The position numbers and the translations under genes were made by a program. Below are positions 1 through 64,000 of a stretch of 64,000 nt of DNA, piece by piece. The notes under the pieces were generated by a model. It saw only the letters and a program-made list of their open reading frames with translations. It was not told the DNA's origin and did not search any database. Source of the DNA: a virus. The DNA lies in the IMG/VR virus record IMGVR_UViG_3300032287_003731, positions 32,954 to 96,953 of that record, one strand, 5' to 3'. How positions within the stretch are numbered: the stretch's first letter is position 1; each line of letters starts with the position of its first letter.

Positions 1-1546
1 CTTGTAATCCAACTTGTTTAGTTAATTTAACTTGTGTTTCAAGTTGATCAGCTGTAAATTCATATGCAAACCCTGTAGCTTCAGATAATTGTCCAAATGC
101 TTCTACTAAATTAGCTGTATTAACATTTATATTTTTAGAATTACGTTCTATCTTTACTAATGATTCTCTAAAAGCATCTGCTCTATTAGTTCCGTATCCT
201 AAAGACTTACCTAATTCAACTACTTGTTTATTAGCATCAAGTGCTTTATCTATAAAAAATGTAATTATAGTTAAAGGATCAGTAAGCGCTTTTTTAAATC
301 CAGTTCCTAGTCCTTTTACAAGTACTCCTAATGATTTAAATTTATTACCTAGATTATCAACAGAAGTAATAGCATCTTGTTTAACTTTATCTTCTTCTTT
401 ATCTAAATCTGCTAATTGTTGTTTGGTATTTAGTTCATCAGCTAGTAAATCATTTTTCTTTCGGTCTTTTTCAATTTGAAGATCAGCTATTCTAGTTGCT
501 CTATCATTATCAATATCAGATATGTTTTGACTAATTAAAGCCTGTCTTCTAGCTAAATCAATAGCATCTTGTCCGGTTGCTGTTTGGAGTTGATTTTGAA
601 TATCTAATAATTCATTTCGAAGAGCAACTTCTTGATTAGTTTGAACTTGAGCTGCTGCTATTTCTCTTTCTTTAGCTTGAATTTCTTCTTGAATTCTTAA
701 AGAATTTTGTAGTAGAGCAATTCTTTGATCTTCAATATTTTTAATTTTTTTAATTACTTCTTTACTTTTTAAAGCACCATCAATTAATTCTTGATTATAT
801 TTTTTTACAGAATCAATAGCATCGTCTATATTTAAGAATTGAGCTAAAGAACCTCCATATTTTGAAACTACACCAGCAGCTGCTGTTGCTATACCTCCTA
901 GATCTTCTCTTACATTATATATTTGTTTAGAAATATTAAGTTCTTTTTGCAAAAGAGGTATTCCTTCACTTAAAGCATTATTTGCTGCTTCAAATAAATC
1001 TTTTTCTTCTTTTAATTGATTAAGTAATTTTTTCTGAGCTGTGGTTAAATTTTCATTATCTATAGCATATAAGTCATTAAGGAGTTTTTCTTGTCTAAAA
1101 GTAAATTGTCTTACATTATTAATTTCTTTTTCTTCTCCTAATCTATCTCGTACATTTTTTAATTCTATTTTACTTTTAGCTAAGATTTCTCCTTTTTTCT
1201 TAAACTGTTTTTCAGTTAAATCAGTAACACCTTGCTGGAAGTAGTTTAAATCAGAAGATAAATTAGTAAGTCCTTTAAATATAGATTTTCCTGCTTGTAA
1301 TAATATATTTTGTTTTTTTAATTCAGCAGTTGTTTCTCTAAAACTTTGATATAAATAATCAGATTTAAAAACAGTATCATTTAATTCTTTATTAAGTCTA
1401 GATACAGAAGCAGTTAAATTACCCGCAGCTTTAGCTTGATCTGCAAAACCTTGAGCTTGCTGGCGAGTTAATCCATCGGCTTGCTGTAGTAATTCTATAT
1501 ACTTTTCGTATAGTTTATTTAATTCTTGTTGATCTTGTGGATCCAT
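1..1546 (-). CDS. Tape measure protein, 5' part (runs off window edge)
   Basis: Not in the ORF track because it has no stop in the window. ATG at 1546 (MDPQDQQELNKLYEKYIELLQQADG...), long helical/coiled-coil reading frame, follows tube and chaperone genes, preceded by ATATTTAT. Confidence 0.75.
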   Translation of the reverse strand, partial: MDPQDQQELNKLYEKYIELLQQADGLTRQQAQGFADQAKAAGNLTASVSRLNKELNDTVFKSDYLYQSFRETTAELKKQNILLQAGKSIFKGLTNLSSDLNYFQQGVTDLTEKQFKKKGEILAKSKIELKNVRDRLGEEKEINNVRQFTFRQEKLLNDLYAIDNENLTTAQKKLLNQLKEEKDLFEAANNALSEGIPLLQKELNISKQIYNVREDLGGIATAAAGVVSKYGGSLAQFLNIDDAIDSVKKYNQELIDGALKSKEVIKKIKNIEDQRIALLQNSLRIQEEIQAKEREIAAAQVQTNQEVALRNELLDIQNQLQTATGQDAIDLARRQALISQNISDIDNDRATRIADLQIEKDRKKNDLLADELNTKQQLADLDKEEDKVKQDAITSVDNLGNKFKSLGVLVKGLGTGFKKALTDPLTIITFFIDKALDANKQVVELGKSLGYGTNRADAFRESLVKIERNSKNINVNTANLVEAFGQLSEATGFAYEFTADQLETQVKLTKQVGLQ

Positions 1547-1574
1547 ACCTTTAATATTACATCATATAAATATT

Positions 1575-1600
1575 AAAGCGCCCTACTTTTTGGGCGCTTT
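1575..1600 (-). terminator. Hairpin AAAGCGCCC/GGGCGCTTT before the tape measure promoter motif
   Basis: 9-bp inverted repeat at the end of ORF 1583..1837; short U tract. Confidence 0.5.
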
Positions 1601-1837
1601 AGCTACATATGTTGGTTGTTTTGGAGAAGTAACGTTTGGTCTTGATATTTCTTTACTTGGTTTATTTTTTAGTAGATTTTGTTGTTTTTCAGCTTCTTCT
1701 TTTTGTTTTTCAAAATATTCTTTTAATGTTTCAAAAGTAAATTTACGCAACCAAATAGGCATATTATATACAGTATCCCAATCATATCCACCATTTCCAT
1801 GAAATACTATTTCATGTATTTGTCTAAATAAATACAA
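1583..1837 (-). CDS. Tail assembly chaperone C-terminal part (probably made as a frameshift fusion)
   Basis: Only a TTG start; the frame is open upstream and overlaps the end of the previous gene in the +1 frame; lies just before the tape measure gene. Confidence 0.65.
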   Translation of the reverse strand: MYLFRQIHEIVFHGNGGYDWDTVYNMPIWLRKFTFETLKEYFEKQKEEAEKQQNLLKNKPSKEISRPNVTSPKQPTYVAKAPKK

Positions 1838-1838
1838 C

Positions 1839-2582
1839 CTATAGTCCAGAGTCAGGCCAAAGAAAGTTAATACCTAAAGAAATTTCTATACCCTCCCCAG
1901 TATAGTTTTCATCATTTGGTTTATATTTCATATTAATATCTGGTGATATTTGATTATAATATTGACGAAGAGCTCTAGAATCTTTAGCGATTAAATAATT
2001 ATCAACAAATTCACGAATATCTTTTGGTTCACGTTTACCTTCAACTGAAGTGATAATATGTTTTAAGCGTGTAGTAACATCAGTTGTAATGTTTGGATTT
2101 ATTTTTTTTAATCCTTTAATTTCAGCTTCGATTTTTTGTTCATCACCGTGTGTTAAAAGTTTAAAAGTAATATTATTAGTAGAATGAGGAAGAGTAAATT
2201 CAAATTCATTCATACCATGTTTAAATAAAGAAAAATCTACTATTTTATCTTCTAATGTAGATAAATCAACATTAATTTCTGTTTCGCCAAAAGTAACAGG
2301 ATAGTCTTTACCATAACCTAAAATGCGAGCAGCAATTAAAATAGCATTTTTATCACCGACTAATAATTCATTGTAATCAATTGGTGTTACAATAAGCGCT
2401 TGTAATAATTTATCTACTACTGTTCCATTTTTAATGTAATTAGTATTAGTAAGAATATCTTCTTCCTTAGCAGTCATATACTTCATTTCAATTTCACCTT
2501 TTGCTAGTGGTGATGTAACTGGATAAAGTAAACCTTTAGAAGGTAATGCAACTGTTTCTGTTGGAATTTTTAATTCAGCCAT
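1839..2582 (-). CDS. Tail assembly chaperone / baseplate-hub assembly-like protein
   Basis: LPSKGLLYP...MTAKEEDIL...FLWPD motifs; between tube and tape measure. ATG at 2582 (MAELKIPTE) chosen because it lies downstream of the ATATTTAT motif. Confidence 0.7.
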   Translation of the reverse strand: MAELKIPTETVALPSKGLLYPVTSPLAKGEIEMKYMTAKEEDILTNTNYIKNGTVVDKLLQALIVTPIDYNELLVGDKNAILIAARILGYGKDYPVTFGETEINVDLSTLEDKIVDFSLFKHGMNEFEFTLPHSTNNITFKLLTHGDEQKIEAEIKGLKKINPNITTDVTTRLKHIITSVEGKREPKDIREFVDNYLIAKDSRALRQYYNQISPDINMKYKPNDENYTGEGIEISLGINFLWPDSGL

Positions 2583-2619
2583 ATAACGTTTTTTATTGTT
2601 TGATATATATAAATATATG

Positions 2620-2650
2620 AAAAGTAAAAGCGTCTGCAAAAGCAGACGCC
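2620..2650 (-). terminator. Rho-independent terminator after tail tube gene
   Basis: GCGTCTGC-TTTT-GCAGACGC followed by TTTTACTTTT on the minus strand. Confidence 0.8.
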
Positions 2651-2677
2651 TTTATAAAAGAAAGAAATATAGAGAAA

Positions 2678-3163
2678 TCAGAAGTTCAATACGCAGTAAT
2701 CCATAGCGATTGTAACGGATAAGTTAATTGCGGCATCGTTAGCCCAATCATACTCACCAAAGGTAGCTGTTTTAACATAAGCACCTTTAACAATCCACTC
2801 ACCTACTACATCACCTACAGGACCTAAAATGTCTAATGTTAAGTCTTTCTTGTAGAAGTCAGAATAGCCATCACGACCAGTTACTGATTCGTGTGCTAAA
2901 CGAGCCCATTCCATTACAGCTTGAGCACCAGAGGGAGTTACAGGATCATATAAACTTAAAGTCATATCATTCCAACGTACTTTACCTTTTACTTTACGGT
3001 AAACGTTGATGTGATCTAATATAATTTCACCAGCTTCAAATCCAGGAGCAGAAGCAGCTTTAATCAAGTATGCGGGAATACCGTCAATATACATGATAAA
3101 GCGATTCTGAACTTTAGGTTCAAATGCTGTAAACATAATTTCATTTGCGTCTAATACAGGCAT
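2678..3163 (-). CDS. Tail tube protein (T4 gp19-like)
   Basis: 161 aa, FEPK.QNRF, W..M.L.LYDP, YKKDL.L.ILGPVG motifs; downstream of sheath. Confidence 0.9.
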   Translation of the reverse strand: MPVLDANEIMFTAFEPKVQNRFIMYIDGIPAYLIKAASAPGFEAGEIILDHINVYRKVKGKVRWNDMTLSLYDPVTPSGAQAVMEWARLAHESVTGRDGYSDFYKKDLTLDILGPVGDVVGEWIVKGAYVKTATFGEYDWANDAAINLSVTIAMDYCVLNF

Positions 3164-3224
3164 GTTATTTAATTTTTAAATTATTCTGGGTATAAATATG
3201 TTAAATTATAAAAAACATATTATT

Positions 3225-3932
3225 TTAGATGTATTTCCATTGAAATCCATAGGCTGTTTTAGATACACCAATTAAACAACAACTAATGTTAGAATGTTTT
3301 TTTCCAATATATTTTGCAGCTTCTCCTATACTATTATGTTGTTTTATTATATTACCTTCTTTATCTAGTTGTAATATAGGTTTATATTTTTTATTTAAAT
3401 AAGATTGAGATTGTTTTTTACCTTTTTTAGCTTTACTTATCTTTTGTTTATGTTCATCTGTATATTTACGACCTGTTATTTTTTGTCGTATTATTTCACC
3501 AAATCCTTCTGGTTTTGGTTTACCTATATTAGCTTGTTTTAATTTTTCTTTACGTTTTTGATTATTACTTATTTTATTTTTAGTTTCTTGTGTTACTATT
3601 TTATTTTTATTTCCTTTTCTTATTTTATTAATAACATAATTATATTTATCCTCATTTAAATCTTTATTATACCATCCAGATGTTTTACTTCTTATATTAT
3701 AAAAACTTTTTGATTTAACAGCATTGAAATAATATATCCAGTATTCTTCACGTTCACCTAAATTTTCTTTAGTACAATATTCTAATATTTCTTTTTTGAA
3801 GTTTTCTTTACCATATTTTTTAATATCTTCTAAAAGTAAAGTACCACTACCTAAATAATCAGGATCATTATGTGAATCTTTTCCTATATATTTTTTACCG
3901 TTTATTAAATTTTTTGTAATATACACTACCAT
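3225..3932 (-). mobile_element. Free-standing GIY-YIG homing endonuclease (Seg-like, NUMOD repeats)
   Basis: VVYITKNLINGKKYIG, YLGSG, NFKKEILE; Lys-rich NUMOD3-like repeats; C-terminal NUMOD1-like SIGEAAK...TAYGFQWKY. Inserted between sheath and tube. Confidence 0.9.
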
Positions 3933-3937
3933 AAAAA

Positions 3938-3972
3938 TATCCTCTTACAATAATAAATATTGTAAGAGGATA
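3938..3972 (-). promoter_or_regulatory. 15-bp perfect hairpin enclosing the ATATTTAT motif upstream of the endonuclease
   Basis: TATCCTCTTACAATA (3938-3952) / TATTGTAAGAGGATA (3958-3972); motif at 3953-3960; 5 nt from the ATG. Confidence 0.75.
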
Positions 3973-4009
3973 AATTTTAATATTTTACTTAAGGAAGCTT
4001 AAAAGTAAA

Positions 4010-5728
4010 TTAAGCCCCAAAAGTTGCACCAGTTGGTTGAATGTTGAAATTCAATATAATGAATTCAGCAGTCTTAGTTGGTTGAATATAGATCTGACCT
4101 ACTAATTGATTGCGATCTATTACATCAGGTGTGTTATTGGAATCATCCATTACTACCTTGTAAGCATATAAACCTTGACGTTGTACTACTGATTCGAGAT
4201 ATGGATTAACTTGAGCAAGGAATCTATTGCGAGTAACATTAGTATTTTGTTCGAATACTAAACTGTTTGATACTTGACCAATATAATCTTTTAAGGCAAT
4301 TAATAAACGACGAACGTTTACACGATCAAGAGCGGTTTGTTTTTTCTGTAATGTTTTCTGACCATATACTACAACACCTTCACCAGGGAATGTAGCGAGT
4401 GGGTTAACATTACCTGAGTATAATGAATCACGATCCGCTTGAGATAATCTCTTTTCGGCACGTAATACTGAAGGAACACCACCACGATTTAAACCAGCAG
4501 GAGCAAACCAGCTAGCAGCGACTTGATCATTGAAAGCATAAACACCACCTATTACTGTTGATGGAGGCGCCCATACAGATTTACCTAAAGTGGAACTATA
4601 TAATTGAACCCAAGGATAGTAAGTAGCAGCATAGTTACTTGATTGAACAGCAGCAGCATTTACTGCTGAACTAATTGCAATTCCATAAATACCAGCATCT
4701 ACAACAGCAATAGCATCACCTCTGTTTTCAACAGTTGAAATCATAGTTGAAACAGCACTGTTACTTAAGCCAACACCAGGAGCTAATAATACATTGAATT
4801 GATAAGCATCTGAGTTATTTAAGATACGGAATGCTGTGATATAGTCGTTAGCTGAAAATCCTTGAATATTACTTGTTGTAATAGTTTCATTCATTAATTG
4901 AGCAGTAGTAGTTGCCGCTACACCCCCAGCAAATGAACCACCAAATGAACCACTCCCTAATGCAGGTAGTGAGCCACTGTATTGAGTAGCTTTATAGCTA
5001 CCGTTATTATCAATTGAATCTACCTGAGGTGTAGTTACTGATTTAACACGTATATATCTTGAAGCATTAGTGTATGAACCTGTAATATCAACTATATAAT
5101 TACCATCACTATCAATTGCAAATACAGGTTTAATATCACCTATAACACGAGAAATATAGTTAGGTAATACTGGGTCTAATGATAAGTTAGCCCATGTTTC
5201 TAAATAATTAGGTTGAGCAGTATTGTCATTACCTGCACGAACGGCTAAAGTAAATATACCACTACCTGTACTTACATTTGTTACTTCCCAGCGAACGTTG
5301 AGATTACTACCGCTTGCTAAAGCACCACTTACCATGCTAGAAGTATTATTCATAATATCACCCCAAGCTAATGTTTCAATCACAAATGAAGAAACATCAA
5401 CTACTCCAGGAACTGTAGCTTGTGAATAAGTACTAACACCAGCAGAGCCACTAATAATTCTAGTTACGAGTAATGTTTGACCACCATTCTGAAAGAAATC
5501 TTTAGCAGCTAATGATGTAAAGTATTCATAGTAGTAGCTACTACTTTTAAATGATTCACCAAATTTAGCTACATATTCACTGTATGAAGTAACATAAGTA
5601 GGAACAAAAGGTTGACCTAATACTGTAGGACCAACAAGTGCAGTAGCTGTTCCTTGAATGCCCTGCTGCACTAAAGACTGGTCAGTTTCATTTTGAAACA
5701 CACCAGGCGAAATAATTTTTTCTGCCAT
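4010..5728 (-). CDS. Tail sheath protein (T4 gp18-like)
   Basis: ISPGVF N-terminus, WFAPAGLNRG, VYGQKTLQ, DRVNVRRLL, FEQN, IQPTKTAEFI. Confidence 0.95.
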   Translation of the reverse strand: MAEKIISPGVFQNETDQSLVQQGIQGTATALVGPTVLGQPFVPTYVTSYSEYVAKFGESFKSSSYYYEYFTSLAAKDFFQNGGQTLLVTRIISGSAGVSTYSQATVPGVVDVSSFVIETLAWGDIMNNTSSMVSGALASGSNLNVRWEVTNVSTGSGIFTLAVRAGNDNTAQPNYLETWANLSLDPVLPNYISRVIGDIKPVFAIDSDGNYIVDITGSYTNASRYIRVKSVTTPQVDSIDNNGSYKATQYSGSLPALGSGSFGGSFAGGVAATTTAQLMNETITTSNIQGFSANDYITAFRILNNSDAYQFNVLLAPGVGLSNSAVSTMISTVENRGDAIAVVDAGIYGIAISSAVNAAAVQSSNYAATYYPWVQLYSSTLGKSVWAPPSTVIGGVYAFNDQVAASWFAPAGLNRGGVPSVLRAEKRLSQADRDSLYSGNVNPLATFPGEGVVVYGQKTLQKKQTALDRVNVRRLLIALKDYIGQVSNSLVFEQNTNVTRNRFLAQVNPYLESVVQRQGLYAYKVVMDDSNNTPDVIDRNQLVGQIYIQPTKTAEFIILNFNIQPTGATFGA

Positions 5729-5810
5729 TTTATAATTGTTTTTTAATAAATTTAATAGGATTGACCTACCGATAAATATCTAAAACTAATTATAAAACGC
5801 AGAGTTATTA

Positions 5811-6074
5811 CTAAGCAGGTGTAATTTCACCAGTTTCAGGATTTATATTACCATTTCCGTATTTACTTACTAATTGATTTGTTAATTCTTTTTCTTTTTC
5901 TTCAATAGACGTTATGTCTTTAAGAAGATTTGCTTTTTCTTCTTCTAAAGAAACAACATATTTTTTATATGTTGATAATTGAATTTCAAGACTGCCTACC
6001 TCAAATGTAGTTTGATTATAACGTGCTTGAAGATCTTTAATTGATTGTAATTCTTCTTGTGTAAGTTGTGCCAT
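5811..6074 (-). CDS. Small coiled-coil protein, possible fibre chaperone
   Basis: 87 aa heptad pattern ending LVSKYGNGNINPETGEI. Confidence 0.55.
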   Translation of the reverse strand: MAQLTQEELQSIKDLQARYNQTTFEVGSLEIQLSTYKKYVVSLEEEKANLLKDITSIEEKEKELTNQLVSKYGNGNINPETGEITPA

Positions 6075-6089
6075 GTACTTTATTTTATT

Positions 6090-6323
6090 TTATTTTTCCC
6101 ATTTAGCTAATGGGCAAGCTTCATTTCCTGGTTTGGGGCTAAATATTTTTTTAGAGAGTGGACATCCACATTCACCACAATAATATAAGTCTATAGTTGA
6201 ATTGTGAGATTTTTTATCACACCCATCACACACACTTGCTCTATACTCAGCTATTACTTTTTGTTCAGGTGTTGGGTCAGCAGCAGCAATCCATGCTTTT
6301 GCTATTTCAACTATTTTAAGCAT
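6090..6323 (-). CDS. Small Cys-rich metal-binding protein
   Basis: CDGC...CGECGC...CPLAKW. Confidence 0.65.
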   Translation of the reverse strand: MLKIVEIAKAWIAAADPTPEQKVIAEYRASVCDGCDKKSHNSTIDLYYCGECGCPLSKKIFSPKPGNEACPLAKWEK

Positions 6324-6783
6324 TAGGTGCTTGAATTAATTTAAACAAAACAATATAATTAGTTTCTGTTGATATCTTTTCAAAGTCTTCTAATTGAAAA
6401 GCATGATGTTCTAATTCGCGATCTTCATTTAATAATGAATTAAAATCATTTTGAAAACTAACATACGTTGGATTTACTTCACGAGAAACAACTTCTTTAG
6501 TGTCATCATCAACTACTTCGTTAATGTAAATAGGAATACTAATATTACCTTGCTCATCAGTAGTACCGTATTTTTTAATAAGTTCTTCTCTTAATAAATT
6601 TACTGCTTCTTTTTCAGCAGTTACTTTTTTAGCTAAATCGTATAACCAGTATTTAGTTGGTACTGATATTTTTTCAGCGAGTAATCCTTTAACTAATACT
6701 TCACCGGTTTCGGAATTAGTAAATCCGTTTATTTCAACGTCAAGTTGAAAAAATTCTTGTAATTTTAAAACTGTTTTTATCAT
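6316..6783 (-). CDS. Hypothetical acidic protein
   Basis: 155-aa ORF, preceded by ATATTTAT (6804-6811), coupled to the next gene. Confidence 0.65.
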   Translation of the reverse strand: MIKTVLKLQEFFQLDVEINGFTNSETGEVLVKGLLAEKISVPTKYWLYDLAKKVTAEKEAVNLLREELIKKYGTTDEQGNISIPIYINEVVDDDTKEVVSREVNPTYVSFQNDFNSLLNEDRELEHHAFQLEDFEKISTETNYIVLFKLIQAPNA

Positions 6784-6874
6784 AAAATTTATTATTTGTG
6801 TATATAAATATATAAAAAATATAGAAAAATATAAATTTAATATTTTGTTTAAATTAAATCTTTAGTATTTGTTT

Positions 6875-7123
6875 TTATAAATTAAATTTTTTTATCCATT
6901 CTTCCGTTTCTAATATTTCACAAATAGTATAGTAGTCTACTATTTGTTTAGGTTCTGGTATGGATAGCACACTGCTTGGGATTTGCGGTGTGTCCCATTT
7001 CACAAAAGTTTTTGTTCTGTCTAAAGATTTTCTAGTTGTTTCTATAGAAGTTTCCAACACCTCCTCAAAATTAATTAAATTTAAATATTGAGATTGAAAT
7101 ATTAAAAATAACTCATTTTCCAT
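6875..7123 (-). CDS. Hypothetical fibre-associated small protein
   Basis: 82 aa, ETS.ETTRKS.D.TKTFVKW; follows the LamG-like gene. Confidence 0.6.
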   Translation of the reverse strand: MENELFLIFQSQYLNLINFEEVLETSIETTRKSLDRTKTFVKWDTPQIPSSVLSIPEPKQIVDYYTICEILETEEWIKKFNL

Positions 7124-7135
7124 TCTGCATTTTAT

Positions 7136-7846
7136 TTATAAATACCTAACTTTTGTAGCATTATAGTTTTGTAATACTTCTGTACTAGAAAGCACTCTAC
7201 TATATATCATTACTTCAGATACATAGTTATTTCCGTAAGAAACGAAAGGCGGAGCGCTCTGACCTACTCCTAGTGCCGCTGTCGATCCTAAGCCAGTAGC
7301 TCCGGAAAGGTTTATTGGATTTAAAGCACTTCCATTTAAATAAATTTGACATCTATTAGAGGCTGCAAATCTATCATAAGTAGCTACCACATTTGTCCAG
7401 GCTCCTGTTATTAAAGAATTATTTGTGCTAGGACCAAAGCTATTGATACTATTTATCCACACAAAATACGTAGATGTGCTTCCCGCCCCTGTTCCGTAAT
7501 AAAAAGCGCATGTGGCATTACCTATAGACAAAAAAGAGTTTAATCCACCTCCCCAACTTCTTATGTACACCCACGTAGACCAAGTAAACACATCGCTTGC
7601 ACTAGAACCTAAAGGTACACTTGAAAACGCAATGTAATCGTCTGTTCCGTCTAAAGCAAATGTACCTCCTTTTATAGTACTGTCGAAAGAAGCTCCGTTG
7701 GTTAAAGATCCTGTCTGTGAGCCAAACAAGTTTGTAACCGTGTTACCTACTCTAGGATAGGATAGTAGTTGAGCAGAATCCATCCAGAACGTTAATCCGT
7801 TTACTACTATTTTAGTTCCGCTATCTCTAATTCCTAATATACTCAT
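7136..7846 (-). CDS. LamG/ConA-like lectin-domain virion protein
   Basis: LDGTDDYI, TWSTWV, WTNVVATYD, IYLNG, IYSRVLS.TEV.QNYNA. Confidence 0.85.
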   Translation of the reverse strand: MSILGIRDSGTKIVVNGLTFWMDSAQLLSYPRVGNTVTNLFGSQTGSLTNGASFDSTIKGGTFALDGTDDYIAFSSVPLGSSASDVFTWSTWVYIRSWGGGLNSFLSIGNATCAFYYGTGAGSTSTYFVWINSINSFGPSTNNSLITGAWTNVVATYDRFAASNRCQIYLNGSALNPINLSGATGLGSTAALGVGQSAPPFVSYGNNYVSEVMIYSRVLSSTEVLQNYNATKVRYL

Positions 7847-7850
7847 AACA

Positions 7851-10800
7851 TTATGCGTTTATATTTCCAATTAAATACCATTCATTACCAGATATATTGA
7901 TTAAAGTTGCTGCTCCATATCTCGTACCTATTCTATTCCAGCTATTAGCACTTCTAATAGTTACGCCTGATCCTGTTGCAAATAATATAGAGCCAGTACC
8001 GTATAATATAACATCAATATATGTACCATCTGCAAAATCAACAGATGACGATGCAGGTATTGTTAAACTATGCGATACATTTGTACTTCCACTCACTTCT
8101 ACAGTTTTACCAGCATCGGTTAATGCAAAAGTATAACTTCCTGTTACTCTATTAAAGGTAACTGCGGTAGGTGCACTACCACCACCGCCACCTGGTGCCC
8201 AAGATGCAGATAGAGCTTGAGTAGCATAAGAGGCAGTCCCAAATAAAGACCCAGTAACACTTCCACTAATATTTAAACTACCAGTTATTGTATGTATATC
8301 AGAAATTATATTACCAATTCGTACACCAGTATTTGTTACTTGAAATTCTATTGAACTTCCTGTAATTACTGTTAAAGATCCTGTTACTGTTAGTGTAGAA
8401 CCGTCAAACTGTAAATTAGCCTCTCCATTTAAAGTATTAGCTGTACCTGTTGCTGTTATAAGATAATTATCTGTGTTATTGTTTATAGTTACGCTACCTC
8501 CACCTCCTCCGGTTGCTACGGTAATTACATTACCGCTACTATCTACAGCTAAGTTTGCCACAGCTGTTCCGGGAAATGCTCCTGATCCCGTGTATTTGCT
8601 AAAACCAAGCTGACCGGAATGTAAACTAAGGTTAAAATATTCTGCGTCACTACTGGCATTAGTACCTCTCAGTATTCTAAATCTATTTTGATAATTATCA
8701 ATCATAGATGCGGAGGTATAGGATCCTCCGGGAGCTTGAAGCAGTATTTGTCCGCCTTCTCCAGTCCCTCCTGCAGGAGGAGGTCCTACAACTATAGTAT
8801 TTTCAGTCGAGCCTAGGGATGAGGTTCCTATTGCTAAAGACCCTATTACTACCGCACTGCCACTAATACCCAAACTACCTGTAATAGTATGAGCATCTGT
8901 TATTATATTTCCTATCTTAGTGCCTGTACTCGTTACTTGTAATTCTACAGCGTTACTAGGACTTACGGTAAACGATCCTGATACTATAGCGCTACCGCTT
9001 ACGTCTAGTTTTGCGTTAGGAGAGGTAGTTCCGATGCCTACATTTCCCGCTCCGCTAATCCTAAGTACCTCTGTACTTCCTCGTGTAATTGCAAATTCCC
9101 CTGCCGTTCGTACGCCATCTAAATACCAATTTCCTCCTTGGGTTTCTAGTGCAAGTCTAGTTCTAGCGCTACTCCCTGTATTTTGGTTTGATATGTTTAT
9201 ACCGGCAGCAGCATTTATATCTACTACAACACCTAATTTATCAGAAGGAGTAGTAGTTCCTATACCAACGTCGCCTGCGGATGTAATTCTCATCCGCTCA
9301 ATATTATTCGTTCCTTCTGCCGTGAAAAAAGTTAGTGCAGCAGTTGGTATTGTTGAACGACCACCTACACCTATACGCCCCTCATTGCTGAACGAACCAG
9401 CATACACCGCAGTATTTGCATCTCCTCCGAAATATGCATAGTTGCTGCGGACGTTTAAGGTGCCGTTTACATCAAGGGTGTTGGTTGGGGTGGTGGTGTT
9501 TATACCTACATTGCCATCCCAAGTGATATTTAATCTTCTGCTTCCATTTGTGTATAAGAACAAATCTCCTTGCCCAGAGGCAAAGTTTGTTCCGGTGAAA
9601 CCCATACCATAACGAGAAGCTCTATCATTTGAGGACTCCCAAGAGAATCCTATGGTTGCAAATTCGCCAATGGTACTAGTGTTGTAGTTAAGGTTTACAC
9701 CGCCTCCGGTAGAAGTTAATGTAGTTCTGTTTGCATTATTAATGTCAAGCTTGTTGGCTGGGCTCACAGTTCCCACTCCCACATTACCACTAGCACTAAC
9801 ATATAAAGCATTAGCACCTGCGGTGCCTGCTCCATCCACTTCTAGCACGCCTCCTGTTGAGGCGGATACGTGTAATTTTGTAGTCGGATTTGTAAGTCCC
9901 ACCCCCACGTTACCTGTACTAGAAAAGATGTAGTTAGCATCATTACTATTACCTGCTAGGAAATACAAAGGTATGGTAGTACCTATCGAACTTATATAGT
10001 TACTGGTTGGACCGCCACCTCCTGATAATAAAAGGCCGTAGCCAGAATCTGTTATTTTAATTGTTCTATTTCCTGATGTACTAATGCTTCCTACCTGCAA
10101 ATTACTGTCGGGTGCTGTGGTGCCTATACCTACATTTCCAGAAGCTTTAAATATAACTTGTTCTACGGCGTTGGGAAAGAATCTAATATCTCCGGAGGCT
10201 CCTGACGTTACTACTTTTATGTACGCGTTGTTGTTTTGAGCAATAAGCATATTATTTGTAGCACCGTCTGAAGTAATAGTTATTCCATCGGCATCTGCTG
10301 TATCTCCAATAATATACTTGTAGTTATTGGATATCTTGATATCTCCGGCTGTTACTCGTAGTTTTTTATCGGGACTTGTAGTACCTATACCGACATTACC
10401 ATTCGTTCGTAAGATAGTCATTCTATCGGTCAAAGTCCCATCTCCTGTAGAAAAAACTAACCCCGAAATAGCAAAAGACTCAGCAGTAATTGCTGCTTGT
10501 TTTACCGTGCCCCCAGTGCTTAATATAATATGAGGAGTTGCTGTTGTTGGATTTGTTGTATATGCAATCTCTAACTTTGCTCCAGGACTATTAATACCTA
10601 AACCTACATTACCACTAGCACTAACATATAAAGCATTAGCACCTGCAGTGCCTGCTCCATCCACTTCTAGCACGCCTCCTGTTGAGGCTGTTACGTGCAA
10701 TCTTGCAGTTGGACTTGTAAGTCCTATACCAACGTTTCCTAATTCATTTATTGTCATCCTTGTTATAGGACTGTACAAACCTAATCCACTTGAATTATTC

Positions 10801-13112
10801 CATGGATTTGTTTTTATATATAATATACCTCCGGAAGTTCCTGAGCTTTGGTCAGATTGAATACTTGCTAATGCTTGGTTATTGTTACCTCCGTAATTGG
10901 TAGTTCCTACAGATATTTCGGAAGTTGTTGATCCGCCAGCATGTAGTATTGTTTGAGGGGCTGTAGTCCCAATACCTACGTTTCCTGCTGAAGATATAAC
11001 AGCTCTAACATTTTGATTACTTCCATCAACATCTGCAGTAACAAAAGATATCCCGTTATTTGTTACCCCCGCTACTCCAGATCTAATAATAGCATGACCA
11101 CCTTCGCTGTTTACTATACTAATCTGTGAAGTAGATGTTGATGCTGCACCTAATACTGTAAATTTAGAATATGGTGAAGTAGTTCCTATACCTACATTAG
11201 TACCTCCTACCGACAATACACTGTTATTGACAGTTAAACTACCTGTTACTCCTACCGATCCGGTAAATTGATGAGTATTACTTAACGTACTTCCAAATCG
11301 GGTAGAACCAGTTATGAAACTAACAGAAGATGTTACGGTCTGTACTACTAAGGTTTGAGCTGTGATGGTGCCGGTAACAGTAAGTGAACCGGTAATGATT
11401 GCGTTGCCATTTACGTCGAGTTTGGCGTTGGGAGTGGTTGTGCCGATACCTACATTACCGTTATAATCAATGTATAATCTAGAAGCTAAAGTATTTCCAG
11501 TAGATCCAGTAGCAAGTTGTATATTTAAAGAACTACCTCTCGTTGTATTAACCGAATCATCTCTAATCTGGTGTATAATTTTTCCTAAAGCTCTTTGAGT
11601 ACTATCGTTATACGTGGATCCTCTAAATACAATAGATTGTCCAAACCCATCAAATTCTGTTTGAGCTGTATTTTCAGACTCTATAACTAATACGTCTAAT
11701 GGAGTAGTTCTATCTGCCGTAGTAGTTCCAGCTAATCCTTTATATACATGCAATGAGGCAGTTGGAGAAGTAGTTCCTATACCTAGATTACCGCTACTCT
11801 GATACATAACACTACTGCTTAAGCTTGTAGCAGTATTCCAAAGAGGAATGTAACTAGCACCTCCTCCTAATACATTAGAAGCAGTACTAGCAAATGAAGC
11901 AGTTCCGAGCAATGATCCTGTTATACTACCTGCTGCTATTGATCCAGATAGTACTACTTCACCTGTAAATCTTGCAGAGCCGGATACGTCTAGGTTATAT
12001 AGAGGCAGTGGTTGATTAATGCCTACTCTTCCGTTTCCTACAGACCCTGAAAAGGGATTTCCTACTATACTTGAGTAAGAGCCTGTACCAAATATAAACC
12101 CTCCTATGTTAATACTGTTTTGTCTACCATCTTCAAGAGTAATGTTCGTACCTATGATGATGTTATTAGATTTTACTCCAAAAGATCCTCCCTGTACGTT
12201 ATATCCTGCTCTATATCCTAAAAACGTAGAGTAAGAAGCACTAGCTGCATACCACCCTGCGTAGCTTCCTATAAAATTAGAATTGTCTGCGTAAAAAGCT
12301 GCTTGTCCGGCTTCATACCCTATAAAATTAGAAGCACTGGCTTGGTTAGCCTGGTTTCCAGCTCTCAGACCTAAAAAGTTAGAGTTTTGAGCGTTTGATG
12401 CGGAATACCCGGCACTTCTTCCTAGAAAATTTGAACCGCTGGCATTTATTGCTTGGTAGCCTGCACTTTCGCCTAAAAAATTCGAATGTAGAGCGTTAGT
12501 GGAGTTACGTCCAGACTCTGCTCCTAAAAAATTCGAGTACGAAGCATTTGCAGCATCTCTACCTGCATTTTGTCCGAGGAAATTGGAGTAAGAGGCTCCA
12601 GGAGAAGTGTCCCCTGCGCTTCTCCCAAAAAAATTAGAGTAACTTGCGTTTGTAGAAAGGTATCCTGCAAATCTACCTAGGAAATTAGAGTATGTAGCGT
12701 TGGGGGCATTAAATCCGCTGTTCTGCCCTATGAACGTAGAAAAGGCTGCATTTGAGGAAGAGTATCCCGCGTTTGCTCCTAGAAAGTTGGAGTTGTTCGC
12801 AGAAGTGGCTTGAAATCCGGCTTGAAATCCTACGAAGTTTGAGTATGCTGCTGCTGTTGATCCGCTTCCAGCACTGCTACCTACTAACACTGAGAAGGTA
12901 GTTGAAAAATCTCCTACGTTTGTAGGAGTGTATACGGTAGATCCTGAAAGTGCTACAGGATACGAAGAGCTGATAGCATTCACCGTGTTGCTAGACCAAG
13001 AAGCGGTTCCGAACAGCGATGCTGTTACACCTTGGGTGACATTAAGTGAACCTGTAATTATTGAATTATTAAGGGCAATTATGCCGTTCCTTGCGACAAA
13101 TTCGTTTGGCAT
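7851..13112 (-). CDS. Long mosaic tail fibre (1753 aa) with GNVGIGTTxP modules and SNFLG..AG repeats
   Basis: About ten or more GNVGIG-type repeats; N-terminal ~15-aa beta-solenoid-like repeats; Gly/Ser/Thr rich. Confidence 0.85.
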   Translation of the reverse strand: MPNEFVARNGIIALNNSIITGSLNVTQGVTASLFGTASWSSNTVNAISSSYPVALSGSTVYTPTNVGDFSTTFSVLVGSSAGSGSTAAAYSNFVGFQAGFQATSANNSNFLGANAGYSSSNAAFSTFIGQNSGFNAPNATYSNFLGRFAGYLSTNASYSNFFGRSAGDTSPGASYSNFLGQNAGRDAANASYSNFLGAESGRNSTNALHSNFLGESAGYQAINASGSNFLGRSAGYSASNAQNSNFLGLRAGNQANQASASNFIGYEAGQAAFYADNSNFIGSYAGWYAASASYSTFLGYRAGYNVQGGSFGVKSNNIIIGTNITLEDGRQNSINIGGFIFGTGSYSSIVGNPFSGSVGNGRVGINQPLPLYNLDVSGSARFTGEVVLSGSIAAGSITGSLLGTASFASTASNVLGGGASYIPLWNTATSLSSSVMYQSSGNLGIGTTSPTASLHVYKGLAGTTTADRTTPLDVLVIESENTAQTEFDGFGQSIVFRGSTYNDSTQRALGKIIHQIRDDSVNTTRGSSLNIQLATGSTGNTLASRLYIDYNGNVGIGTTTPNAKLDVNGNAIITGSLTVTGTITAQTLVVQTVTSSVSFITGSTRFGSTLSNTHQFTGSVGVTGSLTVNNSVLSVGGTNVGIGTTSPYSKFTVLGAASTSTSQISIVNSEGGHAIIRSGVAGVTNNGISFVTADVDGSNQNVRAVISSAGNVGIGTTAPQTILHAGGSTTSEISVGTTNYGGNNNQALASIQSDQSSGTSGGILYIKTNPWNNSSGLGLYSPITRMTINELGNVGIGLTSPTARLHVTASTGGVLEVDGAGTAGANALYVSASGNVGLGINSPGAKLEIAYTTNPTTATPHIILSTGGTVKQAAITAESFAISGLVFSTGDGTLTDRMTILRTNGNVGIGTTSPDKKLRVTAGDIKISNNYKYIIGDTADADGITITSDGATNNMLIAQNNNAYIKVVTSGASGDIRFFPNAVEQVIFKASGNVGIGTTAPDSNLQVGSISTSGNRTIKITDSGYGLLLSGGGGPTSNYISSIGTTIPLYFLAGNSNDANYIFSSTGNVGVGLTNPTTKLHVSASTGGVLEVDGAGTAGANALYVSASGNVGVGTVSPANKLDINNANRTTLTSTGGGVNLNYNTSTIGEFATIGFSWESSNDRASRYGMGFTGTNFASGQGDLFLYTNGSRRLNITWDGNVGINTTTPTNTLDVNGTLNVRSNYAYFGGDANTAVYAGSFSNEGRIGVGGRSTIPTAALTFFTAEGTNNIERMRITSAGDVGIGTTTPSDKLGVVVDINAAAGINISNQNTGSSARTRLALETQGGNWYLDGVRTAGEFAITRGSTEVLRISGAGNVGIGTTSPNAKLDVSGSAIVSGSFTVSPSNAVELQVTSTGTKIGNIITDAHTITGSLGISGSAVVIGSLAIGTSSLGSTENTIVVGPPPAGGTGEGGQILLQAPGGSYTSASMIDNYQNRFRILRGTNASSDAEYFNLSLHSGQLGFSKYTGSGAFPGTAVANLAVDSSGNVITVATGGGGGSVTINNNTDNYLITATGTANTLNGEANLQFDGSTLTVTGSLTVITGSSIEFQVTNTGVRIGNIISDIHTITGSLNISGSVTGSLFGTASYATQALSASWAPGGGGGSAPTAVTFNRVTGSYTFALTDAGKTVEVSGSTNVSHSLTIPASSSVDFADGTYIDVILYGTGSILFATGSGVTIRSANSWNRIGTRYGAATLINISGNEWYLIGNINA
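9781..9863. repeat. ~83-bp direct repeat within fibre gene (second copy 10606..10688)
   Basis: Near-identical DNA (one mismatch seen) encoding ASTGGVLEVDGAGTAGANALYVSASGNV twice. Confidence 0.85.
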
Positions 13113-13162
13113 TATACTGGTTTCCTAGTTCACTTTCCCTAGGAGGGGGTTTATAATAAATA

Positions 13163-13345
13163 TTATACAAATAAAGCAGCTGAGACACGGTAGAGTCTAC
13201 CTGTTGGGTCTGCTGCTTGAAGTTCATCTGCTTTAGCTTGTGCTTCTGCTTCGTTATCGTATTCGTAAATGGGATCGTCTGGGTTTAGTTTGAGGACCCA
13301 TATTTGTGGATTGCCTGGAATAAATTCCATTTCTACTTTAAACAT
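13163..13345 (-). CDS. Hypothetical 60-aa protein
   Basis: ORF between two fibre genes with an A-rich start. Confidence 0.6.
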   Translation of the reverse strand: MFKVEMEFIPGNPQIWVLKLNPDDPIYEYDNEAEAQAKADELQAADPTGRLYRVSAALFV

Positions 13346-13357
13346 ATTATTTTATTT

Positions 13358-16300
13358 TTACATGAATATTGCTAGTGATTTAATTTTCCATCCTGAAGTA
13401 TTGGTTTGTACATTAAACTGTACATCACTTCCTGCAATAGAAACTGAAGAAGTTACAACTGCAGTATTACCTATATCTACAGTGGAATTATCGTAATACT
13501 GTACTGATGTACCATTCCAAGCTCCTACTACTTCACCTGCTCTTATATTACTACCACTTGATACTGTGTATTTGAAGAAAGCAGATGTATATGAACCTGT
13601 TGCTTGAGTAAATAGATTATTTGATCCTACTACTGATGATGCTACTGTAGCATAATCAGTGAGTGTAGAATCTATTGTGAGTTGATTTGCAACTGTGAAG
13701 TTGTTTGAGTATGATGATGTAGCTGCGAATGATGCGCTTGTTGCAAATGAAGCAGACACTGCATTTTGTGCTTGAGACGCTGATGTAGCAAACGAAGCAC
13801 TAACAGCATTTAATATATAACTTGCAGTAGTAGCAAATGAGGATGATACAGCATTTAAAACATATGAAGCACTAACTGCATTTAACACATAAGATGCTGT
13901 ATTAGCAAATGAAGCACTAATTGCGTTTAGTACATACGAAGCAGTTACAGCTTGAGACGCTGATATAGCAAACGAAGCACTAACTGCATTTTGTACAAAC
14001 GATGCTGTTAATGCATTAGATGCAGTTATTGCATTACTTGCCCATGATGCCGTCCCAAACAATGACCCTGTTATTCCAGCTCCAGTTACATTTAATGATC
14101 CAGTTATGCTTACACTACCAGTGAACTGGTGCGTGTTACTGAGTAATGTTCCAAAGCGAGTTGATCCTGTTACAAAGTCAATTGACGATGTTATGGTTTG
14201 TACTACTAAGGTTTGCGCTGTAAGTGTACCTGCTACGGTGAAATTATCAGCATATGATGCTGTAATTGCTCTTGTAGCGAACGAAGCACTGACTGCGTTT
14301 AGTATGTAGGATGCTGTTTGAGCGTTGGATGCTGATAGAGTATATGAAGCGCTCACTGCGTTAAGTATGTACGATGCTGTTACTGCATTTTGTGCTTGAG
14401 ATGCGCTTAACGCATAGCTAGCACTAACAGCATTTAAAATATATGATGCTGTACTAGCGAATGAAGCAGATACTGCATTCAATACATAACTTGCTGTTAC
14501 TGCATTTTGAGCTTGAGAAGCAGATAGACTATAAGAAGAAGATACTGCATTTAGTACGTAACTTGCTGTAACTGCATTCGCAGCTTGAGAAGCAGATAGA
14601 GCGTAGGACGCAGTAGTAGCAAAAGAAGAACTTACTGCATTTAATATATAGCTGGCTGTAGTAGCGTTTGAAGCAGACAAAGCATAAGAAGAAGAAACCG
14701 CATTTAATATGTAACTAGCTGTAACAGCATTACTTGCCCAGCTAGCAGTGCCTAAAAGAGATCCTGTAATATTAGGAGATACTAAAGACCCTGTTACAGT
14801 TAATCCGCTCTCGTACCTTCCGGAGCCAGACACATCTAAACTAAATAAAGGAAATGGCTGATTAATACCTATTCTACCATTTGCAGACCCAGAAAAGGCT
14901 ATATTAGATACAGTAGAGTAAGACCCTGTTCCAAAAAGTATTCCTCCTATATTAATCGCATCTTTTCTACCAGTATTAACAGTTATGTTTGTACCAATAA
15001 TAATATTATTGCTACCTATAAGATTTCCAATAGTATTAGCTCCTACGTTTTCTCCAATTAAAATAGAGTTATTTGCATTGGTTATTTGAAATCCCGATTG
15101 CCTTCCTATGCATACGCTTCCATTAGAAAAATTAGCAGCAGAACCAGCAGCTTGCCCTAAAAATACAGAACCGCTTGAAGCAAAAGAATCTCCTCCTGCA
15201 CCACTTCCTATGAATACGGCACTACTTGCAGATATTGCTCCTGTAGAAACTCCTATAAATACAGAATTTCCTACATTTGATTTATTACTAGCAGCAAAGG
15301 ATCCTATGGCAATTAAGTAAGAAGAGTTCGTTGTTCTCCATCCTGAGCGATACCCTAAAAGAATGCTGTTATCTGAATCAGATGAGCCACTTCCTGCCTC
15401 TCTTCCTAATATTACAGAATCTGTAGTACTAAAATTCCCTACATTTGTAACTGAGTATATAGTAGTCCCATTGACAGCAATAGGATAAGAAGAACTTATA
15501 GCATTTATTGCTGCAGAAGCAGATACTGCTCTTGAAGAGCTTACAGCAAAAGAAGAGGATAATGCATAGGAAGCGCTAACCGCATTCAGTATGTAACTAG
15601 CCGTTACTGCATTTTGTGCTTGAGAAGAAGATAGACTATAAGAAGAAGATACTGCATTTAATACATAACTAGCTGTAGTAGCAAACGAAGCACTTACTGC
15701 ATTTATTATGTAGCTTGCTGTTACAGCATTTTGTGCTTGAGATGCTGAAGTAGCTAATGAAGCACTAACTGCGTTTAGCACATACGAAGCAGTTGTTGCA
15801 TTTTGCGCTTGTGATGCACTAAGGGCATATGATGAACTAATAGCATTCAATATGTAAGATGCTGTAACGGCATTCTGCGCTTGAGAAGCAGATACAGCAT
15901 ATGAAGCACTTAAAATACTATTTTTACCATAAGGTCCATCAACGTTAGACGAACTAACATATGATGCTGTTTCTGCTGTAGCAGTAGCTACAGTGATATT
16001 GAATGTGCTACTATCACCTTTGGTAAATGTTATTGTTGAACCGGCAATAGATGCGGTAATTATACCTCGAAATGGTAGTGATGAAGTAGAAGCAAATGAA
16101 GCGCTTACTGCATTAAGTACATAGCTTGCTGTTTGTGCTTGGGAGGCACTTAAAGCATTAAGTACGTACGATGCCGTAGAAGCGAATGATGCAGAAGTAG
16201 CTGTTGTTGCTGTTGCTGCATTTCCACTAATAGAAGCACTAATAAATGATTTATTTTCCCATTTAGCAGCAGTTGTATCATAAACTAATGCTTGACCACT

Positions 16301-19300
16301 TAGAGGACCTGATATTAATACATCAGATAAACCGGATAGAGTTTGAGTTATTGTTGATCCTCCACCACCAGATCCTCCTACTGATCTAAATAAACCTCCT
16401 AGTTGAATAGCATATGAGTCAGTAACTGTAAAGTCAGCGTTATTTCTTACAACAATAGCTCCTAAATAGATTGCGTTTGCTGCAGTGTTTGGTGCTTCAA
16501 CAAACGATTCAAAAGCAATATTTGCTGTTGCATCTGTTAGACTTGCATATGTAGCATTACCATAATAAACGACTATAGCTTTAGCTACACTATTAGGGAA
16601 ATAGAATACTCTTTGAATAGAAAATTCTCTATTTGATCCTCCTCCTGGTACTGCTGTTAGTATGCCATTATCTGAATATCGTGTTGGATCTATGGCACCA
16701 TATCCTAAACCAGCATTTGTATCATATACCCAAGTAGAGCCTGATTGTCTGTATCTGAATATTTTAGATACATTAGTACCACTATCAGTGGCGTAGGATG
16801 GATTATTTGGATCTACAGGATAATTAGAACCAGGTGAGTAGGCAGTACCGCCTGCTACTATTAAACTACCTGTTGATGATCCACTAGGTGCTAAAGTATA
16901 TCCTGATAATTTTAAAGGTCCAAATGCTCTATTAAATATATTTTGTTGTTGTTCAAAACCATATGCTGTAGATGGTTGTGTTTTAACACCGTTAATTGTA
17001 GATCCATTTTGAAACAATACAATACCTATGTTAATTTCTGTATCAAACTGACCAGCAGCATATGGTGTACCTTGTTGGTAAATATTACCAGTTGAATCAA
17101 TAGATACAAACGCTTGTTGATATGATGCGGTAAGTGGTGCAATACTAGCCGATAAATTACCCCAATTTAAATACTGTATTGTTGGATATGGATTATCATT
17201 TAAACTAGCATTTAAGTTTACTATAATACCACTACCACTACCAATTTGATAAACAGTAGATGATTGAGTTGTAATTAAACCACCGTTTAATAAACCAGTA
17301 TATAAGTTACCTTCTAACCAACGTAAACGAGTTGTATTAGAATATCCTTTACTGTTTTGAGAGAAATATAAGTCTTGTGTAGAACCAGAAACATAAATGT
17401 AAGAGGCAGATATAGATGTATCTATATTTGTAGTTACAGGATCAAATCTGTGGTATCCAGTTTGTCTAATGTCACCATATATTTGTACTGATGCTGTTAA
17501 ATTACCAGGTCCTTGAGATCCTGAAATTATAATACTACCAGATAATATAGTATTGCCAATTAAGGTATTATTGCCTGTTTGAGTTGTAGATCCTGTTATA
17601 CTTAAACTACCAGTTAAAGTAGTAGAACCAATAAGTGTATTTGATCCAGTAGTAAATAAACTGCCCGTTACGGTTTGATTTCCTATAAACTTATTTGAAC
17701 CTGTAGTAGCAAAAATACCAGATGAAGTTCCATTTAATAAACCAGCATTTGAAGCATATGATGCGCTAACAGCATTTAATACATAAGATGCTGTTTGAGC
17801 ATTTTGAGCTTGAGATGCACTTAATGCATACGATGAGCTAATAGCATTTAATACATAGCTTGCAGTTACAGCATTTTGAGCTTGTGATGCAGATACAGCG
17901 TAAGAAGCACTAATAACATAAGATGCACTTATTGCATTTAGCACATATGATGCTGTTATAGCATTTTGTGCTTGAGATGCACTTAATGCGTATGATGAAC
18001 TTAGTATACTGTTTTTCCCATAAGGACCATCAACATTAGATGAAGTAACATATGATGCTGTTTCAGCAGTGGCTGTTGCTATAGTAACATTAAAAGTACT
18101 GCTATTACCTTTTGTAAATGTTATTGTTGAACCTACAACTGAAGCTGTTACTACACCTTCTAAAGGTAAAGATGAAGTTGAAGCATATGATGCACTAACA
18201 GCATTTAATATATATGATGCTGTAACTGCATTGTCTGCTTGTGACGCGCTTAATGCGTAAGATGCACTAATTGCATTTAACACATATGATGCTGTTACTG
18301 CATTTTGAGCTTGTGAAGCACTTAAAGAATAGGATGATGTAGTAGCAAATGATGAACTAACTGCATTTAACACATATGATGCTGTTACTGCATTTTGAGC
18401 TTGTGAAGCACTTATTGCGTATGATGCACTAACAGCATTCAATACATAACTAGCTGTTACAGCATCTTGTGCTTGAGATGCACTTATAGCGTATGATGAA
18501 CTTATAGCATTGTTAGCCCAACTAGCAGTTCCAAATAATGAACTTGTTATTCCAGCTCCAACTATATTTAAACTGCCTGTTATACTTACTGATCCAGTAA
18601 ATTGATGTGTATTTGATAATAAAGTACCAAAACGAGTAGAACCAGTAACAAAATCAACAGATGAAGTAATAGTTTGTACTACTATAGTTTGGGCAGTTAA
18701 TATATTTCTAACTGTAAAGTTATCGGCTGATGATGCTGTAGCAGCGAATGAAGCACTAACAGCATTGAGTACATAAGAGGCAGTTACTGCATTTTGTGCT
18801 TGTGAAGCGGATAAAGCGTATGATGCTGATGTAGCATTATTTGCCCATGATGCTGTTCCAAATAACGAACTAGTTATGTTAGTTATACTTAAACTACCTG
18901 TTGATATAATAGAACCGCTTGTGAATATAGAGCCAGTAAATGTTAAAGTACCAGCGTTTGAAACAAGTAGTGTTGCACCTGAACTTCCAGTTACTGTTAA
19001 TGATCCTGATATTACTACGGCTTGATTAAGCTGATTAACAGATGAAGCAGTAGAAGCGAATGATGCACTAATAGCATTTAGTACATATGAAGATGTAGTA
19101 GCGAACGATGCACTAACAGCGTTAAGTACATAGCTAGCAGTGGTAGCAAACGATGCACTAACAGCGTTAAGTACATATGATGCTGTTGTAGCGAGTGATG
19201 CTGTTACTGCTCTAGAAGCAGATGTAGCAAACGAAGCAGATACTGCATTTAATATATAACTAGCAGTTAATGCTTGTGATGCACTAACAGCCCATGATGC

Positions 19301-21547
19301 AGTCCCAAACAATGATCCTGTAAAGCCTAAACTTGCATTTACAGAACCAGTTACTATTAAACTCCCAGTTATTATTGCAGATCCAGTATATGGAAATCCT
19401 GATCCTTGAGCATTTAAAGCATAAGAAGCAGTTAATGCATAAGACGCGCTTAGCGCTTGTAAAGCATATGATGCTGTGGCGGGTACATTAGCAGCAAAAG
19501 ATGCTGTTAAAGCATTTATAGCCCAACTCGCAGTTCCAAATAAAGATCCAGTAATACCATTATTAACAGTTAAACTACCACTTATATCTAATGAACCAGA
19601 CATTTTATGCTGATTGTTAGGATTCAGTTGTAATTTATTATATGCTTCTACATCACTTCCCCCAACAAAGAAACCAACATGAGTATTATTATCATTAGCA
19701 TTACCAATATGTAAATTATTTGCTATTGAATATAGATAAGCATCATTAGCTTCACCAATAAAACCAGCACTATAGTTTTCACTATTAATACCCATATCAA
19801 CATAGTTACTAGACTCATTGCCGTTATTTGCAGTAGCAACTACATCGGAGGAAGCACTAACTCCTTGATTGGTATTTTGTATATTATTTTGTAGGTAGTT
19901 ATTTAAATTACCTTTACCTGTTAATACGTTTATTGATGTTGGATGCGTTTGAAACACATAAAGTGCTTCAGGATTAGCTGAGGTAATATTAGTTTCATTA
20001 ATAGCAATACTAGTTGTACTAAAACTATTGCTAACTTGAAACATGGTACTATTACCTAGTGTAGTATTTGTTTTAAAGAAAGGTATGTATGTGGCACTGC
20101 CGCCTAATATGTTAGAGGCAGTAGCAGCATTTATTGCATTTGAAGCAGATAAAGCCCAACTTGCTGTACCTTGTAATGAACCTGTACCTCTAAAATCAGT
20201 AGTTTTTAAAAATCCATTTACTGTTAAATCATTAATAGTCGTACCATTATAATTTACTAATATATAGTGACTTTCATCTTGACTAAGTAATACAACAGCT
20301 CCACTAACATTTGGTTTAAGAAATAAATCGTAGTTATTAACCGTATAAAGAGAACTACTATTTGCAAAATATATACTACCAGATATTCTTTGATTTCCTG
20401 ATATTTGTACTTCATTTCCTGCGGCGTATATAAGATTACTCCTATTATTATCATCAGTACCATTACCTATTATGAATGCGCTTTGTACTGAAGACGATAT
20501 ATTGTATTGGCCTTGTACGTGTTGATAGTTTCCTTTTGCTATTGTTCCTAATCCTTCTGCGTGTGAAGCGTTTCCAAAAGCTTTAGTACTTTCTCCCTCT
20601 GCGTGTGAAGCAATTCCTATTGCCTGTGTATTATCTCCTTCGGCATGCGAGTAGGATCCTGATGCTAAGGTAGAACTACCTTCTGCGTGTGAGCTCTGAC
20701 CCCTAGCTATTGATCCATAGCCTTCGGCATGTGAATAAGATCCTGATGTTATTGTTTCTTGACCTTCAGTATGTGAATAATTTCCTACTGCTTGTGTGTT
20801 ATCCCCTTCAGCATGTGAGTAGTCTCCTGTTGCTCTAGTAACACTTCCTTCAGCGTGTGAGTATTCTCCTGTTGCTATATTCCCCTCTAATCCTTGAATA
20901 AGAGAGCCTGTTATGGTTTGATTACCATTGAATTGATTTGAACCCGTAGTAGCAAAGGTAGAGCTATCTTTACCATCTAATAAATCTGAATTGAGAGAAT
21001 AAGATGAACTAATACTAAAACTAGCAGTCCCAAATAATGAACCAGTTATACCGCCTGTAGCTATTAAAGGACCATTGACAGTAAGAGAACCTGTTACTAC
21101 TTCTTGTGATGAAGTAATAACTTGTACTACTATTGTTTGTGCAGTAAGTGTGCCTCTAACAGTAAAATTATCAGCTGATGATGCGGTTACTGCATATGAA
21201 GCGGATATAGCATTTAAAACATAGGATGCTGTAGTGGCGTTTTGAGCTTGTGATGCACTTAACGCATATGACGCACTAATTGCATTTAAGACATAAGATG
21301 CTGTAGCAGCATAAGATGATGAGATTGCATTATTGGCCCAACTTGAAGTACCAAAAAACGAACCAGTAAAGCTACCTGATGTTCCAACACCTATAGCGAT
21401 TATTTCATCTCCATTAGAGCCAGATCGCTTCATGTATGCGATACCGTCATACGTGTTAAGCGCTATTTCTCCATAATCTAAAGAGGAAGTACTAGGAACT
21501 TTTCCGGGTATGCTACTGCGACGTAGCTTAAGTATTTGTTGAGCCAT
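13358..21547 (-). CDS. Giant fibre protein (2729 aa) with TASYVLNAxSAS repeats and YadA-head-like SHAEG repeats
   Basis: N-terminal LKLRRSS.PGKVP...GEIALNTYDG anchor typical of phage fibres; SHAEG x~8; dozens of Ser/Ala repeats. Confidence 0.85.
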   Translation of the reverse strand: MAQQILKLRRSSIPGKVPSTSSLDYGEIALNTYDGIAYMKRSGSNGDEIIAIGVGTSGSFTGSFFGTSSWANNAISSSYAATASYVLNAISASYALSASQAQNATTASYVLNAISASYAVTASSADNFTVRGTLTAQTIVVQVITSSQEVVTGSLTVNGPLIATGGITGSLFGTASFSISSSYSLNSDLLDGKDSSTFATTGSNQFNGNQTITGSLIQGLEGNIATGEYSHAEGSVTRATGDYSHAEGDNTQAVGNYSHTEGQETITSGSYSHAEGYGSIARGQSSHAEGSSTLASGSYSHAEGDNTQAIGIASHAEGESTKAFGNASHAEGLGTIAKGNYQHVQGQYNISSSVQSAFIIGNGTDDNNRSNLIYAAGNEVQISGNQRISGSIYFANSSSLYTVNNYDLFLKPNVSGAVVLLSQDESHYILVNYNGTTINDLTVNGFLKTTDFRGTGSLQGTASWALSASNAINAATASNILGGSATYIPFFKTNTTLGNSTMFQVSNSFSTTSIAINETNITSANPEALYVFQTHPTSINVLTGKGNLNNYLQNNIQNTNQGVSASSDVVATANNGNESSNYVDMGINSENYSAGFIGEANDAYLYSIANNLHIGNANDNNTHVGFFVGGSDVEAYNKLQLNPNNQHKMSGSLDISGSLTVNNGITGSLFGTASWAINALTASFAANVPATASYALQALSASYALTASYALNAQGSGFPYTGSAIITGSLIVTGSVNASLGFTGSLFGTASWAVSASQALTASYILNAVSASFATSASRAVTASLATTASYVLNAVSASFATTASYVLNAVSASFATTSSYVLNAISASFASTASSVNQLNQAVVISGSLTVTGSSGATLLVSNAGTLTFTGSIFTSGSIISTGSLSITNITSSLFGTASWANNATSASYALSASQAQNAVTASYVLNAVSASFAATASSADNFTVRNILTAQTIVVQTITSSVDFVTGSTRFGTLLSNTHQFTGSVSITGSLNIVGAGITSSLFGTASWANNAISSSYAISASQAQDAVTASYVLNAVSASYAISASQAQNAVTASYVLNAVSSSFATTSSYSLSASQAQNAVTASYVLNAISASYALSASQADNAVTASYILNAVSASYASTSSLPLEGVVTASVVGSTITFTKGNSSTFNVTIATATAETASYVTSSNVDGPYGKNSILSSSYALSASQAQNAITASYVLNAISASYVISASYAVSASQAQNAVTASYVLNAISSSYALSASQAQNAQTASYVLNAVSASYASNAGLLNGTSSGIFATTGSNKFIGNQTVTGSLFTTGSNTLIGSTTLTGSLSITGSTTQTGNNTLIGNTILSGSIIISGSQGPGNLTASVQIYGDIRQTGYHRFDPVTTNIDTSISASYIYVSGSTQDLYFSQNSKGYSNTTRLRWLEGNLYTGLLNGGLITTQSSTVYQIGSGSGIIVNLNASLNDNPYPTIQYLNWGNLSASIAPLTASYQQAFVSIDSTGNIYQQGTPYAAGQFDTEINIGIVLFQNGSTINGVKTQPSTAYGFEQQQNIFNRAFGPLKLSGYTLAPSGSSTGSLIVAGGTAYSPGSNYPVDPNNPSYATDSGTNVSKIFRYRQSGSTWVYDTNAGLGYGAIDPTRYSDNGILTAVPGGGSNREFSIQRVFYFPNSVAKAIVVYYGNATYASLTDATANIAFESFVEAPNTAANAIYLGAIVVRNNADFTVTDSYAIQLGGLFRSVGGSGGGGSTITQTLSGLSDVLISGPLSGQALVYDTTAAKWENKSFISASISGNAATATTATSASFASTASYVLNALSASQAQTASYVLNAVSASFASTSSLPFRGIITASIAGSTITFTKGDSSTFNITVATATAETASYVSSSNVDGPYGKNSILSASYAVSASQAQNAVTASYILNAISSSYALSASQAQNATTASYVLNAVSASLATSASQAQNAVTASYIINAVSASFATTASYVLNAVSSSYSLSSSQAQNAVTASYILNAVSASYALSSSFAVSSSRAVSASAAINAISSSYPIAVNGTTIYSVTNVGNFSTTDSVILGREAGSGSSDSDNSILLGYRSGWRTTNSSYLIAIGSFAASNKSNVGNSVFIGVSTGAISASSAVFIGSGAGGDSFASSGSVFLGQAAGSAANFSNGSVCIGRQSGFQITNANNSILIGENVGANTIGNLIGSNNIIIGTNITVNTGRKDAINIGGILFGTGSYSTVSNIAFSGSANGRIGINQPFPLFSLDVSGSGRYESGLTVTGSLVSPNITGSLLGTASWASNAVTASYILNAVSSSYALSASNATTASYILNAVSSSFATTASYALSASQAANAVTASYVLNAVSSSYSLSASQAQNAVTASYVLNAVSASFASTASYILNAVSASYALSASQAQNAVTASYILNAVSASYTLSASNAQTASYILNAVSASFATRAITASYADNFTVAGTLTAQTLVVQTITSSIDFVTGSTRFGTLLSNTHQFTGSVSITGSLNVTGAGITGSLFGTASWASNAITASNALTASFVQNAVSASFAISASQAVTASYVLNAISASFANTASYVLNAVSASYVLNAVSSSFATTASYILNAVSASFATSASQAQNAVSASFATSASFAATSSYSNNFTVANQLTIDSTLTDYATVASSVVGSNNLFTQATGSYTSAFFKYTVSSGSNIRAGEVVGAWNGTSVQYYDNSTVDIGNTAVVTSSVSIAGSDVQFNVQTNTSGWKIKSLAIFM

Positions 21548-21589
21548 ATCTATGGTATTCTAAAGCCTATGTAGGCAACAATAAATATG

Positions 21590-22153
21590 TTAACATACAT
21601 AGGGATCACAAAATTGTGGAAATGATAGAGTAACATAGGTTGATCCTATATAGAATTGTTCTCCATGATACCTACTAGTTCCATTTATTACTAGATTACC
21701 AGAAAAAACATATCTAATTGTATTACAAGTCATTCCACTATTGCCCTGTTGACTAACATTTAATGAACCGCCGTTTATTATTAAAGCATTTGGACTTGTG
21801 TCTGATTCTCCAGAAGGTGATAGGCAAGAAACATCATCATAACCAATTACACTTAACGAAGCTGCAGATATTGTTATTGCTGTTGAATTTATATAATCAT
21901 ATATATTAGCATAAAAATAGTTTGTTTCGTACTTAACTTCTAAAGTAGTACTAACAGCATCATAATACACTCCTCTAAACTCAGATAATGAGTGGGGTGC
22001 ATTTTGATCAACAGTAGCTTCATATGTTTTTACTAATGAAGATGGTTGAGGAGTACTTCCACCTGCTAATTTAGTATTAGCTGTATTTCTTGTTAGATGA
22101 GCTTCTTCATTTATATCTCCAAACGATATTGGTCCACTACTTGGTAAAGGCAT
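21590..22153 (-). CDS. Fibre-tip adhesin-like protein
   Basis: MPLPSSGPISFGDIN...SLSEFRG N-terminal docking-type motif; overlaps the end of the S74-bearing fibre gene. Confidence 0.65.
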   Translation of the reverse strand: MPLPSSGPISFGDINEEAHLTRNTANTKLAGGSTPQPSSLVKTYEATVDQNAPHSLSEFRGVYYDAVSTTLEVKYETNYFYANIYDYINSTAITISAASLSVIGYDDVSCLSPSGESDTSPNALIINGGSLNVSQQGNSGMTCNTIRYVFSGNLVINGTSRYHGEQFYIGSTYVTLSFPQFCDPYVC

Positions 22154-25100
22154 CTAGTCTAGATTTTAATTCGTCGATTTGCTTTTGTTGTTCTTTAATT
22201 GCTTCAATTAATAAAGCAGTTAAGTGATTGTAGTCAACTGTTTTAAATGTACCTTGACCTAAACGTTCTTGTTCACGTACAAGTTGAGGTATTACTTTTT
22301 CTACGTCTTGTGCTATTAAACCTATTTCTTCTCTATTTGCTCTGCTGCCTTGATTTCCTATCCATTTATAATATACACCTTGCAATTGTTGCACCTGATC
22401 AAGAGCTACACTACCACATACTTGTCTTATATCGTATTTTAGATTACGATCTGAGAATGAATAGAAACCAACTACATCATCGGCTGCTCTAAACATACCA
22501 CTTGAAGAGAACTCAAATTTATCTGTATCTAAAAAGGATAATTTAACACTATCTAAATCTAATGATCCACTACCATAAAATCCAGAACCTGTATAACTTG
22601 CAAATCCATAATTTACAAAAGAAGAAATACCTAATGATGTATGGTTAATTTGAGTATTACCACCAACAACATAGTCTGTTCCTCTAAATACAATAGCTGC
22701 AGATCCATCAGCACTAGAAGCTATATAATGAGAAATATCATAATTTCCTGCTGTATTAGTAAAAGCACTTTGAGTTTGATATATTTGAGATATTCCTAAA
22801 GTAGTATTACTAGTCCATATAGGAATATAATCAGTAGTTCCTCCACTTAAATTTGCATTTGAAGCATAAGATGCAGTTATTGCCCTTGATGCACTTACAG
22901 CATGTGAAGCACTAATAACACTATTTGAACCAAATGGACCGAATACACCGGATGCTGTTATGTACGATGCTGTTAACGCAAACGAAGCAGATACTGCTCT
23001 TGATGAACTAAGAGCAAATGAAGCACTTACTGCATTTAACACATATGAAGCAGTACTTGCAAATGATGCTGAAACTGCATTTAACACATACGATGCTGTG
23101 CTTGCAAACGATGAACTAACAGCATTAAGTATATAACTAGCTGTTACTGCTTGTGATGCACTAACAGCCCACGACGATGTACCAAACAATGAACCAGTTA
23201 TTCCAGCCCCCACAACAATTAAACTACCAGTCATACCTACTGAACCAGTAAATTGATGTGTATTACTAAGTAGTGTTCCAAAGCGACTAGAACCTGTTAC
23301 AAAATCAATTGATGATGTTATAGTTTGTACTACTATTGTTTGAGCAGTTAATGTATTTCTTACAGTAAAATTGTCTGCAGATGATGCTGTAGCAGCGAAC
23401 GAAGCACTAACTGCGTTTTGAACAAATGAAGCAGTAGACGCAAACGAAGCGCTAACTGCATTAAGTACATAACTGGATGTTAATGCTTGTGATGCACTTA
23501 CTGCCCACGATGCTGTTCCGAATAAAGAACCAGTAAAATTAGTTGCAGTCACACTGCCACTTACATTTACACTGCCTGTTATTGTATGAGTATCAGTAAT
23601 TACATTACCTATTTTAACACCTGTAGTTTGAACTTGAAGTTCTATATTGTTACTTGGTGCTACTGTTAATGAACCGGTAATGATTGTATTACCATTAACG
23701 TCAAGTTTAGCATTAGGTGTTATAGTACCAATACCAATATTACCAGTACTTTGATACATTACACTACTGCTTAATGCTGTAGCACTAGTCCACATTGTGA
23801 TATAGTTTGCAGCACCGCCGCTCACGCCACTAGAATTAGCAGCAAACGCTGATGTTACAGCATGTGAGGCGCTTATTACGCTGTTTGATCCGAATGGACC
23901 GAATACACCGGATGCTGTTATATACGATGCTGTAGCAGCAAATGATGCACTAACTGCATTTTGAACGAATGAAGCAGTAGATGCGAATGAAGCACTAACT
24001 GCATTCTGAACGAACGATGCAGTACTAGCGAATGATGCTGAGACTGCGTTTTGGACGAACGATGCTGTGCTAGCAAATGAAGATGAAACGGCATTAAGCA
24101 CATAACTAGCTGTTAATGCTTGCGATGCACTAACAGCCCATGATGATGTACCAAATAATGATCCTGTAATTCCAGCTCCTGTAACATTTAGCGAACCTGT
24201 AATTGTAACACTACCCGTGAATTGGTGTGTATTACTAAGTAATGTCCCAAAACGTGATGAGCCTGTTACAAAATCCGTTGAGGATGTTATTACTTGTGTT
24301 ACAATAGTTTGTGCAGTAAGAGTACCACGTACTGTAAAATTATCAGCTGAGGAGGCTGTTGCTGCAAACGATGCTGAAACGGCATTTTGGACGAATGAAG
24401 CAGTTGAAGCAAATGATGCACTAATAACACTATTTGAACCAAAGGGACCAAACACATTAGAAGCAGTAACAAAAGATGCTGTTAGAGCATTTCTGGCTAA
24501 GGAAGCTGTAGAAGCAAATGATGCTGAAACTGCGTTTTGAACGAAGGATGCTGTACTAGCAAATGAAGATGAAACAGCATTGAGTACATAAGATGCTGTT
24601 ACTGCGTTTTGAGCTTGAGATGCACTTAATGCGTATGATGCTGTTGTAGCGAATGAAGCACTAACTGCGTTTAGTACATAACTTGCCGTTTGAGCATTGG
24701 ATGCTGATAAAGCATATGAAGCACTTACAGCGTTTAATACATAAGATGCACTAACAGCATTTTGTGCTTGTGACGCCGATAATGCATATGATGAACTTAT
24801 TGTATTATTAGCCCATGATGCTGTTCCGAATAAAGAGCCTGTTATTCCAGCTCCTACAACAGTTAAACTACCAGTTATACTTACACTACCTGTAAATTGA
24901 TGTGTATTACTAAGTAATGTACCGAATCGAGATGAGCCAGTTACAAAATCAGTACTTGAAGTTATAACTTGAGTTACTATTGTTTGAGCAGTAAGTGTAC
25001 CACGTACTGTGAAATTATCTGCAGATGATGCTGTTGCAGCGAACGATGCACTAACTGCGTTTTGAACGAATGATGCTGTGCTAGCAAACGATGAACTAAT

Positions 25101-27506
25101 AATACTGTTTGATCCAAATGGACCCCAAACATTAGATGCTGTTACAAAGGATGCTGTTAATGCATTTTGAGCTAATGATGCCGTTGAAGCAAAGGATGCA
25201 CTAACTGCATTTTGAGCGAATGATGCTGTACTAGCAAACGATGCTGAAACTGCGTTTTGAACGAATGAAGCAGTAGATGCGAATGAAGCACTAACTGCAT
25301 TTAACACATATGAAGCTGTGGAAGCAAACGAAGCAGATACAGCATTCTGAACAAACGATGCTGTACTGGCAAACGATGCTGAAACTGCGTTTAGCACGTA
25401 TGATGCTGTTACTGCGTTTTGAGCTTGTGATGCGCTTAATGCATAAGATGATGATATAGCGTTTAAAACGTACGAAGCTGTTAGTGCTTGGGATGCACTT
25501 ACTGCCCAACTTGCAGTTCCAAACAACGACCCTGTAATTCCAGCTCCTACAACAGTCAAACTACCAGTTATACTTACTGAGCCTGTAAATTGATGTGTAT
25601 TAGTGAGCTGAGTACCGAAACGAGTTGATCCAGTAACAAAGTCAGTTGATGAAGTAATTACCTGTGCTATAATAGTTTGAGCAGTTAATGTACCTCTTAC
25701 CAAGAAATTATCTGCTGATGAAGCAGTTGCTGCATAAGATGCACTTATTGCATTTAGTACATAAGATGCACTTACTGCATTTTGTGCTTGAGATGCACTT
25801 AATGCGTATGATGCGCTTAATATACTATTACTTCCATAAGGACCATACACATTAGATGAAGTAACATATGATGCTGTTGCTGCTGTAAATGAACCGGTTC
25901 CTAAATAATATAATTGTCCTGAACTTGAATTATAAGCTACAAAATGAGGTTGACTAACATTAGTTAATCCTGGTAAAAATACTGAGCTGGTTATACGAGC
26001 ACTGCCTGATACATCTAAAGTATATGCTGGTGAAGTAATACCTATTCCAAAATTACCTGTATTTAATAAAGTAGCTTTTACTGTATTGTTTGTAATAAAT
26101 TGTAATGGAAAATTATTTATAGTTCCAACTATACCAGCATAAGCAGTAGTACCTGTTAATATGCCTCCTCCAGAGTTAGTTTCAACTCCTAATCTTAAAA
26201 CACTAGTTGTATTTGATACATCAACTATAGTATAGTTTGTAAGATCATTTCCTTGATTAAATACAGTCCATTGTTTTTTTACAAACATATTTTCTGTACT
26301 AGCAGCAGATGCTGTTCCTATACCTACAAAACCATCATTTCTTAAGTATAATAATTCAGTTGATGAAGCATTTATAACATTTAAAGCAACAGTAGCCGAT
26401 GTAGAGCCTGCTCCTTTTACTTCTAGTCTAGCTGAAGGTAAAACAGTTCCACCACCTATAGTAATATTACTACCACTTTGATACATTACACTGCTTGTTA
26501 AAGCAGTATTTGTTCTCCATAGTGTAATATAGTTTGTAGTACCTCCTTCCACATTAGAAGCAGTACTAGCGTATGATGCTGATAACGATGATGGAGAATA
26601 ACTTGCTGTTGAAGCAAACGATGCACTTAAAGCATACGATGAACTAAATGCTTGTGATGCACTAAGCGCGTATGATGAACTAAATGCTTGTGATGCACTA
26701 AGAGCATACGAGGCACTTATTGCATTTAAAACATAAGATGCTGTTACAGCGTATGATGCACTTAGTATACTGTTTTTTCCGTAGGGACCATCAACGTTAG
26801 AAGAACTAACATATGATGCTGTTTCTGCTGTTGCTGTTGTTACGGTGACATTAAAAGTACTGCTATTACCTTTAGTGAATGTAATTGTAGAGCCAACAGC
26901 AGACGCTGTTATTAATCCTTGAAGTGGTAATGATGCTGTTAAAGCGTATGATGCTGTTAATATACTATTTTTACCATAAGGACCATCAACATTAGAAGAA
27001 GACACATATGATGCCGTTTCAGATGTTGCTGTTGTTACACTAACGTTAAAAGTACTGCTATCGCCTTTAGTAAATGTAATTGTAGAGCCGGCTGCTGATG
27101 CTGTAATTATGCCTCGTATAGGTAAAGATGCAGTTGAAGCATTAGTTGCTGTTAAAGAATTTAATGCAAATTCAGAATAATCTGCTTTATAAGCAAACGA
27201 TGCTGTTCTTGCTAGTTGAGAATAATACGAATGAAGTGAAAATATACCAAATAAAGTATTAAGAGAATTAGTAGCATTTAATGCTACAGCAGCATAATTA
27301 GCATATGATGATGTTAAAGCATATGATGAACTAACAACACTACTTCCCGATCCTGCTAATATAACAACGCTTGGTACTCCTGCTGTTTCTTTTTTAAGAT
27401 ATAAAGTACCATCATTAACGTTAAGCGCTATTTCTCCTAAATCTAAATCTAAAATAGTAAATCCCTGACCAGGGATTGTTGTATAATTTGGAATAATCTT
27501 TGGCAT
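22137..27506 (-). CDS. Tail fibre (1789 aa) with C-terminal intramolecular chaperone (peptidase S74)
   Basis: SDRNLKYDI...GVYYKW...IGLIAQDVEKVIP...VDYNHLTALLIEAIKEQQKQI; GEIALNVNDG anchor; Ser/Ala repeats. Confidence 0.9.
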   Translation of the reverse strand: MPKIIPNYTTIPGQGFTILDLDLGEIALNVNDGTLYLKKETAGVPSVVILAGSGSSVVSSSYALTSSYANYAAVALNATNSLNTLFGIFSLHSYYSQLARTASFAYKADYSEFALNSLTATNASTASLPIRGIITASAAGSTITFTKGDSSTFNVSVTTATSETASYVSSSNVDGPYGKNSILTASYALTASLPLQGLITASAVGSTITFTKGNSSTFNVTVTTATAETASYVSSSNVDGPYGKNSILSASYAVTASYVLNAISASYALSASQAFSSSYALSASQAFSSSYALSASFASTASYSPSSLSASYASTASNVEGGTTNYITLWRTNTALTSSVMYQSGSNITIGGGTVLPSARLEVKGAGSTSATVALNVINASSTELLYLRNDGFVGIGTASAASTENMFVKKQWTVFNQGNDLTNYTIVDVSNTTSVLRLGVETNSGGGILTGTTAYAGIVGTINNFPLQFITNNTVKATLLNTGNFGIGITSPAYTLDVSGSARITSSVFLPGLTNVSQPHFVAYNSSSGQLYYLGTGSFTAATASYVTSSNVYGPYGSNSILSASYALSASQAQNAVSASYVLNAISASYAATASSADNFLVRGTLTAQTIIAQVITSSTDFVTGSTRFGTQLTNTHQFTGSVSITGSLTVVGAGITGSLFGTASWAVSASQALTASYVLNAISSSYALSASQAQNAVTASYVLNAVSASFASTASFVQNAVSASFASTASYVLNAVSASFASTASFVQNAVSASFASTASFAQNAVSASFASTASLAQNALTASFVTASNVWGPFGSNSIISSSFASTASFVQNAVSASFAATASSADNFTVRGTLTAQTIVTQVITSSTDFVTGSSRFGTLLSNTHQFTGSVSITGSLTVVGAGITGSLFGTASWANNTISSSYALSASQAQNAVSASYVLNAVSASYALSASNAQTASYVLNAVSASFATTASYALSASQAQNAVTASYVLNAVSSSFASTASFVQNAVSASFASTASLARNALTASFVTASNVFGPFGSNSVISASFASTASFVQNAVSASFAATASSADNFTVRGTLTAQTIVTQVITSSTDFVTGSSRFGTLLSNTHQFTGSVTITGSLNVTGAGITGSLFGTSSWAVSASQALTASYVLNAVSSSFASTASFVQNAVSASFASTASFVQNAVSASFASTASFVQNAVSASFAATASYITASGVFGPFGSNSVISASHAVTSAFAANSSGVSGGAANYITMWTSATALSSSVMYQSTGNIGIGTITPNAKLDVNGNTIITGSLTVAPSNNIELQVQTTGVKIGNVITDTHTITGSVNVSGSVTATNFTGSLFGTASWAVSASQALTSSYVLNAVSASFASTASFVQNAVSASFAATASSADNFTVRNTLTAQTIVVQTITSSIDFVTGSSRFGTLLSNTHQFTGSVGMTGSLIVVGAGITGSLFGTSSWAVSASQAVTASYILNAVSSSFASTASYVLNAVSASFASTASYVLNAVSASFALSSSRAVSASFALTASYITASGVFGPFGSNSVISASHAVSASRAITASYASNANLSGGTTDYIPIWTSNTTLGISQIYQTQSAFTNTAGNYDISHYIASSADGSAAIVFRGTDYVVGGNTQINHTSLGISSFVNYGFASYTGSGFYGSGSLDLDSVKLSFLDTDKFEFSSSGMFRAADDVVGFYSFSDRNLKYDIRQVCGSVALDQVQQLQGVYYKWIGNQGSRANREEIGLIAQDVEKVIPQLVREQERLGQGTFKTVDYNHLTALLIEAIKEQQKQIDELKSRLDAFTK

Positions 27507-27544
27507 ATTTTATATTACAACGTCAACAGTGTTGAATATAAATA

Positions 27545-27769
27545 TTAAAATGAATTATTTCCTAAGTCTAACGTGTAGAAACTGCCACTATCGCCGAATG
27601 TATCTACGTTTTGAATTGTAATAGAACCAGTTATTGTTGGTGTTGATGCTACATAAACTGAGCCTGAGACTATAAATGATGGGTCTGAGCTGCCACTAAG
27701 AATTAATTGGTTAGTAGTGGCATTATATGATAAATTAGATAATACTTGTTTTAATTTTAATCGTGCCAT
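27545..27769 (-). CDS. Small virion protein, hypothetical
   Basis: 74 aa with SGS/TGS motifs like neighbouring structural genes. Confidence 0.6.
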   Translation of the reverse strand: MARLKLKQVLSNLSYNATTNQLILSGSSDPSFIVSGSVYVASTPTITGSITIQNVDTFGDSGSFYTLDLGNNSF

Positions 27770-27770
27770 T

Positions 27771-29015
27771 TTAAATGAATTTACCTACAGCTATTATTTG
27801 GTCTGTTGATTCAAACGAGTACTCTAAATTAGTAGTGTTTACTGTTAAAGTACAAGTTCCATTTCCATTATCAGTAAATGATGTAATAGCATTTGCATCT
27901 ACGTATTGACCATTAACAAAGAAATTAAAGTTAGTAGCGGATGTTGCTGGTAATGGTGATGGAGCTGCTAAGAAAGATCCATTAAATATAGCTGTATTTG
28001 ATGTAATAGTAGCAGCATACCTTGTTATACTTGTTCCTAAGTATGAAGCTAATTCAGTATTTAAAGCTACAGTTGTACTTGTTATGTTCACATTATAAGA
28101 ATCAACAGCCGATGTAGCTCCCATTGCTGTTTTAGGTGCTGGAGTAGCTTTACCAGTGGGTGAAAATGTTTCAGCAGTTTCTGACGTTTCGAGCGTAAAT
28201 GTTATTCTAGATGGAGAATAATGCATATTAGTATCTGATAGATGTTGGTTAATACTATTAGCAATTAAGTATCCATTTACTTTTAAAGTAATATTAGTAG
28301 TTGCTACTCTATCTTCACCAGTATTAATAATATTTGTTGTAGCAAAACTATCAATCATAGTTCTAAATTGCCATCTATTTTTATCACCCCAATATGAATC
28401 AGCAGCATATTCAATTGCTTCAATTAATTTGTTATTTTGTTCTACATAATTAGTTAAAATAACAACCTCATATGTTAGAGTAACATAATCAGGTACTACA
28501 GAAACATAATATTGTTTTGATGGTATTCTATTTGTTAATATAGAAAATTTATCATATTGATTTCTTTGATTATATCTACTTTCAAATACTTGAAATAAAG
28601 ATGCTAAGTTACCATCTATTTTATTACCTAAATTTCTATTTTTTTCAATTCCATTTCTTTTAAACATTATAAGAGGAATTACTAATTTACCATTAGTATC
28701 TCTATAATAACCATCTTGTTGTACTGATTTCCAGCGCTCAGGAGAACCATACATTACTGGAACATTAATTACATTACCATCTTGTACTACAGTAGGTAAA
28801 ATAGCAGTTTCAAAATAGTATTTAATAGCATAATCAATATCTTCTAAACCAATAGTAATATCCTTTATATTATCAGTTTTACGAGTAGTGTTTAATGCTC
28901 TATTATCACGATGAGTGAATACATTTTGACTAACTGGTTTGTCCTGATAGTAAGGATTAATAGTATCTTGTACTATTTCTGCTTGATTTTTTGGTATAGG
29001 TTTGCGATTTTGCAT
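27771..29015 (-). CDS. Tail terminator/sheath stabiliser (gp15-like) with C-terminal beta-rich extension
   Basis: IDYAI, VPVMYGSPERW, PLI, VPDYVTLTYE motifs; position after neck genes. Confidence 0.7.
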   Translation of the reverse strand: MQNRKPIPKNQAEIVQDTINPYYQDKPVSQNVFTHRDNRALNTTRKTDNIKDITIGLEDIDYAIKYYFETAILPTVVQDGNVINVPVMYGSPERWKSVQQDGYYRDTNGKLVIPLIMFKRNGIEKNRNLGNKIDGNLASLFQVFESRYNQRNQYDKFSILTNRIPSKQYYVSVVPDYVTLTYEVVILTNYVEQNNKLIEAIEYAADSYWGDKNRWQFRTMIDSFATTNIINTGEDRVATTNITLKVNGYLIANSINQHLSDTNMHYSPSRITFTLETSETAETFSPTGKATPAPKTAMGATSAVDSYNVNITSTTVALNTELASYLGTSITRYAATITSNTAIFNGSFLAAPSPLPATSATNFNFFVNGQYVDANAITSFTDNGNGTCTLTVNTTNLEYSFESTDQIIAVGKFI

Positions 29016-29365
29016 TATTTGCCTGATTTTCTTAATTCTAACATCTTATCTAGAGCTTTTGTATACTTGTATAATTGATTATGAAGTTTATTTATTTCTT
29101 TAGCAACTTCTTTAATGTCTTTATCAGGATAATATAAAAAGGCTTCAAATTCTTTTTTACTATTAAATATATTTTTTCTCATTTTATCCATCTTAGGAAG
29201 ATAAATTACTTGACTTCCTATGATTATACTTCCTTTATCAAATAATTCTTTTTGCTGTTGTGGGGTTAATTTAGTAATATCATTAGTAATTTCTTCTGGT
29301 TCTTGACCCGGAGAATATATTTGACCTGGCTTTTCTAGTTCCTTTATAATATTTAATAATTTCAT
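29015..29365 (-). CDS. Hypothetical protein with MKLLNIIKE leader
   Basis: 116 aa; translationally coupled. Confidence 0.6.
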   Translation of the reverse strand: MKLLNIIKELEKPGQIYSPGQEPEEITNDITKLTPQQQKELFDKGSIIIGSQVIYLPKMDKMRKNIFNSKKEFEAFLYYPDKDIKEVAKEINKLHNQLYKYTKALDKMLELRKSGK

Positions 29366-29375
29366 TATATATATT

Positions 29376-29717
29376 TTAGTATGATCCTACTTTAGTAATT
29401 GTATCGTATCTTGGAATAAACTGTAATAATCCAGGTACTCTATTTTTAGTTACAGCATTTATACCAATTTGTTTAATTGATGTTTTAGCATCACCTCTTC
29501 CAATATACTTTATTTTAATCAAAGAATATTCATATTGAGGTGTTTTTTTTCTATTTAAAAAATCACTTTGTACTACAGTCACAACAACTACATCTTCTAA
29601 TGCTCTAATTTCATTATATATTTCTACCTTATTTTGTTCAGCTTCTGTTTTAATTAGAATATCACATCTAAAAATAGTAATACCTTCATTTAATAATATT
29701 TTTTCTAAAATTCCCAT
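29376..29717 (-). CDS. Hypothetical protein with ILEKILLNE leader
   Basis: 113 aa; coupled to the upstream gene. Confidence 0.6.
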   Translation of the reverse strand: MGILEKILLNEGITIFRCDILIKTEAEQNKVEIYNEIRALEDVVVVTVVQSDFLNRKKTPQYEYSLIKIKYIGRGDAKTSIKQIGINAVTKNRVPGLLQFIPRYDTITKVGSY

Positions 29718-30310
29718 TAGCTATACTGTATTAAGTTAAGTTTTGTTGTTCTTGTTAAATGAGCTACTACTTTATATACTACTATTTGACCAGGAGTACC
29801 AACAGTTGATTCAGATCTACCAGTACCAGGTATAGTTATAAATGATCTATTTGAATCATGCACTTCATAATATCTTTCTTGATCAGTAACTATATCTCCT
29901 ACTTCAGGTAAAAAATCAAGCTCAGCTAAAGTTATTTTTGGTATTGTTAATGTTAGTGTTTGATTAACATCAGGTCCGTATTCAGTGTCAGTATAAACAA
30001 AATCACCTCTTTCAATTAAACATCTTACCTCTACTGGGGGATAATACCATTTTTCTATTGATTCACCATACATATTTGATTTAGTATTAATTAGGTCTAT
30101 TTTAAAATAGCCTACAGTCATATTACTAAAACGAATAGATGATTTAGCAGCTTGATCTATAAATGTATTTATAAAATCAGCACCAGTTGGAGGTAATTCA
30201 GGAGCAGTAGGAACTCCTTCTTTAGTTACCGGAGCAGAAGGAACTACAGTTGGATAATTCGGATCGGGGCAGTTATCTACAGGTATATATTTTGTTATTC
30301 CTCTTGGCAT
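29717..30310 (-). CDS. Neck/head-closure protein (gp14-like)
   Basis: NMYGES, PEVGDIV...YYEV; follows the neck protein. Confidence 0.65.
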   Translation of the reverse strand: MPRGITKYIPVDNCPDPNYPTVVPSAPVTKEGVPTAPELPPTGADFINTFIDQAAKSSIRFSNMTVGYFKIDLINTKSNMYGESIEKWYYPPVEVRCLIERGDFVYTDTEYGPDVNQTLTLTIPKITLAELDFLPEVGDIVTDQERYYEVHDSNRSFITIPGTGRSESTVGTPGQIVVYKVVAHLTRTTKLNLIQYS

Positions 30311-31881
30311 TAGAATATATAAATTGGTAATGGTATTTGAGTTAAAGTGTCACGAGCAAATTGAGCTTCTTGTTGTTGACGCTCTAATTGTGATTTACGC
30401 GATACTTCATTTAACATTTCTTTTAATTCAGTTAACAGTTGTTCTTTTTCTGTTCTAGCGTCTTGAATTAAATCGGAGCCTTGTAATGCACCTACACCTT
30501 GAACGTTAACTGTAGAATATTCTAAACGAATATGAGCTTCAATTTCACGGCATAGTGCTAATGTATATTTAAATATCCAAGTTCTACCCACAGTGTTTAT
30601 TCTAGAGTATATTGGGTTTCTATAAGGAACATTCATTACATCAGTAACAACATTATTTCTATTATCCTTTATAGGATTAAATTTATCACTAAATTTAACA
30701 TACTCAAAAAATAATTTTTTATTTTCAGTAGGTATAGGAAATATTTTTAATTTATTATTTACTAAATTAAATGAATAAGCTGCTTTTCTGATTTGATCAT
30801 TAAACTCAATCGCTTGTATTTTTTGTATATCAAAATAAATAGGCATTAATAAGAAGTTAATACCTGGTGAGAATTGACCAAACCCAAAAGTTTCAAGTAA
30901 TGATTGAATACCTGTACCTGTGCCAGCATATGGATCAAAATAACGAACAATTGCTGGTGGTTCTTCATAGAATACTCTTCTAATTTCTATTTTATCGCCT
31001 GGATCTAATGATGCTGAGTCTGCAGCCCATACATTTAAATCATAATCTTGAACTCCTCTTTTCATGTGGAGAGTTCCAGAAATTACATTGTAATTTCCCC
31101 CTACTCCAGCTTCACCTGCATAGTTTTCAGCTATAGTAGTAGTTAAAGTAGCTAAATTAGTACTTATTAATTTATTATTAAATTCAGGATCTAATACGTC
31201 TTGAATATAAACTGTAGGTATAGATCCGGTTCTAAATAAAGCAGATCCGCTTGATATTTGAGGACTAGTAGTGAAGAAATAAAGATAACTGCCACTTACT
31301 TTATTTAATTTATTGTAAACATACTGACTTAAATCATAAGTAACAGATCCACTTACATATTCTGTAGCTAAAGTAAATGATTTAACATAATCTAAATTAG
31401 GTAATATAAAATCAGATAATGAAGCAGATATAACATATACACTTCCAGCATTTATTGCTTGAGTATATGTTGGGTTATTATCTATATCAGTTAAAGTAGC
31501 TAATCTAGCACCAGACCAAGTAACAGGTGAACTTACATCTATACTATTTACATAAGTAACAGTAGCATTATTGAAAGGAGATGATTCTGCTCCTTCCATA
31601 CTTAAATATTGGTCTCTAATCTTATATTGATAAACTAAATTACCATATGTAGTAACTGCTTCTTCAAAAGCAGCATATACGGTTAAATCACTAATGTTAA
31701 GTTGAGTAAGACCTAAACCAGTACCTAAGCGTTGAGCTACAAATCGTGCAACACTTTTAGCATCTCTTACAAATTCAGGATCGTTATCATAATATTCAAA
31801 TGGAGTATTACATTTAACGGGTGTTAAGTATGATGTGTCTCCATAGTATTTATCGTAAAGATCTTTAAGATTTATAGCCAT
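30310..31881 (-). CDS. Neck/head-tail adaptor (gp13-like) with internal insertion
   Basis: AQRLG, AFEEAVTTY, LKIFPIP, WIFKYTLAL, GSDL, PLPIY. Confidence 0.75.
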   Translation of the reverse strand: MAINLKDLYDKYYGDTSYLTPVKCNTPFEYYDNDPEFVRDAKSVARFVAQRLGTGLGLTQLNISDLTVYAAFEEAVTTYGNLVYQYKIRDQYLSMEGAESSPFNNATVTYVNSIDVSSPVTWSGARLATLTDIDNNPTYTQAINAGSVYVISASLSDFILPNLDYVKSFTLATEYVSGSVTYDLSQYVYNKLNKVSGSYLYFFTTSPQISSGSALFRTGSIPTVYIQDVLDPEFNNKLISTNLATLTTTIAENYAGEAGVGGNYNVISGTLHMKRGVQDYDLNVWAADSASLDPGDKIEIRRVFYEEPPAIVRYFDPYAGTGTGIQSLLETFGFGQFSPGINFLLMPIYFDIQKIQAIEFNDQIRKAAYSFNLVNNKLKIFPIPTENKKLFFEYVKFSDKFNPIKDNRNNVVTDVMNVPYRNPIYSRINTVGRTWIFKYTLALCREIEAHIRLEYSTVNVQGVGALQGSDLIQDARTEKEQLLTELKEMLNEVSRKSQLERQQQEAQFARDTLTQIPLPIYIF

Positions 31882-31913
31882 TTATAAGTAGTATTTAACA
31901 CGTATAAATATGG

Positions 31914-32582
31914 TTACTTCCCATATTCGTATTCAAGTATTTTTCCTACTAGATCAGAACGATGATTTTCTTTCAATTTAATCCACTTAATTTCTTCTAT
32001 TTTTTTAGATAGTTCGATTACGTAACTTAATCCGTTTATTTCGCCTGTATGCGTTTTTATATCGGTTTGTTCATTGTCACCGTTAATTACTATTTTACCT
32101 GTTTTACCTAAACGTGTTAATATAGCTAGCATTTCACCTTTAGTTAAGTTTTGTGCCTCTTCTACAATCAGTATATCATCGATTGTTTTACCACGTATAA
32201 ATTGTACTGGTAATGCTTTTATTTTTTCTTCAGATACAAGATTAGGTACTTCGTTTTTATTGGAACAGCATTTATTAAGATTTTCAACAAGTGCTTCCAT
32301 ATAAGGATCAAACTTACCATTAATATCTCCAGGTAAAAATCCTAAACTTTTTCCTACTTCAATTGCAGCACGTGTGTTGTAAATACAATTGATTTGTTTT
32401 TTCTTAAGAAAATCTAATGCTGCTTGAGCACATACTAATGATTTACCTGAGCCAGCTCTGCCTGTTATAACTACTATTTGGTTTTCTACTATTAATCGTT
32501 TTGCTTCTTTTTGTTCTTCATTTAACTGTACTGCACTAATGGATTTAATATCACTTTTTCTTTCACGATTAGGTTCACGCAT
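31914..32582 (-). CDS. phoH: PhoH-family ATPase
   Basis: GRAGSGKS Walker A, LGFLPGD, FIRGKT, VEEAQN, LTRLG, NGD.EQ.D, NHRS. Confidence 0.93.
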   Translation of the reverse strand: MREPNRERKSDIKSISAVQLNEEQKEAKRLIVENQIVVITGRAGSGKSLVCAQAALDFLKKKQINCIYNTRAAIEVGKSLGFLPGDINGKFDPYMEALVENLNKCCSNKNEVPNLVSEEKIKALPVQFIRGKTIDDILIVEEAQNLTKGEMLAILTRLGKTGKIVINGDNEQTDIKTHTGEINGLSYVIELSKKIEEIKWIKLKENHRSDLVGKILEYEYGK

Positions 32583-32607
32583 ATAACATTATTTGATATA
32601 AATATAT

Positions 32608-32638
32608 AAAAAAAGCTCGACCTTACAGGGTCGAGCTT
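32608..32638 (-). terminator. Terminator after major capsid gene
   Basis: AAGCTCGACC/GGTCGAGCTT stem plus T run on the minus strand. Confidence 0.85.
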
Positions 32639-32676
32639 AGAACTATAATACTGAGACTATAGCGGGGCGTGTTGGA

Positions 32677-34317
32677 TTAAAGAGTATTTAAACCAGCAAC
32701 ATACACCTTACCATAATAATCAGGTCTAATCATCTTCTTAGCGTAACGAGTCATCAAACCTTTACGTGGAGTGAAGGTATTAGGATCGTAAAGAAGTGGA
32801 GTCATGATTAAAGGCACATATGGAGCGAATACAGCACCGCACTCAAGGAACTGAGCACCTTTGTAACCCATGAGGATTACATTCTCAGTCATGTATGGGT
32901 TCTTGTAAACCTTGTAACGGCTATTAAGTGAACCAACTTTCTGAATACCGAAGTTGAATTCCATCTTTTCGCCATCACCGTCAGAAGCAAATCCAGGAAT
33001 AGATTCGAGGATTGTAGCTACGGTTGGTGAAGTTACGAGGAAGTTAGCGCCACCGCGGAGAGTTAACTGATGGATTGTGTTAGAAACTTTCTGGAGTTTA
33101 GTACCGAGGGTTTGGAACCAACCACCTTGGGTATTGTAGAAACCTAAGTTGCTATTAGTAACACCAGATGTACCTACAGCTTGGTTGTTAACTGCTGACC
33201 AATATTCAGTTGTGAAAGCGTTTTGAATTAACATATCAAGGATTTCGAGGTCGATTTCCATTGAAATGTACTGTGATAAAATGCCAGTTAATTCAGCTTC
33301 AGCATCTACGCTATGGTAAGCGTTAAGATCCTGAGCGAATTCTGGAGTCCATTGTGCTTTTAACTTACGAGTTTTAGCAACAATAGCTTCAGATTTCAAC
33401 TGAACGTTAATCTCTGGGATAGAAATTGTAGTATTGCTTAAAGCATTGGGATAACCACCATTACCATTAGCAGTACCCGCACCACCACCAACTGATTGGT
33501 CTTCAAAATCACCGCGATCAGCAGGATCTGGAGCTACAGAGAAGAATAATGTAGTACTAGGCATAGCACCACCGGTCACAGCAGGAACAACAGAACCAGT
33601 CACAATGAAGGAAGCTGTGTTGTTAGATACAGTAGTAAATTGCTGTAAAATATCAGTAGCAGTAATAGAACCAGAAGTAAATACAAATGATCTAACAGCA
33701 TTCTGATCAGCAGGAGTTGGAAGGGGAACTAATACTTTTTTCCAACCAGTAGCAGCAGAAGCTGAATAGTTAGAATCCAAGTTAAAGTCAGCCCATGTGG
33801 TTGAACCGGTTAAAGCAGCAACAGAAGCTGAGAACTGGTTGATTGAGTAACCAAACTTACCAGCACCATAGAGTGACTGAGAAGCAATATCGGTTACATT
33901 TGTGGTTGCGTTAGCACCATAAAGTGAACCACCGTTAGTGAATGGCTTAACACCAGTGCCGTATTTGAAATCAAGATAGAATACGAGACCTGAAGGTAAG
34001 TTCATTGGCTGTACGCTAACGAATTCTTTAGCAGCGATTTCACCGAATACGCGGCGAACTAATGGTAAAGCTACACCAGCCCAGTTTTCTGAGTTGTAAC
34101 CACCACCAGACATTGAGGTAGTACCGCCAGTAGCTGAAGCTTCGGTGATTAATTGCTTGGCTTGGTTCTCGAGGAGAATAGCCATTGTGTTTTTGTCTTG
34201 AGTGTTACCGATACCTTCTAAAAGACCGGATTTAGCCCACTTACCAGACAAACGTTGTGCATCTTCCATTATAACTTTATATTGGTTAGATGACTCGAGT
34301 AATTGTTGTACGTTCAT
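32677..34317 (-). CDS. Major capsid protein (T4 gp23-like)
   Basis: KWAKSGLLEG, LVRR, VSVQPM..PSGLVFYL, AKTRKLKA.WT.E.AQDL, FAPYVPL, PRKGLMTRY. Confidence 0.97.
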   Translation of the reverse strand: MNVQQLLESSNQYKVIMEDAQRLSGKWAKSGLLEGIGNTQDKNTMAILLENQAKQLITEASATGGTTSMSGGGYNSENWAGVALPLVRRVFGEIAAKEFVSVQPMNLPSGLVFYLDFKYGTGVKPFTNGGSLYGANATTNVTDIASQSLYGAGKFGYSINQFSASVAALTGSTTWADFNLDSNYSASAATGWKKVLVPLPTPADQNAVRSFVFTSGSITATDILQQFTTVSNNTASFIVTGSVVPAVTGGAMPSTTLFFSVAPDPADRGDFEDQSVGGGAGTANGNGGYPNALSNTTISIPEINVQLKSEAIVAKTRKLKAQWTPEFAQDLNAYHSVDAEAELTGILSQYISMEIDLEILDMLIQNAFTTEYWSAVNNQAVGTSGVTNSNLGFYNTQGGWFQTLGTKLQKVSNTIHQLTLRGGANFLVTSPTVATILESIPGFASDGDGEKMEFNFGIQKVGSLNSRYKVYKNPYMTENVILMGYKGAQFLECGAVFAPYVPLIMTPLLYDPNTFTPRKGLMTRYAKKMIRPDYYGKVYVAGLNTL

Positions 34318-34348
34318 TTTTTAAAGGGTTTTTTTGTTAATTAATTTT

Positions 34349-35425
34349 TTAGTGTTTTTTAATACCAGCAAGCATTTGCCATCTTGACATTGTTTCGTCT
34401 ACTTCGACGATTGGTTTTTTAGCAATACCTGCTGCTTTAGAAGCAAAGCCCATAGATTCTTTAATTGAAGACTTAGCGGATTTTACAATAGCAACGTCCA
34501 TAGTTTCATAAATCATCTTAGCTTCTTTAATAGTAGCTGCTTTGTCGAATTGAGCAATTACTTTAAGTTTTTGTGATTCGGTTAAGTTTTTGGCTTTGAA
34601 AATCTTATTTACATAGAGTAATTTAGCGTTAAGAAGATTAACTTCGTTAAGTTCTGAGCGAAGAGTGTGGATAGTAGCAATAGCTTCATCTAACTCTTTT
34701 TTCATTTTATCATCTTCTTCTTTAGCTTTTTTCATTTTTTTCTTAGCTTCGTACATTCCGCCTTCTTCGTATTCTGTTTCTTCAGAATAGTCTTCGCCTA
34801 AAGCGTCAAGTTCAGCTAATAATTCTTCTAAATCAAGATCTTCTTCCATTTCTTCTCCTTCATCAGATACATCAACAGACATTTCATCACCAGCTTCCAT
34901 TTCACCGCCGCCCATGTCTTCCATGCCGCCGTCTTCCATTTCGCTAGAAATAATGTCTTTGATAATCATTTTTAATTCTTCTACTGAAAGATCAGCTACA
35001 GTTTCAGATTCGGTAGATTCAGATTCTTCTTCTTTACCTTCTTCTTCTTCTTCTTTAGCTTCTTCCATTTTTTCTTTTTCTTCTTCTTTTTTAGCTTCTT
35101 CAAGTTCAGCTAAAATTTCAGATAAATCGAAGTCTTCTTCTAACTCATCACCACCTTCTTCAAGAGCAGCACCAGTTGCACGATATCTGTCTTGAATTTT
35201 ATCACTAGTTTCAGAAGGATAGAAGCCTTCTTTCATTTTTTCGTCGTCCTTGTCTTTTGCTTCTTCTAAATCTTCACCTTCCATTTCTTGCAATTTAGCA
35301 GCAAGCATAGATTGAAGTCTAGGGGCAAGAGCTTCTTCAAGAGCGACTTTTGCGTTGGCTAAAGCAGTTTCACGAATAGCTTTAGCGTCAGCAATTGCTT
35401 CTTTGAACAAATCTTGGTTTGTCAT
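34349..35425 (-). CDS. Prohead core/scaffold protein
   Basis: Very acidic, many [LIM]xE sites, between protease and capsid genes; ends MSRWQMLAGIKKH. Confidence 0.85.
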   Translation of the reverse strand: MTNQDLFKEAIADAKAIRETALANAKVALEEALAPRLQSMLAAKLQEMEGEDLEEAKDKDDEKMKEGFYPSETSDKIQDRYRATGAALEEGGDELEEDFDLSEILAELEEAKKEEEKEKMEEAKEEEEEGKEEESESTESETVADLSVEELKMIIKDIISSEMEDGGMEDMGGGEMEAGDEMSVDVSDEGEEMEEDLDLEELLAELDALGEDYSEETEYEEGGMYEAKKKMKKAKEEDDKMKKELDEAIATIHTLRSELNEVNLLNAKLLYVNKIFKAKNLTESQKLKVIAQFDKAATIKEAKMIYETMDVAIVKSAKSSIKESMGFASKAAGIAKKPIVEVDETMSRWQMLAGIKKH

Positions 35426-35572
35426 AAAATTTTTCTCCTTAAATTTTTTTCGGAAATAAGATTATTAGAAAATCTTAATAGGGGTTTGTAATATACCCGA
35501 GGCTGCATAAGAATGGGCAACCTATTGTAGGATGCCCATAAATATATGTAGATATGAAAAACCGCAAATACT

Positions 35573-36178
35573 TTAACATAAAGGACAAACTCCAGTATGT
35601 TGACAAATAATTTCTGTTATTAAACTATTTACTTTACTATAATCTTTAATAGAAGCATATTGCTTTGATTCAGCTAATTTCATATAAGCCTGCGGAGTAC
35701 TAGGTACTGATACTAAATCCCAACATAATAATTCAAAATCATCTTGTACTTCAACTGTTTCACCAAGTTGTTTAACACTACCCATACCACGTGATGAAAT
35801 TCCAAGTGGAATACCTGATAGTACAAGTGCTTTAGCAATATTGCCAGCAGGTGTAGGTAATAATTGTAATTTACCCATTAAGTCATTTCCTTTCCACCAT
35901 ACTTCTGTAATAAGATGAGAAGTATTGGCTAAGTTTACAACAGAGGCTTCAGGATGATCGAGTTCTCCTAAAGCAGTGCGTGTTTTTATTGGTCCTTCAG
36001 CGTATTTTTTTACTTCTCTTTCAAGTATTTCGCGAGGATATACACGACCATTGCCATTTTTTTGCTCAGCTTCTTGTAATTTACCAACTAAAGTGACAGT
36101 ACCATTATTTGCTTTACCTTCAACTAAAGTAAGTTTAGCGTGTTGGAAAGGAGTATGGTCTATAAGTAATGATTTCAT
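35573..36178 (-). CDS. Prohead protease (T4 gp21-like)
   Basis: KNGNGRVYP, ALGELDHP, TPAG, GISSRGMGS, WDLVSVPS. Confidence 0.95.
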   Translation of the reverse strand: MKSLLIDHTPFQHAKLTLVEGKANNGTVTLVGKLQEAEQKNGNGRVYPREILEREVKKYAEGPIKTRTALGELDHPEASVVNLANTSHLITEVWWKGNDLMGKLQLLPTPAGNIAKALVLSGIPLGISSRGMGSVKQLGETVEVQDDFELLCWDLVSVPSTPQAYMKLAESKQYASIKDYSKVNSLITEIICQHTGVCPLC

Positions 36179-36209
36179 TTATAATATTCTTATTAATTAA
36201 AAAGATATA

Positions 36210-37103
36210 TTATCCTCTACCTATCATGTTAAATAGAGAAGTTATATAATCTGCGGCCCAATCGTCATCATTCATTAAATTTCTAGCTACAATTTTAGCA
36301 TTTGGTATTCCTGATTTAATCATATGCGTGTAGGCATATCGAAAAGCTTGGTTTTCCTTTTCTTTTCCTGTTAATTGTTTTAATTCTTTTCCATATGTTT
36401 GAGCTATAAAATTAGCCATTGAATCAGAATCATATGGATCAAATTCTCTATCTTCATCTAAATTATCACGACCATCAAACGTTTCAGCTAACATTTCACG
36501 CACAAGTTTTTCTAATTGTTCTCTAATAGTTTTCATTTTACCACCAGTAGGAGACATTACTTGTTTAATGCCTTTAGCTTTTTTAGCGGCGTGGGTAAGT
36601 TCTTCTACTCCTTTAACGCCTTTATTTGTTTCTTTATATGCTTTATTAGCTGATGCTTTTGCTTTTTCAACACCTTTTGGTGTTTTCATTTGATTTTCTT
36701 TATCAACTAATTCAACTGATTCTTTTTTAACTTTAGCTTTAGCAGGTGCTTTAGCTTTAGGAGCTGAAGGTGATTCAACACCTGATAGTTTTAATGCTGT
36801 ATAGTAAAATGGATTTTCTGCTAGATGATCTAAAGCAATTTTTTCTGCTTTTTTAGGATCATCTGTGTGTTCCATTTCTACTCTGATACCCATTCTTAAT
36901 TCTTGTGGGTGAATTTGATTTGGGTGTAGTTTAGTTTTAGCTTCGCTTAATATTTGTTTATTTTTGAGTATTCTAACAGTATCATCAAACGATGTTACAT
37001 TAGTAACTAAATGGGGAAAAGTCATACGCACATTACGCATAAAGTTAGCTTGTGACATTTTTCCTTCTTTAAGGTCGCGATATTGATTTTGTATACTTTT
37101 CAT
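36210..37103 (-). CDS. Multi-module putative internal head protein
   Basis: Start reassigned to MKSIQ (37103). Contains ELRMGIRVEMEHT...IALDHL.E.P.YY module, Lys/Ala-rich linker, modules separated by LSE/VKE/LAE/LDE. Confidence 0.65.
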   Translation of the reverse strand: MKSIQNQYRDLKEGKMSQANFMRNVRMTFPHLVTNVTSFDDTVRILKNKQILSEAKTKLHPNQIHPQELRMGIRVEMEHTDDPKKAEKIALDHLAENPFYYTALKLSGVESPSAPKAKAPAKAKVKKESVELVDKENQMKTPKGVEKAKASANKAYKETNKGVKGVEELTHAAKKAKGIKQVMSPTGGKMKTIREQLEKLVREMLAETFDGRDNLDEDREFDPYDSDSMANFIAQTYGKELKQLTGKEKENQAFRYAYTHMIKSGIPNAKIVARNLMNDDDWAADYITSLFNMIGRG

Positions 37104-37116
37104 TATTATGTTATTT

Positions 37117-37392
37117 TTAGCTGCCTTTTTCTTTTTTATCTTTTTTATCTTTGGCATATGCTGCTCTAGCTTTATCAAAATCAATACCTGCTCTTAAAGC
37201 TCCATTCTTTCTAATATCATTTTTTACAGCTTCTTTACTAGCATATTTAAAATCAGGATACTTTTTTTCAAAATCTGCTATTTGTTGCAATAAATCTTCC
37301 TCAGCTTTGATTTGCTCAGGAGTTCTTTTTTTAATTGTTATTTCTTGAAGTATTACTTCTTTTATTAATTCACGCAATTCACTTTTTTTCAT
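37117..37392 (-). CDS. Small protein with MKKSELRELIKE leader
   Basis: 91 aa; ATATTTAT at 37420-37427. Confidence 0.7.
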   Translation of the reverse strand: MKKSELRELIKEVILQEITIKKRTPEQIKAEEDLLQQIADFEKKYPDFKYASKEAVKNDIRKNGALRAGIDFDKARAAYAKDKKDKKEKGS

Positions 37393-37426
37393 TGTTTTAT
37401 AATTTATAATTTGTTATGTATAAATA

Positions 37427-37555
37427 TTATCTTCCTTGTCTACGGTAGTTTTTTTCTGTTCTATCGTGTCTATTGTAGGATTTTTTTGCTTTTTTTAATT
37501 TGCGTTTACCGAATGTTATTTTGCGACTTTCACCACCGCGTAAATTTTTAGCCAT
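37427..37555 (-). CDS. 42-aa highly basic protein
   Basis: Hand-translated MAKNLRGGESRKITFGKRKLKKAKKSYNRHDRTEKNYRRQGR; below the ORF-track cutoff; fills the intergenic gap. Confidence 0.7.
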   Translation of the reverse strand: MAKNLRGGESRKITFGKRKLKKAKKSYNRHDRTEKNYRRQGR

Positions 37556-37570
37556 CTATTTATATTTTTA

Positions 37571-38104
37571 TCACGAAAAAGGTAATTCAGAAGCCGGAAT
37601 AGAAGTTGATTTTATTTTCATTTCTTTTTTAATCATATTTAAAATATAATCAACAGATCCTAATCCTAATTCTTGTAAATTTTCAATAGCTTTTATGGTT
37701 GTATTAATTTCTTTATTTATATATTCTTCTCTTTCAATATCCATAGAAGTATCAGCTTCGTTAATTGGTTTATCAACGAGTATTTCAAATATAGCTTGAG
37801 CTAATTTACCGTAATTACCTTTATCTAAGCTATCTTTCATATAACTGCTGATTCTAGTAGTTGTTCCATTACTAAGTTTCACATTATTATCTTTTCTAAA
37901 AGAAAACCTGTATGTAGCCTCTATTATTTTCATTATATCATCTTCTTGACTAGTACTTATTTCTTGCCCGATTTCTTTTAAATATAATTTTTTTACTTGA
38001 TCTACAATACTATTATATATACTTTCATTTTCATTCATATTATTCTCCTTCAAAATACCAGCTAATTGCTGCATTCTATAAATTTCATTAAGTTGTTTTT
38101 TCAT
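37571..38104 (-). CDS. RMQQLAGI-leader protein (putative capsid cargo)
   Basis: MKKQLNEIYRMQQLAGILKENNMNE followed by unique sequence. Confidence 0.75.
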   Translation of the reverse strand: MKKQLNEIYRMQQLAGILKENNMNENESIYNSIVDQVKKLYLKEIGQEISTSQEDDIMKIIEATYRFSFRKDNNVKLSNGTTTRISSYMKDSLDKGNYGKLAQAIFEILVDKPINEADTSMDIEREEYINKEINTTIKAIENLQELGLGSVDYILNMIKKEMKIKSTSIPASELPFS

Positions 38105-38646
38105 TGATGTAAATTTTTAATTTTATTGTTTAATTGATTAACCATTTCAGATATAGTACCTATATTTTTTTGAGTGGCTTTCCAATAATTAATGCCACCA
38201 TCTTCACTTAATTCTTGTTTCATGCGTGATGTATATTCAACAATACGATCAATTTCTTGCAGTTTGCGTTTTACTTCACGAATCGCTTTATGAAGTTGTT
38301 CTGATTTAGTTCTAAATTTAACTTCGTTTTTGAATTTAGAATAGGTTACTTCGTTGAGTAATTCTTGTTTTATAATTTGATGTAAAGATTCTTTATACAT
38401 TTTATATTTAGGTTTTTCAGCTGATTTCCAAATTGCTTTATAATCTCTTACTTTAGAGTCACTAGGTATTCCTGTAGGAGCTAATTTCATTCCTTGAGAT
38501 TTAGCTGTTTGGGTAGCGGCGTTTGTTTTTTGTCCTTTTTTAGCAAAAGCAAAAGGAGTAGAATATGCTTCTCCTCCACTAGTACCAGACATTTCTTCTA
38601 GTTCTTTACGTATTAATTGCTTTAATTTTTCTCTTAATTGATCCAT
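38101..38646 (-). CDS. Putative prohead core protein
   Basis: LKQLIRKELEE leader, YSTPFAF motif, C-terminal coiled coil; in the head cluster. Confidence 0.65.
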   Translation of the reverse strand: MDQLREKLKQLIRKELEEMSGTSGGEAYSTPFAFAKKGQKTNAATQTAKSQGMKLAPTGIPSDSKVRDYKAIWKSAEKPKYKMYKESLHQIIKQELLNEVTYSKFKNEVKFRTKSEQLHKAIREVKRKLQEIDRIVEYTSRMKQELSEDGGINYWKATQKNIGTISEMVNQLNNKIKNLHQ

Positions 38647-39503
38647 TATTTAATGGTTTTTAACTCATTTAATAGCTGATAAAACTGTAAAAGTGAAATT
38701 ATATTTTCATCTTTTATATTTTGATTTTTATCTAATGGTTGAAGAAAATTAGTTATTTCTGTTAATTTAATTTGAGTTGTTTTATCTTCTATTGTTGGAA
38801 TAATTGATTTTAATTCACTAACAATAACATTAAAATTATTATTAACAAATTCTCTTAATTTAACTGTATTAGTTACATTATTAATATATTCTTTCAATAC
38901 ATTTTTTTGCTTATCATTTAACTCAGCGTATTTTGTGTTAAATTTTTCTAACAACATACGATAAGCAAGTATACGAGAACCTTTATCTAGTTTTATATAT
39001 TCTTCTATTACACGATCTTTAACGTCTTCTTTATTAACTTCTTTACGTGTAATATGCTCTAATAAAGTAATTTTATTATCAATAATAAGTTTAGGGTCAA
39101 TAAATTCTGTTGAGCTATGAGATTCAATTAAGTTAAATAAAGCAGCGTATTGCGTATAGTGATTAATTTTTGCTTTAAAGAATTCTTCTAAGTCGTAGTT
39201 TTCTTTAATTTCTTTAATTAAATTATATTTTTCTTTACGTAAAATTGTTTTATTTAAACGCAAAGAAGCATCTAATGCTGTATTTATGAATGTCTCAGCT
39301 TTAGCTTCACTTAAAAGTTTTGAATTGATTAAAGTCTGGTATATTTTATATTCTTTAGTTAATTCTGTTTTGTTAAAATATTTTTTAACTAAATTAACAG
39401 CTGCAGAATCTTTATTAGATAAAGTATCAGATGCTATCTGGCGCACTAATAATTCAAATAATATACCAGTATTGCGAAATTTACTGTGTTTAATTTTTGA
39501 CAT
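38646..39503 (-). CDS. Hypothetical head-morphogenesis protein
   Basis: 285 aa, KHSKFRNTGILFELL; directly after portal. Confidence 0.7.
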   Translation of the reverse strand: MSKIKHSKFRNTGILFELLVRQIASDTLSNKDSAAVNLVKKYFNKTELTKEYKIYQTLINSKLLSEAKAETFINTALDASLRLNKTILRKEKYNLIKEIKENYDLEEFFKAKINHYTQYAALFNLIESHSSTEFIDPKLIIDNKITLLEHITRKEVNKEDVKDRVIEEYIKLDKGSRILAYRMLLEKFNTKYAELNDKQKNVLKEYINNVTNTVKLREFVNNNFNVIVSELKSIIPTIEDKTTQIKLTEITNFLQPLDKNQNIKDENIISLLQFYQLLNELKTIK

Positions 39504-39535
39504 AATAGAAATTACTGCTTATAAATATGTATTTA

Positions 39536-41425
39536 TTAAATATCCTTAATATTTTTTTCATTTAGCATATCATTTTCTTCATCGTATACTAGCTTTTTGC
39601 GTTCTATGTTGATACTCTCTAATAGACTTTTATTTTTCTTTAATTCGGATAAAGCAACAGGTGAACCTCCTTTTGGAGTACCATCTTCAGAAGGAATATT
39701 AGCAGTATAAAGAGTACTATTTGCTTTTCTACCAAGTCTATCTTTACCTAATGGGTCTTGTTGAGTACCAATGATAGAGGCTCTTTCTTTAGGGCGACCA
39801 ACAGGACGTTTTTCATCATATCCTGGAGGTATAGGTCCATCAGTATCCATTCCTGTTCTACCTTTACCATACAATGAAGCTAAATCATGTGGTGTACCAT
39901 ATGATTTACCTGATTTAGCTGGGTCGTTACCTTCATTTTCGATTTGAGCTAATCTAAACACACGTTTCTTATCTTCAAGCATTAGATCACGATATTCATC
40001 ATATTGATCTTCACTGAATTGGAATACATTATCATATATCCAATCTGATGGTAATAGATTAGTGTCTTGAATTGATTTAGCTAAGTCAACTTTTTCTTTC
40101 CATAATGCTACTTTCTCTTGTTCATAAATAATAGATGGAGTAGTTAATGATAATTCAAAATTAGTTAATGATTCACCATCATATCCTTGAACGTATAAAT
40201 GCACTAAAGCCATTTTATATAATTCAGAAAGAATAATGCGTTGTACTCGTTCTACTGTACGAGCAAATCTAATATCTTCAGCAGCTAATGTAGCTTTACC
40301 TTCAAGATCTTTCTCAAATCCAAAAAATGCTTTAGGTATCTTAAGTGCAGCTAACATTTCATCACGTAAGAAAGCTACGTCGTCAATAGCATTATATTCA
40401 AGACCTTTTACTGTATCTATTTTAGTTGCTGTATCATTACCACGAACTGGAAGATAAAAGTCTTCCATCAAATTCATTAAGTTATATCTTAAATTATATT
40501 CACCTGTCTGTTGATCAATATAAGGTGTTTTTTTCATCTTTTGCATTACCTTCTGCATGTAAGCGTCTACTTCATGAGGAGGAATATTACCAACATTAAT
40601 AGTAAATACACGTTTTTCTGGAGCACGAGTGATACGATGTAATAACATCGCATCTTTCATTAACACATACTGCTTATATGTTTTGCGAGCAGGTTCAATA
40701 TATGATCTTCCATATGGAAGATAGTTTGCATCAGTTAATAGCCTAAAGTGAGCTATTTCGTAGTTTTCAAATTTAATCTTACCATCTCTATCTTTAACAC
40801 GATTACTTATACCACCAGCCGCAATAACCATTGGATCTATTCTAAAGCAAACATAAGATGGATTTTCAGGATCTTGTCCTTCTTCACGAATCATATCGTA
40901 TACTGAAAGTGGAGTAACATTATATACACCAAATTTTTCAGCGACTTCCATGTGTAAATAAAAGTCACCATACTTACACATATTTCTAATCCATAACCAT
41001 AAGTTAAATTCAATATTTAAAATATCGTAGAATAAATTATATAATATACGTTGAATATTTTCATCAGCGCTTCTAATCTGTAATACTTCACCCGCTTCAT
41101 TTTTTAATGTAGCTTCATCAGCTACAATATCAAGAGCGGATGCTATAATAGATTCAGTATCCATAGCTTCATAGTCAGTATATAACTGAATACGAAGTGT
41201 TTGGTAGTTCATTGTTGGGTTATAGGGCATATTAGCTCCATAACGATGAAGTTTTGTATATCTATCTATTAAAGCGTTTGTTTTTACGTTGCCGTAAGCT
41301 TGGATCTTATCAACATCTACTACTTTAAGTTGATTTCCACCAACATTTCTAATAATAACGTCTGTGCTAAATAGTCTTGTAAGTCTATTAAATAAACCAG
41401 GCTGTTGTTGGTTTTTTTCGGCCAT
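39536..41425 (-). CDS. Portal protein (T4 gp20-like)
   Basis: ALDIVADE, YGRSYIE, RITRAPEKRVF.INVG, EDFYLPVRG, ALKIPK, EDIRFAR. Confidence 0.95.
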   Translation of the reverse strand: MAEKNQQQPGLFNRLTRLFSTDVIIRNVGGNQLKVVDVDKIQAYGNVKTNALIDRYTKLHRYGANMPYNPTMNYQTLRIQLYTDYEAMDTESIIASALDIVADEATLKNEAGEVLQIRSADENIQRILYNLFYDILNIEFNLWLWIRNMCKYGDFYLHMEVAEKFGVYNVTPLSVYDMIREEGQDPENPSYVCFRIDPMVIAAGGISNRVKDRDGKIKFENYEIAHFRLLTDANYLPYGRSYIEPARKTYKQYVLMKDAMLLHRITRAPEKRVFTINVGNIPPHEVDAYMQKVMQKMKKTPYIDQQTGEYNLRYNLMNLMEDFYLPVRGNDTATKIDTVKGLEYNAIDDVAFLRDEMLAALKIPKAFFGFEKDLEGKATLAAEDIRFARTVERVQRIILSELYKMALVHLYVQGYDGESLTNFELSLTTPSIIYEQEKVALWKEKVDLAKSIQDTNLLPSDWIYDNVFQFSEDQYDEYRDLMLEDKKRVFRLAQIENEGNDPAKSGKSYGTPHDLASLYGKGRTGMDTDGPIPPGYDEKRPVGRPKERASIIGTQQDPLGKDRLGRKANSTLYTANIPSEDGTPKGGSPVALSELKKNKSLLESINIERKKLVYDEENDMLNEKNIKDI

Positions 41426-41443
41426 TGTATTGTTTTATTATGT

Positions 41444-42121
41444 CTATAAATATTTATTAGTCTTATTTCTATTGCCTAATTCATTATATCCAAACGACTC
41501 AGCAATTTTTGTTGTTTTAAATAATGGCTGCGTATTAGTATAATGAAAGCATTGTTTTTGTTGTTCTATATCTGTTAGATTAAAGGAATCACATGGCTTG
41601 ATATGATCAATTTCCCAAATATCACCATGATTATTCCAATTCATTTCTGGTTTAAATTTAGATTCAAGATATTGTTTAAAAGTATCTATTGTACAACCTA
41701 TTAATTTTATAGCACTTTTAGTTTTTAAATTTAGTTTTAAAGCATTATATAACCTAAGTCTTAACAAACAAGATAGTTTAAAATTAATATCAGTATCATA
41801 TTTAATTTTCCAATATTTTACTAATTTATCTTTATTATTACTTCTCCATTCTTTACTATATAATTTTCTATTTTCACTTAACCAGTATTCTTTATTATTA
41901 TTATATTTTTCTTTATTATATTGTGATATTTTATTTTTATTTTTATTTGACCATTTTTTAGAAGTTAATTGAAAGTATTTATTTCCTAATTTTTTATTAT
42001 TTAAAATAGTATATTCATTTTTACAAGATTTACAAATACCTTCATATCCTGATTTATTTCTATTATTTTTATAAAAATTATTTAATTCTTTTTCTTGGTT
42101 ACATTTAATACAAATTTTCAT
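41444..42121 (-). mobile_element. Free-standing HNH/EndoVII-like homing endonuclease
   Basis: N-terminal CxxC...CxxC, WEIDHIKPC...HYTNTQPL...N..K; between terminase and portal. Confidence 0.85.
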
Positions 42122-42150
42122 ACTAGTTATTTATAATAAATATAACAGAA

Positions 42151-43731
42151 TTAAAAAATCCATGTTATATCTTCAAATCCACCTCTTCCATCATTCATCA
42201 TAAATGGGTTTGGTTGGTTAATATTAGGTAACATGGGTTGGTTGTTATAACTTGTTCGTCCTATACTTGAAATCATTGCTTTATTTAAATCTAATCCTTG
42301 CTCATAGAATTTCATCGCGGTGTCTCTAGTAAATAAACCAATTCCTAATGACATAACCAAATCATCATTATAACCATTTTGTGCTTGTGCTTTACCATGT
42401 TGCCAAATAAACACACGTAATTCTTCTAATAAGCGTTTTGATCTAAAAATAAATGCTTTCTCTCTAATATACGACTCCATTTTGGAGATAACAAGTGGTC
42501 TTGTTTTAACTGATGTAGTGAATCCAGGAACGGTCTGCTCAGATTCCATTTTAGATAACCATTTATCAATATGCATTTCACCATAAGCACGAGGTGAATA
42601 ATATAGTTTTTGATATCCTTTTTCAATTACAGTATTAACTACATCCCAACCAATATTTGCGTTTTCTACTACTAATAACGCATTATTATATTCAGTAGCA
42701 ACAGATACTAGCATATTACCATATGTTCTAGTATCTATTTGTGATTTATATTCAGCAACTTGTTCACATGTTGTAGCATCGATGACGTGGAACGCAGAAT
42801 AATCACTACCGTCACCCCTAGCCACATCAGCACATACAATATACTGCTTATTATAATCAGGATAGTTCCAAACCCAAAAGTCGCCACCCATAAAGCGACG
42901 TTCAACAGGGTCTTGTATATAAGTTTCTTCATAGAATGTTAATAAATCAGGTTCAATTACTGAGTTGCCAGAGCCTAAGAAATCACAGTCATATTCTTGA
43001 GCAAATTCACGAATAGACATATTAGTTCGTTCCGTAGATTCCCATTTTTCATCTCGATCAGGATGTAAATTCCAAGGTAATTTAATTGCTTTAAAGTCAT
43101 TTTTACCTATTTCAGCTTCAGTGTACATTTTATGAAACCAGTTACCAACACCGTTTGGTGAAGATAAAGCAATAATACCACCACCAGTTGCAATTGTTGG
43201 TTTAATTGATGTGTAAATACGATCAATACCTTCAATAAACGCAGCCTCATCTACTAATAATAACGATACAGCGTATGATCGACCAGCATCAGATGCTGCT
43301 GAGGTAGCTATTATTTGGGAGTTATTTGCTAGTTTAAGTGATAATTTATTATCGGATATTGGTTTTTGATTACCTTTTAACCAGTTAGGTAAGTTATTGT
43401 ACATAAATTGTACTTTATCTACCATACCTTTTGCTGTTTCTTGTTTAGTTGCTATACATAATACAGTTTTATCTTTATTAAATAGCATTGTCCATAATGA
43501 AAAACCAGCAACTAATGTAGATATACCTAACTGTCTTGACTTATTAATAATACAGAAACGATTATTTCTAAAGTCGTTTAATACCTCTTCTTGGAATGGA
43601 TATAGATGAAATAATACTCGTCCTTTAACAGGGTGAGTAATATAACAGTACTTACGAAAGAAATGTACAGGATCTAAAGCACATTTAATATACTCCTGTT
43701 TAATTATTTCTTTAATTTGTGCTTGACTCAT
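42151..43731 (-). CDS. terL: Terminase large subunit (T4 gp17-like)
   Basis: KSRQLGIST, LLVDEAAF, SSPNG.GN.F, QEY.C.F, ADVARGDGSDYS, ENAN.G, DDLVMS. Confidence 0.97.
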   Translation of the reverse strand: MSQAQIKEIIKQEYIKCALDPVHFFRKYCYITHPVKGRVLFHLYPFQEEVLNDFRNNRFCIINKSRQLGISTLVAGFSLWTMLFNKDKTVLCIATKQETAKGMVDKVQFMYNNLPNWLKGNQKPISDNKLSLKLANNSQIIATSAASDAGRSYAVSLLLVDEAAFIEGIDRIYTSIKPTIATGGGIIALSSPNGVGNWFHKMYTEAEIGKNDFKAIKLPWNLHPDRDEKWESTERTNMSIREFAQEYDCDFLGSGNSVIEPDLLTFYEETYIQDPVERRFMGGDFWVWNYPDYNKQYIVCADVARGDGSDYSAFHVIDATTCEQVAEYKSQIDTRTYGNMLVSVATEYNNALLVVENANIGWDVVNTVIEKGYQKLYYSPRAYGEMHIDKWLSKMESEQTVPGFTTSVKTRPLVISKMESYIREKAFIFRSKRLLEELRVFIWQHGKAQAQNGYNDDLVMSLGIGLFTRDTAMKFYEQGLDLNKAMISSIGRTSYNNQPMLPNINQPNPFMMNDGRGGFEDITWIF

Positions 43732-43745
43732 ATATATAAATATAC

Positions 43746-43772
43746 AAAAAGCTCCGCTTTTGGCGGAGCTTT
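43746..43772 (-). terminator. Terminator upstream of terminase
   Basis: AAAGCTCCGC/GCGGAGCTTT stem plus T run. Confidence 0.8.
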
Positions 43773-43794
43773 GTATTTGACAGAGTAGGAAGAA

Positions 43795-44466
43795 TTATAA
43801 AATTAAAATAGCAGCTATTATAACACCACTAGCTGTTTTTATTATTTTATTTGCTATTTTTGCTTTTTGGTATTTTTTATCTAATTCTTTGTATCTATTA
43901 TCCCAATTTTTTATAAGTGAATCTTGATTAACTATAATAGTTTTATAATCACCTTCTTTACTTACATATACATTAATTATACTATCTTTTACTTCTAATT
44001 GTTCACCTATAGTGGCTAATATACTATCTTTTAACATTAACATTTTTTTAGTACCATCTAATTCAGCTAATTCTTTAGCAGCATTTGTGAGTACAGGTTG
44101 CGCTACTGGTAATTTATTACTTGTAGTATCTTTTGGATAGCGTTCATTATAGAATGCAATTAATTCTCTTTCGGTGAAATTATCAATAGCTAATTTAGAT
44201 GAATCAACATATTTAACTACAACTTTAACATTACTTTTTAATGTATCTATCTTATGTTGTAGTGAATCGTTTATTTCAAATAAAACAAGTACTACTGAGT
44301 CTTTTTTGGGTATTTCTCCTTTTAAAGAATCAATGATACGAGTAAATTGGATTTGTTTTTGAAGGAATAATTCATCTTTTTCTTTATCTCTTATTCGATC
44401 AAGAATAATCCAAACAGCTAAACCAATAACTGTTAAAAACAATAATGTATTAAAAAACTTATTCAT
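43795..44466 (-). CDS. Membrane-anchored coiled-coil protein (spanin-like candidate)
   Basis: N-terminal TM segment, coiled coils, hydrophobic C-terminus. Confidence 0.6.
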   Translation of the reverse strand: MNKFFNTLLFLTVIGLAVWIILDRIRDKEKDELFLQKQIQFTRIIDSLKGEIPKKDSVVLVLFEINDSLQHKIDTLKSNVKVVVKYVDSSKLAIDNFTERELIAFYNERYPKDTTSNKLPVAQPVLTNAAKELAELDGTKKMLMLKDSILATIGEQLEVKDSIINVYVSKEGDYKTIIVNQDSLIKNWDNRYKELDKKYQKAKIANKIIKTASGVIIAAILIL

Positions 44467-45417
44467 TTATTTTATAATGCCTGCGTAGTATTGCATTTTA
44501 TTTTTATTCCATTCGTCTAATTCATCCTTTTTAGATTGACGCTTCTGTAAATATTCAGAACTAGCTACTAAATTATTTACACGTTGTTCCAAACTTGCTT
44601 TTAAATCCATTAAACGTTTTTCCTCTGTAGATGATTTGTCTTTAATATCACCAGTACCAGCCATAAATTTAGCACGCTTCATTCTATTTAGATCACTTTT
44701 TACTTTATTTAAACGATCTGCAAGATCAGTATATTTCATAAAAGTGTTATAATCTTCATCTGATAGTCCAGAAGCGGATGAAGGGGTAGGTACTTTTCCT
44801 AATTCAGGAGTAGATTCTTCTTCGTCGCCTGCTGCTTTAGCTTGAGCAAATGATGCTTCAATTTCTTCATCACTTAAATCACCAGAAACAATACCTGTTT
44901 CTTCTTCTGGTTCTACTTCTTCACCAGGTTCTGCTTTAGGTTTCATAAATTGAGGGACAACACCAGCGGTTGTTGGTGCTAGAATACCAAGTCTAATCAT
45001 ATCACGAGCATAGTCAGATATGCGTGGTTGAGGAACATTAAATTTTTCTCTAGCTATTTTAGTAATATCGGCAGGACCATTATCTTTTATATAATCTATG
45101 ATACCATTAACCCACACCATTCGTTTAGATGAGCCAACATAAGGTAATTCAGAAAGTTTATCAGCATAGTCGTCACTTACTTTATAGATAATAGGTTGAC
45201 GAGCCATTTCTTTTAGTTTTTTAGTTCCCATTGTAACACTAGCTACATTAGGATCTATTTTCAATTTATTAATTGTAGGAGCATCTGAGGGGTCAATATC
45301 TAGAATTTTATCTCCTCTATTTTTATCTTTAAAATCGATAGTAGTTGATTGAGTAGCTTCATTCATTACTTCATCAATAACTTCACGTATGAGTTCTTGT
45401 AATTCTGATTTTTTCAT
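44467..45417 (-). CDS. Multi-module putative internal protein with winged-helix-like segment
   Basis: MKKSELQELIRE leader, GPADITKIAREKFNVPQPRISDYARDMIRLGIL, acidic linker, C-terminal KMQYYAGIIK. Confidence 0.65.
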   Translation of the reverse strand: MKKSELQELIREVIDEVMNEATQSTTIDFKDKNRGDKILDIDPSDAPTINKLKIDPNVASVTMGTKKLKEMARQPIIYKVSDDYADKLSELPYVGSSKRMVWVNGIIDYIKDNGPADITKIAREKFNVPQPRISDYARDMIRLGILAPTTAGVVPQFMKPKAEPGEEVEPEEETGIVSGDLSDEEIEASFAQAKAAGDEEESTPELGKVPTPSSASGLSDEDYNTFMKYTDLADRLNKVKSDLNRMKRAKFMAGTGDIKDKSSTEEKRLMDLKASLEQRVNNLVASSEYLQKRQSKKDELDEWNKNKMQYYAGIIK

Positions 45418-45653
45418 TTATTATGGTATTTAGAATATTCAATAAAATCTTCTATAACATCTTTGCGCTCACCTTCAAGTGAATTTTTATATTCTTTTAT
45501 AGTACGAGCATAACTTTCATTATCATTTTCTTTTAAGTTTGATAATAATTCTTTCAATTTATCTAGAGTTTCAGCAATAATATTATCATCAAAATCATCA
45601 AAATGATAAGCATCACCCTTATACATTTCTATTAACGTGAAAATCTTTTTCAT
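45414..45653 (-). CDS. Hypothetical protein
   Basis: 79 aa; ATGA overlaps on both sides. Confidence 0.6.
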   Translation of the reverse strand: MKKIFTLIEMYKGDAYHFDDFDDNIIAETLDKLKELLSNLKENDNESYARTIKEYKNSLEGERKDVIEDFIEYSKYHNK

Positions 45654-46117
45654 CTTAATAAATTTAATAACTTAATAAAGCTCTCTTTAACTTTTTTAGC
45701 TAATTTTTTAATATACCATGCTAATTGTTGTCCTATTCTTAATCCTTTTAGCGGCGCATTCCAATGTTTTATTTGAGGCACCAAATATTTTCTATACTTT
45801 TCACCAGCTAATATAATAAATTTATCATTATCTAAATCATATTTATCAGCTAATATTTTTAATACTCGTACTGCCCATTCTCTAACCTCCTTATCAGGCA
45901 TATTCAATAATGTCTTATCATAAGGAGCAATTACTTTATCTAAAGGTAAAACATAATGTTCAGCTGATAAAATTACTATATCATTTGGATCTAATGATAA
46001 AGCATATTCTAAAGAACGTTTAAATAAAGGTGAGTTATATAGCTTTTGAGCAGGAGCCGGTTTAGGTAATTTAGTTGCTACACAGCTTAGTAAGACTATA
46101 GTTTTTGATTTACTCAT
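45650..46117 (-). CDS. DUF6884-like protein
   Basis: LLSCVATK...A.KLY.S.LF, ILSAEH, I.PYDKTL, LAGEKY, PLKGLRIGQQLAW. Confidence 0.75.
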   Translation of the reverse strand: MSKSKTIVLLSCVATKLPKPAPAQKLYNSPLFKRSLEYALSLDPNDIVILSAEHYVLPLDKVIAPYDKTLLNMPDKEVREWAVRVLKILADKYDLDNDKFIILAGEKYRKYLVPQIKHWNAPLKGLRIGQQLAWYIKKLAKKVKESFIKLLNLLR

Positions 46118-46128
46118 ATTAATAAATA

Positions 46129-47121
46129 TTAAACAATATTAATTTCTTGTATAATATTATTTTTATTTATTATATTTAAATATATTTTAAAACAATTAAA
46201 TATATCTTGTTTAAATTCTGGGTTAGCTTTAATTATACCTGATATAAAATGCTCAATTTTTCCTGAATAGTATATATTTTTATACTTATCTAGAAGTTTT
46301 AGACAGAATTTATAATTTAAATTATTATTGATTTTTTTCAAATAGTTAAATCTCCATACTAAAAATAATATATATGGTTTTGAAATCTCTACATCACAAT
46401 TAGCTATCATTTCTTGAGCTAAAGACCAATTTTCTTTATTAGTACTATCCAACATATTATATAATGTTTGAAAAGTATCATCATCTAAAACTAAACCTTG
46501 ATTAATATCACTATTAATAGATTCATCAAAAACTATATTATAAGAAGCGGAATCATACTTATTAACCATTTCATTAAAAAAAGTAAGATTATTTATAGCT
46601 GATGTTTGACCCCATATTCCTCGTATAAAATATCCTTCAAAATTATCACAAGCAATAAGATCAGCATATAATGATGGTGAAACAGGTTTTACTTCTTCTA
46701 TTAGCTCTTCTCTGACAAGAAATGCTGTAATTTCTTGAGTAGTTGGATTAGAAAGTTTAAGCATTGATGTTGGAACTATATAATATTTACTTATATTATT
46801 AGTTTTTATATAATATTCATTAATCAATGAGTTACTAATTATTAATGAATTTATTTCATCTTTACTTCTTACTTTTTTAATATTTAATTTATTCTCAGTA
46901 ATGTAATTATTATATTTGTATCTAGGTAAAGAAGATAATGAACTAAAATGGACTGTAGAATTATTTTGTAGTTTATTATTTTTATTTTCTTCATATATTT
47001 TTTGATACTTTTGCATTGTACTTTTACTAACATAATTTAAAGTATCTGATTCTGCTCCCCACATGATAAATGGTGATATTCTTTTAGTATTATCAACTAT
47101 TCTTCCTATTTCCTTATACAT
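46129..47121 (-). CDS. Hypothetical protein linked to the AAA/VWA pair
   Basis: 330 aa, very AT-rich; MLDS...NW.LA.EMIANC motif. Confidence 0.6.
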   Translation of the reverse strand: MYKEIGRIVDNTKRISPFIMWGAESDTLNYVSKSTMQKYQKIYEENKNNKLQNNSTVHFSSLSSLPRYKYNNYITENKLNIKKVRSKDEINSLIISNSLINEYYIKTNNISKYYIVPTSMLKLSNPTTQEITAFLVREELIEEVKPVSPSLYADLIACDNFEGYFIRGIWGQTSAINNLTFFNEMVNKYDSASYNIVFDESINSDINQGLVLDDDTFQTLYNMLDSTNKENWSLAQEMIANCDVEISKPYILFLVWRFNYLKKINNNLNYKFCLKLLDKYKNIYYSGKIEHFISGIIKANPEFKQDIFNCFKIYLNIINKNNIIQEINIV

Positions 47122-47130
47122 AACTTTTTA

Positions 47131-48315
47131 TTATTTGATTATAAAATTAAGAAGTGTTTTATTCAAAGTCAAACTTTTGAATGAAGATTGATTACCGTTA
47201 TAAATCGATTTAACAATATTATATTTCAAATCAACCGCAAATAATTCTTCGTTTATAAGTGATGCTAATCTATCTATAAAACTTTTTTCAACTTTATTAT
47301 TTTTAGCGAAAAACAAGCTAAAGTTAATAATACGAGTTGAAATAATAGATGCTAAATCTGCACGATAATCTTTATCTTTCCCTATAATTCCTTTTAAAGT
47401 ATTAAGCACATAATCAAAGCTTTCATGCGTCATAATAGTTTCTGGAGATATAATTTTATCAAGTTTATTATTAATAAACATTGTAAACATAGTGGTAAAT
47501 TCAGGACCAACACTACCTTCTCCAATCATTTGGATAAGACCTAGTTCAGCATCAAATGAAGATAATGAAGATATTGAATTAAAAAACGTTGTAATACTTC
47601 TAGAGTTAATATTTGTATTAACTAATTCAGAATGCCTAAGAAGAAAATTAATACATCTATTATCTATTTGATTATTTTCAGCCCATTCACCCCAACAATT
47701 GATATCAAATTTAAGATTAATAGATATAAATCGTGTTTTTTGAGCGTTATCTATACTATTAACTAGATATTCACCATTATCAGGATTACTTGTGAGAATA
47801 ATATGCCAATCTTTAGGTAAAGACCAACTAATATACTGCTGTCTATCTATTAGCTCCATTACAGCTTGAATAAATCTAACATCAGCGCGATTCCAGTCAT
47901 CCAATAATAATATACCGCCATTTGTTTTACCACTAATCCATTCAGGTGGGCAATAACTCATTCTATTTTGACCTGTAAATTTATATCCTTGTTTTGTATA
48001 TTCATCTACAGCATGTTCATCAATCCAAGTACAATTATTTGTATCTTTACATACTTCAAATTGGCGAATTGGAAAACCAACTAAATCACCTAGTTCTTCA
48101 ATTTGAGCAAGATTTAATTTAACAAAATTAAGATCTAATTCGTTTGCTAATTGAATAATAGTTGATGTTTTACCGATACCTGAATCTCCTACTACTTCAA
48201 CCGCTACTGGTGGTTTGTTATTAGATTGAAGAAAGCGATTGTTGTTAATGATGTGTTTAAGAAATGTTTTTGCTTCATTAACATTAAGCGAAACCTGTTT
48301 AGTTTTACTTGACAT
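47131..48315 (-). CDS. MoxR/AAA+ ATPase
   Basis: GDSGIGKT Walker A, GDLVGFP, LLLDDWNRA, TSNP, AQKTRF. Confidence 0.9.
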   Translation of the reverse strand: MSSKTKQVSLNVNEAKTFLKHIINNNRFLQSNNKPPVAVEVVGDSGIGKTSTIIQLANELDLNFVKLNLAQIEELGDLVGFPIRQFEVCKDTNNCTWIDEHAVDEYTKQGYKFTGQNRMSYCPPEWISGKTNGGILLLDDWNRADVRFIQAVMELIDRQQYISWSLPKDWHIILTSNPDNGEYLVNSIDNAQKTRFISINLKFDINCWGEWAENNQIDNRCINFLLRHSELVNTNINSRSITTFFNSISSLSSFDAELGLIQMIGEGSVGPEFTTMFTMFINNKLDKIISPETIMTHESFDYVLNTLKGIIGKDKDYRADLASIISTRIINFSLFFAKNNKVEKSFIDRLASLINEELFAVDLKYNIVKSIYNGNQSSFKSLTLNKTLLNFIIK

Positions 48316-48363
48316 ATTTTAATTTTTTTACAAAATAAATTTATAATAAGAGTCTCGACCATC

Positions 48364-49533
48364 TTATCTTTTATTCATTTTTATAACATTTCCCCATTTA
48401 TTTTCTATAACTGTTTCTAATTTTTCACCATTTGAAGTTAAAACAGTTAATATAGGTTTAAAAGAACTTAATATTCGTTCACCTATATAACCATCAGTGA
48501 AAATAATTAAACTATTATATTGAGGATTTTTATTAAAATAATCTATAAAAACATTCATTTCAGTACCACCTCTACCAGTAATAGTTTCAGGTGGTTTACC
48601 TTTGTATTCATATACTTTATGCACTTTAGCGTCACCTTCAGCTATAGTAATTGATATTCCTGTTTTATGCATATGGTGTAATTCATTAAAAAATTCTATT
48701 GTATCTTCTTTTCCAACAGAACCTGAAGTATCAATTCCAACTAATATATTCTTTTTAGGTTTAATTTTTAATGCTGGGTTTTCTATAAAACGTTTATTTA
48801 GTTTGCGGCGTGTTTTTTTAGTGTATATTTTGGATGATGAACTAAAGAATCTTCTAAAATATGATTTCCAATCATATGATGGAGGAGTAATTGCAAATAA
48901 ACTATCAATATAATCTTTTAATTCGTTTGGTACAAAACCTCTACCTTTATCTGCTTGAGATTCTATTATACTTTTTATTTGATGATCGATTTGAGCTTTA
49001 ATTAATTTTTTGTCAGTTTCAGATAATGATTCAAATTCTCCCCAAGTTAAATGAAAATCATTATCTAACATACTATTTAGTGTAGGACTAGTATTATTTT
49101 GTTTAGCTTTAAGTAAAGCATCATAATAATATTTTGTACCTGCTTTTGCCGGTAATGTTAGTTCTGGGAAAGATGATGGAAGAAGAAGTTGGTCTGATGG
49201 ATAATATTGTGGATCTATATATTGATTTATTTCAATATCAGCTGCTATATTATGTAGAATATGATCAAAATAATTTTCTCGATCAATTAAGTGATTAAAA
49301 CATATATGAAGTAATTCATGCTTAAGTAATCCTATTTTTTTATTGTCATTATCTAATGAATTCCAAAATTCTTCATTAATAATTAACTCATAATTAATAT
49401 TATTTAAACAAACACCAGCAGTTGGAGTATCTGTACCTATTCTTTTATTTAATGTTGAAAGAAAAACTCCATAAAACGGTTCCTTTAGCATAAGTTGTTT
49501 TGCAACTTTGCTTACATCATTTAGTACATTCAT
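48364..49533 (-). CDS. Metallopeptidase-like plus VWA protein (DUF2201-like)
   Basis: LKHELLH, NIAADIEINQ, IDTSGS MIDAS, GRGGT, FTDG. Confidence 0.9.
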   Translation of the reverse strand: MNVLNDVSKVAKQLMLKEPFYGVFLSTLNKRIGTDTPTAGVCLNNINYELIINEEFWNSLDNDNKKIGLLKHELLHICFNHLIDRENYFDHILHNIAADIEINQYIDPQYYPSDQLLLPSSFPELTLPAKAGTKYYYDALLKAKQNNTSPTLNSMLDNDFHLTWGEFESLSETDKKLIKAQIDHQIKSIIESQADKGRGFVPNELKDYIDSLFAITPPSYDWKSYFRRFFSSSSKIYTKKTRRKLNKRFIENPALKIKPKKNILVGIDTSGSVGKEDTIEFFNELHHMHKTGISITIAEGDAKVHKVYEYKGKPPETITGRGGTEMNVFIDYFNKNPQYNSLIIFTDGYIGERILSSFKPILTVLTSNGEKLETVIENKWGNVIKMNKR

Positions 49534-49539
49534 AACTTT

Positions 49540-50058
49540 TTAAATATTTGATAAAATTGTAGAAATACGTTCTTTAGTTGTACCTTCAACTTCAATTAAA
49601 CGTTTAGGTTTATATTCTAGTAACGCCATTTTAATAGCAGCATCTATTTTAACACGATATGCTAAATCTGTTTCACGTATTCCATTATTTTCCATTTCTA
49701 CTCCACGCGGTGAAACATAAATTACTATATCATAATAATCTTTGAGACACATTGCTGCGTCAACAAATGTACGTTTTTCCCAATCACTTATTGATTTAGC
49801 AGATAATGTAAAAGCACATACATCCCATATTGTTCTATCAGTAATAATATTTGGATGTAATAATTCACTAGCTCGTTCTGCTAAAAATACAAATTGACCT
49901 GGTAATGTAGAATCTGTATTAAGTGGAATACCTAGGCTACTAAGATATTTACTACGTTCTGTTTGAATAGAATGATCTTTTAAATAATCAATTTCTCCTA
50001 ATGCTCTTGCTAATGTTGTTTTGCCAACTGATTGTGCTCCTGTTAGTCCAATCCTCAT
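49540..50058 (-). CDS. NadR/AAA_28-type P-loop kinase
   Basis: GLTGAQSVGKTTL, TDRT..D, NGIR. Confidence 0.8.
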   Translation of the reverse strand: MRIGLTGAQSVGKTTLARALGEIDYLKDHSIQTERSKYLSSLGIPLNTDSTLPGQFVFLAERASELLHPNIITDRTIWDVCAFTLSAKSISDWEKRTFVDAAMCLKDYYDIVIYVSPRGVEMENNGIRETDLAYRVKIDAAIKMALLEYKPKRLIEVEGTTKERISTILSNI

Positions 50059-50792
50059 AATATTTCTTTTAAAATTTTTTTAATATTGTTAAAATCTTTA
50101 TAAGATATTTCTATAAATTTAATACTGTTTTTTTGACAATACTCTTTTTTAATATTATCTCTATATTGTAATCCTTCTAACCCCCCACATTTTTTTTCAA
50201 AATATCCTGTTTTTTTATAATGTTGTTCTCCTTGATATTCTATTAATATGTTATGTTTGGGTAGATAAAAATCAAATGGTAACTTTTTAGAGGTTTTTGG
50301 ATTAATACAATCTACAAATGTATATTGATTTTTATATTCAATATTGTTCTTAATAAGATATTTTTCAATTTCATCTTCACCCTTAGACACATTACAATAA
50401 GGACATCCTTGTTTCATTGAAGGACTGCTATGAGCAAATGGTGTTTGTAAAAACTCACCATGAAAAGGACAAATAATAATAACTTTATCTTTTCCTGTTT
50501 TATATTTTACTAAAGAATAATCATATTTGTTTCCATGTATTTTTTTAGATTTTTCTATAAAATCTTCTGTATTGCTAATTCTAGCTTTTCTAACACTATC
50601 ACCCATACACTTTATACAACGCTGACCAAATAGGTGGTTATTTGGTTGTTGTTCAAATACACCGTGTTTAGGGCATATTATTTGAACTTTAGTGGTAGCA
50701 TTAATATATTTTACTAAAGAATAATCATAATAATTATTATGTTTATCTTTAGCTTTATTTATAAATTGTTCTTGTATTAATTTAGCAGGCAT
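50055..50792 (-). mobile_element. Free-standing endonuclease (YDYS/CPxHG repeats plus PD-(D/E)xK/Vsr-like domain)
   Basis: Two YDYSLVKY...IICP.HG.F.Q repeats; SKGE, LPFDFYLP, IEYQGEQHY, D..K..YC. Confidence 0.85.
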
Positions 50793-50800
50793 TATTTGTT

Positions 50801-50839
50801 GTTTTATCTACGTATAAATATATGAAAGGTAGATAAAAC
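50801..50839 (-). promoter_or_regulatory. 11-bp hairpin enclosing ATATTTAT upstream of the endonuclease
   Basis: GTTTTATCTAC (50801-50811)/GTAGATAAAAC (50829-50839); motif at 50814-50821. Confidence 0.7.
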
Positions 50840-50979
50840 TAATAGTAATAATCTAATTTTTTAATATGAATAATAGATTCTCCATTATAAAATTTATGGA
50901 ATATTTTTCTTGCTTCCCCTTCAGAATTACTATAAATAATCGAGCCATGAAAAGTTCCTGTTACTGCGTATATTTTCAT
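50839..50979 (-). CDS. 46-aa hypothetical protein
   Basis: Hand-translated MKIYAVTGTFHGSIIYSNSEGEARKIFHKFYNGESIIHIKKLDYYY; ATGA overlap with the upstream gene. Confidence 0.55.
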   Translation of the reverse strand: MKIYAVTGTFHGSIIYSNSEGEARKIFHKFYNGESIIHIKKLDYYY

Positions 50980-51179
50980 TTACCTTTATTATTTATTTTT
51001 TTCATTTGTCGTGCTGTTTTTTTAATTTGTTTTTCTTCTTTAGCACGACTTTTTATTTGTTTTTCAGCTCCTGCTTTATATTTAATGTCTACAGAAATAG
51101 GACCTTTATCAAATTTATCTAAATCAAAAGTCCAAGTTTCTATAGTTTCATCATCCTCATAAACTCTAGTAAATATCAT
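50976..51179 (-). CDS. Hypothetical protein
   Basis: 67 aa; ATGA-coupled. Confidence 0.6.
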   Translation of the reverse strand: MIFTRVYEDDETIETWTFDLDKFDKGPISVDIKYKAGAEKQIKSRAKEEKQIKKTARQMKKINNKGK

Positions 51180-51418
51180 GATCTATTTCCCATTTTTTTA
51201 GAAGCAGCTGTTTTATGAAAAGGAACTCCATTTTCTTCTTTTTTAGCCATTTCCCACGCTTCTTTAGTGTATTTAGTACCAAATAAATAATACTCTGCTA
51301 AGCGTTTGTTACCTTGTGGGATAAGAGCAGGTCCATCAAAATTATGAAGTTTATATACTCCATTAGCTTCATTAACATATGCTATAGTTCCATCTGCTTT
51401 TACTAGTTTTTTTACCAT
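51176..51418 (-). CDS. Small protein with LHNFDGPA repeat-type motif
   Basis: KLHNFDGPALIP...EYYLFG. Confidence 0.7.
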   Translation of the reverse strand: MVKKLVKADGTIAYVNEANGVYKLHNFDGPALIPQGNKRLAEYYLFGTKYTKEAWEMAKKEENGVPFHKTAASKKMGNRS

Positions 51419-51452
51419 ATTTTTATTTTAAAATTAATAAAATTATTTTGCC
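51417..51452. repeat. 36-bp direct repeat (second copy 52047..52082) flanking a cargo cassette
   Basis: ATATTTTTATTTTAAAA[T/G]TAATAAAATTATTTTGCC, one mismatch. Confidence 0.85.
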
Positions 51453-51453
51453 T

Positions 51454-51486
51454 AAAAAAATGATGTACTTTATTCAAGTACGTCAT
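51454..51486 (-). terminator. Terminator inside the cassette
   Basis: ATGACGTACTT-GAATA-AAGTACATCAT (one mismatch) then a T run on the minus strand. Confidence 0.65.
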
Positions 51487-51542
51487 CATCATGACTATAA
51501 ATCTAGTATGTATGTTTTTACTAATTTTTATTCAATTAAATT

Positions 51543-52025
51543 TTAAGCTCCTAATGAATCATAAAAAGCATCCCATAATTCCTCTTCTTCATATTCTATT
51601 TCAATATCTTTTCCACTTTTAGAATATACATATCCTATTACTTCAAATTCAGCATCACTGCATCCTTCTGGATCAAGAATTAAACCTGGAATATTTTTTT
51701 CTAATTCTAATTTAGGGTCAGGCATACTTAAAATCCATTTTTTATCATCTGGAAGATCAATAAAATTGGAATACCCTATAATTTCTTTTACTTTTTTTCC
51801 ATTTATTAATATAAAATCATCTGCTAGTCCTTTTTCACAATAAAAGAATTTATAATCTTTTTCATTTTGATAATAATTAGGAGTATATTTAACTACTAAA
51901 TCATCTTCAAAATTAAAATCTTCAATTTCTCCTTTATCATTAATAGAAACTTCATCTAATTGTGATTCTTTTAAAATACCAGCTAACTGCTGCATTCTAT
52001 GAATTTCGTTAAGTTGCTTTTTCAT
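51543..52025 (-). CDS. RMQQLAGI-leader protein (putative capsid cargo), acidic payload
   Basis: MKKQLNEIHRMQQLAGILKESQLDE. Confidence 0.75.
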   Translation of the reverse strand: MKKQLNEIHRMQQLAGILKESQLDEVSINDKGEIEDFNFEDDLVVKYTPNYYQNEKDYKFFYCEKGLADDFILINGKKVKEIIGYSNFIDLPDDKKWILSMPDPKLELEKNIPGLILDPEGCSDAEFEVIGYVYSKSGKDIEIEYEEEELWDAFYDSLGA

Positions 52026-52072
52026 TTTTTTTTATTATAATAATAAATATTTTTATTTTAAAAGTAATAAAA

Positions 52073-52846
52073 TTATTTTGCCAAAATGCTTTCAGCAACA
52101 TAAATACCATGCGCACCGCTAACGGTAATACCACGAGCTGAAAGTGCATCACCTACAAAGTGTACATATGGATATTCAGTTAATGATAAATCATCATAAT
52201 TAACTAACGGTTCCGGTGATAAGTATTTTACTTCAGGAATGTACATACCCCAATCATCACCAAATTCAAATACTTTATTCATTGATAATATAAAATCATG
52301 AATATAAGTAGCATATTCACCTAATACTTCATAAAACCTAACCAAATTATCTACAGGATAAGCAGATACAGTTGTTCCCTCGGATGTTAATCCAGGTTGA
52401 CGAGTTTTGTTTGGTGAATAATAAGTACCAGTTCCATTAATTTGTAGTTTTTGAACAATATCTCTACTCCAAGCAAATGGATCTTCAATACCTTTGATTT
52501 CCATTAATATACCAAAATTAGTCATTTGGTTTTCGAATTCTTTACCTTTTTTGGCGTGTCCGTTGTAGCTAACGTCTCCATAAGTTTCTTCCACTGCAAC
52601 GTAAGCTGCATTGTTGTTAGTACAAAAGCTACGGAGAGATACCTTATCGAATTTTTGATATAGTTTAAAATCATATGATATATCAATTAGTTTTTGAAAA
52701 TACTTTTGTGGGCTTTCAAATCTCACTCCAATCTGCACAGCGCGAGCTTCAGTTGGTAATTGTTTTTCTCTCACTATTTTTTGAGTTAAATCCATACCAG
52801 CTTTACCAGTACCATAAATTAAAGTATCAAATTTTATTTTTTTCAT
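52073..52846 (-). CDS. FAD-dependent oxidoreductase, C-terminal half
   Basis: GTGKAG, IGVRFE, RSFCTN, NGHA, TNFGIL, PEVKY, FVGDA..ARGI..SGAHG. Confidence 0.85.
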   Translation of the reverse strand: MKKIKFDTLIYGTGKAGMDLTQKIVREKQLPTEARAVQIGVRFESPQKYFQKLIDISYDFKLYQKFDKVSLRSFCTNNNAAYVAVEETYGDVSYNGHAKKGKEFENQMTNFGILMEIKGIEDPFAWSRDIVQKLQINGTGTYYSPNKTRQPGLTSEGTTVSAYPVDNLVRFYEVLGEYATYIHDFILSMNKVFEFGDDWGMYIPEVKYLSPEPLVNYDDLSLTEYPYVHFVGDALSARGITVSGAHGIYVAESILAK

Positions 52847-52847
52847 A

Positions 52848-53648
52848 TTAATTGTTTTTATATTTCCATTTATAACCTAATACAGATTTTCTTTTTCCTT
52901 GACAACATAAACATATTCCTCCATTGCTTTTTAATCCTGTTGTATCCTCAAATTCTTGAACAGAATCCCACTCTTTAATAAAATTATCTTCTAAATCATA
53001 TTGAAGGACAGGTTTTCTTCTTTTTTGAGAAACCATTTGATTTCTATATGTCCAATCTATATCTCGTTTTTTAAAAGTATCACTTTTCTTCTTTCTAGTC
53101 TCTTCAGAATCTTTTATACCTAATCTAACTTTTTTACCTATCATAGACTTACTTTTCTTCTCACTGCTTTCCTTACTCATCTTTTTGCCTTTATTAGGTG
53201 ATATATGACCTTTTAATCCTTCAGATATTTTTCTTTTAGATTCTTCAGAATGTTTCATTCCAGTAGTACCAGCTTTAACACCACATTCAGCTATATTAGC
53301 TAATATATAACCTTTATTTCGCAAATCTAATTCTATTTCTCTTTCTTTTAATAATGCTTCATTTTCACTTAATCCTTCAAATAATATTTTAGATTCAAAT
53401 ACACCATTATTTTTATTTACAATATTATGCCAGTATTGATTTCTACCATATTTTGATCTATCTCGTTTAGATATTCCTTTTCCAACATAAAACGGTTTAT
53501 TCATATCAGGTCGTATATGAATATAAACTATAAAGTTATTGTTTTGGTTTTTTTTCGTGATATTTTTGTTTGAGTTTTTCATCGATTTTTTCTTTATTAG
53601 ACCAATAATATTTCTTACTATATTCTCGTTGTTTGAGAATACGTTCAT
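52848..53648 (-). mobile_element. GIY-YIG-like homing endonuclease (NUMOD3/NUMOD1) splitting the oxidoreductase
   Basis: VYIHIRPD..PFYVGKG, HSEESKRKIS, VLQYDLE..FIKEW, GYKWKY; true start uncertain. Confidence 0.85.
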
Positions 53649-53679
53649 CTTCTGTTTGATATTTTTTAATACGTCCCAT
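53536..53679 (-). CDS. 47-aa basic ORF at the head of the endonuclease insert
   Basis: Hand-translated MGRIKKYQTEDERILKQREYSKKYYWSNKEKIDEKLKQKYHEKKPKQ; first ATG after ATATTTAT (53685-53692). Confidence 0.55.
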   Translation of the reverse strand: MGRIKKYQTEDERILKQREYSKKYYWSNKEKIDEKLKQKYHEKKPKQ

Positions 53680-53721
53680 CTATTATAAATATTATAGATC
53701 TAAGAAAAAATCTAAGAAAAA

Positions 53722-54243
53722 TCAATTATTCTTTAATATTATTTCTTTAGTTTCAAAATCAATATCTTCAACTTCAGTATTCCACATGAATCTAACACCT
53801 TTATCAACTAAATATTGATACCAACGTTTTCCTATTTCATGCAAGTAGTCTGTACCTATGTGGTATACGGGGAATAAGCGAAGTCCAAAATACGGCTTAA
53901 TAAAATCTGGTTCTGCTTGTGGGTTAGAGTACATTATTTTAGAAGGATCAGGATGGAAGCGTTTCCACATCTCAATTGATTGATTCATTAAATTATATGC
54001 TTTTTTTTCACCACAATACTTACTTAACTGACCTCCAATTGAAGTATGATAAGTAAGTTTACCATCTGAAAATCCTCCTGCTCCTGCAAAACCACACATT
54101 ACTTCTTCTGGTTTGCGAACATAAGGATCATTCCCTTTATCAATAATAGTAATTAATTCTCCAGGATAATTATTATCTATTAATTTTAATGCAGCACTAA
54201 TACCAGCTACACCACTTCCAACAATTACAATTTTATTCTTCAT
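53722..54243 (-). CDS. FAD-dependent oxidoreductase, N-terminal half
   Basis: IVIVGSGVAG Rossmann motif, GFAGAGGFSDGKL, HIGTD. Confidence 0.88.
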   Translation of the reverse strand: MKNKIVIVGSGVAGISAALKLIDNNYPGELITIIDKGNDPYVRKPEEVMCGFAGAGGFSDGKLTYHTSIGGQLSKYCGEKKAYNLMNQSIEMWKRFHPDPSKIMYSNPQAEPDFIKPYFGLRLFPVYHIGTDYLHEIGKRWYQYLVDKGVRFMWNTEVEDIDFETKEIILKNN

Positions 54244-54499
54244 TTTGATTTTCTTTATTTTTTCTTTTATATTCTTTAATTGTTTCTTGAGGTTCTTCTG
54301 TTTTTACTTCTTTATCTGCTTTTACCATTTCAGTAATTTCTTCTAAATTTTCAATTATTGAATCTAGTTTTTCAATAACTGTAGGAGTTTCTGGTTCTGT
54401 GGGTGGAGGAGGTGTTGTTGGGGTTTTAACTTGATTTTCTGCAGAGATAGCATTGTTAACCATGTTAAACCATCCTCTAATTGATCTTTGATAACTCAT
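54233..54499 (-). CDS. Hypothetical protein
   Basis: 88 aa with Pro-rich linker; overlaps the oxidoreductase start. Confidence 0.55.
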   Translation of the reverse strand: MSYQRSIRGWFNMVNNAISAENQVKTPTTPPPPTEPETPTVIEKLDSIIENLEEITEMVKADKEVKTEEPQETIKEYKRKNKENQNEE

Positions 54500-54519
54500 G
54501 TTTTATTATTTTTATAAAA

Positions 54520-55065
54520 TTAATAATTTATTTTTGCCATTTCAAATTTTGAAGGTCTAATATTCCAATTATCAATATATCTTATATTTTTTTCTTTTTT
54601 ACACCATATCGCTATAGTAGAAAGACTTATATTTAATTTATTAGCTGCTTCAGAACAAGATTCATATATCTCTCCGGTTTTTATATTTTGTATTCGTTTT
54701 CCTAGTTTTCTTTTAAATTTATTTTCCATCCAAAGTTTTTTCATTTTTTCACTTTTAATACGTTTAGCTTCTTCAGGATATATATAAGGTTTATGATAAC
54801 CTCCTCCTATGCAATTCATACCATTTAAAACACAGTTATACTGTTTTATCCAGTATTGTTCTTTTTTATTTAGTTCTTCTTCTTTACATTCTTCTATTAT
54901 TTCAAAAGAATGATAAAACCATCCATATTTTTTTAAAGATTCATATAATTTAGTTTGTTCTTTACAATAATGCTTTTTATATGTTTCAAATCTTTTTTCT
55001 ATATTAGTTGATTGACCAATATATATTTCTTTTTCAGGGTTAGTTATTTTATAAATACCTATCAT
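54520..55065 (-). mobile_element. Free-standing GIY-YIG homing endonuclease
   Basis: MIGIYKITNP...IYIGQSTNIEKR, KKYG, E.YWI; C-terminal NUMOD1-like HTH. Confidence 0.9.
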
Positions 55066-55089
55066 AATATTATTTATAATAAATATTAC

Positions 55090-55130
55090 AAAAAAAAATG
55101 GAGTAGTGGCTGTTTTAGGGCCACTACTCC
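55090..55130 (-). terminator. Strong terminator downstream of the cassette array
   Basis: GGAGTAGTGGC/GCCACTACTCC 11-bp stem followed by a T9 run on the minus strand. Confidence 0.85.
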
Positions 55131-55192
55131 GATTTATATAAATCCTCTAATGAGGCGAACAGGCAATGAATCTGTTTTATATATTTATATTA

Positions 55193-55534
55193 TTATAAAT
55201 AATTATTATAATATATAACTTTACCTGCTATATTTGCTGATTTTACTTTATTATATGGATCATTTTCAGGAAAAAGTTCTAACATATGTTCTTTACTAAA
55301 AGAAACATCTATTCCTGAGTTATCATCAGTACCTGCTGTAGCTACTAATGGATCACCCATAATTTCAAATTCAGAACCAGGATCACCTATTTTTTGAATA
55401 AATTCATCCATATTAGCGTTCAAAAATGAAGCAATATTTTTATCTTCATTCATTAATGATTCTTGATATTCACTTTCAGTGATTAATCCAGCGATAAGCT
55501 GCATTCTTTTAATTTCGTTAATTTGTTTTTTCAT
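55193..55534 (-). CDS. RMQLIAGL-leader protein (cassette 3)
   Basis: First 90 nt identical to those of 55604..56245. Confidence 0.8.
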   Translation of the reverse strand: MKKQINEIKRMQLIAGLITESEYQESLMNEDKNIASFLNANMDEFIQKIGDPGSEFEIMGDPLVATAGTDDNSGIDVSFSKEHMLELFPENDPYNKVKSANIAGKVIYYNNYL

Positions 55535-55603
55535 TTTTTTTTTTTGTTATATGTTAATAAATATCAGAACAGGCAATAAATCTGTTTTATATGTATTATT
55601 ATT

Positions 55604-56245
55604 TTATACTAATTCAATTCCCATTTCTTTTAACTTTTTTATAAAACTCATAATTTTTTGATTATCTACATCATCAAAGTCAGCTTCAAAAGCATCTTTT
55701 CCAGTTAAATCAGTTAAAATACCCATCCACTCTTCAGTTCCTGATTCTATTTCTTTGCCTCCCATTGATTCAAAATAATCATCATCTACTCCATTTTGAT
55801 TTAAAATATTAAGAACTTCTTCTTCAGACATTTGCTTATTTACTGATGAAATATTGTTAGGGGTTACTCTATTGGATTTTCTCCATGTAATTTTCACATC
55901 ACGGCCATATTTTATTTTAGCTGCTTTTGTTACAGCTTGTTCAAAACGAACACCTAATGCAAGATATGCGTTTTTATTTTCCCAATAGTTTTTAGGATCT
56001 CTTGGTCCTGGTATATAAATACTCTTCATAAAATCAGCTTCATTATCAGTTTCTAATTCTATTTCAAAAGTATTAGAATCAGCATCGTAAATACCATAGT
56101 CGTCTACATTATTGGGATTTATAAGAGTTTTTCTTAAAGTTTTATCAATTTCCCATTCATTCATTAATGATTCTTGATATTCACTTTCAGTGATTAATCC
56201 AGCGATAAGCTGCATTCTTTTAATTTCGTTAATTTGTTTTTTCAT
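55604..56245 (-). CDS. RMQLIAGL-leader protein (cassette 2)
   Basis: MKKQINEIKRMQLIAGLITESEYQESLMNE followed by unique payload. Confidence 0.8.
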   Translation of the reverse strand: MKKQINEIKRMQLIAGLITESEYQESLMNEWEIDKTLRKTLINPNNVDDYGIYDADSNTFEIELETDNEADFMKSIYIPGPRDPKNYWENKNAYLALGVRFEQAVTKAAKIKYGRDVKITWRKSNRVTPNNISSVNKQMSEEEVLNILNQNGVDDDYFESMGGKEIESGTEEWMGILTDLTGKDAFEADFDDVDNQKIMSFIKKLKEMGIELV

Positions 56246-56307
56246 TTTTTTTGTTATATATTAAATAAATATCTGAACAGGCAATAAATCTGTTTTATAT
56301 GTTTATA

Positions 56308-56640
56308 TTATTTTTGAATACGATCTTGTATTTCTTTTAATACTGATTTATCATGTATTGATATTGCAGGAGCACCATATCCTGAATCTGGCGTTAGTAT
56401 ACAAACGTAATTACTTCCTTCAAATACCACAGCATTTATTGTATTAGTTTCTATATCTGTTAATGTTCCTAATACTGTGCAATCATCTTTAAGTCCGGCG
56501 CTAAGATCTCCATCTGCTGGTGAATAGGCTCCTAAATTTTGTCCTGGTTGAAAGATAGTTACTTCTTCGTTTAGTTGGTTTTCTTTTAAAATACCAGCTA
56601 ATTGCTGTATTCTTTTAATTTCGTTAATTTGCTCTTTCAT
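56308..56640 (-). CDS. RIQQLAGI-leader protein (cassette 1)
   Basis: MKEQINEIKRIQQLAGILKENQLNE. Confidence 0.8.
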   Translation of the reverse strand: MKEQINEIKRIQQLAGILKENQLNEEVTIFQPGQNLGAYSPADGDLSAGLKDDCTVLGTLTDIETNTINAVVFEGSNYVCILTPDSGYGAPAISIHDKSVLKEIQDRIQK

Positions 56641-56649
56641 TTTTTTTTG

Positions 56650-57129
56650 TTATATATTAATAAATATCCAAGATGGCGTATTTCCTAATTTTTTCCAACT
56701 TAACCCTTTAACAGCTATTTTATCTTTAATATAAAACTGCTTATAAGCAATAATAGTATCACTATTCTTATACTCATCAGGCATACATTGTGGTGGGGGA
56801 GTAAACCCATTATCGGGTATATTAGGTTCATTATCACGGCACCATTCAAGTACATCTTGTGTTTTATGGTGTTTACCATAACGTTTTGTAAATTCACTAC
56901 AAATTTCAAGACCATGTTGTACAAGCCAACGATAGTGTTGAATTGATTGGCGAGTCCAAATTGTTGATGGATGATTAAAATGAGCACGCTTATATGGTGC
57001 TTGTGAACCTACTGCCCAATGTGTTGTACAGCACATTTGAGCTGATTCGATTTGCATTTTACGAATATGATCATCGGCTAATTGTTGTGCTGCGATGATT
57101 GGGTCTTGATTGATATAAAATATATTCAT
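56650..57129 (-). CDS. Pyrimidine-dimer DNA glycosylase (DenV-like) family protein
   Basis: MNIFY, D.HI.KM.IESAQM, YK..H.NHP..IW.R, EF.KRYGK.HK, QCMPDEYK. Confidence 0.8.
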   Translation of the reverse strand: MNIFYINQDPIIAAQQLADDHIRKMQIESAQMCCTTHWAVGSQAPYKRAHFNHPSTIWTRQSIQHYRWLVQHGLEICSEFTKRYGKHHKTQDVLEWCRDNEPNIPDNGFTPPPQCMPDEYKNSDTIIAYKQFYIKDKIAVKGLSWKKLGNTPSWIFINI

Positions 57130-57164
57130 ACTTTAAAAGTATAAATTTTATTTTGCCCTTTATA

Positions 57165-57518
57165 TTATTTTACGTTATATTCTTTGTTACCTACTTTTAG
57201 ATTAACTACAGTATCAAGATTTATCATTCTATAAGCTCGCTTTTGAATATCAAAAACAGGAATTAATCCTTTAGGTTCAGGATTATATGGTAGTTCACCT
57301 CCTTTAAGATAAGCTTTAACTCCTAAACGAGCATTCATAACTCGAGTAGTACCATCTGTTCTTTTAATAAAAGTTACTGTAAAAAATTTACCTTTAGTAT
57401 CTTTAATTACTTTTTTAGCTTGTTCATGGTTAATAGTTTCTACAGAAGAAGAATTTACATTCTGTTCTACAAGAATTCCTGCTAATTTTTGCCAACGTTT
57501 TGCTTCTTGTATTAACAT
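57165..57518 (-). CDS. SH3/WYL-like phage protein with RWQKLAGI leader
   Basis: FFTVTFIKRTDG..R.MNARLGV...VFDIQK.AYR.INL core preceded by MLIQEAKRWQKLAGILVE. Confidence 0.7.
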   Translation of the reverse strand: MLIQEAKRWQKLAGILVEQNVNSSSVETINHEQAKKVIKDTKGKFFTVTFIKRTDGTTRVMNARLGVKAYLKGGELPYNPEPKGLIPVFDIQKRAYRMINLDTVVNLKVGNKEYNVK

Positions 57519-57522
57519 TTAT

Positions 57523-58281
57523 TTATGTATTTTTTATAGTTTCAAGCATATTATTATATAACGTTTTTGATATAGTGTGATAAGTATAACATTGATTACA
57601 TTGTAATTGGATTCTTGGGTTTCCTAAAGCTGTATAACGTGTTTTGGTGTATTTCATGCTGTTTGAAGTACAATTAGGGCAAGAATATTTTTCCTCTCCG
57701 GCTATTACACCATGATGAGTTTTAGCAGGAATATAAGTTACTATTCTATTGTATACTTTTTCTAAAATAACTACATCATTTTTGCAATATTCTATCATAT
57801 GATGTAATGCTTCTTTATCTTTATTTAGTATTACTTTTTCCCATAAATCATATCCTGTATGTATTTTTTGTCCTACATTTAAAAATTTAGCTATGTAATC
57901 TAATTTGTTACTATTAAATCTAAATTTAGACCTAGCAAAATTTAAAGTATCTAATGTAGTGTACACAGGAAATACTGGGATTTTATGATATAGGCAACGA
58001 GTTCTAATCCATGGTAGATCAAATTTATCACCGTTATGTCCTATTAATTCATCTGCTTCATTAGCTACTTCAATAAATTGTTCTAGTAATTTTTTATCAT
58101 CTTGATTTTCATCCCAATGTAACGAATATACTTTATTTTCATTTATCCATTTATAACAAATACAAATAATTGCTCTTTCTTTTATAATACTTTCAGGAGA
58201 AATATTTTTTTTATAACCAGATGACCAAAAAAAGCCCACATTGGGGCTAGTTTCTATGTCAAAAAATAACTTTTTTACCAT
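57523..58281 (-). CDS. RNase H-like 3'-5' exonuclease with C-terminal Zn ribbon
   Basis: FFDIETSP, GHNGDKFDLP, DTL, SNKLD, YCKNDV; CPNC...CNQC. Confidence 0.88.
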   Translation of the reverse strand: MVKKLFFDIETSPNVGFFWSSGYKKNISPESIIKERAIICICYKWINENKVYSLHWDENQDDKKLLEQFIEVANEADELIGHNGDKFDLPWIRTRCLYHKIPVFPVYTTLDTLNFARSKFRFNSNKLDYIAKFLNVGQKIHTGYDLWEKVILNKDKEALHHMIEYCKNDVVILEKVYNRIVTYIPAKTHHGVIAGEEKYSCPNCTSNSMKYTKTRYTALGNPRIQLQCNQCYTYHTISKTLYNNMLETIKNT

Positions 58282-58317
58282 TTTTTATTTTTAATATATT
58301 AAAGAAGTTTTGCCAAA

Positions 58318-58746
58318 TCAACCTAAAGCTTCAAAATCATCATTTCTATCTAAGTAAAAAGTATCTTTTATTCCTTTTTCGTTTATTAAAGTCAATGTTA
58401 TATTATTTCCCCAAGGGCCTACATAAATTACTTCAACTTTTTCTCCTTTTTTAAATTCACCTATATCATCAGATAAAATATAAGTATTTCCTTTTTCTAT
58501 AGAAACTGCTGATACTTCTTTTAAATATTGTTTTAATTTCATGTGTTTTACATTTTTAAGTAAAGTTTCAATTGATAAAGTTTTTTCAGTTGATGTTGTT
58601 GTTGATAAAATTTCTTCTATAGTTTCTTGAAATCCTATTTCTTTTAGTATTTCATTCAATATGTTTATTTTAATAGGATCCTTTAAATCAACTATACCAT
58701 CTGGGCATCTATAAGACCATTCTGTAAGTATATCAGTAACTGTCAT
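58318..58746 (-). CDS. Hypothetical protein, possibly two fused leader modules
   Basis: ILTEWSYRCPDG module, then an internal MKLKQYLKE. Confidence 0.6.
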   Translation of the reverse strand: MTVTDILTEWSYRCPDGIVDLKDPIKINILNEILKEIGFQETIEEILSTTTSTEKTLSIETLLKNVKHMKLKQYLKEVSAVSIEKGNTYILSDDIGEFKKGEKVEVIYVGPWGNNITLTLINEKGIKDTFYLDRNDDFEALG

Positions 58747-58749
58747 TGT

Positions 58750-59271
58750 TTAGGCTTCAGCGGGTGGTGTTTCTTCAGCTGGTGTTTCTGCTGGTGGAGT
58801 TTCTTCTACTGGTGTTGTTTCTGGAGCACTTGAAGTAGCAGTAAATGCTTCGGCTCCAGCATCAGGAGCAGGTACTTCTTTACCTTCTCCCTCAGCAATA
58901 GCATAATTTAATTCTAACACGTTTGCGATTGCTTGTTGTGCTCTTTCTAATTCGCCTAAGTTTTGCATATTATATTTTTTCCCTGCTACTTTAACAGTGA
59001 AATTCTTTTTACCATCATATATAATATTAAAATCTTGTTCGTTTATTAGTTTAGCAGTAAACGTAGTTGGTTTTGGTGCTATTATTTTAATATCACTAAT
59101 AAAACGACCAAAAGTAGGAGACATTAGATCTTCCATAACTTTCTTTAATCCGGGAAAGCGATATACAAGATACATAGCTTTAGTTGCCTTCTTTTCTCTT
59201 TCTTCTTGTTCAGCAAGAGCTTTACGAACAGCAACTTTAATGTACTTTTCTAATAATAGTTTTTTATTCAT
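58750..59271 (-). CDS. Hypothetical putative internal protein
   Basis: [11 protein letters not shown] leader; acidic Pro-rich EETPPAE tail. Confidence 0.65.
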
Positions 59272-59716
59272 CGTTTTTTAATTCATGAAATCCTTGAGCA
59301 GCTTGCTCAATGTAATTTTCAGCTTTAGCTATATGATCTTGAATCCAACCAGGTATATTACGTTCCTGGTTGCCTAATTTTTGTCTTAACTCAACAATCG
59401 CTTCCGCGATTGCTTCTAAGCTAGATACAGCCATTGATACTTCATGGTCCATACCTTCTTTTTGTACTACTTTAGATATTGCTTTACGACGAGTAGCTAA
59501 ATACTTATCTGTTTTATTAACTTTACCATCGTTATTTATATCTTCATCTTCTTGACCTATAGGATCTAAATCTTCATCCATAGCACGAGAAGTAGCAATA
59601 GCTCCTGCTTTAGCATCAGACATACCAGATGCTTTAAGTTTGTCAAATATTTCTCCACGTTTTTTCTTTTGAGTGGGAGTCATTTTTTTCTCTAATAAGT
59701 CAAGTAATTTTATCAT
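59264..59716 (-). CDS. Multi-module putative internal protein
   Basis: MIKLLDLLE; [14 protein letters not shown]-hand-like loop; DHEVSMA...WIQDHIAKA module. Confidence 0.65.
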
Positions 59717-60087
59717 TTTAAATACTTTAATTTGTAAAGTAAAGAATTAATTTCAGCTACTACTTCGTCAACTTGATTTTGAATGTATGAATCTTGAGCT
59801 ATCATTGATCTAGTTTTTTCAACAAACATACATAATGTAGTGAAATAAGCAATAATAGCATCACAGCTTTGATATTCTTGTAATGCTACATTACTATAAC
59901 CAGTAATGATACCATGTTTACCTTGATATGATTCAACTAATCCATCAATTATATCTACAATGTTATCGTAGTATTCATTTAATGCTTTATGAGCAGCAAA
60001 CGATGGTGTTTGAAGATGATAAACATGAGCTTGCGTACGAGACGCCATTAAAGCAGAAACAAATTGACCTATGATAGCGTTTTCCAT
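59713..60087 (-). CDS. Ferritin/Dps-like four-helix protein
   Basis: [28 protein letters not shown]...IQNQ.DE....LYKL. Confidence 0.75.
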
Positions 60088-60533
60088 TATTTACCTTTTT
60101 TAGATTCCTTATCTTCTTTAGGTTCTTTTTCTTCTTTTTCTTCTTTAGGTTCTTCTTTTTTCTTAGTTGATTTTTTCTTTTTAGCTTCGACTTGTGGTTC
60201 AACTAAACCAATCATTTCTTTAATCTTTTGAGTTTCAGCTGTTACTTTACTTTCTACTTCGGTAATTTGATTATTAATCATTTCAGCTAATTTACCATGA
60301 GCAGCTTTAATTTTAGCCATTTCATTAACAAAACGCTGTAAATGAGCAAACTCAACTACTGGTTCAGCAGTACTTTCGTTAATAGCATATTGAGCTAAAG
60401 CTTCTTTCATTGCTTTTAAACTCGTTAATTCTTTTTTAAGTTCAACTAATTTACCACCGCTTTTTTTAGGACCTTCTTTTTTCACTTCAGCAATTACTTC
60501 TCTAACTGCTTGACGTATTTCATTAATTGTCAT
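60087..60533 (-). CDS. Coiled-coil putative internal protein
   Basis: INEIRQAVREVIAE leader; Lys/Glu tail. Confidence 0.65.
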   Translation of the reverse strand: MTINEIRQAVREVIAEVKKEGPKKSGGKLVELKKELTSLKAMKEALAQYAINESTAEPVVEFAHLQRFVNEMAKIKAAHGKLAEMINNQITEVESKVTAETQKIKEMIGLVEPQVEAKKKKSTKKKEEPKEEKEEKEPKEDKESKKGK

Positions 60534-60577
60534 TTTAATTTGTATTTTAATTGTGTTTTATGTGTATAAATATTAAT

Positions 60578-60997
60578 TTATTTTGTTTTTCCCCATGATT
60601 TACCTTTACCTGGGTCGCCACATTGTGATGGTGTTGGGCGGCATGATGGGTATTTAGCTCGTTTTTCACCTTTTTGTCTACCACATGGTTTACATTTTTT
60701 CTTTCCATCTACTTCACGGCATGTGTTACAATCAACCCAACCGCCCGTTTTGCCTGGAGCGCCTTTACGTTTAAACCAAGTGCGGAGTGTTTCTTTTTGT
60801 TTTTCAGTTAGTTGATCAATATCATCTTCACCAATAAAAAACGCTTCAGATTTAATTCCTTTCCAAATATCACCTTTACGACATCTTACAATAGCACCTG
60901 ATTTGTATGCTGATGGTTTACTATAGCGACGATCAGCAATGCGTTTGCAGCGATCTTCTAATAGTATTTCTTTTAATATGTCGGTTAGTTTGATCAC
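60578..60997 (-). CDS. Basic Cys-rich protein with MIKLTDILKE leader
   Basis: PSAYKSGAIVRCRK and LRTWF...WVDCN...CGR...YPSCRPT modules. Confidence 0.7.
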   Translation of the reverse strand: MIKLTDILKEILLEDRCKRIADRRYSKPSAYKSGAIVRCRKGDIWKGIKSEAFFIGEDDIDQLTEKQKETLRTWFKRKGAPGKTGGWVDCNTCREVDGKKKCKPCGRQKGEKRAKYPSCRPTPSQCGDPGKGKSWGKTK

Positions 60998-61254
60998 GAT
61001 TTATAGATCTTTAATTGTAATTTACCACTACCTTTAATTACTCTATGCCAGCAGTGTCTTGGTATAAATATAGACTTATTTAATGATGTTGGCAATTCAT
61101 TGTCAAGTTGTACTTGCCAATTAGTTTTTCCTATAATTTCTATTGTGCGATTTTCATCATCACGATGCCAAAGCAATTCAACAGGATCTATATTTTCATC
61201 GAATTCACGTATAGTGTATTCGGATGTAGTTTCGATGTCTGTGTATGGTTTCAT
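60994..61254 (-). CDS. Small cupin-like protein
   Basis: WHRDDENR, IFIP..CWHRVIKG. Confidence 0.7.
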   Translation of the reverse strand: MKPYTDIETTSEYTIREFDENIDPVELLWHRDDENRTIEIIGKTNWQVQLDNELPTSLNKSIFIPRHCWHRVIKGSGKLQLKIYKS

Positions 61255-61259
61255 ATATA

Positions 61260-61910
61260 TTATAAATATTCAACTTTATACTGTTTATTTTTAATAGTTT
61301 GTGCTTTTCCAATAAGTTGACATCTTACTGTTTCTGGATTTATTTGTAGATCAATTGCTAATTCATAGTAATTAGAGTAGGTTTTAATATATTTTCCTTC
61401 AACAGTATATAAAGCTACTTGTTTTCCTTTACCTTTATTAGGACTAATTCTACCTTTATGAGCAGCGGTTACTCCTGGTTTAGGACCGTCTAATTTACCT
61501 TTTTTAGAGTTAGGTTTACCTAGTTTTGCTACACGTATTTTTTCAATTTGCTCTTGTGGAAGTTTACGTCCTTTTAGTTTATTACTAGTTCTAAGTCTCC
61601 CTTCTAAAGGATGAATCGTTCCTTTATTAGATTTACTTATTTTTTGTTTAGTAGATTCTTTAACTACTTCTGGGCCCCCTCCTCCTGAATTTTTATTAAT
61701 TATGTTATAACCTAAATTTTTAAAAAGAGTTATATAATGTTTTTCCCAATATCTCCAATCATCTACATTATCTATAATTTCTAGTATAATAGAATCGTTA
61801 TTTAATTTTTTTCGATGTGCTCTTTCTCTTTGTTGGGGATTATTTTTTGTTTTTCCAACATAAAAGGGAATTTTATCCCCTTTATGTAAATAATATATTA
61901 TTGTTTCCAT
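61260..61910 (-). mobile_element. Free-standing GIY-YIG-like homing endonuclease
   Basis: IIYYL...PFYVGKT, WEKHYI, N.NSGGGG, NUMOD-like Lys-rich repeats. Confidence 0.85.
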
Positions 61911-61931
61911 ATATTAATAAATATATTGGAT

Positions 61932-62567
61932 TTACCAATAACCGCTGAAAGTTGTTTTAAAGCCTAGCAGCTTTGCAAACCTTGGCAATCTACAACTCCA
62001 ATATGAAGCTTTAGTTCTATCTTTTTTCTGGGCACATTTATGGCGAGCGGCAAATGCGCGGCGTGCTTGTGGATTGTTTAGTTTAGCTCTTAATCCACCC
62101 GCGTCACCAAATGATACTTTTTTAATTCCACCACCTGGTTTACGAACATAAACGTAAAATTTCTTTGAACCGCCGCGTTTTGGTTTACCGATTGGAGGTG
62201 TTTTTTTCTTTTTATCTGCTTCTTTTAATTCTTTAGCTTCAGTTAATGATATTAACTCGTCTAAGCTAATAACATAATCTAAAGGTACTCTCATACCATT
62301 ATATACTCCAAATTCACCTATATTTGATTCTAATAATTCAGCATCATCTTCAGTTACTGAAAGTAATCCTTTATTGTATAATTCACGTGCTTCACGAAAT
62401 AAAGAGAAATAATTTTCAGATAAAGGACGATATATGTTATTAATTAACATTCTACCTTCTTTAAGATGATATATTAAACCTTCAGATAATATCATATCTT
62501 TAGATTCATTTATAAGTTGAGGACCATTACATCCACAATCTTCAGTTAATAATTCTGTATTTTCCAT
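61932..62567 (-). CDS. Two-domain hypothetical virion-associated protein
   Basis: Acidic N-domain with LTE/INE/LSE/LKE sites; basic C-domain KKFYVYV...KKVSFG...FAARHKC...YWSC. Confidence 0.7.
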   Translation of the reverse strand: MENTELLTEDCGCNGPQLINESKDMILSEGLIYHLKEGRMLINNIYRPLSENYFSLFREARELYNKGLLSVTEDDAELLESNIGEFGVYNGMRVPLDYVISLDELISLTEAKELKEADKKKKTPPIGKPKRGGSKKFYVYVRKPGGGIKKVSFGDAGGLRAKLNNPQARRAFAARHKCAQKKDRTKASYWSCRLPRFAKLLGFKTTFSGYW

Positions 62568-63229
62568 TATGATAATGATTTTAACATTTCAATTAATTTA
62601 GGTTGAGGGGATACGTCTACTTTATCTATTCTAACTGAATTGTGAGTATATAGTCCTGGTTCTCCTCTTAAAGCTCTAGAGGTAATATCCCATATATCAG
62701 GGTTATATGATATAGGAATATTATATTCTTTGTTCCAAGCTATTAATAGTTCTTTAGTAGAAGCTATTTGAGCATCAGTGTATGCATGATAAAATTTGAA
62801 ACCACGATGAGCAACGGGTAATTCTACAACTTCTTCTTTTGGAACTTCTCTATTAACATAATTATAAAATTTACCATTTTTATATGTTAATTGACCCCAA
62901 TTGCATATTTCAATACCTATTGATGTTTTATCTAAGGATCTGTAAGGTATTTGACATTTTTGAAATGTAGATTCTTTAAGACCTAAATGATAGGCCCAAT
63001 ATTTAACATTAAATCCCTGGGCTACTTCCCCATCTATCCAACTGTTACTAGTTCCTGGTTTGCCACCTATGGTAACACAAGTAGCAATTCGTTCCTTATT
63101 AGTTCCCCAATCTTTAAATACAGCAATGGGGTTTGAATTACCTGCGGTATGATGAAGATATATTTGAGTTTTTTTATACTCTTCTTTTATGTATTGATCT
63201 GAAGGAAAAGATACTTGGGTTATTTTCAT
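62567..63229 (-). CDS. N-acetylmuramoyl-L-alanine amidase (endolysin)
   Basis: IYLHHTAG, WAYHLG, SIGIEICN, YTDAQI, THNSVR.DK.D..P. Start reassigned to MKITQ (63229) to avoid overlap. Confidence 0.88.
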   Translation of the reverse strand: MKITQVSFPSDQYIKEEYKKTQIYLHHTAGNSNPIAVFKDWGTNKERIATCVTIGGKPGTSNSWIDGEVAQGFNVKYWAYHLGLKESTFQKCQIPYRSLDKTSIGIEICNWGQLTYKNGKFYNYVNREVPKEEVVELPVAHRGFKFYHAYTDAQIASTKELLIAWNKEYNIPISYNPDIWDITSRALRGEPGLYTHNSVRIDKVDVSPQPKLIEMLKSLS

Positions 63230-63236
63230 AAAAAAA

Positions 63237-63473
63237 TTATTTTGCGTGCCACCAGTTACAGCAATATTCATCTGCAGGAGCAGGTATTTTAGCATCACCA
63301 TTTCTCCATTTTAACCAATATTTGTTGTTACATAAATTACCTTCTTTAATCCAATATTCACAGTTAGTACACATTGAACCGCCTTTAGTTACACGCATGC
63401 CTGGTTTATGATTAGCAGGATATTCAACAGGTCTTTCTTTAGCTTCATTTATAAGATCTAATAATTTATGCAT
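63237..63473 (-). CDS. Small Cys-rich protein with MHKLLDLINE leader
   Basis: CTNC...C...CC.WW. Confidence 0.65.
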   Translation of the reverse strand: MHKLLDLINEAKERPVEYPANHKPGMRVTKGGSMCTNCEYWIKEGNLCNNKYWLKWRNGDAKIPAPADEYCCNWWHAK

Positions 63474-63474
63474 A

Positions 63475-63777
63475 TTATTTTGGTTTAAATGCTTTTTCTA
63501 ATTTAGCGTTTTCTTCAGATAAGTATTCTACTTTAACTCGCAGTTCAGCTACTTCTGATGTTAGTTTTATAATTAAATTACGTAATTCATTTTTTTCTTC
63601 AGATGATTCTTCTAAAAGTGCTTCTAACTTAGCAATTCTATCTTTACAATCATGTCTAATAAAATCTTCATCTCTTTCTCTTCTTTGTGCTCTTTGTTCA
63701 TAATATCGAAAAGCAGTTGTTCCTCCTAAAATAGTTATAGCAGTAACTAAAACAGTCCACATATTGTTTGTTTCCAT
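63475..63777 (-). CDS. Single-TM coiled-coil protein (holin/lysis candidate)
   Basis: N-terminal hydrophobic helix then heptad repeat; near the amidase. Confidence 0.55.
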   Translation of the reverse strand: METNNMWTVLVTAITILGGTTAFRYYEQRAQRRERDEDFIRHDCKDRIAKLEALLEESSEEKNELRNLIIKLTSEVAELRVKVEYLSEENAKLEKAFKPK

Positions 63778-63813
63778 ACTTTATTTAATAGTTAAATTAA
63801 TTACCTATAAATA

Positions 63814-64000
63814 TTATGGAGAAATATGGTCTTTAAGTTTAGTTACATATTCTTGTAATTCCTGTATTATTTTTTGTTTATCAATACCTTTACCAGCCCA
63901 TTTTTCAATATCACCTTGTTCAGTAACAAATTCTTCATTATTATCTTCTAATGCTATTTCTAAAATTAAGTCTTCAACATCTTTAATATGAGTTTTAACA
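63814..64000 (-). CDS. 3' end of a hypothetical gene entering from the window edge
   Basis: Open frame ...EFVTEQGDIEKWAGKGIDKQKIIQELQEYVTKLKDHISP*. Confidence 0.6.
   Translation of the reverse strand, partial: VKTHIKDVEDLILEIALEDNNEEFVTEQGDIEKWAGKGIDKQKIIQELQEYVTKLKDHISP

What the first reader, a model, noticed from the sequence alone, without database searches (positions are those of the whole stretch)
34349..57518. Candidate modular capsid-cargo system: unrelated proteins carry a scaffold-mimic leader bracketed by prohead-protease sites
Seen: the scaffold ends ...IVEVDETMSRWQMLAGIKKH. The same motif opens six otherwise unrelated ORFs: 38104 (MKKQLNEIYRMQQLAGILKENNMNE), 52025 (MKKQLNEIHRMQQLAGILKESQLDE), 55534 and 56245 (MKKQINEIKRMQLIAGLITESEYQESLMNE), 56640 (MKEQINEIKRIQQLAGILKENQLNE) and 57518 (MLIQEAKRWQKLAGILVE). 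A variant closes 44467..45417 (LDEWNKNKMQYYAGIIK). Each leader is flanked by [ILM]xE tripeptides, and similarity stops right after the last one. Established: T4 gp21 cleaves after (I/L)xE; T4 internal proteins use a short cleavable capsid-targeting leader and IPI* is an injected anti-restriction factor; scaffold C-termini bind coat protein in several phages (e.g. P22). Inference: this phage reuses the scaffold's capsid-binding helix as a portable tag that loads variable payloads into the prohead, where the protease at 35573..36178 frees them for co-injection, possibly as anti-defence or host-takeover effectors.
Basis: partly seen in the sequence, partly recalled or inferred. Interest (0 to 1): 0.92.

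Follow-up and report, generated by a model that had tools for sequence, protein, structure and literature searches.

The report
Scaffold-tail tag on phage cargo proteins
An uncultured T4-like phage starts six unrelated small proteins with the same short helix that ends its head-scaffold protein, followed by a cut site for its head protease. This most likely loads changeable cargo into the capsid, a new version of a trick known from phage T4, but no experiment has tested it.

Summary
The window is part of a 97-kb IMG/VR contig of a distant T4-like myophage with a gp23-type capsid protein, an S77 gp21-type protease and a gp20-type portal.

- **In the window:** the motif R[MWI]QxLAG[IL] opens six unrelated ORFs and closes the scaffold. 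There are 7 strict hits against 0 in shuffles.
- **In IMG/VR:** of 129 exact RMQQLAGI matches, 77 are ORF N-termini and 43 are extreme C-termini. 41 of those 43 ORFs lie directly upstream of a gp23-like capsid gene.
- **In 596 Gb of prokaryote genomes:** 86 matches, about what I estimate for chance, and none with the leader layout.
- **Breadth:** a leader profile finds 1,553 protein clusters (50% identity).
- **Leader consensus:** MKxQ[IL]NE-[IV]KRMQQLAGI[IL]xE. 94% have a hydrophobic-x-Glu site 2-5 residues after AGI, against 8% background.
- **Modularity:** payloads are very diverse and 83% are acidic. They change behind a constant leader, and one payload carries alternative leaders.
- **Context:** half the sampled leader genes sit in the head module, and four window copies have the putative late promoter.

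Best reading (about 0.6): a T4-style capsid-targeting propeptide that copies the scaffold's C-terminal docking helix and is removed by the prohead protease. The binding partner, packaging, cleavage and injection are all untested. A first-reader note (e1-5696463) records the same LAGI scaffold-and-leader pattern in another genome, and notes on other phages report different leaders. New variant of a known kind.

The parts
32677..34317 (-). Major capsid protein, gp23 family. The N-terminal propeptide contains ..QLITE|ASATGG, close to T4's LTE|A maturation site.
   Evidence: Pfam Gp23 E 7.6e-79; PHROG major head protein; alignment to T4 gp23
34349..35425 (-). Acidic gp22-like scaffold protein ending ..PIVEVDETMSRWQMLAGIKKH*
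   Evidence: Position between protease and capsid gene; homologues in immuto, Mel-JY01 and 40+ IMG/VR loci
34352..34414 (-). Scaffold C-terminal docking motif (RWQMLAGIKKH), preceded by IVE/VDE candidate cut sites
   Evidence: Conserved at the scaffold C-terminus in immuto, Mel-JY01, RM378 and 49 of 49 IMG/VR loci with a readable scaffold
35573..36178 (-). Prohead serine protease, gp21/S77 family
   Evidence: Pfam Peptidase_S77 E 2.8e-33; LGELDHP and SSRGMGS blocks align with T4 gp21
36210..37103 (-). Conserved head-module (core-like) protein with a DUF5661 match; probable ATG start at 37103
   Evidence: Pfam DUF5661; syntenic homologues in immuto and IMG/VR loci
37117..37392 (-). Small gene with a second leader type (MKKSELRELIKEVILQE|IT). 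The closest relative has the same 19 residues followed by an unrelated payload.
37571..38104 (-). Leader gene 1 inside the head operon (leader 38030-38104, MKKQLNEIYRMQQLAGILKENNMNE); payload pI 4.85
   Evidence: Same position in 8 or more related contigs, with unrelated payloads
38101..38646 (-). Conserved head-module protein starting MDQLREKLKQLIRKELEE|MSG (leader-like, LxE)
39536..41425 (-). Portal protein, gp20 family
   Evidence: Pfam Portal_T4 E 4.2e-69
42151..43731 (-). Large terminase. In relatives the slot just upstream is the commonest site of leader genes.
   Evidence: PHROG terminase large subunit; 21 of 38 head-module leader genes lie upstream of TerL
44467..45417 (-). 316-aa protein with a type-2 leader at the N-terminus and a conserved scaffold-like tail ..LDEWNKNKMQYYAGIIK* (44470-44520); function unknown
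   Evidence: The AF2 model shows an N-terminal helix, a small alpha/beta domain (residues 77-148) that I read as possibly winged-helix-like, a coiled coil and a C-terminal helix. No fold match.
51543..52025 (-). Leader gene 2 (leader 51951-52025); payload pI 4.08; ATATTTAT 25 nt upstream
55193..55534 (-). Leader gene 3 (leader 55445-55534); ATATTTAT 30 nt upstream
55604..56245 (-). Leader gene 4 (leader 56156-56245, the same 30 residues as gene 3). Its payload recurs behind an internal leader in P0004.
56308..56640 (-). Leader gene 5 (leader 56566-56640); ATATTTAT 27 nt upstream
57165..57518 (-). Leader gene 6 (leader 57465-57518, MLIQEAKRWQKLAGILVE) joined to a basic WYL_2 / SH3-like barrel
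   Evidence: Pfam WYL_2. AF2: helix 2-12, disordered 13-23, folded 26-117. Homologues carry alternative leaders or none.

Best explanation
The roughly 20-25-residue leader, MKxQ[IL]NE[IV]KR[MW]QxLAG[IL][IL]xE, is a capsid-targeting propeptide of a large environmental clade of distant T4-like phages.

Its core, [IVF]x R[MW]QxLAGI [IK]K, copies the C-terminal helix of the phage's own gp22-like scaffold. Proposed sequence of events:

1. Tagged proteins are made late, together with the head proteins.
2. The leader docks at the site the scaffold tail uses. That site could be the inner face of the gp23-type shell or the scaffold core itself.
3. The proteins are enclosed in the prohead.
4. The S77 (gp21-type) prohead protease cuts after the conserved hydrophobic-x-Glu that follows AGI, and perhaps also after the [IL]NE in front of the helix. 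This frees the payload inside the shell.
5. The matching cut at [IV][IV]E upstream of the scaffold tail releases the scaffold.
6. Folded payloads cannot leave through the small capsomer pores, so they would stay in the head and leave with the DNA at infection.

Shown here: the motif, its two positions, its restriction to viruses, its co-occurrence with the scaffold motif, modular exchange of leader and payload, head-module location, shared promoter-like motif, conserved Glu sites, and a T4-type protease.

Inferred: docking, cleavage, packaging and injection. Payload function is unknown.
For: - Non-chance motif at six N-termini and the scaffold C-terminus.
- Scaffold tail motif conserved in immuto (..RWQKLAGIIK*), Mel-JY01 (..RMKKLAGIVK*) and RM378 (..RIKRLAGL*), and in 49 of 49 IMG/VR scaffolds. 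Ten of these came from loci retrieved through N-terminal leaders only.
- IMG/VR scan: 77 N-terminal and 43 C-terminal matches out of 129. 41 of the 43 C-terminal ORFs lie directly upstream of a gp23-like gene.
- 596 Gb of prokaryote genomes give 86 matches, none with the leader layout. By my estimate that is about what chance would give.
- 1,553 clusters match the leader profile, nearly all at residues 1-25.
- Synonymous codon variety at R, L, A, G and I points to selection on the peptide rather than the DNA.
- The Glu site after AGI is present in 68 of 72 leaders against 7.8% background.
- The protease is S77 and keeps the LGELxHP and SSRGxGS blocks that align with T4 gp21. The capsid propeptide has ITE|A.
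- Modularity: 67 leader proteins fall into 53 payload clusters. The syntenic slot holds unrelated payloads in close relatives. The WYL_2 payload occurs with leader type 1 (96), type 2 (14), other short N-termini (10), or with no leader in Pakpunavirus and Nitrincola phages.
- 38 of 77 leader genes lie in the head module on the same strand.
- ATATTTAT lies before the sheath, tube, hub, portal and TerL genes and before four leader genes.
- AF2 shows the leader as a detached helix plus a disordered linker in front of a well-folded payload.
- Precedent: the T4 CTS and its diverse internal proteins (PMC3012670, PMC9026906, PMC5694885). Cargo fused to the P22 scaffold is used for engineered loading; I know this from the review PMC9962691, which was listed but not read here.
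Against: - There is no virion proteomics or any other experiment for any member.
- The binding partner of the helix is unknown. No co-fold could be run.
- In T4, the CTS targets proteins to the core, and T4 gp22 has no LAGI tail. The mechanism cannot simply be carried over from T4.
- 83% of payloads are acidic, with a median pI of 4.4. T4-type internal proteins are described as basic (PMC9026906). Acidic proteins beside packed DNA are unexpected and could instead be scaffold-like filler.
- Mel-JY01 and RM378 have the scaffold tail but no detectable leader genes. The motif's primary role is therefore in the scaffold.
- Gene 57165-57518 lacks the ATATTTAT motif and sits among replication and repair genes.
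- The leader helix has low AF2 confidence, pLDDT about 50.
Confidence: 0.6

Rival explanations
1. The tagged proteins are accessory components of the scaffolding core. They co-assemble with the scaffold through the shared helix and help build or size the prohead. They are then degraded and expelled at maturation rather than delivered to the next host.
For: - Payloads are acidic like the scaffold itself: median pI 4.4, with 55 of 66 below 5.5 against 25 of 72 background genes.
- T4 core proteins gp67 and gp68 are encoded at the same position between portal and protease, and the gp67 sequence ends in a long run of acidic residues.
- One leader gene sits exactly in that slot.
Against: - Extreme payload diversity and turnover at a fixed locus do not fit a structural role.
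- At least one payload is a compact, well-folded basic barrel.
- Some family members carry sequence motifs that read like enzyme domains (ParB-like, 2H-phosphoesterase-like). I identified these by eye only.
- There are 2-10 copies per genome with no conserved set.
Confidence: 0.17
2. The helix is a docking peptide for a shared partner other than the shell or core, such as the prohead protease (a substrate exosite), the portal, or a chaperone. The tag would then direct processing, timing or folding rather than encapsidation.
For: - The scaffold and the tagged proteins are all predicted protease substrates.
- The helix is bracketed by Glu sites on both sides.
- Internal copies sit at module joints in long proteins.
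- A second protein, 44467-45417, carries the tail next to the terminase genes.
Against: - An S77 protease is active only inside the assembled prohead. This is T4 knowledge (PMC9546572), so being a substrate already implies enclosure.
- The capsid protein, the main substrate, lacks the motif.
- The head-module location and the scaffold tail position fit assembly better.
Confidence: 0.13
3. The shared N-terminus is a by-product of DNA-level cassette shuffling, in which promoter, ribosome site and first codons serve as recombination arms. Alternatively, it marks a paralogous family whose C-termini diverged. On either view it has no targeting role.
For: - A 100-nt 99% repeat covers the leader and upstream DNA of two adjacent genes.
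- Hairpin and promoter-like repeats delimit the tandem units (notes e1-6011500 and e1-6011501).
Against: - The peptide is conserved with many synonymous codon changes across phages whose capsid proteins are 36-90% identical to the window's.
- The same eight residues end the scaffold in a different DNA context.
- The leader is absent from homologues of the payload in unrelated phages.
- Two different leaders alternate on one payload.
Confidence: 0.05

Closest known systems
Phage T4 capsid targeting sequence (CTS) on internal proteins IPI, IPII, IPIII and Alt, removed by gp21 (Mullaney and Black 1996; reviewed in PMC3012670, PMC9026906)
   Same: Both have a T4-type head kit (gp20, gp21, gp22, gp23 homologues). 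Both have a short conserved N-terminal propeptide on otherwise unrelated, fast-evolving small proteins, ending in hydrophobic-x-Glu. In both, the genes lie partly in the head module and partly scattered.
   Different: The leader is longer (20-25 against 10-19 residues) and unrelated in sequence to MKTYQEFIAE. Its core equals the scaffold's C-terminal tail, which T4 gp22 lacks. Payloads are mostly acidic, not basic. Internal copies occur in long proteins. Nothing has been shown experimentally.
Long propeptides on ejection and inner-body proteins of giant phages (phiKZ, 201phi2-1, SPN3US), cut by a gp21-like protease (PMC5694885)
   Same: Both use a prohead protease of the same family. Both show conserved N-termini on diverged paralogues, inferred to have a targeting role, and multiple cut sites within propeptides.
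   Different: Those propeptides are often more than 100 residues long and the cut motif is A/S-x-E. No scaffold counterpart is known, so no scaffold mimicry has been proposed.
Scaffold C-terminal coat-binding region used as a loading handle: the P22 scaffold helix-turn-helix and engineered P22 cargo fusions (PMC9962691), and the SaPI1 CpmB tail that mimics the 80alpha scaffold tail (from my own knowledge, Dearborn et al. 2017)
   Same: The idea that the scaffold's C-terminal peptide is the address for the inside of the shell, and that another protein can borrow it.
   Different: P22 loading is man-made, keeps a large scaffold fragment, and involves no protease. CpmB is a size-redirecting scaffold, not a cargo carrier. 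Here the borrowed piece is about 12 residues, is placed at the N-terminus, and is predicted to be cleaved off.
Encapsulin cargo-loading peptides
   Same: A short peptide on diverse cargo is presumed to bind the inner face of an HK97-fold shell.
   Different: Those peptides are C-terminal, different in sequence, uncleaved, and act in a non-viral compartment. This is an analogy only and was not tested here.

Membership tests
T4-type internal-protein / CTS system | gp21-family (Peptidase S77) prohead protease encoded with gp20, gp22-like and gp23 homologues | tested here: met
   Pfam Peptidase_S77, Gp23 and Portal_T4; the LGELDHP and SSRGMGS blocks align with T4 gp21
T4-type internal-protein / CTS system | Short N-terminal propeptide shared by otherwise unrelated proteins | tested here: met
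   Six window ORFs; 67 IMG/VR proteins in 53 payload clusters; 1,553 clusters overall
T4-type internal-protein / CTS system | Propeptide ends at the protease consensus (L/I)-x-E | tested here: met
   68 of 72 leaders against 7.8% background. This is at sequence level only.
T4-type internal-protein / CTS system | Leader homologous in sequence to the T4 CTS (MKTYQEFIAE) | tested here: not met
   T4 IPII, IPIII and IPI N-termini were read from NC_000866 and show no resemblance to R[MW]QxLAGI. The second leader type (MKKSELRELIKEVILQE) is only loosely CTS-like.
T4-type internal-protein / CTS system | Proteins present in virions, with the propeptide removed, and injected | not testable with these tools
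   No proteomics was found for immuto or its relatives
T4-type internal-protein / CTS system | Mature proteins basic and DNA-associated | tested here: not met
   Payload median pI 4.4; only 57165-57518 is basic, at pI 9.9
Scaffold-tail mimic (same docking site as the scaffold C-terminus) | Same core peptide in the scaffold tail and the leader within one genome | tested here: met
   The window, immuto, and 10 of 10 leader-retrieved loci with a readable scaffold
Scaffold-tail mimic (same docking site as the scaffold C-terminus) | Both peptides bind the same site on the capsid protein or core | not testable with these tools
   Only single-chain folding was available
Encapsulin cargo-loading peptide | C-terminal peptide on cargo of a non-viral HK97-fold nanocompartment | tested here: not met
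   The tag is N-terminal, it sits in a phage with portal, terminase and tail genes, and it is absent from cellular genomes

The most novel reading that the evidence does not exclude
R[MW]QxLAGI is a general address for the inside of gp23-type capsids in a large aquatic T4-like clade. It would be a viral counterpart of the encapsulin loading peptide, taken from the scaffold's own tail, usable at N-termini and at internal joints of polyproteins, and interchangeable with a second leader type. If so, well over a thousand unrelated, mostly acidic proteins could be read from sequence alone as capsid-packaged, protease-released and co-injected cargo. The roughly 12-residue core would also be a ready-made packaging tag.
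Probability: 0.4. Interest if true: 0.85.

Novelty: new variant of a known kind. Interest (0 to 1): 0.72.

Why it matters
How the T4 capsid-targeting sequence finds the prohead is still not understood at the structural level. In this clade the targeting peptide is the same as the scaffold's conserved C-terminal tail. That gives a concrete hypothesis that can be tested directly: one docking site shared by scaffold and cargo.

It would also allow a sequence-only census of candidate packaged and injected proteins in uncultured phages, covering at least 1,553 clusters, almost all of unknown function. One cultured member, Flavobacterium phage immuto, offers a place to test it.

If confirmed, this would be a natural, minimal, protease-removable loading tag for phage capsids.

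Tried and rejected
- tblastn with the 25-residue leader against GenBank phages was too insensitive. It found only immuto, at E=6.
A degenerate DNA pattern worked instead.
With a 40-residue region it found only 7 proteins.
- A full-text search for the motif strings found no paper.
- Payload function could not be assigned. Pfam and PHROGs were nearly silent. The ESM Atlas gave nothing usable for 55604-56245. Foldseek gave only weak SH3/PWWP/WYL-like hits for 57165-57518 and nothing for 44467-45417.
- I had expected window 37571-38104 and its counterpart in the closest relative, L084, to be a payload swap. They are not. They are 48% identical, with a 20-residue insertion directly after the leader. 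Real swaps at this slot appear in more distant relatives.
- Synteny with T4 denV-ipII-ipIII is weak. The window's Pyr_excise ORF barely passes Pfam and does not align to T4 denV.
- T4 gp22 has no LAGI tail.

Full report
**What the window is.** The window is bases 32954-96953 of a single 96,953-bp IMG/VR virus contig. Nearly all genes are on the minus strand. The region holds:
- a gp23-family major capsid protein (32677-34317);
- a Peptidase_S77 (gp21-type) prohead protease (35573-36178);
- a gp20-type portal (39536-41425) and a large terminase (42151-43731);
- sheath, tube and baseplate hub genes further along.

The nearest isolates, by capsid protein identity, are Flavobacterium phage vB_FspM_immuto (58%), Microcystis phage Mel-JY01 (49%) and Rhodothermus phage RM378 (38%). 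The protease keeps the LGELxHP and SSRGxGS blocks that align with T4 gp21. The capsid propeptide carries ..QLITE|ASATGG close to T4's ..FLTE|AEIGG. T4-like cutting after hydrophobic-x-Glu is therefore a reasonable assumption.

**Check of the observation.**
- Every quoted peptide is present.
- The strict motif occurs 7 times in six frames and never in 30 shuffles. Six copies sit 8-12 residues after an initiator Met and one ends the scaffold.
- The other 33 kb of the contig has none.
- A profile of the leader scores the six ORFs at E 1e-10 to 1e-16. Their payloads show no mutual similarity.
- The weaker tail of 44467-45417 is not significant against that profile, but it is conserved in six homologues.

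**Does the pattern generalise?**
- Scaffold tails: the scaffolds of immuto, Mel-JY01 and RM378 end ..RWQKLAGIIK*..RMKKLAGIVK* and ..RIKRLAGL*.
- Other isolates: immuto also has two N-terminal leader ORFs. Mel-JY01 and RM378 have none detectable.
Of 129 matches, 77 are N-terminal leaders, 43 are extreme C-termini and 9 are something else. Of the 43 C-terminal ORFs, 41 lie directly upstream of a gp23-like gene.
- Co-occurrence: all 49 scaffolds that could be read end in the motif. Ten of these came from loci retrieved only through a leader.
- Cellular genomes: the same pattern in 596 Gb of prokaryote genomes gave 86 matches, about what I estimate for chance, and none has the leader layout.
- Protein space: a 26-position profile finds 1,553 clusters (50% identity) at E<=1e-3 among 1.84 billion proteins. 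About nine in ten of the best 150 match at residues 1-25.
- Per genome: complete 175-183-kb genomes carry 2-10 profile matches each, some of which may be the scaffold tail.
- Level of selection: codons for R, L, A, G and I vary freely, so selection acts on the peptide.

**Anatomy of the tag.**
- The consensus is M-K-x-Q-[IL]-N-E-[IV]-K-R-M-Q-Q-L-A-G-I-[IL]-x-E.
- The [IL]NE in front is present in about 85% of leaders.
- A hydrophobic-x-Glu ending 2-5 residues after AGI is present in 68 of 72, against 7.8% background. Conservation then decays.
- Scaffolds read ..Q-P-[IV]-[IV]-E-x-x-A-A-x-R-R-M-Q-Q-L-A-G-I-[IV]-K-stop. They have a Glu site upstream and the chain end downstream.
- In an AlphaFold model of 57165-57518 built with 62 homologues, the leader is a low-confidence helix (residues 2-12). 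A disordered stretch (13-23) containing LVE|Q follows, and then a confident beta-barrel at pLDDT about 90.

**Modularity.**
- 67 complete leader proteins (39-914 aa, median about 118) fall into 53 payload clusters. Pfam recognises two of 71.
- The slot between the homologues of 38101-38646 and 36210-37103 always holds a leader gene, but the payloads are unrelated even in a relative whose portal is 87% identical.
- The WYL_2 payload of 57165-57518 has 519 homologue clusters. Of the best 120, 96 carry the LAGI leader, 14 carry a different amphipathic leader (..LRxLIKE..[IL]xEQ) and 10 carry other short N-termini. Homologues in Pseudomonas phage PaoP5 and Nitrincola phage have no leader at all.
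- That second leader type is also in the window, at 37117-37392 and 44467-45417. In the closest relative its 19 residues are identical and the payload is unrelated.
- Some proteins carry two leaders, or internal leaders at the joints of repeated or unrelated modules.

**Context.**
- 38 of 77 sampled leader genes lie in the head module on the same strand. 21 are just upstream of the terminase, at least 9 are in the portal-protease interval, and 3 are between protease and scaffold.
- In this contig, ATATTTAT is strongly strand-biased (41 of 48 copies on the coding strand). 32 copies lie 8-60 nt upstream of starts. These include the sheath, tube, hub, portal and terminase genes and four leader genes. 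I read it as a late-promoter candidate.
- Two adjacent leader genes share a 100-nt 99% repeat and hairpin repeats. Recombination at the leader probably helps shuffle payloads.

**Interpretation.**
- The closest known system is the T4 capsid targeting sequence. This is a 10-19-residue propeptide that takes the highly diverse internal proteins into the scaffolding core and is removed by gp21. It can carry foreign proteins into the head and on into the host (PMC3012670, PMC9026906, PMC5694885).
- The present leader meets the structural criteria for such a system but is not homologous to the T4 CTS, and T4 gp22 lacks the tail.
- What is new is that the tag is identical to the scaffold's conserved C-terminal tail. 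This suggests how it docks.
- The main caveats are the complete lack of experimental evidence, the unknown partner, and the unexpected acidity of the payloads: 55 of 66 have pI below 5.5, against 25 of 72 background genes (Fisher p 6e-9). That acidity keeps alive the rival reading that these are expendable core components.
- I put the targeting-propeptide reading at about 0.6. A role as injected anti-defence effectors is well below that.

**Earlier notes.** They cover the cassette array, the 90-nt identity, the WYL tag and the polyproteins. A first-reader note on another genome (e1-5696463) records a scaffold ending RWQTLAGI and two leaders with the same motif. Several followed-up findings describe different CTS-like leaders in other T4-like and jumbo phages. 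I did not test those.

Noticed in passing
window 37117-37392, 44467-45417; also 58750-59271 ([24 protein letters not shown]..); L084:919-1311: There is a second N-terminal leader type, an amphipathic helix ending in [IL]xE (MKKSELRELIKEVILQE). In the closest relative it is identical for 19 residues and is followed by an unrelated payload. It alternates with the LAGI leader on the WYL_2 payload in other phages.
   Followed up: partly
whole contig; e.g. window 41453, 43743, 52050, 55564, 56272, 56667: ATATTTAT has 41 of its 48 copies on the coding strand, and 32 copies lie 8-60 nt upstream of gene starts (sheath, tube, hub, portal, terminase, homing endonucleases, leader genes). It is probably the late promoter of this phage group.
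   Followed up: partly
window 51418-51452, 52048-52082, 54504-54538, 57123-57157: A 35-nt repeat (coding strand GGCAAAATAATTTTATTA..TTTTAAAATAAAAATA) sits upstream of several non-structural genes and of leader gene 51543-52025. It may be a second promoter class. That leader gene would then have both promoter types.
   Followed up: no
P0001-P0007, P0038, P0071, P0084, P0101, P0103, P0123 (metagenomic proteins): Some proteins have two leader copies or internal copies at module joints, including tandem repeats of leader plus a roughly 150-aa unit. By eye, some have a ParB-like DGHHRW segment with a hydrophobic C-terminus, or HxT..HxT and DxDGV motifs. These look like protease-cut polyproteins.
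   Followed up: partly
IMG/VR payloads and window leader genes: Payloads behind the leader are strongly acidic (median pI 4.4). This is unlike the basic T4-type internal proteins and remains unexplained.
   Followed up: partly
L001 (NC_055915) 20001-21242: The immuto scaffold gene (gp067) is annotated in GenBank as 'DNA polymerase phi-like protein'. Its position, its acidity and its homology to the window scaffold show that it is the head scaffold.
   Followed up: partly
L001 12006-13306 and 19616-19843: immuto gp077, gp076 and gp069 share yet another N-terminal motif (M..NF.L..FL.ENKLT..). It may be a further leader family.
   Followed up: no
window 56650-57129: A weak Pyr_excise (denV-like) ORF is flanked by two leader genes. 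In T4, denV lies next to ipII and ipIII. The two proteins do not align pairwise, so this may be coincidence.
   Followed up: partly
window 52073-54243: A Rossmann-type N-terminal ORF (53722-54243) and a further ORF (52073-52846) are separated by an ORF I did not characterise (52848-53648).
   Followed up: no
P0151: A protein identical to 51543-52025 is on record on a 152,230-bp contig. A more complete copy of this phage genome therefore exists.
   Followed up: no
P0264 versus window 58318-58746: In another phage the C-terminal domain of 58318-58746 is fused, behind a leader, to the WYL_2 payload. This suggests that 58318-58746 belongs to the same cargo pool.
   Followed up: no

Follow-up and report, generated by a model that had tools for sequence, protein, structure and literature searches.

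In the 64,000-nt stretch of viral DNA analysed here (the window), three short genes that share a leader and continue into unrelated payloads stand in tandem, and we consider it probable that they form a hypervariable "cargo bay" in a distant T4-type phage, an array grown by ordinary recombination. The comparison with relatives supports the original prediction that the locus is an expandable payload slot. The 26-nt repeat that ends each unit is the first hairpin of a normally single-copy, conserved ~85-nt element (hairpin, small hairpin, terminator), which lies between the last gene of the late unit and its intrinsic terminator.

The window is one part of a 97-kb fragment that is 58% complete. 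The source is a distant T4-type myovirus whose closest cultured relative is Flavobacterium phage immuto, and its host is probably a member of the Flavobacteriia.

Organization of the array

Each unit consists of a promoter-like octamer, an A-run, the common leader, an unrelated payload, a stop codon and a hairpin; all genes and elements for which coordinates are given below lie on the minus strand. The hairpin repeats had been described at 56275-56300, 55567-55592 and 55157-55182, and this description proved correct in detail, the three copies being exact except for one T/C difference and containing the inverted repeat as reported. The next unit had likewise been placed close to the end of the repeat, and after hairpin copies 1 and 2 its octamer begins 1 nt beyond the 26 nt. 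No hairpin precedes unit 1, whose octamer (56660-56667, 27 nt before the ATG) falls within the closing codons of the conserved anchor gene, a glycosylase-like gene (56650-57129; weak Pyr_excise match, PHROG 624) with 595 relatives in IMG/VR.

None of the cassettes matched a Pfam or PHROG family. Cassette 1 (56308-56640), composed of the leader and an orphan payload of 110 aa, has only 3 relatives among 5.8 billion proteins, and its IMG/VR matches are to the leader only. Cassette 2 (55604-56245; octamer at 56265-56272) joins a 30-aa leader to a two-domain payload of 213 aa, the C-terminal ~80 aa of which were found alone behind the same leader in the relatives L091 and L092; an AlphaFold2 model of this payload, built without an alignment, was uninformative (pLDDT 43). 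Cassette 3 (55193-55534; octamer at 55557-55564) joins a 30-aa leader identical to that of cassette 2 to an orphan payload of 113 aa, with all 20 IMG/VR matches confined to the leader region.

Units 2 and 3 have a block of ~150 nt in common at 99% identity (56156-56302 versus 55445-55594), made up of the hairpin, the octamer and the first 30 codons, and within it the leader coding DNA is 100% identical over 90 nt. This block, as well as internal promoter copies that are derived from the local gene end, would fit a simple tandem duplication followed by divergence of the paralogues, except that the similarity ends abruptly at codon 30, beyond which the payloads differ in length (110, 213 and 113 aa), have different relatives elsewhere and are mutually unrelated (best BLASTP E = 2.3 for the three payloads). 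Because the payloads are unrelated, we reject duplication with divergence as highly improbable.

The leader heads six ORFs in the record and also closes the scaffold protein. Outside the array it is found on a WYL_2/Sm-like gene directly upstream of the anchor gene (57165-57518), which is kept in L001, L008 and L017; on a gene inside the head-morphogenesis module (37571-38104); and on a separate cassette (51543-52025) flanked by 36-nt direct repeats at 51417-51452 and 52047-52082. In L091 this last cassette is missing and one copy of the 36-nt repeat is present.

A promoter-like octamer precedes each cassette

On the coding strand the octamer occurs 41 times in the record, and 32 of these copies are followed by a start codon within 60 nt, versus 7 for its reverse complement. 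It sits before the sheath, tube, hub, fibre, portal, terminase and scaffold genes, and in every cassette a separate copy stands 27-30 nt ahead of the ATG. This distribution suggests that the promoter-like octamer is a candidate late promoter common to virion genes. Sigma-70-like sites were not enriched (45 found versus 47 expected). A sigma-70 reading of the hairpin, with a -35-like hexamer in its 3' arm, was dropped, as the scan gave no enrichment and the octamer fits the spacing better.

The hairpin belongs to a conserved single-copy element

The 26-nt repeat had 0 matches in 100 dinucleotide-preserving shuffles, a search allowing up to 3 mismatches found no further copies, and an inverted repeat with a 5-bp stem and a 9-nt loop is present at the three repeat sites only, where the similarity extends to 39 nt. 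Copies 1 and 2 consist of hairpin 1 only, copy 1 having a loop T at a near-invariant C position and copy 2 lying within the block duplicated at 99%. Copy 3 is part of the full conserved element (55090-55190), in which a 5' flank and hairpin 1 are followed by a small hairpin 2 (55144-55155), a strong, GC-rich intrinsic terminator (55099-55131) and a T-run, with no further unit beyond. The strong terminator is found only in this terminal element, and the internal stem-loop copies are without it. Alone, the hairpin is thermodynamically weak (-2.6 kcal/mol, z = -0.3 for the internal copies); the full terminal element folds with z = -5.35.

We regard the hairpin (stem of 5-6 bp, loop of 9 nt) as real because of covariation across relatives and not because of thermodynamics: 150 of 150 stem cells were paired, 5 of 5 pairs were changed on both sides, and the covariation score was reached by 0 of 500 shuffles. 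The G-U wobbles of the stem fall on one strand. A covariance model gave 1 element copy for each of the complete relatives; in this record it gave 3, which all lie in the array. The conserved element is present as one copy per locus in 33 relatives, where the hairpin also follows untagged genes and hairpin 2 occurs in only about half. An outer helix around hairpins 1 and 2 was predicted in few sequences and was not conserved. No Rfam family matched the element at permissive thresholds, all matches falling far below gathering scores; it is a structured element supported by covariation and lacking an Rfam entry. We take the internal hairpin copies to be probable scars on which constraint has relaxed. 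Conservation of the 9-nt loop implies a specific partner, which might still turn out to be a nuclease or a recombination factor.

The leader matches the scaffold tail

The head module is T4-type by its domain matches (Portal_T4, 4e-69; Peptidase_S77, 3e-33; Gp23, 8e-79). It includes a gp21-type prohead protease (Peptidase_S77, 35573-36178) and a Gp23-type major capsid protein (32677-34317) with an I-T-E site at residues 57-59, a position that matches the maturation cut of T4 gp23. Between these two genes an acidic scaffold-like protein is encoded (34349-35425), the last ~12 residues of which are the core of the leader, with an I-x-E site before the core. Alignment of the leader with the scaffold tail by hhalign gave a probability of 92.6% and E = 4.5e-7. 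This C-terminal motif of the scaffold is kept in five complete relatives and in the cultured phage immuto, in which gp083 has the leader as well; the leader motif ends the scaffold in seven phages, preceded by a protease-type site.

The leader itself is 20-30 residues long, with one or two I/L/M-x-E motifs at its end. It heads 41 distinct ORFs in the loci of relatives, where a protease-type motif is present after every leader, and a leader profile (E <= 0.001; clusters at 50% identity) matched 1,815 cluster representatives among 1.84 billion proteins. In the top 150 matches the leader was N-terminal in 146 and was followed by [ILMV]-x-E in 149. One profile match, a protein of 6,824 aa with 25 stretches, was set aside as a probable repeat artefact lacking the strict motif. 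Between genomes the promoter-plus-leader block (120 nt) is 92-94% identical, and the leader is conserved as a protein across diverged DNA. No sequence similarity links it to the CTS or IP families of T4, and a literature search with the leader motif strings gave no match.

Because the leader matches the C-terminus of the scaffold and ends in the I/L-x-E motif of gp21-type head proteases, the payloads are probably capsid-loaded internal proteins, a prediction made from sequence. Leader-tagged genes lie mostly among DNA-metabolism genes and not among head genes, and this early-looking neighbourhood would agree with a leader that is no capsid address and serves instead as a helix for oligomerisation, a tag for regulation or degradation or a signal in translation, and with payloads whose action is confined to the infected cell. 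We consider this possible though unlikely, since such a leader would leave aside the motif at the scaffold end with the protease-type site before it, the almost invariable I/L/M-x-E after the leader in the top matches (149 of 150), the virion-gene promoter motif of the cassettes, the tagged gene inside the head module, and conservation at the protein level. Scaffold mimicry, in which the leader reproduces the scaffold tail, suggests a concrete mechanism of capsid targeting. Furthermore, the leader family is large and uncatalogued, and it marks out hundreds of orphan payloads as candidates for effectors that are injected.

Variation among relatives and at junctions

Comparison of the interval that runs from the glycosylase-like gene to the oxidoreductase across relatives in IMG/VR bore out the proposed variation in cassette number and identity, with 0, 1, 2 or 3 leader-tagged genes present and, in some relatives, this stretch occupied by homing endonucleases or by other genes. 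The strain L091 (~94% identical; flanks 94-96%) has two cassettes versus three in the window, and their content differs: one payload has no counterpart in the window, and the other corresponds to the C-terminal domain of payload 2 alone. The relatives thus differ in content and the payloads are not detectable paralogues, so that the locus is neither a fixed set of the same three genes in the same order nor a run of diverged duplicates.

Four arrays duplicate the hairpin (the window, L091, L110 and L024), and the expectation of fixed junctions failed in them, as they have four different breakpoints, one inside the loop. All four breakpoints lie within about 45 nt of the element, a clustering that could mark a true hotspot or could result from selection for the only available non-coding space. 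In each phage the internal promoter copies agree with the variant found at its own gene end. Recombination between conserved flanks, as originally proposed, is borne out insofar as leader and hairpin supply homology, and indels bounded by a repeated motif separate the window from L091, L110 and L024 and are also seen at the 36-nt-repeat cassette (51543-52025); it does not hold for the junctions that created the arrays, which are non-homologous. Further tandem arrays of leader genes, in L001, L008, L030 and L036, have no internal hairpin.

Pattern scans gave no close counterpart of the array. The exact hairpin variant of the window had 0 matches in IMG/VR, the hairpin-promoter junction pattern gave only one chance match, in a coding region of an unrelated phage, and a metagenome scan gave only two chance matches, in DNA of 55-56% GC; neither the IMG/VR exact-pattern scan nor the one metagenome scan turned up a near-identical strain that differs in copy number.

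The resemblance to an integron, to which the original prediction had pointed, does not survive this comparison. An integron-like platform would treat the hairpin as a short, folded attC-type site at which a site-specific recombinase moves promoterless cassettes, and the tandem units do all end in the same covarying hairpin, the one-strand G-U wobbles are as expected of a folded single-stranded site, and cassette number differs between relatives. The remark that no integrase lies in the window extends to the whole record, from which the Phage_integrase domain (PF00589) is absent. A recombinase search proposed for the rest of the genome came back empty for these domains in the 58%-complete record, Resolvase (PF00239, serine recombinase) also being missing from it; Phage_integrase, for which controls were positive, is missing as well from five relatives that are 93-100% complete. 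Moreover, the hairpin occurs once per complete relative and is found behind untagged genes too, the breakpoints of all four arrays differ, each cassette has its own promoter-like motif, and the arrays of L001, L008, L030 and L036 manage without an internal hairpin. We therefore consider the integron reading extremely improbable; it would have been the more surprising one, and it does not hold.

Strict PeSL shuffling, in which promoter/stem-loop cassettes recombine homologously, form mini-circles and move ORFans, is documented in T4-type phages (PMC2839356, PMC4122927). With the hairpin and octamer as PeSL equivalent, it would account for a stem-loop followed directly by a promoter-like motif between small orphan genes, and for close-relative indels bounded by repeated regulatory sequence at the array and at 51543-52025. 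It is nevertheless unlikely in this strict form, given an element that is one copy per complete genome and not a dispersed family, a motif of virion-gene type and not a sigma-70 early promoter (with no sigma-70 enrichment), internal stem-loops that are probably too weak to terminate transcription, and first junctions that are non-homologous.

Directly after the terminator lies a GIY-YIG/NUMOD1 homing endonuclease gene (54520-55065), also present in L091. Homing endonuclease genes are dispersed all over this genome. Breaks made by the GIY-YIG enzyme near the element might stimulate repair from co-infecting relatives and drag cassettes in or out, the conserved loop serving as a possible recognition sequence; endonuclease genes are found in the same interval in L011, L012, L016 and L021, and beside the hairpin in L014/L020. 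The arrays of L110, L024 and L001 are duplicated or variable with no adjacent endonuclease gene, however, and such genes are not confined to this locus in the genome; we judge turnover by this route improbable.

Proposed growth of the cargo array

In the reading we prefer, growth by ordinary recombination, each unit would be a self-contained late gene with an octamer, an A-rich translation start, a leader of 20-30 residues and an unrelated payload. The payloads would enter the prohead via the leader, undergo trimming by the gp21-type protease and be delivered along with the DNA, much as are the T4 internal proteins, of which ipIII and ipII also lie beside denV. New cassettes may be added beside the element by events that are homologous on one side, in the leader, the hairpin/terminator or the downstream gene, and non-homologous on the other, where part of the element is copied. 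The resulting direct repeats of hairpin, octamer and leader would then permit unequal crossing-over, loss, payload swapping and gene conversion, carried out by the general recombination machinery of the phage, which has a RecA/UvsX-like gene. The junction anatomy is observed, and from it we infer the recombination pathway.

A stronger form, which we regard as rather doubtful, is that the element is an active landing pad that repeatedly captures late-expressed cargo genes tagged with the scaffold tail, either as a fork-stalling hairpin or as the target of a phage nuclease or of an RNA- or DNA-binding protein that recognises the invariant 9-nt loop. If true, it would be a recombinase-free functional analogue of the integron for the injected-protein arsenal of a lytic phage lineage.

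Proteins injected by phages are front-line counter-defence weapons. To our knowledge, the acquisition of new injected proteins is poorly documented outside the T-even coliphages. The four independent events described here provide junction-level evidence on the growth of cargo arrays in distant T4-type phages of aquatic Bacteroidota, and they suggest a mode of growth by one-sided non-homologous recombination at a conserved terminator-proximal element, followed by homologous shuffling.

Comparison with known systems

The T4 internal proteins (IPI, IPII, IPIII, Alt) resemble the present system in their T4-type prohead with a gp21-family protease, in a short N-terminal leader with an I/L-x-E end on unrelated proteins, and in tandem genes beside a denV-like gene at a locus whose content varies between related phages. 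The T4 CTS and the specificity of gp21 have been described (PMC5694885, PMC3012670), and polymorphic T-even IP loci are attributed to Repoila et al. (1994), as cited in PMC3012670. The T4 sequence itself gives the gene order ipIII-ipII-denV and an identical 10-aa leader on unrelated proteins. The T4 CTS is unrelated in sequence and has 10 aa, whereas the leader here, at 20-30 aa, is two to three times longer, equals the scaffold's own C-terminus and is used C-terminally too. The family here is also very large, belongs to a lineage with Bacteroidota-type hosts, and has its packaging predicted from sequence.

The PeSL cassettes of T4-type phages (Arbiol et al., 2010, PMC2839356; Comeau et al., 2014, PMC4122927) are similar in their composite of stem-loop and promoter between small orphan genes, in repeat-bounded indels and in having no dedicated recombinase. 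They number about 50 dispersed copies with a sigma-70 early promoter, in contrast to the one conserved element per genome, the virion-gene-type promoter motif, the weak internal stem-loop and the non-homologous founding junctions found here.

Integron arrays (IntI, attI, attC) are likewise tandem single-gene units of variable number, each with a small imperfect palindrome behind it in which structure counts for more than stem sequence; unlike them, the present array has no integrase, a 19-nt hairpin that is far shorter than attC, as had already been remarked of the repeat, and single-copy in relatives, variable breakpoints, and its own promoter-like motif on each cassette. Phage morons are also autonomous units inserted between conserved genes and present or absent among relatives, but the units here have a common protein-level tag and a late-type promoter motif and stack at one landing site. 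Encapsulin cargo-loading peptides and P22 scaffold-tail fusions work in a comparable way: a short segment that binds the shell or the scaffold is reproduced at one end of otherwise unrelated proteins and brings them into an HK97-fold shell. Encapsulins are bacterial nanocompartments and the P22 fusions are engineered, whereas this would be, by analogy, a natural phage system with release by a protease. Taken together, these comparisons place the array among kinds already known, as a variant of T4 capsid-targeting leaders and of PeSL-style modular shuffling.

Structure of the array and its payloads

The 26-nt repeat is present in three exact copies on the minus strand, at 56275, 55567 and 55157 (0 matches in 100 shuffles), and its inverted repeat, a 5-bp stem with a 9-nt loop, is confined to these three sites. 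Re-examination of the sequence upheld the unit layout originally described, in which octamer, A-run, leader, payload and repeat follow one another. Units 2 and 3 have ~150 nt in common at 99% identity, consisting of the hairpin, the promoter-like octamer, the A-run and 30 codons, and their likeness ends abruptly past codon 30. The three payloads are mutually dissimilar (best E = 2.3) and none matched a Pfam or PHROG family; payloads 1 and 3 have nearly no relatives outside the leader region, payload 2 being the exception, with a C-terminal domain that is found again in other proteins.

All genes of the source record are on the minus strand. The octamer that opens each unit has 41 coding-strand copies in the record, 32 of them no more than 60 nt upstream of a start codon, and 7 copies of its reverse complement are present. 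It precedes the genes for sheath, tube, baseplate hub, tail fibre, adaptor, portal, terminase and scaffold and several homing endonuclease genes, and is absent directly before the glycosylase-like anchor gene (56650..57129) and the exonuclease gene. On these statistical grounds we read the octamer as a putative virion-gene (late-type) promoter element, and with its own copy each cassette would resemble an autonomous late unit. A second recurrent intergenic motif (51418-51452, 52048-82, 54504-38, 57123-57 and 58271-58317) precedes the anchor gene and other non-virion genes, with related sequence after the terminator in relatives, and may represent an early or host-type promoter class separate from the octamer.

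Content of the locus among relatives

The interval between the anchor gene and the oxidoreductase gene was compared across 80 IMG/VR loci fetched via the anchor gene, and its content differs among them. The two genes abut or overlap in nine loci (L005, L014, L015, L018, L020, L025, L029, L035, L039), and elsewhere the interval holds one leader-tagged gene (L013), two (L001, L024), a homing endonuclease (L011, L012, L016, L021) or other genes (L002, L004, L007, L010). On the other side of the anchor gene, immediately upstream, L001, L021, L029 and L035 also carry leader-tagged genes. The nearest informative relative, L091, has flanking genes 94-96% identical to those of the window and the same downstream endonuclease. 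It carries two cassettes, one with a payload not present in the window and the other with the same leader joined to the C-terminal domain alone of window payload 2 (96% nucleotide identity); window payloads 1 and 3 are missing. The original prediction of an expandable payload locus, which called for variation in cassette number and identity among relatives, is supported by this difference. No strain nearly identical to this one but differing in copy number turned up in scans of IMG/VR and metagenome sequences.

Another leader cassette (51543-52025) lies between 36-nt direct repeats of intergenic promoter-like sequence (51417-52082), and L091 has a single repeat copy and no cassette at 4480-4545, a clean insertion or deletion relative to the window. 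The FAD-dependent oxidoreductase (52073-54243) is present as two ORFs divided by a NUMOD-type homing endonuclease gene (52848-53648); it is unbroken in L091 (444 aa) and many relatives, and in L001, L010 and L024 different inserts interrupt it at a comparable point. The nearest relative by anchor-gene identity (98%), L023, is a 63-kb contig that stops inside the anchor gene, at the array edge (locus position 10335), as would be expected of an assembly broken off by a repeated or polymorphic array.

The hairpin belongs to a conserved element with an intrinsic terminator

Comparison with relatives shows the hairpin to be the first component of a ~85-nt element. After a conserved 5' flank comes hairpin 1, its 9-nt loop near-invariant, then a small, variable hairpin (hairpin 2) and finally an intrinsic terminator that is GC-rich and has a conserved arm. 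Across 30 sequences, 150 of 150 stem cells of hairpin 1 are paired, with changes on both sides in all five pairs; 0 of 500 shuffles reached the observed covariation score and slid controls were at most 52% paired. Read on the sense strand, the two wobbles are both G-U, evidence in favor of a folded sense-strand RNA or single-stranded DNA. By itself, hairpin 1 has little stability (-2.6 kcal/mol, z = -0.3); the complete element has strong structure (z = -5.35), and no Rfam family matched it.

Searched with a covariance model, three relatives that are 100% complete each have exactly one copy, another that is 93% complete has one significant copy, and 33 of the 80 loci have one apiece; only this record has three. 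In about one locus in three the element comes after a leader-tagged gene and in the others after a different gene, and it is thus not leader-specific. At a loop position where 27 of 30 sequences have C, both internal copies of the window have T, consistent with relaxed constraint. Six invariant bases of the loop (55163-55171) are the reverse complement of the start codon and second codon of the anchor gene (57124-57129), as in L021, L029 and L035. In most relatives ~110 nt separate the element from the anchor gene downstream of it; the complementarity may be a regulatory pairing or coincidence.

Origin of the arrays

Part of the element is duplicated in four arrays, with a different breakpoint in each. 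In the window it falls 1 nt past the stem; in L091, it interrupts the loop and adjoins a 26-nt copy of the phage's own anchor-gene 3' end plus promoter; in L110, after hairpin 2, yielding a 45-nt direct repeat around one cassette; and in L024, at the 3' end of the loop, where the internal copy has decayed and retains the lineage's own stem variant. Internal promoter copies in the window and L091 agree with the local anchor-gene-end variant. No internal hairpin is present in L001, L008, L030 or L036, which also carry leader genes in tandem. The two leader copies of the window are 100% identical over 90 coding nt, and promoter-plus-leader blocks (120 nt) are 92-94% identical between genomes, which points to a duplication or conversion postdating the split from the L091 lineage.

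The absence of an integrase from the window, already reported, held when the search was widened: the whole record encodes no tyrosine or serine recombinase, five near-complete relatives have no tyrosine recombinase, and a RecA/UvsX-like gene is present. On the simplest reading, a cassette would be added near the element by recombination with one non-homologous junction, and the direct repeats so formed would let cassettes be gained, lost, swapped and converted by homologous recombination. The breakpoints may cluster because this is the sole tolerated non-coding space or because the site is a genuine hotspot.

The leader and the head module

The record (96,953 bp, 31% GC, 58% complete by CheckV; the window is its bases 32954-96953) has a T4-type head module with Portal_T4, a Peptidase_S77 (gp21-type) prohead protease, an acidic scaffold-like protein and a Gp23-type capsid protein. 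Among phages in culture the closest is Flavobacterium phage vB_FspM_immuto (160 kb), whose capsid protein is 58% identical, and related IMG/VR contigs reach 155-183 kb. In the capsid protein, I-T-E stands 22 residues ahead of a conserved block that sits 28 residues past the maturation cut in T4 gp23. Outside the window, at about 10900-15100 of the record's contig (G000 C1), several ORF N-termini resemble by eye QueC, QueD and QueE-type enzymes, a possible sign of DNA modification by a 7-deazaguanine pathway.

The leader core begins six ORFs in the record: the three cassettes, 57165-57518, 51543-52025 and 37571-38104, the last within the head module. The final residues of the scaffold-like protein are this same core, and the tail motif, always preceded by an invariant I-x-E, is kept in five complete relatives (overall identity 49-69%) and in immuto. 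Profile-profile comparison of 32 leaders with 6 scaffold tails gave 92.6% probability (E = 4.5e-7). In immuto, the gene between those for the prohead protease and the capsid protein is gp067 (L096 15626-16867; NC_055915), annotated as a "DNA polymerase phi-like protein". Its product is acidic, aligns over its N-terminal part with the scaffold-like protein of the window, terminates in the leader motif and is probably the scaffold.

Among 1.84 billion proteins, the leader profile matched 1,815 cluster representatives at E <= 0.001; in the best 150 of these the leader is N-terminal in 146 and [ILMV]-x-E follows within 8 residues in 149. Several matched proteins (P0008, P0010-P0014) carry the leader both N-terminally and internally, the internal copy behind a start-like Met-Lys-Lys, and look like two adjacent cassettes fused in frame, whose products would be parted again at a protease site. 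P0009 (6,824 residues) has 25 stretches that score against the profile core without the strict motif, probably a repetitive-sequence artefact.

Comparison with known systems

The resemblance to an integron first remarked on was not sustained, as the locus departs from integrons on every criterion tested. Its outcome is similar to that of PeSL modular shuffling, but it lacks the dispersed copies and sigma-70 early promoter of that system, and its weak internal stem-loop probably sets it apart as well. In T4, a capsid targeting sequence (CTS) of 10-20 residues brings unrelated internal proteins into the prohead, and gp21 cleaves after the Glu of I/L-x-E motifs (PMC5694885, PMC3012670). T4 ipIII and ipII lie in tandem, adjoining denV, with an identical 10-residue leader and unrelated bodies. 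The window has the same pattern, but its leader differs and is longer, and it shares every sequence-level feature of the T4 system except leader homology. By this likeness, the tagged payloads would be packaged in the head and the leader cleaved. Taken together, sequence comparison suggests that the locus works like the T4 internal-protein/CTS system and resembles PeSL shuffling in outcome.

Follow-up and report, generated by a model that had tools for sequence, protein, structure and literature searches.

In an uncultured T4-like myovirus, two neighbouring genes start with one 30-codon leader, identical in every nucleotide, and then continue into unrelated bodies. In the reading that we regard as probable, the two identical stretches are copies of a portable promoter-plus-leader unit in a hyperplastic array of three cargo cassettes, in which the leader would be a tag that is clipped off and the bodies would be exchanged by recombination. 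The array lies in the window (the whole 64,000-nt stretch of DNA that was analysed), which belongs to a single virus record of 96,953 nt; nearly every gene lies on the same strand, and the genome also encodes a tail sheath, a portal and a large terminase. All sequences compared are metagenome assemblies. The closest relative, L001 (IMG/VR 3300023179_000077), shares the flanks of the array with the window. The features of the array, in + strand coordinates and in the order in which the genes are read, are the following:

56650-57129, minus strand: Pyr_excise-like / phrog_624 gene, the conserved upstream flank of the array, 95.6% nucleotide identity to L001
56308-56640, minus strand: cassette Y, a third tandem leader gene with a leader of another subclass (MKEQINEIKRIQQLAGILKENQLNEE); L001 has an unrelated cassette here
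56246-56307, minus strand: spacer upstream of cassette B, with a 20-nt inverted repeat (56275-56294), the motif ATATTTAT and an A-run
56156-56245, minus strand: leader of cassette B, 30 codons (MKKQINEIKRMQLIAGLITESEYQESLMNE), 90 of 90 nt identical to 55445-55534
55844-56155, minus strand: orphan middle domain of B, residues 31-134, in frame and directly behind leader codon 30
55604-55831, minus strand: C-terminal domain of B, residues 139-213 plus stop, 98.7% nucleotide identity to L001
55535-55603, minus strand: spacer upstream of cassette A, with a 20-nt inverted repeat (55567-55586), the promoter-like motif ATATTTAT and an A-run
55445-55534, minus strand: leader of cassette A, an exact copy of the B leader (MKKQINEIKRMQLIAGLITESEYQESLMNE)
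55193-55444, minus strand: body of cassette A, 83 aa plus stop, whose homologues (66-85% identical) carry other leaders
55157-55176, minus strand: third copy of the inverted repeat (AACAGATTCATTGCCTGTTC, loop variant C), which closes cassette A
55090-55130, minus strand: GC-rich stem (GGAGTAGTGGC...GCCACTACTCC) followed by a T-run, a terminator-like end of the array that is kept in L001 after the second cassette
54520-55065, minus strand: GIY-YIG homing-endonuclease-like gene, directly downstream of cassette A, 99.1% nucleotide identity to L001

The initial annotation had reported that positions 55445-55534 and 56156-56245 are identical over 30 codons and that the bodies are then unrelated, and this is confirmed. 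The exact match is in fact 97 nt long (55445-55541 and 56156-56252) and consists of the 30 leader codons plus seven A's ahead of each ATG, its upstream limit being a homopolymer A-run of unequal length (11 vs 7). On the body side the very first base past the leader is already different, C at 55444 but A at 56155, and from there the protein reads DKNIASF... in A and WEIDKTL... in B, with 5% ungapped identity. Independent codon choice is excluded, because two independent draws from the codon usage of the genome would give identical 90-nt stretches with P = 1.3e-7 and because rare codons are common to both leaders (ATC, which makes up 6% of Ile codons, twice; also CAG, CTT and AAC). The leaders of A and B are thus 100% identical at the DNA level, while the pair in L001 is 93% identical, four further within-contig pairs reach 77-84%, and the remaining leaders of the same genome show 61-76%. 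Among 342 between-contig pairs with unrelated bodies the mean is 78% and the maximum 96.7%, with none at 100%. Since no other leader pair examined is fully identical, the copy is recent, and it reflects a lineage-specific event at the DNA level. Concerted evolution as a general rule was considered and rejected, because paralogous leaders elsewhere are 77-84% identical, the same as pairs from different genomes.

It could also be supposed that selection at the nucleotide level, acting on mRNA structure or translation initiation, keeps the leader DNA invariant, so that no recent copying is needed. Where contigs agree in the amino acid, their codons are indeed identical at a rate of 0.77, against 0.62 expected from usage, and certain codons are conserved (AAC6, which is rare, AGA10, GCT15 and TCA26). 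Shared descent explains this excess equally well, however, the leaders of the class differ from each other at 3-30% of their bases, and folding of the 5′ region shows nothing unusual (z = -1.79), so that selection of this kind is a very improbable source of the identity.

From the lack of even synonymous changes it had been concluded that recombination or conversion occurred recently. The recent shared DNA ancestry stands, but conversion does not follow from it. Between the two spacers (62 nt for B, 69 nt for A) 6 events are counted over 70 aligned columns, i.e. they are about 91% alike, whereas the 90 nt of the leader have 0 changes; this contrast (p = 0.006) would speak for conversion of a short patch. 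When only the 27 synonymous sites of the leader are compared with the spacer rate, p = 0.18, and duplication and gene conversion are therefore inseparable on these data. Given the pooled synonymous divergence between the window and L001 (4.4%), zero changes in the leader have P ~0.3, so that 'recent' has only loose limits when set against the split from L001. A plain tandem duplication would accordingly account for the same pattern by one illegitimate event that put a spacer and a leader before a foreign body, homology playing no role; the spacer would since have drifted by homopolymer slippage and AT-rich indels, with the constrained leader still unchanged. Such an event is compatible with the count at the 27 synonymous sites and with the low synonymous divergence (~1%) of the downstream segment, and L001 has a separate duplication of its own (~125 nt) that spans the 3′ end of the flank gene, the promoter and the leader. 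The points that weigh against it come from the comparison with L001 and other contigs.

L001 has the order flank, leader + X, leader + ENEA + C-terminal domain of B, GIY-YIG gene. Cassette Y of the window thus sits where L001 has X. The L001 orthologue of B (974-1303) reads leader, ENEA and C-terminal domain without the middle domain, so that B gains a 104-residue domain relative to L001, exactly between codon 30 and the C-terminal domain. The whole of cassette A, 410 nt from promoter to inverted repeat with leader and body between them, is found in the window and missing from L001, and it is flanked by two copies of the inverted repeat, which act as 20-nt direct repeats of each other, where L001 has one hybrid copy. 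Similarly, L001 lacks the leader cassette that starts at 52025 (630 nt), and the 40-nt direct repeat on either side of this cassette is single there. The second leader of L001 is identical to that of B over nt 19-90 (72/72), with 3 differences in the 18 nt before (p = 0.007), and its nt 1-18 resemble the MKKQLNE class; because the identity begins only at nt 19, a crossover within the leader at nt 18/19 is indicated. The window and L001 diverge by 4.2% upstream of the array and by 1.6% downstream (p = 0.0025), and this difference between its two sides makes the array a mosaic junction.

A rival reading is that the 97-nt repeat led a short-read assembler to merge cassettes of two co-existing strains. 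In sample 3300023179 two related IMG/VR contigs do break here: L027 ends inside the flank gene and L001 begins 67 nt before it, which shows that the locus is heterogeneous and hard to assemble. On the other hand, 97 nt is less than an ordinary read length, and the spacer between B and A is unique, having 6 differences from the spacer of B and adjoining the 3′ end of B. Tandem leader cassettes occur independently in L001, L104, L105, L040, L093 and L128; A, B, Y and the endonuclease gene are recorded on one contig of 152,230 nt, and A also on a separate contig of 38,425 nt. Even with a wrong order, one population would have an identical leader on two bodies. An assembly artefact is for these reasons improbable. 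Body A is not present in the L001 or L027 records; exact patterns of the leader-A junction had no match in metagenome or viral contigs, and a degenerate body-A pattern had 0 matches in viral contigs and was found in two short metagenome contigs.

Leader and body differ in their relatives. A search with protein B returns about 60 proteins that match in the leader alone, and the 30-residue leader class occurs on at least 53 non-redundant unrelated bodies. Across these 53 bodies the leader keeps an information content of 2.5 bits or more as far as residue 27, whereas residue 31 has 1.1 bits and later residues are at background; LITE is invariant, and the glutamate is at position 30 in 37 of 53 and at position 29 in 13 of 53. 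Conversely, proteins homologous to body A, at 66-85% identity, have at least five leader types among them, one of which comes from a second, unrelated family (MKKADNFDAKKWLVENK...RLNE). Their junction always lies 0-3 residues ahead of a conserved (D/N)IA(S/D)FLN, and in some of them an additional domain is found between leader and body. One leader on 53 bodies, and relatives of one body with at least five leaders, imply separate histories of the two parts. The site directly behind the leader is a recurrent insertion point.

The middle domain of B has no homologue among 104 relatives of B. Its C-terminal domain (75 residues) has 44 homologues, every one of them C-terminal and with variable middle parts in front, and is thus a widespread module at the C-terminus of leader-bearing proteins. 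It is modelled with pLDDT 83-95, compared with 76.2 for body B; the model of body A has pLDDT 84.8, and both body models are confident. Fold searches in the PDB with bodies A and B (including the C-terminal domain of B) gave no match, and neither did Pfam and PHROGs for A, B or Y.

Six leader genes are found in the genome (starts at 38104, 52025, 55534, 56245, 56640 and 57518), each beginning with the motif (E/Q)IxR(M/I/W)Q(x)(L/I)AG(I/L). The first of them (37571-38104) lies within the head module, with the portal on one side and the protease on the other. The genome has a head set of the T4 type, i.e. a gp21-family protease, a gp22-type scaffold and a gp23 capsid protein, encoded as follows:

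35573-36178, minus strand: prohead protease of the S77/gp21 family (Pfam PF03420 Peptidase_S77, E = 2.8e-33)
34349-35425, minus strand: acidic gp22-like scaffold, 358 aa, between the protease and capsid genes, with the C-terminus ...SRWQMLAGIKKH
32677-34317, minus strand: major capsid protein of the gp23 family (Pfam PF07068, E = 7.6e-79)

The C-terminus of the scaffold (...RWQMLAGIKKH) has the same core motif as the leader (QxLAGI). The capsid protein reads ...AKQLITE/ASATGG about 22 residues ahead of a conserved VRR block when it is aligned to T4 gp23 and mature gp23*; T4 gp23 itself is cut 28 residues ahead of this block, which leaves 456 of 521 residues in mature gp23*. The motif ATATTTAT sits 27-30 nt before the ATG in all three tandem cassettes and is likewise found ahead of the genes for portal, terminase and sheath; the coding strand has 30 occurrences vs 4 on the opposite strand, and the placement of the motif fits expression alongside head assembly. 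Taken together, the motif of the scaffold, the LITE site of the capsid protein, the leader gene in the head module and the ATATTTAT motif common to head genes argue, by analogy with the capsid targeting sequence (CTS) of T4 (PMC3012670, PMC12373910), that the leader is most likely a capsid-targeting tag, and the S77 prohead protease is presumed to be the candidate enzyme for its removal. The leader itself has no match in Pfam or PHROGs.

The claim that the identity ends exactly at the predicted cleavage site needs to be divided. The identity does end exactly behind codon 30, but the MNE found there (codons 28-30) is a site by prediction only. The leader has two candidate cleavage sites, and LITE (codons 17-20), ten codons upstream of MNE, is the best supported one because it is the tetrapeptide of the maturation site LITE/A of the capsid protein; MNE is, at a guess, a second. 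Shorter leader classes elsewhere (...LAGINE/IKV) have the first site alone.

Where homology breaks in other contigs was examined with all pairs that have at least 90% identity over the 150 nt upstream and unrelated bodies; the breaks are as follows, counted in nucleotides of the coding sequence:

L090_11449 and L128_5111: nt 3, the entire leader being exchanged
L128_9258 and L134_1208: nt 63/64, the exact end of a 21-codon leader, after LNE
L128_6910 and L134_3717: nt 68
L091 and L131: nt 69
L104_9291 and L105_5368: nt 70, with 97.7% identity over 1,860 nt upstream
L090_12003 and L134_3717: nt 79

When the window lineage is included (nt 18/19 and nt 90), there are about eight comparisons, with 7 of 8 breaks within the leader and 6 of 8 at nt 63-90, from a range that the choice of pairs confines to about -15 to +120 (~135 nt) and from pairs that are partly non-independent (L090, L128/L131 and L134 are related contigs). 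The commonest zone, nt 63-79, coincides with the 3′ limit of the conserved DNA core GCTGGATTAATCACTGAAAGTGAATAT, right behind LITE. In L104 and L105 the bodies are unrelated past nt 70, and homology returns 18 nt ahead of the next cassette. More generally, cassette number, order and identity are polymorphic among close relatives (the window and L001; L104 and L105; L128, L134 and L090). Breaks had been expected at the last [ILM]xE codon rather than at random places: they are non-random and lie in or at the end of the leader, but they cluster at nt 63-79, and only the window lineage, at nt 90, and one pair whose leader has 21 codons, at nt 63, break at that codon. It should also be kept in mind that, with selection for fusions in which tag and body are intact, the junctions that survive would lie near the end of the leader under any mechanism. 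A change-point map of 322 pairs with unrelated bodies (modes at nt 68 and 78) was set aside as a map of recombination, because it mostly tracks protein divergence at the 3′ end of the leader, and the pairs with near-identical upstream flanks are relied on instead.

These exchanges bear on the plain duplication described above. Close contigs with repeated independent exchanges inside the leader are hard to produce by illegitimate events alone, and the crossover at nt 18/19 of the second L001 leader is a further case. In addition, the closest homologues of body A carry a different, 25-aa leader class, so that a replacement of the leader is needed in any case. A duplication without any part for homology is on balance unlikely, even though a duplication of the unit could by itself have made the two leaders identical.

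In the preferred explanation, a portable promoter-plus-leader unit, each cassette consists of the ATATTTAT motif, an A-rich spacer, a leader of 25-30 codons, an unrelated body and a 20-nt inverted repeat. The leader would load the body into the prohead, where a gp21-type protease would then clip it off. The identity of A and B would come from short-patch gene conversion between tandem leaders or from duplication of the unit. Codon 30 is its limit because the module that the cassettes have in common goes no further and is followed by unrelated bodies; past this point no homology-dependent process would extend the identity, and the survivors would be in-frame, intact tag-body fusions. Two routes by which bodies are exchanged emerge when relatives are compared. 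A crossover in the leader core, combined with another exchange at the spacer or leader that comes next, would swap a body and keep the upstream flank, while recombination between direct repeats in the spacers would lead to the gain or loss of a whole cassette. Both routes would fit the homology-driven recombination of T4-type phages, which is described, in the account that PMC2839356 gives of Singer 1982, as working on less than 50 bp of homology; since this suffices, the promoter-plus-leader unit (~160 nt) and the 20-40-nt spacer repeats would be adequate substrates.

The inverted repeat has only 3 copies in the window, each behind one cassette, and the loop variant (C) of AACAGATTCATTGCCTGTTC is the same one that L001 has behind its last cassette. 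Its stem (AACAG/CTGTT) has 5 bp, is AT-rich and reaches -2.6 kcal/mol (z = -0.3) as an RNA hairpin; a compensatory variant, AACAC...GTGTT, is present in relatives. A role as a strong terminator was rejected because this fold is thermodynamically trivial.

The concept has precedents in T4 and its relatives. The CTS of T4 is about 10-11 residues long and is removed by gp21. In T-even phages the conserved CTS is the sole common part of the internal proteins (PMC3012670, PMC12373910), which in T4 are anti-restriction factors (PMC12373910), and the promoter and inverted-repeat sequences that flank internal protein (IP) cassettes were proposed to serve shuffling (Repoila et al. 1994, as represented in PMC2839356). 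As in the T-even IP loci, small proteins with nothing else in common here start with one N-terminal leader, which an [L/I]xE protease motif closes. Close relatives likewise differ strongly at these loci, a promoter motif and inverted repeats flank the cassettes, and a gp21-family protease, a gp22-like scaffold and gp23 are present. Unlike in those loci, the leader has 25-30 residues and is by its length not the CTS motif of T4 (~10-11), it copies the C-terminal motif of the scaffold, and it has two candidate cleavage sites. At 90 nt it is long enough to be a recombination substrate, and crossovers map inside the coding leader. The promoter motif is common with structural (late) genes instead of early ones, leader genes are found at several loci (38104, 52025, 55534-56640 and 57518), and the lineage is related to a Flavobacterium phage.

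The second precedent is the PeSL (promoter-early stem-loop) cassettes of T4-type phages (Arbiol et al. 2010, PMC2839356; Comeau et al. 2014, PMC4122927). In both systems ORFan cassettes in hyperplastic regions lie between short repeats, which here, as the ATATTTAT motif plus a weak inverted repeat, may be composite regulatory elements, and the ends of indels between near-identical phages lie in the repeats (here cassette A and the 52025 cassette, compared with L001). Sequence similarity to PeSLs is not evident, however: the stem has 5 bp and is AT-rich and weak, not GGGG...CCCC, the promoter motif is of a late type and not a sigma-70-like early promoter, and the repeated unit is partly coding, since it includes the leader. 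Polymorphic toxin and integron cassettes offer an analogy only, in that they also have a constant module, which serves delivery or recombination, exchangeable bodies and a fixed junction; here there is no integrase, attC-type site or toxin-immunity pair, and the constant module is a putatively removable N-terminal tag.

Because the concept goes back to the T-even IP loci (1994) and the PeSLs (2010, 2014), the array extends a known principle and maps it more sharply without adding a new one. Should the leader indeed be a tag for loading the capsid, the array would show how environmental T4-like phages renew the proteins that are delivered with their DNA. Exchange junctions are mapped to within a few bases, with crossovers in the coding tag and cassette gain or loss at short repeats, and a third kind of change, the in-frame insertion of a domain immediately behind the tag, is mapped as well. 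The nearest cultured relative, Flavobacterium phage vB_FspM_immuto, has a capsid protein that is 58% identical and carries two leader genes, immuto26A_188 and another at about 25.1 kb, which puts the idea of a tag within experimental reach; the array gave no match in cultured phage records (blastn, tblastn), and the 30-aa leader alone matches immuto, weakly.

A bolder version was already suggested in the initial annotation, according to which the leader is both the protein tag and the DNA homology arm for the exchange of payloads. Leader and body do assort independently, with breaks in or at the end of the leader, but where cassette A is present or absent relative to L001, the limits are set by the 20-nt inverted-repeat elements rather than by the leader. 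In its fullest form, the leader would serve as tag and as a 5′ arm conserved in the population, the inverted repeat would be the 3′ arm, and the GIY-YIG enzyme would trigger an integrase-free, in-frame exchange of cargo or domains, which we would call a doubtful proposition as a whole. In mixed infections with T4, the Seg-type homing endonucleases, free-standing enzymes of the GIY-YIG family, lead to local co-conversion of the markers that flank them. A similar arrangement is seen here, where a GIY-YIG gene of putative activity lies directly behind cassette A, and A-family cassettes in two unrelated contigs (L150 and L151) are likewise followed by GIY-YIG genes, which brings the association to three loci. 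Speculatively, breaks made by the neighbouring endonuclease may stimulate exchange, as with the Seg enzymes in T4. One member of the cluster to which this gene belongs is named as a group I intron endonuclease.

The capsid protein and the leader, the N-terminal segment of 25-30 codons that is a putative capsid-loading tag, have the tetrapeptide LITE in common, which closes the propeptide in the former and occupies codons 17-20 in the latter. In the capsid protein its position is homologous to the maturation site of T4 gp23. The features concerned here and below are as follows.

Features in the window and in other contigs (L numbers)
Window 33958-34317, minus strand: N-terminal propeptide of the capsid protein, ending in ...AKQLITE, followed by ASATGG
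Window 55604-55831: C-terminal domain of cassette B, 75 residues (homologues P0004-P0047)
L152 3001-3465: leader-bearing gene of immuto, leader MKKQILSEQFRRMQKLAGIITESQFNE...
L153 about 1460-1860: leader-bearing gene of immuto, leader MKKQILSEQFKRMQFLAGIITESEMWD...
Window 54520-55065: GIY-YIG endonuclease gene after an A-family cassette
L150 252-770: GIY-YIG endonuclease gene after an A-family cassette
L151 675-1211: GIY-YIG endonuclease gene after an A-family cassette

Among the cultured phages of the collection, a leader match was found in the Flavobacterium phage immuto only (MW353175.1), which carries two such genes. The family of body A, the part behind the leader of cassette A, is also fused to a second leader family, unrelated to the first, in the homologous proteins P0112, P0120, P0125 and P0127; its pattern is M(KK)ADNF(D/N)xK(K/Q)(W/F)L(V/A)ENK...(R/K)(L/M)NE, and it may be another capsid-loading tag. 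The module at the C-terminus of B is widespread and folds with confidence in a predicted model; it is always C-terminal, preceded by a leader and then by a variable middle stretch whose length ranges from 0 to ~220 residues, and a fold search of the PDB with this domain gave no match.

Across the whole window, the motif ATATTTAT has 30 copies on the coding strand against 4 on the opposite one. Copies are found 12-51 nt upstream of the genes for portal, terminase, sheath, large tail protein and endonuclease, as well as of four of the six leader genes.

In each of three different contexts, a GIY-YIG endonuclease gene lies directly 3′ of an A-family cassette, and these endonucleases differ from one another. 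Another endonuclease gene (52848-53648) splits a FAD-oxidoreductase-like gene in the window (52073-54243), whereas in L001, the closest relative, that gene is unsplit (3170-4504, 444 aa), with a different GIY-YIG gene just upstream of it (2541-3185). L001 also does not have the leader cassette that starts at window 52025, a 630-nt unit (window 51417-52086 versus L001 4491-4547), and the 40-nt repeat which flanks this cassette in the window is single-copy in L001.

Two related IMG/VR contigs of sample 3300023179, L027 and L001, both break at the locus of the array of tandem cassettes, which suggests that strains are heterogeneous there; L027 ends inside the array-flanking gene and L001 starts just before it. 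Finally, the 20-nt intergenic inverted repeat has a variant at L015 4878 and L026 4873, with AACAC...GTGTT in place of AACAG...CTGTT; the compensatory changes in both arms hint at a role for pairing or for a symmetric binding site, despite the weak stem.
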